32,833 nucleotides of DNA from Rhodothermaceae bacterium (GCA_024643915.1 JAHEMB010000001.1:1-32833); one strand, 5' to 3'; positions 1 through 32,833 are shown, counted from the stretch's first letter. Program-made: numbers and translations. Notes: a model not told the origin generated them from the sequence alone.

Positions 1-470
1 AGATTGGTGAAGCCGGGGAGCGCGGGGAGGTCTTCAGAGGCAGCGGGTTCTTCCGCGAAGGCGTCGTGCGGAAAGGTCTTGAGGAGGGTGATCTGACCGG
101 CGGTGACGCCCAGCAGCAGCACCTCGCCCCCGCAGGCAACGAGCCGAAGCTGCTGGTTCGGGGCAAGCTGGGCCTGGCCGAGGGTCTCGATGCACGCGCC
201 GCCGTTGCCGGTGGGCCGCGTGCGCTGCTTCAGGTAGAAGGCAAAGGCAGCGCCGCCTGCCAGCAGCAGGAGCGTCACGGCGTAGCCCGGCGTCAGCAGT
301 TTCGGCGAAGCGGTGCCCGTGACGGTGGTCTGGGAAGGTGATGACGTTGGGGGAGCAGCCGCCAGGCGCGTGGCGCCCCACAGTAGCACGAGGGCCACGC
401 CGAAGAAGAGCGCGCGTCGTAGGGCCTGCCGGGCAGCCGGTGCCTTTTCCTGAGAAAGCGAGGGCAGCAT
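1..470 (-). CDS. fliO: Flagellar biosynthesis protein FliO, N-terminal part (gene continues beyond the left window edge)
   Basis: Absent from the ORF track because it has no stop in the window. Hand translation of the minus strand from ATG 470-468 gives MLPSLSQEKAPAARQALRRALFFGVALVLLWGA...GYAVTLLLLAGGAAFAFYLKQR...QLRLVACGGEVLLLGVTAGQITLLKTFPHD. The frame stays open to base 1. Hydrophobic helix followed by a '..vLLLGVt...i.lL' segment, and the position directly after fliN, fit FliO. The minus strand reads TGAGGTGATCGGATG, so the fliN stop, a GAGGTGA Shine-Dalgarno-like site and the ATG are packed together. Confidence 0.6.
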   Translation of the reverse strand, partial: MLPSLSQEKAPAARQALRRALFFGVALVLLWGATRLAAAPPTSSPSQTTVTGTASPKLLTPGYAVTLLLLAGGAAFAFYLKQRTRPTGNGGACIETLGQAQLAPNQQLRLVACGGEVLLLGVTAGQITLLKTFPHDAFAEEPAASEDLPALPGFTN

Positions 471-479
471 CCGATCACC

Positions 480-1271
480 TCAAAAGAGTGGGTTGGCAGC
501 GGCGGCGGCGAGGCGCGTGATCCGCACGCCGAACTGCTCGTCCACCACGACGGCCTCTCCCTCGGCGATGAGCCGCCCGTTGGCATAAACGGAAAGCGGC
601 TCGCCGACGAGTTTTTCCAACTCCACGACGCTGCCTTTGGTGAGGCGTAGCACGTCGGACAGGGGCAGGCGGCGGCGGCCCAGTTCTACCGTCACCTCCA
701 GCTCTACCTCGGCCAGCACCTCGAAATGCCCCGTGGCGCCATCGCCCAGGTGCTCACTCCCGAAGTCGGGGAAAGCGGCGGAGGCGAGGGGGTCATCGTG
801 GGCGGCAGGGGGTGGGGCGGGCCAGAGGGCGAAGCCGCCCAGATCCTGGCTGCCCATCTGCACGCTGAACGAGACGGTCCAGAGCGCCCCGGGCAGTCGC
901 TCAGCCGGCAAGGGCGTGCCGGGGGCGCGCACCTCGAACGACGGGGCCTCTGCGCCGAAGCCGAGGGCGGGCGACAGGGCGGTGTAGCCCTGCGCCACGG
1001 CCTGCCGGATGGCGTCCGGGCCATCCTCGGCGCTGTTCGCTTTCGTCAGCAAGGGCAGCCAGTCTGCCTCTACCACGAGGGCGAAGTTGCCGGGCGTGCC
1101 GGCGCCCATCACCACGAAATGGCCGTTCATCCATTCCTCCACCTCGGCCAGCCGAGTCGAGACCGGAGCACCGAGGTTGAGGTGCGCTTCTTCCTGCAAG
1201 AGGGTCTTGAGGAAAGCGCGCAGGGGGCCCTGGATGAGGGCGATCTGTTGCTGTAGTTCAGTCGTGCTCAT
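480..1271 (-). CDS. fliN: Flagellar motor switch protein FliN, long FliY-like form
   Basis: ORF 480..1331 (1331 is GTG). The C-terminal ~80 aa (FEVLAEVELEVTVELGRRRLPLSDVLRLTKGSVVELEKLVGEPLSVYANGRLIAEGEAVVVDEQFGVRITRL) is a textbook FliN/SpoA domain. Start placed at ATG 1271 (MSTTELQQ), which overlaps the fliM stop by 14 nt. ATG 1295 and GTG 1331 are alternatives. The ~170-aa N-terminal extension is unassigned. Confidence 0.85.
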   Translation of the reverse strand: MSTTELQQQIALIQGPLRAFLKTLLQEEAHLNLGAPVSTRLAEVEEWMNGHFVVMGAGTPGNFALVVEADWLPLLTKANSAEDGPDAIRQAVAQGYTALSPALGFGAEAPSFEVRAPGTPLPAERLPGALWTVSFSVQMGSQDLGGFALWPAPPPAAHDDPLASAAFPDFGSEHLGDGATGHFEVLAEVELEVTVELGRRRLPLSDVLRLTKGSVVELEKLVGEPLSVYANGRLIAEGEAVVVDEQFGVRITRLAAAAANPLF

Positions 1272-2226
1272 CGTCACGCGGTCTCGGGGGTTCATAGATT
1301 TCGAGGATGCGGAGGGCGCGGCGGCGGCCACTCTTGCCGGGCGCCGCGCGGAAGCGGCAATGCTGATCGACGAAGATGCGGATGGGGGCCTGCACGCGCT
1401 GCTGCAAGGGGATCACGTCACCGGGCTGGAGCCGGGCGAGGTCGCGGATGGGCAGGGCGGCCCGGCCCAGCTCCGCCCGCATCTCTACGGAGACGGTGCG
1501 CACCGTGCGCTCGTATTCCTCCCGCTCCGCTTTCGGGAGGGGGTGGGCGGCCGGGGTGGAGGGGGCATGCGGGCGGGCATTGCGAAGGAGCGGCTCGATC
1601 AAGCTACACGGGTAGCACAGCTTGAGGAAAGCCGCCTGGTCGTAGACGGTCACCTCGTAGCCAACGAGCACGGTGGGCTCCGGGCGCGGCATCACCTGGG
1701 CGTAGGCGGCATCCGCCTCGAAGCCGACCGTCTCGAACCGGACGGCGGTGGCCGGGCGCCAGGCGGCTTCGAGTTCGCGGAGGGCGTGGGCCGTTACCTT
1801 GCTCATCATGCCCTGCTCGATCTGCGAGAGTGCCCGGGCTTCGCCCAGCCCGTGCGCCGTCCCGCCGAAGAGCCGCTCGACGATGAAGCCGGCAAGGCGC
1901 GGATCGACCTCCAGCAGGAAGCGGGGCGTGTGCCCCTGCGCCGCCGCCACGTAGAGCGCCGACGGCGGCGTGCTGCCCTCGACGAACCCGGCGTAGGGTA
2001 TCTGGTCGAGGGTCGCCAGGCGGAGGTCGACGATGGTGCGGAGGCGGGCCGAGAGGTGCACCGAAAGGTCGCGGGCGAACGTCTCGTGCACGCTGTTGAG
2101 CAGGCGCATCTGCTCCTGCCCGAAGCGACGCGGCTGCCGGAAGTCGTAGCTTTGCGCACGCTCTTCCGGGGCCGCCGCCAGGGGGGCCGGGATCAGTTGC
2201 AGGCTCTCTGATAGCTTCTTGATCAT
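1258..2226 (-). CDS. fliM: Flagellar motor switch protein FliM
   Basis: 322-aa ORF with ATG at 2226. Recognisable FliM middle region (LLEVDPRLAGFIVERLFGG) and C-terminal SpoA-like segment (VSVEMRAELGRAALPIRDLARLQPGDVIPL). Lies between fliL and fliN. Confidence 0.9.
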   Translation of the reverse strand: MIKKLSESLQLIPAPLAAAPEERAQSYDFRQPRRFGQEQMRLLNSVHETFARDLSVHLSARLRTIVDLRLATLDQIPYAGFVEGSTPPSALYVAAAQGHTPRFLLEVDPRLAGFIVERLFGGTAHGLGEARALSQIEQGMMSKVTAHALRELEAAWRPATAVRFETVGFEADAAYAQVMPRPEPTVLVGYEVTVYDQAAFLKLCYPCSLIEPLLRNARPHAPSTPAAHPLPKAEREEYERTVRTVSVEMRAELGRAALPIRDLARLQPGDVIPLQQRVQAPIRIFVDQHCRFRAAPGKSGRRRALRILEIYEPPRPRDDEHD

Positions 2227-2233
2227 GTGCGCG

Positions 2234-2785
2234 TTACTGAAGCACGTACTGGGTGAAATAGAGGCGCGTCACTTTGCCGCGGTGTAGCACCGCGTTGACG
2301 GCGCCGCGCAGCTCCTCTTTGAGGGCAGGGCGCTGTTCGATGGCGGCCAGATCGTCCACCGTGCGCAGGCCCAGCACCTTCAGGATGGTGTCGCGCACGA
2401 CGACCTCTTTCTCGGCAAGCTCCTCCAATACCTTCTCCGATTCGCTCTCCAGGGCCACATTCACCATCAGGTAGCGCCGCCCGGCGGAGCCCGCCGGGTT
2501 GACGATGAGGCCCTGGATCTCGCTGAAATGGCCGTACTCGATGGGCGCGTCGGCGTCGGTGCTGTCGGCGCCGGCAAGGGCGGTGGTGGCGCCGGCCAGG
2601 AGGCCGTACTGGCTGTAGGCCACCCACGCGCCGCCCCCGGCTGCCAGCAACACGACGGGCACCAGGATCAGCCAGAAGCGGCTTTTCTTTTTCGGTTCAA
2701 GGGTCTCTTCCAAGGTCTCCGACGACACTTCTACAGCATCGTCGGTTGGATTTGCGCCGGGGGCGTCTTGCTTTCGTGTGGCCAT
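2234..2785 (-). CDS. fliL: Flagellar basal-body-associated protein FliL
   Basis: 183 aa. Lys-rich N-terminus, single TM helix (FWLILVPVVLLAAGGGAWVAY), then the FliL-type C-terminal domain (YLMVNVALESESEKVLEEL...RLYFTQYVLQ). ATG 2785 overlaps the motB 3' end by 55 nt. GTG 2728, 3 nt after the motB stop, is an alternative start. Confidence 0.85.
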   Translation of the reverse strand: MATRKQDAPGANPTDDAVEVSSETLEETLEPKKKSRFWLILVPVVLLAAGGGAWVAYSQYGLLAGATTALAGADSTDADAPIEYGHFSEIQGLIVNPAGSAGRRYLMVNVALESESEKVLEELAEKEVVVRDTILKVLGLRTVDDLAAIEQRPALKEELRGAVNAVLHRGKVTRLYFTQYVLQ

Positions 2786-3483
2786 GGTTTCCAGCTAAAA
2801 AGGATTTCTACGCGGCGGTTGCGGGCGCGGGCTGCGGGGGAGCCGCGTGTGTCGATGGGGCGGTGCTCGCCGTAGCCGATGGCAACGTAGCGTGACGGCT
2901 CCAGCGCGTGCCCCTGCGCCAGCAGAAACCGCACCACCGAGGCCGCCCGCGCCGCCGACAGCTCCCAGTTCGAGGGGAACCGTTCGGTGTGGATGGGGCG
3001 GTCGTCTGTGTGCCCTTCCACCTTCACGGCCTGCACCTTGGCGTCGAGCATCCCGCCGATGAGGCGGAGCACCGTCCGCGACGGCTCGATCAGCTCGGCC
3101 TCGCCCGAGTCGAACATGAGGGAGTCGGTGATGACAATGTGGAGGCCGTCTTCGGTCAGGTTCACCTGCACCTTGTCTTCGAGGTCCTGCACGGAGAGGT
3201 AGGTCATCAACTCCTCGTAGCTCTCGGCCTGCTCGCGCGTCTCGAGGGCTTCCATCAGGTCGCGCCGCTGGATCGTCGTGATGGCGTCGGTGCTTTCGAG
3301 GACGTCGACGTCGCCCTGGAAGTAGCTGAGGGCCTCTTTGAACTTCTTCACCTCCACCTCGGACATCGCCACGATCATGACGAAAAAGGTGAGGAGGAGC
3401 GTGACCATGTCGCTGAACGTGGTCATCCAGAACGGCGCCGTCGGCTCGTCGTCCTCGCTGTCTATGTTGAAGTCGTCGTTCAT
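2731..3483 (-). CDS. motB: Flagellar stator protein MotB (OmpA-like peptidoglycan-binding C-terminus)
   Basis: 250 aa. N-terminal plug/TM region with the conserved Asp (FWMTTFSDMVTLLLTFFVMI). OmpA-like C-terminal domain (VEGHTDDRPI...SNWELSAARAASVVRFL...NRRVEILF). Directly follows motA. Confidence 0.9.
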   Translation of the reverse strand: MNDDFNIDSEDDEPTAPFWMTTFSDMVTLLLTFFVMIVAMSEVEVKKFKEALSYFQGDVDVLESTDAITTIQRRDLMEALETREQAESYEELMTYLSVQDLEDKVQVNLTEDGLHIVITDSLMFDSGEAELIEPSRTVLRLIGGMLDAKVQAVKVEGHTDDRPIHTERFPSNWELSAARAASVVRFLLAQGHALEPSRYVAIGYGEHRPIDTRGSPAARARNRRVEILFSWKPWPHESKTPPAQIQPTML

Positions 3484-3501
3484 GCGGGGCGTGCGCGGGG
3501 G

Positions 3502-4290
3502 TCAGGCGGCTTTGGCGAGGGGCGTCGGGGCGGGGACGTCGGCGTCCTCGTTGCCGGGGAGGAAGAGGCGGAGCTGCTTCTCGATCATGCTGGGGCTCTC
3601 GCCCTGCACGATGGCGAGCACGCCTGTCTGGGCCATCTCGCGCACCTTCAGCACTTCGCCCGTCTGCGCCCGCATCTTGTTGCCGAAGGGCAGGAAGAGC
3701 AGGTTGGCGATGAGGGCGCCGTAGAAGGTGGTGATGAGCGCCACCGCCATGGCCGGCCCCACCGCCGAGGGGTCGGTCAGGTTCTGGAGCATCTGTATGA
3801 GGCCAATGAGCGTGCCCACCATGCCGAAGGCGGGGGCGTAGGTGCCCGCCGTGGTGAAGAATTTGGCGGTGAGCTGGCGCTGCTGCATCTCTTCCCGCAG
3901 GCGACGGCCCATCATCTCGCGGATCGCGGCTTCCTCCACGCCGTCTACGGCCATCTCCATCCCGAAGCGGGTGAAGGCATCCTCGATCTCGCCCAGACGG
4001 CGGTCGAGGGCGAGGAGGCCCTCGCGGCGGGCCACGCGCGCCAGCTCGGCAAACGTCTCGACCACCTCCCTTCTGTCGGGCGTCTGGAAGGTGAAGAAGG
4101 CCTTAAAGCCCTGGAGGCTCTGCTTGAACTCGTCGATGGTGTAGCCGACGAGGAGGGCCGCTACCGTACCGCCCATCACGAGCACAAAGGAGGCCCCGTC
4201 GAAAAACGTCTGCCACCCTTCGCCCATGAAGATGGCACCGTAAACCAGCAGCAGGCCCGTCACGAGGCCGATGAGCGTTGATTTCTCCAT
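3502..4290 (-). CDS. motA: Flagellar stator protein MotA
   Basis: 262 aa with four hydrophobic segments. Conserved C-terminal MotA/TolQ/ExbB channel region (AFGMVGTLIGLIQML...MAVALITTFYGALIANLLFLP). Confidence 0.9.
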   Translation of the reverse strand: MEKSTLIGLVTGLLLVYGAIFMGEGWQTFFDGASFVLVMGGTVAALLVGYTIDEFKQSLQGFKAFFTFQTPDRREVVETFAELARVARREGLLALDRRLGEIEDAFTRFGMEMAVDGVEEAAIREMMGRRLREEMQQRQLTAKFFTTAGTYAPAFGMVGTLIGLIQMLQNLTDPSAVGPAMAVALITTFYGALIANLLFLPFGNKMRAQTGEVLKVREMAQTGVLAIVQGESPSMIEKQLRLFLPGNEDADVPAPTPLAKAA

Positions 4291-4337
4291 GTCGAGCGAG
4301 GCTACAGATAAAGGACTTCAGAGACACGCCGCCCCCT

Positions 4338-4353
4338 TGCAACCCGTCTGCCA
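4338..4353 (-). promoter_or_regulatory. Sigma-54 (RpoN) -24/-12 promoter for motA-motB-fliL-fliM-fliN-fliO
   Basis: The minus strand reads TTGGCAGACGGGTTGCA, i.e. TGGCA-N6-TTGCA with exact GG-N10-GC spacing (consensus TGGCAC-N5-TTGCA). The -12 GC lies ~48 nt upstream of the motA ATG. A sigma-54 activator is encoded in the same window. Confidence 0.65.
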
Positions 4354-4437
4354 ATTGCGCCCCGCCCCCTTCCGCGCGGTTTCTGCCGCCCGATGCGGAA
4401 AGATGTGGAGGCGACGGCGGAAAAGGTTGCCTTCTGT

Positions 4438-4580
4438 GAGTCGGAGAGCCGAAGAAATAATGAGACGAGGAACCGAGGAATCGAGGAATCGAAGACAGGA
4501 CTTTCCTGCATAGCACTTCGATTCTTCGTCTCTTCGATTCCTCGATTCACCAAATCCCCGGCTCTCCGACTCCCCGACTC
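4438..4580. repeat. Octamer-periodic imperfect palindrome (57-nt arms, 21-nt loop); same family as 15029-15139
   Basis: Left arm is consecutive 8-mers GAGTCGGA GAGCCGAA GAAATAAT GAGACGAG GAACCGAG GAATCGAG GAATCGAA. Right arm is CTTCGATT CTTCGTCT CTTCGATT CCTCGATT CACCAAAT CCCCGGCT CTCCGACT CCCCGACT. Arms 4438-4494 and 4516-4572 are 44/57 complementary without gaps, including a perfect 14-bp outer clamp. Confidence 0.85.
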
Positions 4581-4585
4581 AAAAA

Positions 4586-5806
4586 CTACCGTTTGAGCTG
4601 TACGAGTTCTTGCAACAGCTCGTCGGAGGTGGTGATGACGCGGGCGGAAGCCTGGTAGCCGCGCTGCGTCACGATCATATCGGTGAATTCGGTCGCCAGG
4701 TCCACGTTGCCCATCTCGAGGGCACCCGAGACGACGTTGGCGCTGACTTCGCTGCCGGCCCTGCCCACGACGAGTTCTCCGGCAGCGGCGGTGACGCCGT
4801 AGAGGTTCTGGCCGAGCTGCTCCAACCCGTTCGGGTTGTTGACGTCACCCACGGCGAGCTGGAAGGCCGCCTCGCGCTGGCCGTTGGAGAAGTTGAGGTA
4901 GAGCGTGCCCTCGGCGTCGAAGCTGTAGCCCATCATCTCGCCCGCGCCGTAGCCATCCTGAGAGTGGATACTGATCGTGGTCGAGCCGCTGTATTGCGTC
5001 AGGCTCGACACGTCGATCTTGAAGCTGCCCGAGGTGACGTAGTTCGGATCCCAGTCGAGCGAGATCTCGGGCGGGGTATCCATCCGCCCCTCCGTGTTGA
5101 ATGTCATCGAGCCAGAGGCGGCGGCGAAGGGCGGAGGGGTGGCGTCGCCCTGGTAGGCCACGTCATACGACCACTCGTTTTCGGCTGTCTTGGTGAAGGT
5201 GATGAGGGCGGTATGGGTGCGCCCCTGCTCGTCGTAAACCACGGCCGTCATGGGAGAGACGTCCCCCACCTCAGCATCGGCCGAGAGGTTGCCGCCTGAG
5301 AGGGCGTTTTCGGAGAAGCGCGGCGGGCCGGTCATCTCAGGGTCGATCTGCACGTCGCGCAGGGTGCCCGTATCCACGTTGCCGTCGCGGTCGTAGCTCC
5401 AGCCCTGCACGTTGAGGCCGCCGGCGGTGACGAGCCTGCCCTCGCCGTCGAACATGAAGTTGCCGGCCCGCGTGAGCATGTTGCCCTCGCCGCCGTTCAC
5501 CACGAAGAAGCCGTCGCCGTCGAGGGAGAGGTCGGTGGCGAGGTTGGTGTAGGTGAACGCGCCCTGCGCCCAGTTCTGGTCGATGGAGCCGACGGACACG
5601 CCCTGCCCCACCACGGCGGGGTTGATGCCGTTGCCGCCGCTGAGCCGGCTCACGCCGATCATCTGCTGCCCGAAGACCTCCTGAAAGGCCGCGCGGCTGC
5701 GCTTGAAGGCGACCGTGTTGACGTTCGCAATGTTGTTGCCGATGATGTCCATGCGGACCTGCTGGCTACGTAGTCCGCTGATGCCGGTGTAAAGGGATCG
5801 CATCAT
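4586..5806 (-). CDS. flgE: Flagellar hook protein FlgE
   Basis: 406 aa. N-terminal rod/hook motif (MMRSLYTGISGLRSQQVRMDIIGNNIANVNTVAFK) and C-terminal motif (LEMGNVDLATEFTDMIVTQRGYQASARVITTSDELLQELVQLKR). Strong AGGAGG Shine-Dalgarno site 9 nt upstream of the ATG. Confidence 0.92.
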   Translation of the reverse strand: MMRSLYTGISGLRSQQVRMDIIGNNIANVNTVAFKRSRAAFQEVFGQQMIGVSRLSGGNGINPAVVGQGVSVGSIDQNWAQGAFTYTNLATDLSLDGDGFFVVNGGEGNMLTRAGNFMFDGEGRLVTAGGLNVQGWSYDRDGNVDTGTLRDVQIDPEMTGPPRFSENALSGGNLSADAEVGDVSPMTAVVYDEQGRTHTALITFTKTAENEWSYDVAYQGDATPPPFAAASGSMTFNTEGRMDTPPEISLDWDPNYVTSGSFKIDVSSLTQYSGSTTISIHSQDGYGAGEMMGYSFDAEGTLYLNFSNGQREAAFQLAVGDVNNPNGLEQLGQNLYGVTAAAGELVVGRAGSEVSANVVSGALEMGNVDLATEFTDMIVTQRGYQASARVITTSDELLQELVQLKR

Positions 5807-5919
5807 GGTGTTTTTCCTCCTTCTGGATGTTGGCCCGCAGCGTCGGTCGTTCGGCTGCGGCCGGCGTCCCTTTCCGGGTCCCGCCGGGTGTTGCTGGGTA
5901 TGGTGATGGTGATGTTGGG

Positions 5920-6297
5920 TTAAAGCAGCATCGCGCTGTCGATGTCGGTAAAGGCGCGGTGCTGCATTTCCTGCTGCCCGAGGGCCGTCACCACCGTGCG
6001 GTTGGGCACGTTGACGACGAAGGCGGCGTCGGCGCGAAGCAAGAGGGCGTTCTGCGCGCCCTTGCCCGCTAGGTGCTCCATGGCGTCGCTGATCGACTGC
6101 CTGGCGTCATCGTCGAAGGCGATGTGGCGCGCTGCGAGGCGCTGCTGCGCGTGGGCCGACAGGCGGACGCCCCCGGCCTGCCGCAGCACGTCGTCGAAGG
6201 CGGCGCCGTTGCGCGGGGGCGTACCCGGCGCGGGCCGTGCGGTCGGCGCTACCGGGCGACCCGGATCGACGCGCGCGGCGAGTTGGCGAACATTCAT
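5920..6297 (-). CDS. Small 'flagellar operon protein' found between flgD and flgE (resembles the TIGR02530 family, from memory)
   Basis: 125 aa. Pattern F..VL......RLSAHAQQRLAARHIAF...........AMEHLAGKGAQNALLL..DAAFVVNVPNRTVVTA..........FTDIDSAML plus position between flgD and flgE, as in Firmicutes, Thermotogae and spirochaetes. Confidence 0.6.
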   Translation of the reverse strand: MNVRQLAARVDPGRPVAPTARPAPGTPPRNGAAFDDVLRQAGGVRLSAHAQQRLAARHIAFDDDARQSISDAMEHLAGKGAQNALLLRADAAFVVNVPNRTVVTALGQQEMQHRAFTDIDSAMLL

Positions 6298-6313
6298 GGC
6301 TTCCTCCGGGGAT

Positions 6314-7000
6314 CTAATCGGCGAGGATGCTCAGAATGTCCTCCAGGCCGATGGTGGAGTTGCCCAGGCGGAACGATACCCGCCCGTCTTCGAACACCAC
6401 CTGTTCGATGCGGCCGCGGAGGTACGCCCCGGCCTGCACCGGCTCGCCCTGCGGATCGGTCGCTTCCACGCTGAACGAGTAGGAGCCGTCGGGCAGGGTC
6501 GCGCCGCTGTCGTCGGCACCGTCCCACATGATTTCGTGCCGGCCCTCGGCGAGGGCGCCGGGCGTGAGGGTGCGGACGACCTGCCCCGCCTCATTCCGGA
6601 TGACGACCTTCACGTCGGTGGCGGCGCCGTCGAGCTTGAAGTGCAGCGGCCCTCCTTCACCGCCGTGCAGGCCCACCGTATGGCCGCGCGCCTCCACCGT
6701 TTTGCCCACCATGCCGGCGGCCATGCTGCTGTTGATGCCGTGCATGAGTTGGGCGTTCACGCCCGCGCTCGCTTCGAGCATGCTGCCGATGTGCATGAGC
6801 TGCTCGACGGAGGAGAACTGCGCCAGCTGCGCCGCGAACTCCTGCCCGTCCATCGGATTGAGCGGGTCCTGGTTGCTGAGCTGGGTCACCAGCATCAGCA
6901 TGAAGTCGTCCTTCCCCAGCGCCGTCGGGTCCGTACCCGATGGATCGCCGAAGCCGCCTGGTGGCGGGGGGGAGAAGGTTGGGTTGAAGGATGAGATCAT
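6314..7000 (-). CDS. flgD: Flagellar hook-capping/assembly protein FlgD
   Basis: 228 aa. Canonical FlgD N-terminal motif (LGKDDFMLMLVTQLSNQDPLNPMDGQEFAAQLAQFSSVEQL) followed by a beta-rich FlgD Ig-like region. Confidence 0.9.
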   Translation of the reverse strand: MISSFNPTFSPPPPGGFGDPSGTDPTALGKDDFMLMLVTQLSNQDPLNPMDGQEFAAQLAQFSSVEQLMHIGSMLEASAGVNAQLMHGINSSMAAGMVGKTVEARGHTVGLHGGEGGPLHFKLDGAATDVKVVIRNEAGQVVRTLTPGALAEGRHEIMWDGADDSGATLPDGSYSFSVEATDPQGEPVQAGAYLRGRIEQVVFEDGRVSFRLGNSTIGLEDILSILAD

Positions 7001-7027
7001 GATCTCTCGGGTTTGAGTGAAACGGAT

Positions 7028-7049
7028 GAAAAGGCGCTACTTGAGCGCC
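7028..7049 (-). terminator. Short hairpin plus T4 between fliK and flgD (possible weak attenuator)
   Basis: The minus strand reads GGCGCT-caagt-AGCGCC-TTTTC: a 6-bp GC stem, a 5-nt loop and four T. Weak, and internal to an operon. Confidence 0.25.
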
Positions 7050-7070
7050 GAGTGAACCAAAGGACGGGCC

Positions 7071-8957
7071 TCAGCCTATCCACTCGTGCTGTGTCCCTTC
7101 GAGCAGCGGTCGTGCCTGCGCCTCCGGTTGCAGTGTCTTTCTGTCAGCGTCCGTACCCGCCATCGCGGCAGAGGGATCGCTCTGGGTGTAGGCGTGTCGC
7201 TGATCCTCTGCGCCGGCCTGTCCTCCGAAAAAGGACAAATCGACGGGGGCCTCGTACTGGGCCTGCAAAATCTCCTGCAGACGGGTTGCGTGGGAGGTGG
7301 CGAGCGCCCGCAGGTCCGGGTCACTAAAGCCGAAGGTCACGGCAACCCGGCCCTCTTCGCGCCTGGCTTTGATGACCAGAGCGCCATCGCCTTCGTCGAG
7401 GGTCATCTCCATCACCTTCCAGCCGTCCGCCGCTGCGTAGGCGCGGGCGCTGCCTTTCGTCAGCGCCGCCCGCAGCCAGGCAACCGAGGCCTCAAAGCGT
7501 GACGGCACAGGGGAAGTCTCACGTGTGCTCCCGGCTCCTGCCTCGCGGATAGAGGACGAAGGGACGCTCTCATGGTGCACCAGCTCCTCAGCGGTGTCGA
7601 GGAGGACTCCCTCAATAAGCTCCACGGCGGGAGCAGTGTAACCCGCAGGGGCGGGAGCACGCGCGGGTTGGTCCGGGTGAGCCGGCAGGGCTCCGTCGTT
7701 AGATTCAGCCGGTAGCGACGCAGCTTCGGGCGGAGCGACGTGCTTCTCCGATAGAGGCTTGTCCAGGTCCGTTCGCAATGGTTGCGGCGGCTCGGAAGCG
7801 ATCTGCTCTCCTTCCGGTAAAGCGGATGGGCTTTCCGCCGAGGGGAAGAAATTGCCGGTCGCTTTCTTGACCTCCTGCCTCATCTCATCCTGGATTGCCG
7901 GTGGGAGGGCAGGCAGGGCATCGTCGAAAAAGCCGCTTTCCTCCATGCCTTGGAGGGTAATGAGGAGCGCCTGCTCTACATGTTGATCAAAGAACGCCTG
8001 GCTCGCCCTGGCTTCCGGGGCCAAAACCAGCTCCTGCACTTCAGGAAAGGCGAAAGGCGTGCCGTAAGGCGCTACAGGACGGGGCATCCTGTGCCCGGCA
8101 ACAGGCGCAGCATCCGGCTTCCCCTCGGTGCGCTCAGAGGATGAGACAGGCGGGTGCGAGCCTGCCAGGGGCGTCTCCTTCGGCGCCTCCACAGCGAGGG
8201 TCTCCTGCACCTGTTTCGCGGGTGGCTCCAGCGGGTCGAGAACGCTTGGAGAGTTAGGGGATAGCACGGGGGCGGCGTGACGCGGGCCAGCGTCGGCACC
8301 TTCGGGCGTAGGGCCGGGAGGAGGTGATTCGATGGAGGAGGCGCGTGGCGATTCTTGCGCCAGCAAGCGCCTCTCAATGACTACTGACTCTGGCACTTTT
8401 GCCTGTGCTCCCATCGCTTTTGCCTCTACGCGAAGAGGCTGTGTAGCGAGGGGCGGTGCCTCTCCTTCTGCCGCCGCAGGGAACGGAGGAGATAGGAAAG
8501 GAACACGCGGATCGAGGGGCAACGAGCTAGTCGAAGAGAATACGTGCTCCCTCGCGTTGGACGCCACGGTCTGCGAGGCGATTGCAGCTTCGTGTATCGG
8601 AGCGTCCAAGGTCGGTGGGGTTAGGTTAATTGGCAAGGCAAGGTGCCGCGCCTCCAACTCCTCCTTCTGACCATATAGCGCCTCCACCGATGGCGTTGCC
8701 GCGTGCAGGCGGACGGTGCCTGACTTGGCTTCCCTCTTTTGACCTTCCGTAGGAGGAGGCGCTGGGGTCGGTGTAGGTCGTGCCATGGCCGAGCCCGACG
8801 ATGCTGCTACCCCAGCGGGGGGGAGGAGCGCCATCGTGCCGGACAGAACAGCAGCGAAGGGTAGGAAGGCGTCGGCGCTTTCCGGCACGGCGGCCTCACC
8901 GCCCGGCTGATCCGGCGGGAGGAGGCTGGCGGTATCGATCAGGGTGAGCAGGTGCAT
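7071..8957 (-). CDS. fliK: Flagellar hook-length control protein FliK (Pro/Ala-rich)
   Basis: The ORF extends to 9128, but that part overlaps the upstream gene. ATG 8957 (MHLLTLIDTASLL) lies 4 nt after the upstream stop. C-terminal Flg_hook-type domain (GWKVMEMTLDEGDGALVIKARREEGRVAVTFGFSDPDLRALATSHATRLQEILQ). Long low-complexity Pro-rich ruler. Position fliJ-ylxF-fliK-flgD. Confidence 0.8.
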   Translation of the reverse strand: MHLLTLIDTASLLPPDQPGGEAAVPESADAFLPFAAVLSGTMALLPPAGVAASSGSAMARPTPTPAPPPTEGQKREAKSGTVRLHAATPSVEALYGQKEELEARHLALPINLTPPTLDAPIHEAAIASQTVASNAREHVFSSTSSLPLDPRVPFLSPPFPAAAEGEAPPLATQPLRVEAKAMGAQAKVPESVVIERRLLAQESPRASSIESPPPGPTPEGADAGPRHAAPVLSPNSPSVLDPLEPPAKQVQETLAVEAPKETPLAGSHPPVSSSERTEGKPDAAPVAGHRMPRPVAPYGTPFAFPEVQELVLAPEARASQAFFDQHVEQALLITLQGMEESGFFDDALPALPPAIQDEMRQEVKKATGNFFPSAESPSALPEGEQIASEPPQPLRTDLDKPLSEKHVAPPEAASLPAESNDGALPAHPDQPARAPAPAGYTAPAVELIEGVLLDTAEELVHHESVPSSSIREAGAGSTRETSPVPSRFEASVAWLRAALTKGSARAYAAADGWKVMEMTLDEGDGALVIKARREEGRVAVTFGFSDPDLRALATSHATRLQEILQAQYEAPVDLSFFGGQAGAEDQRHAYTQSDPSAAMAGTDADRKTLQPEAQARPLLEGTQHEWIG

Positions 8958-8961
8958 CGCT

Positions 8962-9576
8962 TTAATCACTGGCAGCGTCGATGGAGGTGGGGGCGGTGGT
9001 GGTATCCGGCGGGGGCGGAGCGCCCGTGAGGCGGCGGACGAAGCGGGCGGCGGCATCGGGAGGCAGGGCACGCAGCAGGCGGGGGCGGGTCCGGGCCGAA
9101 GCGCGGGCGTAAAGCATCTCCAGCACATTCAGATCGAGCTGCTGAAGGATGGCGGCCAACTCTTTGTCTTCCAGCTTGGCGAGGGTGGTGCTGAGAGCTT
9201 CGATGGTGCCCTGTGCCACCGGGGATTTCGTCGCCGTCGCCTGCCCCCGGCGGGTCGCATCGAGGCGTTCGAGGAGGGCCGACCGTTCATCTTCCATCCG
9301 TTGCACGTGCTGCCTCGCTTCGGCGAGGGAATCGCGAAGGGCCGCAACGAGCGCCTGCTGCGTGGACGCGCCGAGCGCGCTTGTGTCTGCCAGGAGCGAA
9401 TCCGGCAGGGCAAGCGCCAGGGAATCGGGCGGGGGCGTCGCGGCTAGGCTGTCTGCAGAGAGCAGCGCCGTCTCGACCACAGAGGGCGCGATGGAAGGCA
9501 TGGCGAAGTAGCTCCCCGCCAGCCCGGCCACAAAGGCGACGAGGCCCGCAACGACGGCGATGATGGCTTTTTTCAT
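8962..9576 (-). CDS. YlxF/FlbB-like flagellar protein with MgtE-N-like (MotE-family) C-terminal region
   Basis: 204 aa. N-terminal TM anchor (AIIAVVAGLVAFVAGLAGSYF), coiled-coil middle, C-terminus LAKLEDKELAAILQQLDLNVLEMLYARASARTRPRLLRALPPDAAARFVRRL. Occupies the ylxF slot between fliJ and fliK. Its ATG overlaps the fliJ stop (ATGA). Confidence 0.6.
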   Translation of the reverse strand: MKKAIIAVVAGLVAFVAGLAGSYFAMPSIAPSVVETALLSADSLAATPPPDSLALALPDSLLADTSALGASTQQALVAALRDSLAEARQHVQRMEDERSALLERLDATRRGQATATKSPVAQGTIEALSTTLAKLEDKELAAILQQLDLNVLEMLYARASARTRPRLLRALPPDAAARFVRRLTGAPPPPDTTTAPTSIDAASD

Positions 9577-10040
9577 GTTGATGATCGGGCTTTCTGTGCG
9601 CTTCTTTTGCGGTTGAAAACCGTCAGGGCCTGTTCGTCGAGGAAGCTGCGCTCGCGTTCTTCGGCGGCCTGTTCGTGCTCGGTCTTTTCCCGGTCGTGCA
9701 GGGTGGAAATCGCTTCTTCGTCGCGGCGATGGCTCATCAGGGTAGCACGCGCCTGCTTCTCCTGGCCGCGCATCTTTTCGAGCCTGTTTCGCGCCGCTTC
9801 GAAGTCGACGTGGAGGGCTTGCCGGCGGGCTTCGCGGCGGCGGAGGGCGAGGGGGGTGATCTGCTCACCACCGAGTATCTCCTGCGCGTGCAGGGCCAGC
9901 CGCTCATCGGCGTGCTGGAGGGCGGTTTCCTGTTGCTGCCGGGCGAGGGCGGCCCGCCCCAGCGCCTGCTTCGCCTGTTCGGTCGTGTGGGCGCGCAGCT
10001 TCAACACCGGCTCTAGGGAGAAGCGGAATTTCTTGCTCAT
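9573..10040 (-). CDS. fliJ: Flagellar export chaperone/stalk protein FliJ
   Basis: 155 aa, all-helical and charged. The start MSKKFRFSLEPVLKLR....EQAKQAL is typical of FliJ. Lies directly after fliI. Confidence 0.8.
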   Translation of the reverse strand: MSKKFRFSLEPVLKLRAHTTEQAKQALGRAALARQQQETALQHADERLALHAQEILGGEQITPLALRRREARRQALHVDFEAARNRLEKMRGQEKQARATLMSHRRDEEAISTLHDREKTEHEQAAEERERSFLDEQALTVFNRKRSAQKARSST

Positions 10041-10043
10041 CGT

Positions 10044-11369
10044 CTAGGCTTCCTTCTGGTTCAAAATGAGCTGCAAGAGGGCCGCCGGATCCTCTTCCGC
10101 AGCGTCGCCGACGCGCTGCCGGAGGAAGTCGGTGAGGGCCGGGTGAAGGGCGACGGCACGGTCGGTCAGGGCGTTGGAGCCGGGGACGTAGGCGCCGACG
10201 CGGAGGAGGTCCTCGGCGTCGCGGTAGGCGGCCAGCAGGCTGCGCGCCTCTTCGGCGGCGGCGCGGTGGGCGGGCGTGGTGATGCGCGGCATGACGCGGC
10301 TCACACTCTGGAGCACGTCGATGGCGGGGAAGTGGCCGGCGTGGGCCAGCTTGCGCGAGAGGACGACGTGGCCGTCAAGGATGCCGCGCACGGCATCGCC
10401 GACGGGTTCGTTCATGTCGTCGCCATCGACGAGGACGGTGAAGATGCCGGTGATGGTGCCGCGTTTGCCGGGGCCGGCGCGTTCGAGCAGGCGCGGCAGC
10501 AAGGCGAAGACGCTGGGCGTGTAGCCCCGCGTGGTGGGCGGCTCGCCCACGGCCAGGCCGATCTCGCGCTGCGCCATCGCCACGCGCGTCACGGAGTCCA
10601 TCATCAAGAGGACGTCCTTGCCCTGGTCGCGGAAGTATTCGGCGATGGCTACGGCGGTGCCGGCGCCCTTGACACGGCTCATGGCGGCCTGGTCGCCTGT
10701 GACGGCGACGACGACGGAGCGCTGGAGGCCTTCCTCGCCGAGGTTGTCGAGGATGAATTCCTGCACTTCCCGCCCGCGCTCGCCGATGAGGGCGATGACA
10801 TTGACATCGGCCCGCGCATGGCGGGCGAGCATGCCGAGAAGCGTGCTCTTGCCCACGCCGGAGCCGGCGAAGATGCCGATGCGCTGGCCCTTGCCGAGTG
10901 TGAGAAAGGTGTCGAGGGCGCGGAGGCCGGTGTGCAGGGGCGTGTCGATGAGGCGGCGTTCGAGGGGGGAGGGCGGTTCGCGGTGGACGGGGCGCTCGTC
11001 TTCGAGGCGGAGGGGGCCGTGCCCGTCGAGGGGCTTGCCGCCGCCGTCGATGACGCGCCCCAGCAGGGCCTCGCCGACGCGGATGGTGAGGGGCAGGGCC
11101 GCGCGCTCAACCAGGCAGCCCGCCCGCAGGCCCACCGTCTCGTCGAGCGGCATCAGCACCGCCGTCTCGCCCCGCACGCCGACGACCTCGGCCTTGAGGC
11201 GGCGCCCGCCGGGCCGCTCGCCTTCGTGGATGTAGCACAACTCGCCCACGGCCGCGCCGAGACGGCTGGCCTCCACGAGGAGCCCTACCACCGACTGCAC
11301 CCGTCCGAATTCCTTCGGAGGGAGCGGCTGATCACGCAGGTCTTGCAGGCAGTGGGCGAGATGGCTCAT
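10044..11369 (-). CDS. fliI: Flagellum-specific ATPase FliI
   Basis: 441 aa. Walker A GSGVGKST, Walker B VLLMMDSVTR, F1/T3SS-ATPase architecture. Confidence 0.95.
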   Translation of the reverse strand: MSHLAHCLQDLRDQPLPPKEFGRVQSVVGLLVEASRLGAAVGELCYIHEGERPGGRRLKAEVVGVRGETAVLMPLDETVGLRAGCLVERAALPLTIRVGEALLGRVIDGGGKPLDGHGPLRLEDERPVHREPPSPLERRLIDTPLHTGLRALDTFLTLGKGQRIGIFAGSGVGKSTLLGMLARHARADVNVIALIGERGREVQEFILDNLGEEGLQRSVVVAVTGDQAAMSRVKGAGTAVAIAEYFRDQGKDVLLMMDSVTRVAMAQREIGLAVGEPPTTRGYTPSVFALLPRLLERAGPGKRGTITGIFTVLVDGDDMNEPVGDAVRGILDGHVVLSRKLAHAGHFPAIDVLQSVSRVMPRITTPAHRAAAEEARSLLAAYRDAEDLLRVGAYVPGSNALTDRAVALHPALTDFLRQRVGDAAEEDPAALLQLILNQKEA

Positions 11370-11371
11370 TC

Positions 11372-11455
11372 TTGAAGCTCCAAGTTCCAGATCCCAAATT
11401 CCAAAGTCTCTTAAAGCACCCTTTGGAGCTTGGAATATGGGACTTGGACTTTTTA
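11372..11455. repeat. Heptamer-periodic imperfect palindrome filling the fliH-fliI spacer
   Basis: Left array is TCCAAGT TCCAGAT CCCAAAT TCCAAAG (11379-11406). A 14-nt spacer follows. Right array is CTTTGGA GCTTGGA ATATGGG ACTTGGA (11421-11448). Arms are 23/28 complementary without gaps. The right end touches the fliH stop and the left end touches the GGAG in front of the fliI ATG. Confidence 0.8.
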
Positions 11456-12280
11456 TTCAGAAGGTAGTGCGTCAGGGTGTTGGGCGTCTCCTGAAGGTAG
11501 GAGCGCGAAGCGGGTTTTCAAGGTGTCGAGGAGTTCGGATTGCAGGCGGCGGACGGCGGCCTCGGGGGAGGCAGCGGTCCAGTCGCCGGGGGCGAGGTCG
11601 GGGTCGGCGCGCCAGCGGAGGCGGGGGTAGGTGGCCTCCACCTGCGCCGCCACGCCGTGCTCCTGTAAGCGCAGCAGATCGACCGGGTGCAGCGTCACGT
11701 CGATGGTCGATTCCTCCCTGAAGAGGTCGAGCGCTTCGAGCAGGGTCTTTTCCGTCAGGCCGCGCACCGCCTCGGGCAAAGGTGCTTCGAGGACGGCTTC
11801 GGCGAGGGCGAAGGCAAGTTCGGCCAGCAACGATTCGCTCTGATCGAGCCGCTCCTGCCGGCTCCCGTCGAGGTGTTCGATGCCCGCTGCTACCGTGGTT
11901 TTCAGCCCTTCAATCTCATCCTGGAGCGAAGCGTGTGCAGCCGCGTGGCCTTCGTCGTAGGCTTCGGCGCGGGCCTGGGCCACCGCTTTCGCCAGCTTCG
12001 CCGCCCACTCAGCTTCCACCTCTTCCCGGCAGGCTAGGCAGGGCGCTGTTTTCTCCGCCGGCTTTTCTTCTGGGTGTGCGTGCGCCTCCGGCGGCGGGGC
12101 CGGTGGGGGCTCCGGCAGCTTCACCGGGTACAGGACCGTTGGGGCGGGGCGCCCGCGCAGCACCGGCCCACGCGCCACCGCCGCCGTCTCCGCCGCGCCG
12201 AACTCCACGTCCAGCACAGCCGACGCGCTGTGCGACGCGTAGGGCTGCGGGAAGCGTTTGATGACGGCTGGCTGGGACAT
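11453..12280 (-). CDS. fliH: Flagellar export protein FliH (FliI regulator)
   Basis: 275 aa. Central Ala/Glu-rich coiled coil (EAEWAAKLAKAVAQARAEAYDEGHAAA) and FliH/NtpE-like C-terminal domain. Lies between fliG and fliI. Confidence 0.7.
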   Translation of the reverse strand: MSQPAVIKRFPQPYASHSASAVLDVEFGAAETAAVARGPVLRGRPAPTVLYPVKLPEPPPAPPPEAHAHPEEKPAEKTAPCLACREEVEAEWAAKLAKAVAQARAEAYDEGHAAAHASLQDEIEGLKTTVAAGIEHLDGSRQERLDQSESLLAELAFALAEAVLEAPLPEAVRGLTEKTLLEALDLFREESTIDVTLHPVDLLRLQEHGVAAQVEATYPRLRWRADPDLAPGDWTAASPEAAVRRLQSELLDTLKTRFALLPSGDAQHPDALPSE

Positions 12281-12324
12281 GTGGATTGCGGATTGTTATT
12301 TCGGCCTCTCGTCCATTCTCGAAA

Positions 12325-13368
12325 TCACAGCATCACTTCTTCGGCGGTGCGGGAGAGGGTGACCTCTTGCTGCTCTTCGAGGTCGCGGGCTTTTTCGAGG
12401 ACGCGGCGCTGGGCGTCTTCGACGTCGCTGATGCGGGCGGGGCCCATCAGCTCGATCTCCTCGCGGATCGTCTCCGCCGCGCGCTCGCTGACGTTGGCGA
12501 GGAGCTTCTCCTTGAGCGGCTCCGGGGCGGCCTTGAGGGCGAGGGCGAGGTCGCGCTGATCGACCTCCATGAGGACGCGCTGCAAGTCGCGCTCGCCGAC
12601 ATGGATGAGGTCGTCGAAGACAAACATGTGGTCCTTGATGGCGCCGGCCAGGTCGGGGTTGCGGTCGCGGAGGGCCTCCATGATGTCGCGCTCGGCGCTG
12701 CGGCTGGTGTTGTTGAGGATTTGGGCGACGGCCTTGACGCCACCCGCTGTGCGCTTGCCGCCGAGGAGGGCGCCGATCTGCTGGCGGATTACCTCTTCGA
12801 CCTCGCGCATCAGCTCGGGCGGCGTCTCGCCGAGGGTGGCGAGGCGGGCCACCACCTCGCTCCGCAGGTCGTCCGGCAGGGATGCGATGACGTCGGCGGC
12901 CTTGCGGGGGTGGAGGTGGGCCAGGATGAGGGCGATGGTTTGTGGCGGCTCGTGCTGGAGGAAACCGACGAGTTGCTCGGTCTCGACGGTTTGGAGGAGG
13001 CGGAAGCCGGAGACCTCCATCGCAGCCTCCACCTTCATCATCACCTCGTCGGCGCGGCGGGGGCCGAGGGCGGCTTCGAGCGTCTCGCGGGCGAACGTGA
13101 CGCCGCCCTGTGCGGCGGTGCCGGTCACCATGCCGGCCTCGCGGAAGTCGAGCAGGATGGCTTCGACAACGTCGCTGGAGACGTTTCGGAAGCGGGCGAT
13201 CTCGATGGAGATCCGCTCGACCTCGTCGTCGCGCAGGCACTTGAGCACCTTGCCGGCGGCCTCGGTGCCGAGGGCTACGAGGAGGACGGCAGCGCGCTGC
13301 GTCCCGCTCAGCCCCTCGGCAGCGCGGCGCGGGTCAGGCACCATTTCTTCGAAAGCAGGTTCGGGCAT
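12325..13368 (-). CDS. fliG: Flagellar motor switch protein FliG
   Basis: Canonical FliG throughout (LSGTQRAAVLLVALG...MFVFDDL...EEIE). The ORF-track start 13377 is TTG and overlaps the fliF stop. I prefer ATG 13368 (MPEPAFEE), 5 nt after the fliF stop. Either is possible. Confidence 0.92.
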   Translation of the reverse strand: MPEPAFEEMVPDPRRAAEGLSGTQRAAVLLVALGTEAAGKVLKCLRDDEVERISIEIARFRNVSSDVVEAILLDFREAGMVTGTAAQGGVTFARETLEAALGPRRADEVMMKVEAAMEVSGFRLLQTVETEQLVGFLQHEPPQTIALILAHLHPRKAADVIASLPDDLRSEVVARLATLGETPPELMREVEEVIRQQIGALLGGKRTAGGVKAVAQILNNTSRSAERDIMEALRDRNPDLAGAIKDHMFVFDDLIHVGERDLQRVLMEVDQRDLALALKAAPEPLKEKLLANVSERAAETIREEIELMGPARISDVEDAQRRVLEKARDLEEQQEVTLSRTAEEVML

Positions 13369-13373
13369 CGTGG

Positions 13374-14984
13374 TCAAATCGTTGCGGGTTCGGCGTCTTC
13401 GAGCATCCAGTTACGGAGCAGGTCAGCGGCCTCTTCAGGGTGCTCCTGCACCTCGGCCTGAATCTCCTCGAACATCAGGTGGCGGGCTTTCAGGCGGGCG
13501 CGGGCCTCGGGCGAGAGCTTGCTGGTGTACACATCATCGATCAGCACCGGCTCGTCTACTTCGGCTGCGGCGAGCTGCCTCGGCCCAACGCTTTCTCCAA
13601 TCGTTTTCCCAGCCGCCTGCTCGCCTTCGAGCCGGCGCGTTTCGAGGGGCTGGTCGAGGACGAGCGGGTCGGTGGGGAGGGTGGCGACGCGGCGCAGGGC
13701 GGTGCGCAGCAGCAGGGCCGCCCCTGCAAGCACAAGGAGCATGAAGCCGTAGCGGAGGTAAAGCTGGAAGCGGTCCTGCCGTCGCTGCTCCCGCAATTCG
13801 TCGACGAGTTGCTCGTCGCCCGTCGTGTCGAAGCGGGTCTGGTGGAGGGCGAAGCGGTCGCCGCGATCGGCCTTGAAGCCGACGGCGTTTTTGACGAGGG
13901 CCTCGATCTCTTGCAGTTCCTCCTCCACGTAAGGCGTGTACTCGGGCACCTCGGCGTCTTCGGCCAGGGGCAAGCGTTTGTGGTTGAGGATGACCGAGAC
14001 GCTGAGGTCGGCCACGTCGCCGATGCTTTTCTCGGAGCGCTCGCGGGTGCGGCTCAGCTCGTAGTTGCGGATGGCGGAGGTGGCGCTCTCGTAGCCCTCG
14101 GCGCCTTCCTCCAGCTTCTCCTCGCTGATGACGGTGGCGCTCTCGGGGTCGATCAGGTCGCGCTCGGCGACGGCCCGCTCGAAGTCGAGCGTGGCGGTGA
14201 CGCGGATGATGGCGTTGCCGGGGCCGAGGACCTGGTCGAGCATCGACTGGCCCTTCTCCACGAGGCGCTGCTCCACGGCCTGCTGCATGCGGAGCTGGGT
14301 GGAGGAGGTGAGGAGGTCGGCGTTGCCGGCGTCGGGGTTGGAGAGGAGGGCGCCGCGCGTGTCGAGCACGGTCACGGCCGAAGGATCGAGGCCTTCGACG
14401 GCCCCTGCCACGAGGGCGCCGATGCCTTCGATCTGCTCTCTGCTGAGGCTGCCGCCGGTGAGTTCGAGGACGACGGAGGCGCTGGGCTCGGCCTGGGCCT
14501 GGCGGAACGGGCTGCGCTCGGGTAGGACGAGGTGGACGCGCGCCACCTCTACCTGCCGGATGTTCGAGATGGTGCGGCTGAGCTCGCCTTCGAGGGCGCG
14601 CTTGACGTTGAGTTTCTGCATGAAATCGGTCATGCCGAGGGTGCCCTCGTCGAACAGCTCGTAGCCGGCGGGGCCGTCGGCCACGAGGCCGTCGCCCGCG
14701 AACTGGAGGCGTAGCTCGTAGACCTGCGCGCGCGGCACGTAGACGGCGGCGCCGTTCTCCCTGATTTCGTAAGGCACGCCCCGCTCCGTCAGGGTCTCGA
14801 CGATGCGGCTGGCGTCGGTGGGGGCGAGGCGGCCAAAGAGGAGGGTGTAGTCCGGCTGCCCGGCCCAGTAGGCGAGGCCGCCGAAGACGACGAAGCCGCC
14901 CAGCACCACGCCCCCCAGCATCGCCTGCTGCTTCCGCGTCAGCCGCGTGAGGAACTGCTTCGCCTGCTCGATAAAGGGGTTCAT
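13374..14984 (-). CDS. fliF: Flagellar MS-ring protein FliF
   Basis: 536 aa. N-terminal TM (MLGGVVLGGFVVFGGLAYW), YscJ/FliF ring domains (VARVHLVLPERSPF), second TM (YGFMLLVLAGAALLL) and an acidic FliG-binding tail. Confidence 0.92.
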   Translation of the reverse strand: MNPFIEQAKQFLTRLTRKQQAMLGGVVLGGFVVFGGLAYWAGQPDYTLLFGRLAPTDASRIVETLTERGVPYEIRENGAAVYVPRAQVYELRLQFAGDGLVADGPAGYELFDEGTLGMTDFMQKLNVKRALEGELSRTISNIRQVEVARVHLVLPERSPFRQAQAEPSASVVLELTGGSLSREQIEGIGALVAGAVEGLDPSAVTVLDTRGALLSNPDAGNADLLTSSTQLRMQQAVEQRLVEKGQSMLDQVLGPGNAIIRVTATLDFERAVAERDLIDPESATVISEEKLEEGAEGYESATSAIRNYELSRTRERSEKSIGDVADLSVSVILNHKRLPLAEDAEVPEYTPYVEEELQEIEALVKNAVGFKADRGDRFALHQTRFDTTGDEQLVDELREQRRQDRFQLYLRYGFMLLVLAGAALLLRTALRRVATLPTDPLVLDQPLETRRLEGEQAAGKTIGESVGPRQLAAAEVDEPVLIDDVYTSKLSPEARARLKARHLMFEEIQAEVQEHPEEAADLLRNWMLEDAEPATI

Positions 14985-15028
14985 TTATTCGGAAAGTAGT
15001 GCTGGCTGGGAGCCATGGCGCCGCGAGA

Positions 15029-15139
15029 GGGGGAAGGGAGCACGAGAATCGAGGAGCCGAAGAAACGAGGAATCGAAGATCGGCTGATTCAAAGTTCTCG
15101 TCGATTCGTCGTCTCGTCGTTTCTTCGATTCATTCCCCC
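15029..15139. repeat. Octamer-periodic imperfect palindrome; second copy of the 4438-4580 family
   Basis: Left array is GGGGGAAG GGAGCACG AGAATCGA GGAGCCGA AGAAACGA GGAATCGA AGATCGG. Right array is TTCTCGTC GATTCGTC GTCTCGTC GTTTCTTC GATTCATT CCCCC. It shares the strings GAGCCGAAGAAA and CGAGGAATCGAAGA with the element at 4438-4580. It starts 2 nt after the fliE stop codon. Confidence 0.85.
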
Positions 15140-15141
15140 AC

Positions 15142-15459
15142 TCAGACTTGCATGCGCATCAGTTCCTGGTAGGTCTCCAGGGCGCGGTTGCGGACCTCAG
15201 TCATGAGCTGGAGGTGCAGTTCGGCCTGGTTCATGGCGATCATCACCTCGTGCAGGTTTTCCTGCTCGCCGGCCACGAAGGCGGAGACCTCGTCGCCCGC
15301 CGCCTTCTGCGCTGCATCGACACTTTCGATGGCATCGGTGAGGGCGTTGCCGAAGCCGGGGCCGCCGAGGGCGTCGGAGCCGCGCGGTTGCGGGAGCTGG
15401 CCCCAGCCGTCGGCGCGGGGCTGCGCTTCGCGGATGCGTTGTAGCTGGTTCACGGTCAT
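15142..15459 (-). CDS. fliE: Flagellar hook-basal body complex protein FliE
   Basis: 105 aa. The FliE signature FGNALTDAIESVDAAQKAAGDEVSAFVAGEQENLHEVMIAMNQAELHLQLMTEVRNRALETYQELMRMQV is unmistakable. Confidence 0.92.
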   Translation of the reverse strand: MTVNQLQRIREAQPRADGWGQLPQPRGSDALGGPGFGNALTDAIESVDAAQKAAGDEVSAFVAGEQENLHEVMIAMNQAELHLQLMTEVRNRALETYQELMRMQV

Positions 15460-15553
15460 TGTTTTTCGGTTTTTAGAAGGGATGCTTCGTCGTGGCGGTG
15501 GCGCCCAGCATCAATCTTTGAGCATTGTTAACTGCTCATTATCCATTGGCGAG

Positions 15554-15841
15554 TTAGCCCTGCACGTCCAGGCGGGCGCCGACGGCGGTGGGGGTGAGGG
15601 TGCGGGCGCCCCGGTCCGGCCCGTAGAGGCGGAGCGAGAGGGCGTCCGAGGCGGGGAAGTAGCGCGCGATCATCTGGCGCTCCGGCCCGCTGAGGTCGCC
15701 CGTCGCCGCTTTCTGCGGGGACGACGCTTCGGTGGTGCGGGGCGGCTGGGCAGAGCGTGTCGGCGCCTCGGGGCGGGTGGCGGCCTGGCTGCGGTAAGCC
15801 TGGACGGGCACGCTGTTGTAGGGGTTAATGCGGTTGTTCAT
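15554..15841 (-). CDS. Hypothetical 95-aa Pro/Ala-rich protein inserted between flgC and fliE
   Basis: ORF with ATG 15841, 10 nt after the flgC stop, on the same strand as the operon. MNNRINPYNSVPVQAY...LSGPERQMIARYFPASDALSLRLYGPDRGARTLTPTAVGARLDVQG. No family recognised with certainty. Confidence 0.5.
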   Translation of the reverse strand: MNNRINPYNSVPVQAYRSQAATRPEAPTRSAQPPRTTEASSPQKAATGDLSGPERQMIARYFPASDALSLRLYGPDRGARTLTPTAVGARLDVQG

Positions 15842-15851
15842 GGCAGCCGGG

Positions 15852-16352
15852 TTAGATTTCCATCGTTCGTTTGATCATCTCTTTGGCAGCCTGCACGGTG
15901 GCAAGGTTGGCCTCATAGACGCGGTTGGCCGAAATCATGCGCGCCATCTCCTCCACCACGTTCACGTCGGGGTACTCCACGTAGCCGTCGGCGTTGGCGT
16001 GGGGATGGCTCGGGTCGTATTCGAGGCGGAGGCGGAGGTCCTCTTGCACTTCCGTCTGCGGCCCCAACTCCATCTCAGGGAACTGCTGGTTGAGCGCGGC
16101 GCCAGGCAGGTGACGTGGATCGCTGGTCTGCGCCTCGCTCCGTAGCCGGTCCAGCAGGCGGCTGAAGCCCTGGCCCTGCCCGGCAGGCGCCTCGTGGACG
16201 GCCCGCTTGAGCGCGTAGGGCGTGCCCTCTGCCGTGCGCGAGGTGGTGGCGTTGGCGATGTTCTCCGAGGTCGTCGCCAAGGCGATGCGCTGAGCCTCCA
16301 TGCCGCGCGCCGCCGTGCGAAAGACCGAAAAGGAATGTTTGTCGATCAACAT
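15852..16352 (-). CDS. flgC: Flagellar basal-body rod protein FlgC
   Basis: 166 aa. N-terminus ARGMEAQRIALATTSENIANATT and C-terminus YPDVNVVEEMARMISANRVYEANLATVQAAKEMIKRTMEI are canonical FlgC motifs. Confidence 0.92.
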   Translation of the reverse strand: MLIDKHSFSVFRTAARGMEAQRIALATTSENIANATTSRTAEGTPYALKRAVHEAPAGQGQGFSRLLDRLRSEAQTSDPRHLPGAALNQQFPEMELGPQTEVQEDLRLRLEYDPSHPHANADGYVEYPDVNVVEEMARMISANRVYEANLATVQAAKEMIKRTMEI

Positions 16353-16384
16353 CTTGGTTGGCCGGTTGTCTATTTGTTCTTAGC

Positions 16385-16405
16385 CTGAAACGTGAAACGC
16401 GAAAC
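16385..16405. repeat. Three tandem heptamers CTGAAAC GTGAAAC GCGAAAC in the flgB-flgC spacer
   Basis: Read directly from the sequence. Period exactly 7. No clear inverted partner. Confidence 0.8.
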
Positions 16406-16410
16406 CATGC

Positions 16411-16749
16411 CTAGCCGGTGCGGCCGGTGATGGCGGTGCGCATGGCCTGGAAGTGGCCATGCAGGGCGCGGGCGGCGAGCTGCGTCCGCATCTGCGTGTC
16501 GGCCAACTCCATCAGTTCGTCTTCGAGGAGCGGCGCTCGCTCCTCCACCTCGACGCGGGCCGATACACCCGCTCCAGCTTCAGGGCCACCCTGGCCCAGC
16601 CGCGCTGCCTGAAGCGAATCCTCGAACGAAACGGAAAGGCGCTGGTAGCCAGGCGTATCGAGGTTGGAGATGTTTCCGGCGAGGGCCTGCAAGCGCATCG
16701 TGTAGGCTTGCATGGCGCGGGTGAGCAGGTCGAGCTTCGGGGTGTCCAT
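16411..16749 (-). CDS. flgB: Flagellar basal-body rod protein FlgB
   Basis: 112 aa. The N-terminal rod motif (RLQALAGNISNLDTPGYQR) is typical of FlgB. First gene of the cluster. Confidence 0.88.
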   Translation of the reverse strand: MDTPKLDLLTRAMQAYTMRLQALAGNISNLDTPGYQRLSVSFEDSLQAARLGQGGPEAGAGVSARVEVEERAPLLEDELMELADTQMRTQLAARALHGHFQAMRTAITGRTG

Positions 16750-16793
16750 CGGCAGGGTCGGGAGCAGAGGGAGTTTCTTCTGGCTGTCCGAAG

Positions 16794-16809
16794 GTCAACC
16801 TCCGTGCCA
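16794..16809 (-). promoter_or_regulatory. Candidate sigma-54 promoter for the flgB operon (imperfect -12)
   Basis: The minus strand reads TGGCACGGAGGTTGAC: a perfect TGGCAC -24 box, correct spacing, and -12 TTGA instead of TTGC. It lies ~45 nt upstream of the flgB ATG and faces away from the divergent kinase/activator pair. Confidence 0.45.
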
Positions 16810-17068
16810 GCCGCACTGGTGCTCGTTTGAGACGGAAAAGCGGGGCGCTGCCGGAAAAATCACGGTGTGCGGAGGAAATTCTTGCCGCGCCGAACGCGAG
16901 TTGCACGGGGGGGACGGGGAACAGAAAAAGTGTGACGGCAACGCAGGCGGCGATCCTGCCTTTTAGCATGGGAAGGATCACGGGGAAGGCACGCGATTTG
17001 ACCGTCAGGTCGCCACTGCCTGACTCATCAGATCTCCACTTCACAATGGGGGCGCCCTCCTGAACCCT

Positions 17069-17782
17069 ATGCACCGATCCTACACAATGCCGGCAACCGA
17101 GCTGCGTTGCGCCGGCGAGCAGCCGGGAGAAGACGCAGTAAAGCACCTGGCCGGTGTGCTCTCACACCGCATCCGCAACGCCCTTGCTGGCCTCATCGGC
17201 TTCACCGATTTGCTCATCGGCACGCTCGCCACGCCCGAGCAGCGCGACCTCGCCCTGCGCATCCTCGAAAGCACCTCGCACATCGACGACATCGTGTTGG
17301 ATTTGCAGCGCTACAGCGAGCCGCTACGGCCTGTGCCCCGGCGGGTGCCGGTCCGCGCCTTGGTGGAAGAGGTGAGCGCCGGGCTCGACGAGGCCGAGCG
17401 AGCCCGGTTGTCCTGTCACGTGGCGCTTGATGTGCCCCTGCTGCTTTACGCCGACCCGCTCCTGCTGCGCGAGGCCCTGCTGATCCTGCTGCAAAACGCC
17501 TTCGAAGCCGAACCGCCTGACGGCCTCGTCCGGCTCCGCCTAGAGGCGAGCAACGAACAAGTCAGTTTCGAGGTCTGGAACGCTGCTGCCATCGATGGGC
17601 CGAGCGATCAGGCGCTTGCCCCGTTCTTCACCACGAAGGCTGACAAGCTCGGCCTGGGCCTGCCGATGGCCTACCGCATTGCTGCGGCGCATGGCGGGCA
17701 GGTGGCTGTGGAATCGGAGAAGGAAAGGGGAACGTGCGTCCGGCTGGGGCTGCCGAATGTTACGAAAATGTTAAGCGGATAA
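17069..17782 (+). CDS. Soluble sensor-less histidine kinase (DHp + HATPase only), FlgS/FleS-like by context
   Basis: 237 aa, no TM or sensor domain. H-box LSHRIRNALAGLIGFTDLL, N-box LLILLQNAFEA, F/G2 region PFFTTKADKLGLGLPMA. The G1 position reads VWNAAAI instead of DxGxG. ATG 17087 is an alternative start. Confidence 0.8.
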   Translation: MHRSYTMPATELRCAGEQPGEDAVKHLAGVLSHRIRNALAGLIGFTDLLIGTLATPEQRDLALRILESTSHIDDIVLDLQRYSEPLRPVPRRVPVRALVEEVSAGLDEAERARLSCHVALDVPLLLYADPLLLREALLILLQNAFEAEPPDGLVRLRLEASNEQVSFEVWNAAAIDGPSDQALAPFFTTKADKLGLGLPMAYRIAAAHGGQVAVESEKERGTCVRLGLPNVTKMLSG

Positions 17783-17834
17783 GAAAATGCGACCTGTAAC
17801 CACCTTATTCAAAGAATTGCCTTTTTCTGAGCGC

Positions 17835-17890
17835 GAGAATCGAATTTATTTACGTACTCAGGAAGTGGAGAATCGCCTGATCACTCAGGA
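17835..17890. repeat. Duplicated box pair GAGAATCG...ACTCAGGA in the AT-richer kinase-regulator spacer
   Basis: GAGAATCG at 17835 and 17868. ACTCAGGA at 17856 and 17883 (spacings 13 and 7 nt). The region lies 60-115 nt upstream of the regulator ATG. Confidence 0.7.
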
Positions 17891-17950
17891 GGTTGTTAAC
17901 ATCTTCATTCAACCATCCCAGCCTGTTCAGCAGTTGCAGAGAGTTCGCCC

Positions 17951-19354
17951 ATGAGTAAGCAACCCCATCTGCTTTTCGTAGACGACGAGCAACTCCTCCA
18001 CGGTGTCTTTACGCGCCTCTTCTCGCGCCAGGGGATGCGCGTCACCAGCTGCCTCGACGGGCATCAGGCCATTGAGGCGCTGAAGAAGGAGGACATCGAC
18101 CTCGTCGTCACGGACTTCAAGATGCCCGAGATGGACGGGTTTGAGCTGCTGGCCCATATCCGGCAGCAGTACCCGCGACTCCGGGTCGTCATGATCACGG
18201 CGCACGCCAACGTGCAGCACGCTGTGCGCGCTATGAAGGGCGGCGTTGTCGATTACCTGCCCAAGCCGTTTTCCACGACCGAACTGGTCGAGCGCGTCGA
18301 GACCCTGCTGAAGGAGCCGATGCCGGAAGCCTCCCCCTCGTCTATTGCCGGGGCGGCACAGGGTACCAGGCGGAGCCGTAGCAAGCAGGCCGCAGCCACC
18401 TACGTCGGCGAGCATCCGAACATCGTGCGGTTGCGCGAGATGCTGGCGCTCGTCAGCAAGAACCGCGCGCCGGTCTTTATCCAGGGCGAGAGCGGCACCG
18501 GCAAGGAGATCCTGGCCCGCCTCATCCACCAGATGAGCGGCCGCGCCGAGGGGCCGTTCGTGGCGCTCAACTGTGCCAACCTGCCGCGCGAACTGGTGGA
18601 GAGCCACCTCTTCGGTCATCGCAAGGGCGCCTTCACCGGCGCCATCGACGACATGGTCGGTGCCTTCGAGCGCGCCCACGGTGGCACGCTCCTTTTGGAC
18701 GAGATCACCGAAGTAGAGCCGGCTGTGCAGGCGAAGCTCCTGCGCGTGCTGCAAGAGCAGGAGATCGTAAAGGTGGGCGAGACCCACGCGAAGCGCGTGG
18801 ACGTGCGGGTGGTGGCTACGAGTAACCGCGATCTGTCGGAAGCCATCCGTGACGGTGCCTTCCGCGAAGACCTCTACCACCGGCTGGCTGTCTTTCCCCT
18901 CACGGTGCCGCCCCTGAGGGAGCGGCGGTCGGATGTGCCCCTGCTGGCATGGCACTTCGCGGAGAAGTACAGCGGGCTCTATGGGTTGCCGGAGAAGCGT
19001 TTCTCAGAAGACCTGATGGCCCGGCTGATGCGGCGGGCGTGGCCCGGCAACGTACGCCAACTCGAAAACCTGGTGCATCGGGGCGTGATCCTCTCGGCAG
19101 AGCGCGAGGTGATTGAGGAGAGCGACATCTTCGACGATTTCTTCGCCGATGCAGAGGGGGAGGCCGACTCGGTAGGAGGAAAGGTGGTGCAAGGGGAACT
19201 GGTGACGATTGAGGAGGCGGAGCGCTACATGATTATTGAAGCCCTCCGGGAGACCGACGGCAACCAGCGTGAGGCCGCCGAACGCCTGGGCATCAGCGAC
19301 CGCACCATCCGCAACAAGCTCAAAAAATACCGGGAAGAGGGAAGCGCATCCTGA
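17951..19354 (+). CDS. Sigma-54-dependent response regulator (REC + AAA+ + Fis-type HTH), FlgR/FleR-like by context
   Basis: 467 aa. Receiver domain (VDDE, VVTDFKMPEMDG, KPF), Walker A GESGTGKE, GAFTGA loop (HRKGAFTGA), ESHLFGH. C-terminal HTH (GNQREAAERLGISDRTIRNKLKKY). Confidence 0.92.
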   Translation: MSKQPHLLFVDDEQLLHGVFTRLFSRQGMRVTSCLDGHQAIEALKKEDIDLVVTDFKMPEMDGFELLAHIRQQYPRLRVVMITAHANVQHAVRAMKGGVVDYLPKPFSTTELVERVETLLKEPMPEASPSSIAGAAQGTRRSRSKQAAATYVGEHPNIVRLREMLALVSKNRAPVFIQGESGTGKEILARLIHQMSGRAEGPFVALNCANLPRELVESHLFGHRKGAFTGAIDDMVGAFERAHGGTLLLDEITEVEPAVQAKLLRVLQEQEIVKVGETHAKRVDVRVVATSNRDLSEAIRDGAFREDLYHRLAVFPLTVPPLRERRSDVPLLAWHFAEKYSGLYGLPEKRFSEDLMARLMRRAWPGNVRQLENLVHRGVILSAEREVIEESDIFDDFFADAEGEADSVGGKVVQGELVTIEEAERYMIIEALRETDGNQREAAERLGISDRTIRNKLKKYREEGSAS

Positions 19355-19411
19355 GGCGAGGATAACCTGCGAAGTCGTCGCCGGGCAAAAAGCCTCGTCC
19401 ATCCTTTCATG

Positions 19412-19777
19412 TTACTCGGCGGCCCCCTCATCCTGCGCCGCGTCGATCATGCGCCCGGCAATCTGTTCGAGCACCTCGGGCTGGCTGTAGAAGCCCTCCT
19501 GGAGACGCTGGAGGATGTCCTCGGCGCGGTCCTGGCTGAGCGGCGGGATGCTCAGCATGGCCCGGCGCGCGAAGTCGATCTCGCGTTGTTGCGCCACGGC
19601 CTCAGCCTGGGCGGTGCGGGCCGCCTCTGAGAGTTCGACGCGGTCGCTTGAAGCGGGCTGCCCAGGCCGTGTGGCCTGTTGCAGCGTGTTATCACGGGAT
19701 GCCTTTTCCGTGTCCACGCGCCGCTGCTGTGAGGCATTGGACCGGGCGGCGCCGGGGGTGAGGTCGTTGATATTCAT
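19412..19777 (-). CDS. flgM: Anti-sigma-28 factor FlgM
   Basis: The ORF-track frame extends to 20023, but that part overlaps the upstream gene. ATG 19777 gives 121 aa: MNINDLTPGAARSNASQQ...SDRVELSEAARTAQ...DRAEDILQRLQEGFYSQPEVLEQIAGRMID. The D.VELS box and the C-terminal G.Y....v...iA..m helix are FlgM hallmarks. Confidence 0.7.
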   Translation of the reverse strand: MNINDLTPGAARSNASQQRRVDTEKASRDNTLQQATRPGQPASSDRVELSEAARTAQAEAVAQQREIDFARRAMLSIPPLSQDRAEDILQRLQEGFYSQPEVLEQIAGRMIDAAQDEGAAE

Positions 19778-19845
19778 GGCAACTCGTCGGTTGGGTTCCG
19801 TGCGGGAGGGCGGAAGCGTCCCGTCCTCCTCCACGCCATTAAGTA

Positions 19846-20211
19846 TCAGCCGCGCACATGGTCGCTTAAAATATTCGTGGGCGAGGCCGGGTTGTACCGG
19901 TGATGCGCTTGCCGCTGGTGCGCCAGCTTTTCCAAGGCGCCGGACAGCTGCCGTTCGTGTGTGATGAGGGCGCCCTGGAGCGCCTTCTGCTGTTCGAGCA
20001 GGGCCGTGGCGATGCGCTCCCACGACGCGTCCGGCTGATCGGGGCGAGGGTAGGTGCGCAGGCGCTCGACGAGCAGGCGGCGCTCGTGCAACAGGCAGGC
20101 AGCGGTCCCCAGGTCGTCGCTTGCCAGCGCGTCGTGCAGGCGCTCGCCGACGGCCAGGAGTTGTCCGAGCAGCGGGGCTTCGTGGGTTGCGGGGTTGCTA
20201 GTGTTGGGCAT
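19846..20211 (-). CDS. Hypothetical helical protein, possible FlgN/FliT-like flagellar export chaperone
   Basis: 121 aa, predicted all-helical (LLGQLLAVGERLHDALASDDLGTAACLLHERRLLVERL...LLEQQKALQGAL). Sits between fliD and flgM, where flgN or fliT usually lies. The functional call is by context only. Confidence 0.4.
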   Translation of the reverse strand: MPNTSNPATHEAPLLGQLLAVGERLHDALASDDLGTAACLLHERRLLVERLRTYPRPDQPDASWERIATALLEQQKALQGALITHERQLSGALEKLAHQRQAHHRYNPASPTNILSDHVRG

Positions 20212-20236
20212 GGTGCTTCCGGTTAAGTCAAGTTAG

Positions 20237-22072
20237 CTAAAATCCGCCGAAGAAGCCGCTCACAATCTGCTGCTGCCCCTCGAAGGAGGCAATCATCTCT
20301 TGCAGGTGGGCAAACTGTTCGCGGAGTTGGTTCTCACGGCGTAGGAGGCGTTCGTCCCAGCCGCCGATGCGGTCGTCGAGGCGGCGGATGCGCTGGTCGA
20401 TGATGCCCTCGCGGCTGTCGATCAGGCCCTCGACGCCGAGGAAAGTGTCGAGGCGGGTGGTGAGGCGCGTGGCGAGGCCGTCGGCGTTGCCGAAGAGCCG
20501 CTGCACGGCGTCAGCGTCTTCTTCAACCTTTGCGGTGAGGGCTTCCGGGTCGGTCAGTTCGAGCGTGCCGTCACCTTTGATTGTCAGGCCGAGGTCGCTG
20601 AGGGCGAAGCCGGCGGGCTGGCCCGCCACAGGGCTGACGACGGCGTTGCGCATCGCGTAGCGGAGCCCGGTGATGGTGCGCTCCCCGGCGAAGTCGCCCC
20701 GCGTGCCGGCCTCGGCATCTACCTGCGACTTCTGGAAGATGAAGTCGAGCACCTCGTTGTATTTCTCGACGAAGCTTTCCACTTCCACGCGCGCCGCCTC
20801 CTCGTCGATGCCCACGGTGAAGGACTCTTCGGCCTCGCTCACCTGCCGCAGTTCGACGGTGACGCCTTCGAGGGCGTCGGTGACGCTGTTGGTGCTGCGG
20901 TAGTGCGTCAGGCCGTCGAGGATGAAGACGCTGTTGAGGGCGGAGTCGATTTCGCTCGTTCCCACGTCCACCATCATCCCGCCACGTGTGTCGCCGCCGG
21001 TTTGGGTGGCGTCGGCGCCGTAGACGGGCTCGGCCATGGCCTGGAGGCCGAGCGTGCCGAGGGCGTTGCCGCCGGTGATCTGGAGGGAAGACGAAGCGCC
21101 GGTCGCATTCGTCTCGAACCTGAGGGTGTCGCCGTCCACGCCCACCGTCACGTCGTTGCCAACGGCGTCGCCGATGGCGGCGGCCAGGTCGTCGATGGTG
21201 TTGTAAGTGCCTTTGGCAATCTGCGCGTTGACGGTGGCGCCGTTGATCGTCAGATCCAGGTTGCGGTTGTTGTTCTCGATCTGGAAAGGGCCGCTGATGG
21301 AACTTCCCGTGACCGAAGCGGGCGTAGCCGGCGTGGACCCGGCGCCCGCAACGACGGCTTGGCGATCCACCTCCAAGAGGGCCAGCAGGCCGCCGGAAGA
21401 GTCGGTGAAGGCGAGGCGGTTGGCGTAGCCGGAGGCGCCGCTACGGAGCGAGAGACGGGCCGTGTCGCTCGTCTCGTGCAGCACCGAGGCGGCGACGCGC
21501 TCGGTCGAGCGGATGGTGCCGGCTTCCGCCGCGGTGCGCATGGCGTCGTCGATAGCCGTGGCGATTTCGTCGAGGATCTCTCCGTTCGAAGCGCCCGTGG
21601 GATCCACCGTCACGCTGATGTGCTCGCGGCGCTGCGGGTCGGCGTCGGTGGGGGCGGCCACCTCCATGCTGAAGGTCTGCGCGCCGTTGGCGTCGAAGAA
21701 ACTGCGGAGGTCGGCGGCGTTGGTGTCGAGGCGCTGGCTCACACGGTGGTCGGCCCGCGCGAGGCGCTGTATGTTGAGGGTGTGGGTGCCGAGGGCGGCG
21801 CTGGCGCCGGCGCTCGCGCGGAAGGCGGCGGCTTCATCCTGGGTCACGGCGCGGACCGAGAAGGGGTTGCTGAAAGTGTCGGTGAACCCCTTGAGCTGGG
21901 TGTGGAGGGCTGAGAGCTTGCTGTCGAACATACCCAACACATCCTTGAACCGCTGCTGCTCGGCCTTGCGTGCTTGCAGGGCCTGCTGCGGCTGACGCTC
22001 CAGCCGGATGATCTGGGCGATCAGTTGCTCGTAAGGATCGTTGGCGTTGAGGGCAGAGAGAGGGCTCAACAT
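20237..22072 (-). CDS. fliD: Flagellar filament cap protein FliD (HAP2)
   Basis: 611 aa. N-terminal FliD motif (YEQLIAQIIRLERQPQQALQARKAEQQ...LSALHTQLKGF). C-terminal FliD domain with heptad tail (RIRRLDDRIGGWDERLLRRENQLREQFAHLQEMI). Confidence 0.9.
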   Translation of the reverse strand: MLSPLSALNANDPYEQLIAQIIRLERQPQQALQARKAEQQRFKDVLGMFDSKLSALHTQLKGFTDTFSNPFSVRAVTQDEAAAFRASAGASAALGTHTLNIQRLARADHRVSQRLDTNAADLRSFFDANGAQTFSMEVAAPTDADPQRREHISVTVDPTGASNGEILDEIATAIDDAMRTAAEAGTIRSTERVAASVLHETSDTARLSLRSGASGYANRLAFTDSSGGLLALLEVDRQAVVAGAGSTPATPASVTGSSISGPFQIENNNRNLDLTINGATVNAQIAKGTYNTIDDLAAAIGDAVGNDVTVGVDGDTLRFETNATGASSSLQITGGNALGTLGLQAMAEPVYGADATQTGGDTRGGMMVDVGTSEIDSALNSVFILDGLTHYRSTNSVTDALEGVTVELRQVSEAEESFTVGIDEEAARVEVESFVEKYNEVLDFIFQKSQVDAEAGTRGDFAGERTITGLRYAMRNAVVSPVAGQPAGFALSDLGLTIKGDGTLELTDPEALTAKVEEDADAVQRLFGNADGLATRLTTRLDTFLGVEGLIDSREGIIDQRIRRLDDRIGGWDERLLRRENQLREQFAHLQEMIASFEGQQQIVSGFFGGF

Positions 22073-22091
22073 GATCGTTCAGCAGGTTGGT

Positions 22092-22472
22092 TCAGGCAGC
22101 CTTGGCGCACAGCACGCCCTGTTTCCAGGCATCGCGCAGGCCGCCGAGGAGTTCGCCTACAGAGGAGAGATCGCCGTTGATGCTCTGGCGGAGGCAGAAG
22201 TCGTAGAGGGCATGGAGGCGCGTGGCCATCTCGCCGCCCCGTGCGAAGTCGAGGCCGCCGATGAGTTCGACGAGGACGGCGCGCAGCTTGGCCCGGTCGT
22301 CCCGGTGGCAGGCCGCCACGCCCAGGTCGAAGAGCTTGGCGACGAGCTGCTCGGGCGAGGCGGACCGGACGGCCTGCTGCTGGTACTGGCGCATGCGAAG
22401 GGCCGAGGGCATGGGATCCGTGATCGTCTGGTTGCGGAAGGTTTTTCCCGAGCCGAAGGCGGGCGGCAGCAT
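22092..22472 (-). CDS. fliS: Flagellin-specific chaperone FliS
   Basis: 126 aa. YQQQAVRSASPEQLVAKLFD...LVELIGGLDFARGGEMATRLHALYDFCLRQSI is typical FliS. Internal ATGs at 22412 and 22394 are alternative starts. Confidence 0.85.
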   Translation of the reverse strand: MLPPAFGSGKTFRNQTITDPMPSALRMRQYQQQAVRSASPEQLVAKLFDLGVAACHRDDRAKLRAVLVELIGGLDFARGGEMATRLHALYDFCLRQSINGDLSSVGELLGGLRDAWKQGVLCAKAA

Positions 22473-22505
22473 CTTCCTGCCCCGTTCCGGTCGGCGTCAC
22501 GGCCT

Positions 22506-22534
22506 GTATCGTTGAGGCGCCGGCCACCTTAAAT
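22506..22534 (-). promoter_or_regulatory. Sigma-28 (FliA)-type promoter for fliS-fliD-ORF-flgM
   Basis: The minus strand reads ATTTAAGG-N13-AACGATACAGGC. The CGATA -10 core and TTAA -35 fit the TAAA-N15-GCCGATAA class. Both boxes and the spacer length are identical to the fliC promoter at 23581-23609. Confidence 0.7.
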
Positions 22535-22583
22535 CGGCTTTTTGATACCGAAAAGATGTTTTTGACGGGCTCACGGAAAGGGC

Positions 22584-22614
22584 GCAGCCCCCCTGCTCAA
22601 GGCAGGGAGGCTGC
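22584..22614 (-). terminator. Candidate intrinsic terminator of fliC
   Basis: The minus-strand RNA reads GCAGCCUCCCUGC-cuuga-GCAGGGGGGCUGC followed by GCCCUUU. That is a 13-bp stem with one G-U pair. It lies 75 nt after the fliC stop and just upstream of the fliS promoter. The U tract is short. Confidence 0.45.
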
Positions 22615-22688
22615 TCCGGGCGGGGAGGCCCGGTCACCGGGGGATTCGTACTGCGAAGGTCGTGCCCGGTGAAAGGTTCGGTTCAGGA

Positions 22689-23519
22689 TTAGAAGAGGGA
22701 GAGGACGGCCTGCGGCCCGGCGTTGGCCTGCGCGAAGGAGGCCAGGCCCGTCTGCTGGAGGATCTGGAGCTTGACGATCTCCATCTGCTCCTTGGCGAAG
22801 TCCGCGTCCTCGATCTGGCTCCGTGCCGACTCATAGTTCGTCATCGCCGTCTGCAGGTTCTCCGCTTTGAACGAGAGCGCCTTCTGGTCGTCGCCGATGT
22901 TCGAGACGAGGCTGGAGACCGTATCGACGTAGCCGTCGATGTTGGTGATCTCGCCGGTGGCGGTGGCGGCGGTGCTGACGTCGAAGGTCAGGCCGACGAG
23001 GGCGGAGGCGTCGATGGCGTTCGTCGTGAACGTCTCAGCAGCTTCGGCGCCGACGTGGAACTGGAAGGCGCCGAGGGTGCCGCCCGTGCCGTCGAGGAGT
23101 TGGTTGCCGTTGAACTCGGCGTTGTTGACGATGTCGTTGATCTCGCCAGCGAGCGCGGTCAGCTCGTTGCCGATGGCCGTGCGCTCGTCGGTGCCCATCG
23201 TGTCGCTGGCGGCCTGCACGGCCTTCTCTTTCATCGTGTGCAGGATGTCCATGACCGAGTTGAGGCCGCCCTCGGCCACCGAGAGCATGCTCTTGGCGTC
23301 GCCGATGTTGGACAGGGCCTGGGCCTGGCCGCGCACCTTGGCTTCGAGCTTGTTGGCGATGGTGTAGCCCGCCGAGTCGTCCTCGGCGCGGTTGAGGCGG
23401 CTGCCGGTGGACAGGCGGAGTTGGCGCATGCCGAGCTCGCTGTTGGTGCGCTGCATGTTCATCAAGGCTTGCAGCGACTGTACGTTGGTGTTGACGCGTG
23501 TCAGATCTCCGAAGGACAT
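22689..23519 (-). CDS. fliC: Flagellin (short form, no large variable domain)
   Basis: 276 aa. N-terminus TNVQSLQALMNMQRTNSELGMRQLRLSTGSRLNRAEDDSAGYTIANKL and C-terminus IEDADFAKEQMEIVKLQILQQTGLASFAQANAGPQAVLSLF are canonical flagellin D0/D1 segments. Confidence 0.95.
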   Translation of the reverse strand: MSFGDLTRVNTNVQSLQALMNMQRTNSELGMRQLRLSTGSRLNRAEDDSAGYTIANKLEAKVRGQAQALSNIGDAKSMLSVAEGGLNSVMDILHTMKEKAVQAASDTMGTDERTAIGNELTALAGEINDIVNNAEFNGNQLLDGTGGTLGAFQFHVGAEAAETFTTNAIDASALVGLTFDVSTAATATGEITNIDGYVDTVSSLVSNIGDDQKALSFKAENLQTAMTNYESARSQIEDADFAKEQMEIVKLQILQQTGLASFAQANAGPQAVLSLF

Positions 23520-23580
23520 GGCGGGTACCCCGTGTAGTTTGATGTTGGGTTGTGCGGTCGTTTTTTCTCGTCCGCCGCCT

Positions 23581-23609
23581 GTATCGTTAGCCTCCGGAGG
23601 GCCTTAAAT
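23581..23609 (-). promoter_or_regulatory. Sigma-28 (FliA)-type promoter for fliC
   Basis: The minus strand reads ATTTAAGG-N13-AACGATACAGGC. The -10 box lies ~62 nt upstream of the fliC ATG. It duplicates the motif at 22506-22534. Confidence 0.75.
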
Positions 23610-23623
23610 AGGAGAGGGAAAAA

Positions 23624-23687
23624 GATGAGGGGAGAATGGGGGAATGGACGAGAGGAAGAGTGGAAGAGTGGGGGAGAGGAGGAATGG
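23624..23687. repeat. Eight tandem purine octamers, all ending in GG, immediately upstream of the fliC promoter
   Basis: GATGAGGG GAGAATGG GGGAATGG ACGAGAGG AAGAGTGG AAGAGTGG GGGAGAGG AGGAATGG, read directly. Period exactly 8. The minus strand is almost pure pyrimidine here. Confidence 0.8.
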
Positions 23688-23756
23688 GCGAACCGCATCC
23701 CTCCTGGTCGCGCTTTCTCCACAACCTATCGCCGGCTCTCCGGCTCTCGCGTCGGC

Positions 23757-26210
23757 TCAGTTCGTCTTCAACTGTTCCGCGGCGTCGGCCAGGGTGTCAG
23801 GGTCGATCTGGAGGGTGCGCGTGGCCTGGGTCTGGGCGACGGCCACGCGGATCGTCTTGAGGCCTTTCATGCCCTGGAGGTCGGCCAGGTCGAGGCGCTC
23901 CACCTCGTCTTCGAGCAGGCCCTGTTCCTGGAGATCTGCGACGTACGCTTCGTACTCCACCGCCTCGCGCTGGTGCGAGTAGACGATGGCGATTTTGCCG
24001 GGCTGTACCACGCGCTCCTCGGTGCCCTTGATGCAGGCCTTCTCCACCCGCTGCTTCATGATCTCGTAGCGGATGTGCGGCACGCCATCCACGTCGAACT
24101 GCGCCTCGTCGAAACGGTAGCGGATGGAGATGGGGGCGTCCTGCACGAGGATCAGGTGGGTCATGTCGAGGGGCACTTCGAGGTGCTCCTTGAGCGGGGC
24201 CACGCGCGCAGCGACGCCGCACATCACCATAAGCTGCCACAGGCGTAGCGCCTTCACCGAGAGGGTGTCGTAGCGGTCGGGGTTTTCGAGGAGGGAGGGG
24301 CCGACGTAGAGGGTGAAATCGACGCCGTCGGTCTGGTGCCGCTCGAAATAGTGAGGAAAGCGCTGCTGCACCTTCTTCTGCTCGGCATCGAGGTAGTCGG
24401 CGATGGTCCGGTTGATGCGGGCCACGCTGAGTTCGAAGTCGCGGCACTGCCGGTAGAGGTAGCCACGCTCGGGGTCCATCGCCTCTCGGTAAGCGTCAAT
24501 CAGCTTCGTCACCTCGGGCGCTAGGGGGCGGAGGTGGTCGAGGATGGGGTCGAAGTCGCGTTGGAGAAAGTCACGCACGGCGGCCTCATCGCCCGAGGAG
24601 AGGCCGCGTTTGAGGGCAGCGGCGTAGCGCGTGGTGCGCGCCGTCAGGTGATGGAGCAGGGGCAGGGAGCGGGCCTCGCGGGCCTCGCGGAGTATCTCCT
24701 GGACGAGGCCGAGGTGCTCGATCAAGTCGCACTGGATGGCATCGTTGCGGTGCGTCGAGGAACTGCGAATGTCGGTGGCGGCGAAGAGGGGGTAGACATC
24801 CTGGAAGACGATGGGCTCGCCCTCGGGGCGTTCGCCCTGCTCCTGCCGCCGCAGGTAATTGACCGCCGCCTTCTTGAAGCGCCATTCCACCGTGGGATGG
24901 AAAGAGGCGTACTCCCCCAGCATGACACTCTGCACCCGGTTGCGCTCTTCTTCCTTACTGCGTGCCACCGCCGTGGCGAAAAGCGGCAGGACCTCCAGCA
25001 GCTTCATCGCGTGGAGCGCGTGCAGGTGGCCGGGCGTATCGGTCCACAGGTAGAGCACGCCAACGGCGCGCCCCCGGGCATAAAGCGGCGCGGCGACCGC
25101 ATTGCGCACCCCCGCCCGCAACAACTCGTCCTCCACGTCGGTGCGGGGGGCGTGTGCGGTCAGGTCCTCTATCACCTGCACCACCCGCGTCTTCAAGCAA
25201 CGGTCGAAGAGGGAGCCTTCGATCTCGGCCAGGTCGTACTGATCGGTGCGGCTGAAGAGGCCGTCGTCGTAGGTAGCGCCGTCGTGGAGGCGGTAGAGGC
25301 GGTCGTCATCGAGGCCGAGGACGCTGAGGTGCAGACGGGGCCGGCGGAGGAGGGTCTTGAGGCGGTTGGCCAGCAGGGGCAGGGTAGCGGCTGAGCGCAG
25401 GCTCTCAGCTTCCTCCAGGTCGCGTTCCAGCGCCGAAGTCACCTGCTGCTCGGTCACATCGTGCGCGCGGATGATGGTGAAGCCTTCGAAAGAGAAATGC
25501 TCGGGCGGCAGGTGCTTGCGCCACACCTCAAGGTCGAAGACGTTGGCGAAGAGGGCGCGGCGCGTGTCGTCGGTGAGAGGCGGTAGCGCGCCGTGTTCAA
25601 CTATCTCCAGAAAACGGTGGTCGTAGGCAATACGGAAATGGCGGTTGAGGTCGGTCTCGGGATCCTGCGAAATGAAAATGATGGGGTACTCGAAAGGTAC
25701 CTCGATGCCATAGACGGTGCGGAGGACGTGGAGGTAGGCTGTTAGCAAGCGCGCATAGGTGAACGTGCGTGCGTCCAGGTTGACCCTGCCCGAGATGAGA
25801 CCGTTCTCCTGAGTCATGAGCCACTCGAAGGAGGGGGTCGCGTAGAACGTGCGAAACTCGAACGGCAGGAGGGTGGCCCCGAGGTCAGCGTCGCGAAAAG
25901 CCAGGGGGAAGATCGGCGTCATCAACAGGTTCAGAAACGACGCGTGTTCGTCGAGGAAAGCCGGATCCTTGATGGGGCCGCCCAACTCGGGGTAGCGCGC
26001 CAAGGTCTTTTCAATGCGCTTGAGGATCGGGCGCAGGCCGGCCTCTTCATGCTCGGCTACCCCACGCCAGAAACGCAGCAAGGGCGCGAGGCTGAGGGTG
26101 GCCTCGAAGGGTACCTGAGCCAGGTCAAGCGCGGCCCAGCGACCCACGTCGCCTACGCCGCCTGTGCGGCTCCCTCCCATCAACTTGTCGCGGCGAACCG
26201 TGCTATCCAT
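23757..26210 (-). CDS. Large conserved GAF-domain-type protein of unknown function
   Basis: 817-aa uninterrupted ORF. Central segment (VIEDLTAHAPRTDVEDELLRAGVRNAVAAPLYARGRAVGVLYLWTDTP...LLEVLPLFATAVARS) looks like a GAF-domain C-terminal half. The C-terminal third (HYFERHQTDGVDFTLYVG...HLILVQDAPISIRYRFDEAQFDVDG...YEIMKQRVEKA) looks like a family I recall only as 'GAF domain-containing protein' in Bacteroidota. No catalytic or output motif recognised. Confidence 0.6.
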   Translation of the reverse strand: MDSTVRRDKLMGGSRTGGVGDVGRWAALDLAQVPFEATLSLAPLLRFWRGVAEHEEAGLRPILKRIEKTLARYPELGGPIKDPAFLDEHASFLNLLMTPIFPLAFRDADLGATLLPFEFRTFYATPSFEWLMTQENGLISGRVNLDARTFTYARLLTAYLHVLRTVYGIEVPFEYPIIFISQDPETDLNRHFRIAYDHRFLEIVEHGALPPLTDDTRRALFANVFDLEVWRKHLPPEHFSFEGFTIIRAHDVTEQQVTSALERDLEEAESLRSAATLPLLANRLKTLLRRPRLHLSVLGLDDDRLYRLHDGATYDDGLFSRTDQYDLAEIEGSLFDRCLKTRVVQVIEDLTAHAPRTDVEDELLRAGVRNAVAAPLYARGRAVGVLYLWTDTPGHLHALHAMKLLEVLPLFATAVARSKEEERNRVQSVMLGEYASFHPTVEWRFKKAAVNYLRRQEQGERPEGEPIVFQDVYPLFAATDIRSSSTHRNDAIQCDLIEHLGLVQEILREAREARSLPLLHHLTARTTRYAAALKRGLSSGDEAAVRDFLQRDFDPILDHLRPLAPEVTKLIDAYREAMDPERGYLYRQCRDFELSVARINRTIADYLDAEQKKVQQRFPHYFERHQTDGVDFTLYVGPSLLENPDRYDTLSVKALRLWQLMVMCGVAARVAPLKEHLEVPLDMTHLILVQDAPISIRYRFDEAQFDVDGVPHIRYEIMKQRVEKACIKGTEERVVQPGKIAIVYSHQREAVEYEAYVADLQEQGLLEDEVERLDLADLQGMKGLKTIRVAVAQTQATRTLQIDPDTLADAAEQLKTN

Positions 26211-26220
26211 ACAGTTTGAT

Positions 26221-26360
26221 CAATTAGCAATTAGCAATGACGAATGAACAATGAGGGAAGCACACGACAAACATCAATCAGCCGGTATGAAATCGACACG
26301 GCTGACACACGCTCCTCTGTAACATTGCTCCTTGCTCATTCCTGATTGTTTTCGTCGTTC
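26221..26360. repeat. Heptamer-periodic inverted arrays with a nested small hairpin
   Basis: Left array is CAATTAG CAATTAG CAATGAC GAATGAA CAATGAG GGAAGCA (26221-26262). Right array is TGCTCCT TGCTCAT TCCTGAT TGTTTTC GTCGTTC (26326-26360). The inner ~15 nt pair (AATGAGGGAAGCA with TGCTCCTTGCTCATT). The nested hairpin CAGCCG-N14-CGGCTG lies at 26279-26304. Confidence 0.7.
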
Positions 26361-26546
26361 GTGCCCGCTCTAACGCGAAAGGGATGCCGCAGGCGGGCTT
26401 ACCAGCAAGAAAACGAAAACGTAGCAGGATCTTGTCCGTGGTTCGTAGTCAGAGGGCCGATGTGGTATTTATCCGCTTCCTTCCGCGCTGAAGAGAATCA
26501 ACGAACTACAGCGCGCGAAGCACGCCTCCGCCGTACGACGAATCAA

Positions 26547-29500
26547 TCAGAAGAAGAAGCCGAAGGAGAGGTCGAAAAGCGTCGATTCGGGGGAGCGAGC
26601 GACGGTGGCGGTGACGGCAATCTGGTGGAAGGGAGTGATCCACACGCCACCGCCATAGCCCTGGTGCCAGACGTCCGAGCGTTCGTCCCCCCCCCACACG
26701 CGCCCGTTGTCGAGGAAAACGAGCAAGCCGCCCTCGCCCCGTGTGATGTAGGCGTTGAAGTCAACGAGCGTGGCGCGCAGTTCCACGTTGGTGAAGAAGC
26801 TGTGGCGGCCCGCGAAGCGCGTCCGACGGTAGCCGCGCAGGTTCTCCAGCCCGCCGAGCGTGTTGGCCTGGTAGAACTCGAAGTCGCCCACATTCGTGGC
26901 GCCGCCCACGCGGATGCCAAGGGTCGTTTGCCTGCGCCGGTTGAACGTGTAGAAGTAGCTGAGCTCGGCGCGGAGGCGAGCCAGCAGGGCGTCGGTGTTG
27001 CGCACCCCCGCGCTCAGGATGGTCTCCGCCAGGAAGCGTCCCCCGGCCTGCGTGTTGGCCAGAGTGTCCGTCCCATCGACTTGGTAAAAGGTCTGGAAGC
27101 CGGCGAAATACTTGTCGGTGAAGTCGTCGGGAGTAAAGCGCGTGGGGAAGGCCTCCTCGCGTGGCCCCACGTCGACGAAGGAGAAGTAGGGGCCGAGTGT
27201 AGCCGAACTGAAGAGGCCCCACTCGCGGTGCAGGGTGGGCGAGAGCGTAAACTGCTGAATCTGCGAGCGGAAGAAGTTGCGGTCCGATAAGTCGGTGCCG
27301 TTGCCCAGCCCATAGAACTGGCTGAACTGATAGACGCTGTACCAGGTGGCGTCGAGCCAGGCGTCCCAATCACCCCAGAACTGGATGATCTGGCCCTTAT
27401 AGTGGACGTTGTACGCGTTCGTGCGGAAGGCGTAGTTGGCCGCCAACTCGTGCGAGGCCGCGTACGGCGACTTGCGGAAGCCGGCCCGCTCCATGCGCAG
27501 CCCGCCGCCCAGAAAAACGCCGTCGTCTGTGTTATAGCCAAAAAAGCTGGTCGGGGAGAAGTTCGAGGTCTCGAAGCGGAGCATCTGGTAAGTGTTGTGG
27601 CCGGGCTCGTCGGAGCGGTGCACGTCGGTCTCCGGCCCCACCTGCCAGGTGTTGCCGAGCTCGCTGTCGTAAAAAACGGTCATCTCCTTGCCGCCCTTCA
27701 CGTCGGACTCGTCGATGTAGCGGTCCTCTCCCTCGCCGCCGATGGCGCGCACGAGCAGGCCGCGCCGGGCGGTACCCGTCACCTCGAACTGGTCGTCGCC
27801 CGCTAGCCCGTAGAGCCGCACCTCTTTGGTTTCGTCGTGGAAGAAAGTGCGGCGGAAAAGTTCGCGCTGCACCTCGCCCTCCTTGTTCGTCTTATAGACC
27901 ACCACCAGGGTCGAGTCGTCGTTCAGGCGAGTGACCTCGAACAACTCGTGCTTGTCGCTCCCTATCACATCGACGATGCGGGCCAGCAGTTTGTCGTAAT
28001 ACTGGGCCGCCACGTCGGGCAACTTCTCGCGGCGGGCTTTCAGAAAGCCAATGGTGCGGGCCGCTTCTTCTTCCTGGATCGGCTCCGGCCATTGCCCGAT
28101 GGCCGCCTCAATGGCCTCGTCCGTGAGGCTGTCGCGCAGGGACTCAGCAATCTCGATCCAGTCTTTTCGGGTGAGGGACGAGGTGAAGCGGCGGTCCAGG
28201 GCAGCCCCATTGTAATTGAGGCCGTAGAGGTTGCCGTAGTCCTCGCTGAAGTTGCTGTAGCGGCGGTGCTCGGGGCGCCCGGCCAGGCGCACGAGGAGGG
28301 CCAGCGGGCCGTCGAATTTGAAGAAGGCGAAGTCTCGGTCGCGGGGGATGGGACGGTAGACCTTGCCCTGGGTGCGGGCCTCACCTTCGAGGGTGGGGTC
28401 GAGTTCGTATGGCTCGAATTCGGCCCAGCGCCACTGGTCCTTGTGGCGGTCCCAGTCGCCGATGAACATGTCGAAGAGGCGGGCGCGGGCCAGGGCGCGC
28501 TCGTCCATGCGGAAGTCGTTGTCCTCCTGGATTTTCTCGAAGAGGCGGGGCGAGCCGATCACGTTGGTCGCGTTGCCGAAGCGGGCCTCGTCGGACTGGT
28601 CCTCGTCGGGCCGTGTCTCGAAAAGGGCAAACACCCCGGCGAACTCGTCGCGGTAGGGGCCGAGGCGGGGGTCGTCGGGGACGTAGACGAGGCGGGGGGC
28701 GGTGTGATAGATGCCGGCGGCCTCGGCCAGGAGCGGCACGGCGAGGGCGGCAAACGGGTTGATGGCTGAGATCTGGTCGCGGACGATGTCCTGCGCGAGC
28801 GTCTTGCGGAGGAAGACGGGGACGGACGCGACGGGGTCCTTGTCCACGGTACGGAGGACGTACTGATCGCCGTCGGCGCCCTGGAGGCGGAGCGACTTGG
28901 TCTGGAGGCCGCCGCCGCGCTTGATCGGCGTGAGCCCCCCCGCCGTCTTCGCCAGGTCTATGATGGGCACCTCGACCGGGGTGCTCCAGATTTTCCGATA
29001 GCGCTCGCCCAGGAAGAGTTTCTTGAGGGCGTTGGCCTCGTAGTGCTCGCTGGGCACCACGGTCGTCATACCCAGGCTGTGGAAGGCGTAGGGGGTGCCG
29101 TCGGTGGGAGCGGCCGGCGTCTCGCCATTGGTTTGCGACGGCGCGCCGTCGGTGGAAGCGATGACGTTGGTGGTGTCGAGGGGCGCAGGGTCGGGCACGG
29201 GCGCCTCGTCAACGGGCGGCTCGTAGGCGACGAGGGGGCGGTTGCCTTTCTCCAGGCGCATCTCGTAAACCACCTTGCCCGTTGCGCCGTCGCCTTCGGG
29301 CTGCAAGAACTGGAGCCACACGGAGCCGTCGGTGAAATAGCGCAGCACCCCGAACCCCTTGCCTTCATCGGCGAAGGCCGCGCCGTTGCCCTTCGCGACG
29401 AAGCTGCTCTTGCTGCCGGCGCCGCTGACGATGTAGTGCTGATCCTTGAAGGGGAAGTACTGGAGGTTGTGGTCGTGCCCGGCGGCGTAAACGAGGCCCT

Positions 29501-30374
29501 CGTGCTGCTCGAAAACGGCGAGCAGGTTGTTCCGCATCGTGCGGTACTTCAGGTTCGAGAGGTCCTGCGGCGTGCCGAGGTAGCGGCGCGTCATCATGTA
29601 AAGTGGGAAGCGGCGGCGCGCTTCGCGGTAGCGGCCTCCGTGCGAGCCGTTGGTGAACAACGGATGGTGCGCCACCACCACCACCTTCTTATCCCGGTTG
29701 CGGTACAGAATGTCCGACAGTTCGATGAGCACGCTGCTCTCTTCTTCGAGCAGGTACTGCCCGGTGTCGCCGTAGGTCTTGCGGTCTTCGAGCCACCATT
29801 GGGTGTCGAGGGCGATGAGTAGGAGCGAGTCGGCCAGGGGGATCTCGACGGGGCCGGGAAAAGCGTTGTCCGGCACGAACGTGTCGCCCCGGTCGAGGAC
29901 GCTTTCGACGAAATCTTCCTGCCGCATAAGGGTCGTGGGCACCCCGCCAAAGCCTTCGCCGCCCCAGTCGTGGTTGCCGGGGACGAAGACGACGCGGCCC
30001 TTGAAATCCTCGACCGTCTTGAGCTGTACGAGGATGCGGCGCTCGGCCTCCTCCCGGAAGGGGCTGGAGGTGGGCGGCAGGCCGCTGGGGTAGATGTTGT
30101 CCCCGAGGAAGACGACGCCGCTGTTCGCGCCTGCGCTGTCGAGATGGGTTTTGAGGAGCTTCAGGGCCGGCTCCATCTCGCCCGGTTGGGGGGCGCCGGC
30201 ATCGCCGACGAGGTAGAGGCTGAAGGCGAGCGTGCTGTCCGGCGGGCGGACGGCGTTCTCGTCCAGCACCGGTAAGAGGAATCGACCGGTGGGTCCACAG
30301 GCGGCCAGCCCCAGGGACAGGAACAGCAGCCCTACGAGGGCAGAGGGAAAGCGGTGGAGGCGTACGTCGTGCAT
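26547..30374 (-). CDS. Outer-membrane lipoprotein: calcineurin-like metallophosphoesterase + kinase-like middle region + Omp85/surface-antigen beta-barrel
   Basis: 1275 aa. Signal peptide with lipobox (LLFLSLGLAAC). Metallophosphoesterase motifs GDAG, GDNIY, GNHDW, AHHP, GHDH. Middle region with KRGGGLQTKSLRL ... GDWDRHKDQW ... RDRDFAF. C-terminal barrel (TLGGLENLRGYR...GGGVWITP...LFDLSFGFFF) ends in Phe. Confidence 0.8.
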   Translation of the reverse strand: MHDVRLHRFPSALVGLLFLSLGLAACGPTGRFLLPVLDENAVRPPDSTLAFSLYLVGDAGAPQPGEMEPALKLLKTHLDSAGANSGVVFLGDNIYPSGLPPTSSPFREEAERRILVQLKTVEDFKGRVVFVPGNHDWGGEGFGGVPTTLMRQEDFVESVLDRGDTFVPDNAFPGPVEIPLADSLLLIALDTQWWLEDRKTYGDTGQYLLEEESSVLIELSDILYRNRDKKVVVVAHHPLFTNGSHGGRYREARRRFPLYMMTRRYLGTPQDLSNLKYRTMRNNLLAVFEQHEGLVYAAGHDHNLQYFPFKDQHYIVSGAGSKSSFVAKGNGAAFADEGKGFGVLRYFTDGSVWLQFLQPEGDGATGKVVYEMRLEKGNRPLVAYEPPVDEAPVPDPAPLDTTNVIASTDGAPSQTNGETPAAPTDGTPYAFHSLGMTTVVPSEHYEANALKKLFLGERYRKIWSTPVEVPIIDLAKTAGGLTPIKRGGGLQTKSLRLQGADGDQYVLRTVDKDPVASVPVFLRKTLAQDIVRDQISAINPFAALAVPLLAEAAGIYHTAPRLVYVPDDPRLGPYRDEFAGVFALFETRPDEDQSDEARFGNATNVIGSPRLFEKIQEDNDFRMDERALARARLFDMFIGDWDRHKDQWRWAEFEPYELDPTLEGEARTQGKVYRPIPRDRDFAFFKFDGPLALLVRLAGRPEHRRYSNFSEDYGNLYGLNYNGAALDRRFTSSLTRKDWIEIAESLRDSLTDEAIEAAIGQWPEPIQEEEAARTIGFLKARREKLPDVAAQYYDKLLARIVDVIGSDKHELFEVTRLNDDSTLVVVYKTNKEGEVQRELFRRTFFHDETKEVRLYGLAGDDQFEVTGTARRGLLVRAIGGEGEDRYIDESDVKGGKEMTVFYDSELGNTWQVGPETDVHRSDEPGHNTYQMLRFETSNFSPTSFFGYNTDDGVFLGGGLRMERAGFRKSPYAASHELAANYAFRTNAYNVHYKGQIIQFWGDWDAWLDATWYSVYQFSQFYGLGNGTDLSDRNFFRSQIQQFTLSPTLHREWGLFSSATLGPYFSFVDVGPREEAFPTRFTPDDFTDKYFAGFQTFYQVDGTDTLANTQAGGRFLAETILSAGVRNTDALLARLRAELSYFYTFNRRRQTTLGIRVGGATNVGDFEFYQANTLGGLENLRGYRRTRFAGRHSFFTNVELRATLVDFNAYITRGEGGLLVFLDNGRVWGGDERSDVWHQGYGGGVWITPFHQIAVTATVARSPESTLFDLSFGFFF

Positions 30375-30589
30375 TGTGCGTAAGAGAGCAACCGGAATCT
30401 TCGGTTTATCTCGGGCCGTTAGTGAAACGCTGGAGGGGTGGTGCTAACCCACAGAGTCGCCGCGCTACTGCCCGTTATTTGGCAAAAAGTAGCAATATTG
30501 TCCGTAGTTTGCAGGAAATCCGCAGCCGGAGGCGAACGCCGGTAGCGGCTTCCGGCGTTTGCAAAGAAGAGCAACTATCCGGCCCACCC

Positions 30590-31825
30590 ATGATGAGCGA
30601 CGCCCCCGATACGGCAGAAGCCGTCCGCACAGCAGCAGCCCCGGCCGCCACCGTCCGTGTAGAAGACGTACTGCCCGAAGCGGCGGCTTTCGTGTACGAG
30701 CTTCTCAGCCAGAAGCTCCCCGATACGTTGCTCTTTCACTCCTACCAGCACACCGTCGATGTTGTGGAGGTGGTGCTGAAAATCGCACGGAAAGACGACC
30801 GGCCGGACGAAGAGCGCGACCTGGTGGCCCTCGCCGCCTGGTTCCACGATACCGGCTTTACCGAAACCTATGAGGGGCACGAGGAGGTCAGCGTCCGTAT
30901 TGCCACCACGTTTCTGCGCGAGCGCGGCCTGCCTGACAAGACGATCGATCGCGTGGCCGACCTGATCCGCTCGACCCACCCCGACCGCGAGCCCCGCGAC
31001 GGCGCCGAGGCGCTGCTTCACGACGCCGACTATGCCCACCTCGGCCGCAAGAAGTTCTTCGAGCGGGCCGAGCGCCTGCGCCGCGAGTGGGAACGGCACC
31101 TGGGCCGCACCTACTCCGAGCGGGAATGGACTGAGCTTCAACTCAGGTTCCTCCATTCCGTCAGCTACCTGACCGACTACGGAAGCAAGAAGTACGGCAA
31201 GCGCAAGCGCAAGAACGCCATCAAGCTGCAACACGAGCTGGCCGCCCGCCTCGACGCTGAGAAGCCGCTACCCCCCTCCGACGACCTAGGCCGGCCCAAG
31301 CGTGGCATCGAGACGCTCTTCCGCACAGGCTATCGCAATCACATCAACCTCAGTTCCATCGCCGACGCGAAGGCCAACATCATGATCTCGATCAACGCGA
31401 TCCTGATGTCGATCATCGTCTCGTTCATCTCCACCCGCCTGCAGGCCGATACGTGGCTGCTCGCCCCGGCTGCCGCCCTCCTCGTTTCCTCCCTGGCCTC
31501 CATCATCTTTGCCATCCTCAGCGCCCGCCCCGAGGTAACCAGTAAGATCTTCACCATCGAGGACGTGATGGAGCGGAAAGGCAACATCCTTTTCTTCGGC
31601 AACTTCGTCAATATGTCGCCGGCTGACTTCCGAGTGGGCATGCGGCAGATCATGGACGATTATGACCGGCTTTACGACAGCATGATCAACGATCTCTACT
31701 CCCTTGGCGAGGTGCTCTCGCGGAAGTACCGGCTGCTTTATATCTCCTACACTGTTTTCATGGCGGGCCTGGTCATCACGGTTTTGCTCTTCCTCTTCTT
31801 CTTCTTTGTGATGCCAAATTTATAG
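30590..31825 (+). CDS. HD-domain phosphohydrolase fused to a Pycsar-effector-like (DUF5706-like) three-helix membrane domain
   Basis: The ORF-track start 30374 is TTG and begins inside the divergent gene. ATG 30590 (MMSDAPD) gives 411 aa. HD motifs FHSYQHTVDV, LAAWFHDTGF, LLHDADYAHLG. C-terminal GIETLFRTGYRNHINLSSIADAKANIMISINAILMSIIVSF plus two more TM helices and NILFFGNF. Confidence 0.75.
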   Translation: MMSDAPDTAEAVRTAAAPAATVRVEDVLPEAAAFVYELLSQKLPDTLLFHSYQHTVDVVEVVLKIARKDDRPDEERDLVALAAWFHDTGFTETYEGHEEVSVRIATTFLRERGLPDKTIDRVADLIRSTHPDREPRDGAEALLHDADYAHLGRKKFFERAERLRREWERHLGRTYSEREWTELQLRFLHSVSYLTDYGSKKYGKRKRKNAIKLQHELAARLDAEKPLPPSDDLGRPKRGIETLFRTGYRNHINLSSIADAKANIMISINAILMSIIVSFISTRLQADTWLLAPAAALLVSSLASIIFAILSARPEVTSKIFTIEDVMERKGNILFFGNFVNMSPADFRVGMRQIMDDYDRLYDSMINDLYSLGEVLSRKYRLLYISYTVFMAGLVITVLLFLFFFFVMPNL

Positions 31826-32151
31826 CGGCGCCGAGAAGGGAAAGCGTCTGGAAGCGCCAGGAGGTACGCTCCTGCCCGTTTGCGCCCACGGAAACGAAGC
31901 GCAGGGTGCGGGCGTCGAAGGCCAGGAGCAGCCAAAAGTTGAGGCGGGGGCTTTCCCTGATTGCCGCTTTTGTCGTACCTTGCCGGGGCGGTTAACGGGT
32001 GGTTCCGCGTTGTTTTTGGGTGAGGACAAACAGAAAAAGGTGACGCCTTCCCAGCACGTCGCGTTAACATAGGGAACGTCAGACCGGTGGCGCAGCCGCG
32101 CGGAGACTTCGTACGCGGTGTTTTGTTCGTCCGCAGTCGGTGGGGGGCGTC

Positions 32152-32652
32152 ATGAAAGGGCACGTGCTCGTTCTCAACCAGGATTACAGCGCGCTGACGA
32201 TCTGTAGCGTGCAGCGGGCCGTCGTGCTCGTTTTGCTCCGGAAAGCGGAGCTGGTCGAGGCCCATCCGGAGCGGTTCGTGCGCTCGCCTAGTGCGCGGTT
32301 CCCCTGGCCCAGCATCGTTCGGTTGAAGATGTACGCGCGGGTGCCGTACAAGCGCATCCTGCTCTCGCGCAAAAATATCCTGCGGCGCGACCGCTTTCGG
32401 TGCCAGTATTGCGGCAGCCGCGACCGTCTCACGGTCGATCACGTCCTGCCCAAGTCGCGCGGCGGCCTCGACACGTGGGAGAACCTGGTGGCGGCCTGCA
32501 CCGTGTGCAACAACCGGAAAGGTAACCACACCCCCGAGGAGGCAAGGATGCGCCTCCGCCGCAAACCATTTCGCCCAAGCCACGTTATGTTCATCCGCGA
32601 CCTAATTGGGACGGTGGACGAGACGTGGAAGCCGTATCTGTTTTTGCATTAG
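32152..32652 (+). CDS. Small HNH endonuclease
   Basis: The ORF-track start 32140 is GTG. ATG 32152 gives MKGHVLVLNQDYSALTICSVQRAVVL. HNH core CQYCGSRDRLTVDHVLPKSRGGLDTWENLVAACTVCNNRKGNHTPEEA. Confidence 0.85.
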   Translation: MKGHVLVLNQDYSALTICSVQRAVVLVLLRKAELVEAHPERFVRSPSARFPWPSIVRLKMYARVPYKRILLSRKNILRRDRFRCQYCGSRDRLTVDHVLPKSRGGLDTWENLVAACTVCNNRKGNHTPEEARMRLRRKPFRPSHVMFIRDLIGTVDETWKPYLFLH

Positions 32653-32705
32653 CTTTCAGCCGTCAGCGATCAGCTTTTTTGTTTTTTGGCTGACGGCTGA
32701 AAGCT
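32651..32705. terminator. Perfect 17-bp hairpin with T-rich 21-nt loop, overlapping the HNH stop codon
   Basis: AGCTTTCAGCCGTCAGC (32651-32667) and GCTGACGGCTGAAAGCT (32689-32705) are exact reverse complements. The loop is GATCAGCTTTTTTGTTTTTTG. No T tract follows the stem on either strand, so it is not a canonical intrinsic terminator. Confidence 0.5.
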
Positions 32706-32762
32706 GACCGCTTCCCCCTCCCGGTTCGTCGCCCTTTCCTCAGCACGGACCTTTTCTCTGCG

Positions 32763-32833
32763 ATGATAAAGAACGCGAGCCAAGTGGTGGCCCGGCTGCT
32801 CTGGATCTTCCCGGCGCTCCTGCTTTTCCTGAC
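32763..32833 (+). CDS. Possible 5' end of a gene encoding a protein with a hydrophobic N-terminus (truncated by the window)
   Basis: ATG 32763 followed by an open frame to the window end: MIKNASQVVARLLWIFPALLLFL. Only 23 codons are visible. Confidence 0.3.
   Translation, partial: MIKNASQVVARLLWIFPALLLFL

Follow-up and report, generated by a model that had tools for sequence, protein, structure and literature searches.

What are the short repeated words that fill the spacers of this flagellar locus, and do they belong to any described class of repeats? The window, by which we mean the whole 32,833-nt stretch analysed, is a complete MAG contig carrying a Rhodothermales flagellar cluster. An earlier note had proposed that its spacers consist of 7- or 8-nt words in strict tandem periodicity, mostly arranged as inverted arrays, and had listed nine such sites.

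We pooled 15 spacers (~2.6 kb) and compared their autocorrelation with that of 500 dinucleotide-preserving shuffles. The excess is confined to lags 7 and 8: z reaches 6.0 and 6.5, respectively, values as high being found in 0/500 shuffles, and lags 5, 6, 9 and 10 each give z <1.6. Coding DNA of the window has 3n periodicity only: its 3n peaks are strong, and z is below zero at both lag 7 and lag 8. Taken one by one, six listed sites out of nine reach significance (z = 3.7-6.8 at lag 7 or 8); the other three are marginal (Table 1). With a stricter detector, calling an array at 19 or more of 24 lagged matches, the window yields four period-8 arrays and one of period 7, all five intergenic; other periods give none, shuffles give 0.0, and TRF agrees. 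The periodicity of short words in the spacers is thus non-random and limited to non-coding DNA. As the note had also stated, the spacers are AT-richer than the genes (GC 0.43-0.59 versus ~0.66). "Strict" is an overstatement because the word copies are degenerate, with 72-94% matches.

Table 1. Periodic arrays of the window and the promoter-like site next to hairpin A (n.s., not significant).
Feature	Position	Strand	Spacer (period, lag z)	Words	Placement	Arms and fold
sigma-54-like promoter	4338..4353	-		TGGCAGACGGGTTGCA; 1 mismatch to TGGCAC-N5-TTGCA	~47 nt upstream of motA start (4290)	
Hairpin A	4433..4581	.	4291-4585 (period 8, lag-8 z = 6.8; TRF)	GAGGAATC-type words 4459-4500, reverse complement 4516-4548	8 nt past flgE stop (4586); ~85 nt upstream of sigma-54-like site	4433-4494 / 4516-4577, 62 nt, 76% complementary, shifted registers detected too; MFE -88.6 kcal/mol, fold z = -9.3 (4430-4585)
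Hairpin A outer pair				GAGTCGGAGAGCCG / CGGCTCTCCGACTC		
Hairpin C	11372..11455	.	11370-11452 (period 7, lag-7 z = 4.9)	TCCAAGT/TCCAGAT/CCCAAAT/TCCAAAG vs CTTTGGA/GCTTGGA/ATATGGG/ACTTGGA	fliH-fliI spacer, 4 nt past fliH stop, 10 nt ahead of fliI start	11379-11406 / 11421-11448, 28 nt, 82% complementary; MFE -33.8, z = -4.5 (11370-11452)
Two-copy direct repeat	12283..12296	.	12281-12324 (period 7, lag-7 z = 2.2, alone n.s.)	GGATTGC GGATTGT		fold test of the spacer: no structure
Hairpin B	15029..15139	.	14985-15141 (period 8, lag-8 z = 6.1)	word family of A (GAATCGAG / GAAACGAG / GAGCCGAA)	2 nt past fliE stop (15142), 45 nt ahead of fliF start	15046-15079 / 15098-15131, 34 nt, 79% complementary; fold z = -3.3 (15025-15141)
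Weak period-7 stretch	15520..15547	.	15460-15553 (period 7, lag-7 z = 2.5, alone n.s.)	chiefly small hairpin GAGCA-N8-TGCTC	~6 nt past orf95 stop	inverted-repeat search: none >=10 nt
Direct array	16385..16405	.	16353-16410 (period 7, lag-7 z = 3.7)	TGAAACG x 2.9 (TRF, 92% matches)	5 nt past flgB stop	no inverted partner, no fold structure
Purine-rich period-8 array	23624-23687 (site 23624..23750)	.	23520-23756 (period 8, lag-8 z = 5.0; TRF)	GGGGAATG / GGAAGAGT	site 6 nt past GAF-gene stop, upstream of sigma-28-like fliC promoter	no convincing inverted partner (best arms 13 nt, 77%; sides poorly complementary); fold z -0.8 / -2.4, n.s. (23600-23756)
Part of site 23624..23750	23732-23748			CCGGCTCT x 2		
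Period-7 arrays	26217-26255 (site 26217..26348)	.	26211-26546 (period 7, lag-7 z = 5.7)	CAATTAG/CAATGAC/GAATGAA/CAATGAG vs CTCATTG-type words 26323-26348	start-proximal, 7 nt from GAF start codon	26235-26255 / 26328-26348, 21 nt, 81%, 72 nt apart (weaker pairing); inner hairpin 26278-26305 between arrays; overall fold not above shuffles (z = -1.3, 26211-26365)
Perfect 17-bp hairpin	32651..32713	.	32584-32833 (period 7, lag-7 z = 2.8, alone n.s.)	AGCTTTCAGCCGTCAGC / GCTGACGGCTGAAAGCT; AGC each 7 nt	overlaps TAG stop of + strand HNH-like ORF 32140-32652	32651-32667 / 32689-32705, 17 nt, 100% complementary; fold z -4.9/-8.5 (32640-32725)

Many of these arrays face an inverted copy. Clear inverted arrays with stable hairpins occur at four window sites, one of them at about -89 kcal/mol; the facing arrays reported earlier hold as hairpins there, but pairing at the 26217 site is weaker, array 23624-23687 is partnerless, and 16385-16405 and 12283-12296 are plain direct repeats. 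The several near-isoenergetic registers that had been envisaged are not borne out: a forced one-word shift is 4-19 kcal/mol worse than the preferred register. The arms of hairpin A are not mirror images, its GAGACGA variant being word 1 in one arm and word 3 in the other. If an inverted partner is taken to be a reverse complement that agrees at 19 or more of 24 positions and lies no more than 130 nt away, 16 of 45 non-3n arrays have one (window, Rhodothermales loci and other loci pooled); strong folding is seen in 26 of the 342 spacers (7.6%).

We propose, at a probability of roughly 0.45, that these are degenerate simple sequence repeat arrays of the heptamer class, made by slippage and folding as 3' stem-loops of the upstream cistron. 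On purely comparative grounds, the arrays would arise and be resized by replication slippage in non-coding DNA past stop codons. Often two arrays of the same word are convergent with the G-rich arm first, and the DNA strand or the transcript can then form a long imperfect hairpin with its base 0-7 nt past the stop codon. Because all words within an arm are alike, an arm can gain or lose a word and still pair, so that such hairpins can grow, shrink and drift fast yet stay hairpins. Most likely they would act as a stem-loop at the 3' end of the cistron before them, which, by analogy with REP/BIME elements, may end or insulate the transcription unit and shield the 3' end from exonucleases. In enterobacterial operons, REP/BIME hairpins act as mRNA 3' stabilisers and as aids to Rho termination.

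A competing reading, possible though rather unlikely, holds the arrays to be neutral or mildly selfish by-products. Slippage with a 7-nt bias under relaxed constraint would leave functionless hairpins, template switching at quasi-palindromes would copy one arm into the other, and proximity to stops would reflect constraint on the remainder of the spacer (promoter, leader). Several regularities favour the first proposal or count against this one. The arrays of the window begin near stops, as the earlier note had claimed, all of them 2-8 nt past the codon with the sole exception of the 26217 site. In the set of 26 spacers that fold strongly, the median distance from hairpin base to stop is 2.5 nt, versus 8.5 nt to the next start; the hairpin is nearer the upstream stop in 22 of them, and in 24 its base falls 0-7 nt from the stop codon. 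The G-rich arm comes first in 22/27 structured spacers (22 vs 5, p = 0.0015), hairpin C being the single clear C-arm-first case, and about one array in three faces an inverted partner, far more than chance would give. The fliE-fliF junction is also preferred: 17% of its spacers are strongly folded versus 2% of fliF-fliG and of fliG-fliH, a comparison weakened because the latter two sets of "spacers" include some coding sequence. In addition, the stability of -89 kcal/mol is extreme, palindromes of this kind being as a rule unstable in DNA if neither tolerated nor selected, and one word recurs at separate sites in a genome. The stop-proximal placement alone could nevertheless be a mere result of constraint on the downstream promoter and leader. 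The sigma-54-like promoter sits between hairpin A and motA.

No RNA-level signature supports the stem-loop proposal: the 26 structured spacers have no sense-strand G:U excess (106/1134 sense versus 137/1166 antisense), which favours the by-product reading. Nor does the sense strand fold better in this set (10 sense, 16 antisense). The existence of unpaired arrays (23624-23687, 16385-16405) points in the same direction as the G:U count.

Two familiar candidates were rejected. Intrinsic terminators have a GC-rich stem and a U-tract, unlike the stems here, which are 28-62 nt long, interrupted and without a 3' U-tract; the terminator scan stayed at chance (9 terminator-like sites versus 9.2 expected) and called no array, and no U-tract or T-run was found 3' of the window hairpins. 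A CRISPR array would have 24-48-nt repeats with unique spacers of similar length, and the repeats here are contiguous 7-8-nt words. Against Rfam 15 at gathering score, the one hit, to mir-577 at 4466-4545, is a hairpin look-alike that stays below threshold (30.5 bits versus 100). In relatives, the flgE-motA spacer carries ordinary GC-rich hairpins directly past the stop, one with a T-run. Judging from the sigma-54-like site, the flgE/motA junction is likely a transcription-unit boundary; sigma-54-like patterns are no commoner in the window than chance predicts, and the site at 4338..4353 is supported by its position only.

The earlier note knew of no described repeat class with this design. 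One had been published in 2015: Rehm et al. (2015, PMC4692102) reported GGGAATC/(GGGANTN)n repeats in Xanthomonas, mostly of ~4 units, 89-93% intergenic, with mean distances of 28 nt to the ORF upstream and 160 nt to the one downstream. These form 70-75 inverted pairs, "always convergent" and stem-loop capable, which vary among close relatives; GGGGA(C/T)T heptameric repeats are the Nostoc counterpart, and no regulatory role was found (PMC4692102). The negative outcome for these analogues is in keeping with a by-product. The arrays studied here share with them degenerate tandem words, mostly in ~4 units, nearly all intergenic and nearer the upstream ORF end, as well as paired convergent arrays with the G-rich arm first that differ in length and sequence from one close relative to the next. 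They differ in belonging to another phylum, in having period 8 as commonly as period 7, in G-tracts too short for G-quadruplexes (criterion: at least four G3+ tracts), and in several unrelated word families within a 33-kb window where Xanthomonas has a single genome-wide word at >100 sites.

An excess of heptanucleotide repeats in prokaryotes has been on record since 2007 (Mrazek et al. 2007, summary in PMC4679880); its generality also suits a by-product. According to the same source, long simple sequence repeats (LSSR) have 5-11-nt units, heptanucleotides being commonest, and polymerase slippage is cited as a rationale for 7-nt units (PMC4679880). In our data, tandem units of 7-8 nt, within that range, likewise occur beyond chance, those of non-3n length being intergenic and absent from coding DNA. 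The likeness to LSSR and cyanobacterial STRR heptamers covers the restriction of non-3n units to non-coding DNA, the preference for 7 nt, slippage as the proposed origin and a lineage-sporadic distribution; LSSR and STRR are direct and often near-perfect, whereas ours, of 3-5 copies, are short and degenerate and commonly face each other in inverted pairs. TAACTGA heptamer repeats of Beggiatoaceae, Cyanobacteria and some Bacteroidetes use one fixed word in start-proximal sets of 2-6 copies, direct except for one inverted among 170 (MacGregor 2015, PMC4679880). The stretch 26217-26255 resembles them in that its sense strand reads (TAATTGN)n and its end lies 7 nt ahead of the start codon, whereas most arrays here are stop-proximal, inverted and varied in word. 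Like REP, BIME and REPIN elements, our arrays are extragenic and species-specific and form inverted pairs that give long hairpins after genes. The REP unit, however, is itself an imperfect palindrome of 20-40 nt whose head is conserved, and it occurs in hundreds of copies linked to a RAYT transposase; the unit here is a 7-8-nt non-palindromic word, with palindromy only between whole arrays. Altogether, the arrays are a variant of an already described repeat class and, we propose, the Rhodothermales counterpart of the Xanthomonas convergent GGGAATC repeats.

A wider claim, that one class made by one dedicated process spans phyla (Xanthomonadales, Rhodothermales, possibly others) and shares a role at cistron 3' ends, seems doubtful to us. 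Its origin might lie in slippage synthesis on both 3' ends of a stalled fork or healed break, which would produce a telomere-fusion-like geometry, or else in an unrecognised mobilisation system. As a candidate role, the stem-loop may keep the C-rich arm from Rho: on either strand transcription reaches the G-rich arm first, and the C-rich arm would hence never be exposed to it. If that were true, the orientation rule, the hugging of stop codons and the reuse of words within a genome would be signatures of a mechanism and not accidents.

Similar arrays occur in 85 related Rhodothermales loci (1.15 Mb). Period 7 dominates their non-3n arrays (17 versus 1.5 expected), besides six arrays of period 14 and four of period 8; periods 10 and 11 are almost absent. 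Among 237 orthologous flagellar spacers, 28 have z >3.5, versus 2 in shuffles, with the best lag at 7 in nine and at 8 in five. Words vary between genomes and recur inside a genome: 6-mer sharing is higher between arrays of one locus than between those of different loci (0.082 versus 0.023, p = 1e-4). No conservation of spacer sequence was found between species, and many fliE-fliF spacers of relatives are only 13-50 nt long and without hairpin; such sporadic, unconserved occurrence is what by-products would give. Loci L033 and L087 (fliF 86% identical) have GGTTTAA/CCTTGAA words in common, but a 25-nt block of some three and a half words stands in the 3' arm of one and is missing from that of the other. 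This difference, which a by-product would equally explain, joins the lineage-wide heptamer bias in upholding the slippage component that the earlier note had suggested.

Slippage alone fails to account for one word family in different spacers of one genome. Vocabulary had been said to differ between sites, as indeed it does elsewhere, but 4438-4580 and 15029-15139 belong to one word family; in the 32.8-kb contig one family occurs twice and at least three others once each. Hairpins A and B align collinearly at ~80% across both arms and have the 12-mer TTTCTTCGGCTC in common, and their word family is also present, in collinear alignment, in the fliE-fliF spacer of L019, a distant relative (FliF 56-57% identical). 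Such sharing, together with the same-locus 6-mer excess and the species specificity that REP families also display, would suit small non-autonomous mobile elements (REPIN- or MITE-like), genome-specific and inserted past stops, with periodicity as a family property. We consider this improbable: defined ends, terminal inverted repeats and target-site duplications are all absent, the unit is not a 20-40-nt palindrome, other sites of the window have different words, and the collinearity of A and B may reflect their shared word consensus only. Moreover, no further copy came up when ~1.6 Mb of related loci were scanned with a profile built from A, B and L019, and no transposase-like domain was detected among the window ORFs scanned.

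Very improbable, in our view, are arrays of protein half-sites, bound for instance by the sigma-54 activator (17951-19354) or a CsrA-like GGA binder, or non-B DNA in the form of G-quadruplexes or i-motifs, as proposed for the Xanthomonas repeats. Sigma-54-like sites do occur 15-220 nt downstream of hairpins A and B, which places the hairpins within enhancer range, and the purine arms are rich in GGA; the octamer GAGGAATC, the commonest word of the window, is one inserted base away from Xanthomonas GGGAATC. The similarity of 27 arrays to GGGAATC is nevertheless not above composition-matched chance (p = 0.11), words vary by site and species whereas the activator is ~50-67% conserved, and a search for G3+N1-9 x4 found no canonical G-quadruplex motif overlapping any array, the G-runs of A and B being GG only.

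Two smaller observations concern single sites. The HNH-like ORF whose stop overlaps the 32651..32713 hairpin was assigned as a gene on the basis of GC3 = 0.83. Finally, the 12283-12296 spacer and 23643-23656 have the 14-mer GAATGGACGAGAGG in common, as reverse complements.

The spacers of this flagellar cluster are built of tandem arrays of degenerate 7- or 8-nt words, and at several of them two arrays face each other as reverse complements. We read them best as slippage-generated degenerate repeats, commonly arranged as convergent pairs that form long hairpins at cistron 3' ends. Lagged self-matches pooled over 15 spacers and compared with 500 dinucleotide-preserving shuffles give z = 6.0 at lag 7 and z = 6.5 at lag 8, values that none of the 500 shuffles attains; lags 5, 6, 9 and 10 are unremarkable in the same comparison. 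Coding DNA carries a 3n signal only, lags 7 and 8 being negative. The short-period spacers described in the earlier note are thus real, but its word "strict" is too strong, and at three of the nine sites the signal is marginal (Table). A strict detector, which requires 19 or more of 24 lagged positions to match and has a false-hit rate of about 1 per Mb, retrieves four arrays of period 8 and one of period 7 from the window and no other period. In addition, the 14-mer GAATGGACGAGAGG is common to 12305-12318 in the fliG-fliH spacer and, as its reverse complement, to 23643-23656 in the purine-rich array upstream of fliC; chance would give about 0.03 such matches, a hint that spacer segments were exchanged or share an origin.

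Table. Periodic spacers, inverted arms and putative regulatory features of the window.
Feature	Position	Strand	Value	Remark
Period 8	4291-4585		z 6.8	
Period 8	14985-15141		z 6.1	
Period 8	23520-23756		z 5.0	
Period 7	11370-11452		z 4.9	
Period 7	26211-26546		z 5.7	
Period 7	16353-16410		z 3.7	
Marginal spacers	32584-32833, 15460-15553, 12281-12324		z 2.2-2.8 only	
Inverted arms	4433-4494 / 4516-4577		62 nt	76% complementarity
Inverted arms	15046-15079 / 15098-15131		34 nt	79% complementarity
Inverted arms	11379-11406 / 11421-11448		28 nt	82% complementarity
Inverted arms	32651-32667 / 32689-32705		17 nt	100% complementarity
Sigma-54-type -24/-12	4338-4353	-		TGGCAGACGGGTTGCA, 45-50 nt upstream of motA, between hairpin A and motA
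Sigma-54-type -24/-12	16794-16809	-		TGGCACGGAGGTTGAC, 45-50 nt upstream of flgB
Sigma-54 response regulator	17951-19354	+		after flgB

The window is a whole NCBI contig of 32,833 nt, which searches with FliF and FlgE place in Rhodothermales. The best FliF identity among genomes is 61% over the whole protein and the nearest FlgE homologue stands at 64%; metagenome contigs reach about 60% for whole FliF and 68% for N-terminal fragments. In Pfam scans the flagellar genes, mainly on the minus strand, follow the order fliN, fliM, fliL, motB, motA; flgE, flgD, a 685-aa ORF, fliJ, fliI; fliH, fliG, fliF; fliE, orf95, flgC; flgB. A histidine kinase and a sigma-54 response regulator, both plus-strand, come next, and beyond them lie fliD, flagellin, a GAF protein, a 1275-aa metallophosphoesterase, an HD-PycTM protein and an HNH-like gene.

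The hairpin at 32651-32713 was first taken as lying upstream of a minus-strand 278-aa ORF (31747-32583; GC1/2/3 = 0.71/0.53/0.62), which is devoid of codon-position GC signal and probably spurious. It overlaps the TAG stop of the plus-strand ORF 32140-32652, with GC1/2/3 = 0.62/0.43/0.83 and HNH-like motifs (CxxC, DH, N). With the map so corrected, all arrays except that at 26217 start at most 8 nt from a stop codon. Directly upstream of the HNH-like gene, ORF 30374-31825 (+) encodes an HD domain and a PycTM (Pycsar effector transmembrane) domain (E = 1e-29); the two genes may constitute a small defence-type island adjoining the flagellar cluster. The long ORFs 22066-22527, 16580-17146, 26346-27290 and 4103-4516, with GC3 of 0.49-0.59 and thus no GC3 signal in a GC-rich window, are probably not genes; 5920-6297 (-) and 19846-20211 (-), at 0.84-0.87, are probably real unannotated ones.

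Four sites have clear inverted arms. Pairing between 26235-26255 and 26328-26348 is weaker, a search for inverted arms at 23624-23687 gave no convincing pairing, and sites 16385 and 12283 are direct repeats only. Hairpin A, in the flgE-motA spacer, folds at -88.6 kcal/mol (z = -9.3 against shuffles). Alternative registers shifted by one word do exist, but when forced they cost 4-19 kcal/mol and are therefore, contrary to the earlier note's proposal, not near-isoenergetic. On its minus (sense) strand, 26211-26260 reads CATTGTT CATTCGT CATTGCT AATTGCT AATTGAT, stopping 7 nt short of the GAF ATG; this arm resembles the start-proximal TAACTGA/TAATTGA heptamer sets of Beggiatoaceae and some Bacteroidetes.

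We fetched 132 FliF-centred loci and mapped the window proteins onto them. Synteny is kept, and many orthologous fliE-fliF spacers are likewise inverted arrays of 7-8-nt words that vary by genome (GGTTTAA, CGATTTG, GATCCTC, GCGAATA, TTAATGG, GTGGATGT, GGAGGGAT). The cultured relative Rubrivirga litoralis F394 carries arrays in both its fliE-fliF and its flgD-flgE spacer. Of the 237 Rhodothermales spacers that are 50 nt or longer, 28 score above z = 3.5; shuffled controls give 2. Among the high-z spacers, lag 7 is best in nine, lag 8 in five, lag 14 in two and lag 15 in four. Over 1.15 Mb of relatives, the strict detector finds, outside multiples of three, 17 arrays of period 7 (1.5 expected), 6 of period 14, 4 of period 8 and 3 of period 16, and essentially none of periods 10 and 11. 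It was used in place of TRF, which at score 30 over all loci was too noisy and set periods 7 and 8 no higher than shuffles. Arrays are about eight times as dense in the window as in its relatives, and its preference for period 8 is unusual. A reverse-complement partner, no more than 130 nt away and matching at 19 or more of 24 positions, accompanies 16 of the 45 non-3n arrays from the window, Rhodothermales and other loci. Longer units occur in similar spacers of three fetched loci: two adjoining 13-nt arrays of about 6 copies each (L041, 15268-15454), 14-nt arrays (L034, 9870-9999 and 1590-1668) and an 18-nt array of 3 copies (fliE-fliF spacer of L044), so the phenomenon extends beyond 7-8 nt.

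The sole informative related pair among these loci, L033 and L087, has fliF genes 86% identical and the same words in the fliE-fliF spacers; as two sequences, it carries no covariation power. A 25-nt block of words is present in one 3' arm and absent from the other, as slippage predicts, and comparison between genomes thus supports a slippage origin. The same word recurs in the fliG-fliH and flgD-flgE spacers of both genomes, and 6-mer sharing is higher between arrays within a locus than between loci (0.082 vs 0.023, p = 1e-4); vocabularies are thus partly private to each genome, which slippage alone does not explain. Hairpin A aligns collinearly, at about 80%, with hairpin B of the fliE-fliF spacer, and their word family reappears in the fliE-fliF spacer of a distant Salinibacteraceae MAG (L019), the only locus to stand out among shared 11-mers that are mostly chance. 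A profile of these three copies, run over related loci totalling about 1.6 Mb, finds no further one. Descent from a mobile element, or a role in protein binding, is less likely. Membership in CRISPR, MITE or REP classes is rejected by unit anatomy.

Heptamer-class repeats are plentiful in several bacterial lineages. In the account that MacGregor 2015 gives of Mrazek et al. 2007, heptanucleotides are the top class of long-unit simple repeats in most genomes, with the suggestion that a DNA polymerase contact of about 7 nt favours slippage (PMC4679880). The closest parallel is the GGGAATC/(GGGANTN)n family of Xanthomonas (Rehm et al. 2015), with about 185 sites of mainly four units, 89-93% of them intergenic, with mean distances of 28 nt (upstream ORF) and 160 nt (downstream ORF) (PMC4692102). 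It includes 70-75 convergent inverted pairs capable of forming stem-loops; the repeats vary between Xcc and Xac and are transcribed, no function was found, and the inverted-pair form was recorded without a generating mechanism (PMC4692102). This anatomy is the same as here, so the earlier note's statement that no such repeat class had been described is wrong. For Rhodothermales, a library search gave no description of such repeats. Unlike Xanthomonas, the genomes studied here have several word families each, octamers, and no G-quadruplex capacity. No array contains a canonical G-quadruplex motif, and that reading is rejected. The word GAGGAATC is strikingly like GGGAATC, but over all arrays the likeness is not above chance. 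REP/BIME elements have a different unit anatomy (PMC2817692). To the same anatomy, now in an unrelated phylum, our data add many words and octamers, a strong G-arm-first rule and stem bases 0-7 nt from stops, which argues for architecture, rather than G-quadruplex-prone sequence, as the common denominator.

Across the 26 most strongly structured spacers, the median distance of the hairpin base is 2.5 nt to the stop before it and 8.5 nt to the following start, the stop being the nearer in 22. In 22 of 27 cases a G-rich 5' arm precedes a C-rich 3' arm (22 vs 5, p = 0.0015), an orientation that is identical when read on either strand. The sense strands of structured spacers from the window and L003-L122 are mostly C-rich and G-poor; antisense folds better in 284 of 339 spacers. 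Strong folds occupy 17% of fliE-fliF spacers vs 2% each for fliF-fliG and fliG-fliH, whose spacer limits take in some coding sequence. A further sigma-54-type site, GGCACGCCGGTTGCA, lies upstream of fliF in the fliE-fliF spacers of three relatives (L022/L023/L026). The pattern is not enriched overall and has positional value only; such sites fit the response regulator encoded in the window. In relatives, the flgE-motA spacer holds ordinary GC-rich hairpins immediately 3' of the stop. Together with the sigma-54-like site that separates hairpin A from motA, this suggests transcription-unit boundaries at some, at least, of these junctions. At 7033-7049 (-), about 20 nt past the stop of the 685-aa ORF, GGCGCT-N5-AGCGCC followed by TTTT forms a small conventional terminator-like hairpin; the genome thus uses ordinary terminators as well.

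From position and the REP/BIME analogy we infer a putative 3' stem-loop role. Its strong rival is that arrays and hairpins are a neutral by-product. Several results speak against a conserved RNA function. Of the structured spacers, 16 fold better as antisense and 10 as sense. G:U pairs, whose excess on the sense strand would indicate RNA-level selection, show none (106/1134 sense vs 137/1166 antisense). No U-tract follows the hairpins, a consensus terminator scan yielded nothing above chance, and Rfam returned no family match. At these junctions the spacers of many relatives are short and free of hairpins. Testable predictions follow for transcript 3' ends, for sensitivity to Rho and for the effect of orientation. 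As neutral slippage products, the hairpins would still provide a fast-evolving marker and a warning against assuming regulation at each hairpin.

In practice, the hairpins also inflate spurious ORF calls. The sole other assembly of the organism, a Logan contig of SRR12825416 (L001, 1-1231), ends exactly at the fliE stop, the start of hairpin B; apparently, repeat hairpins break short-read assembly.
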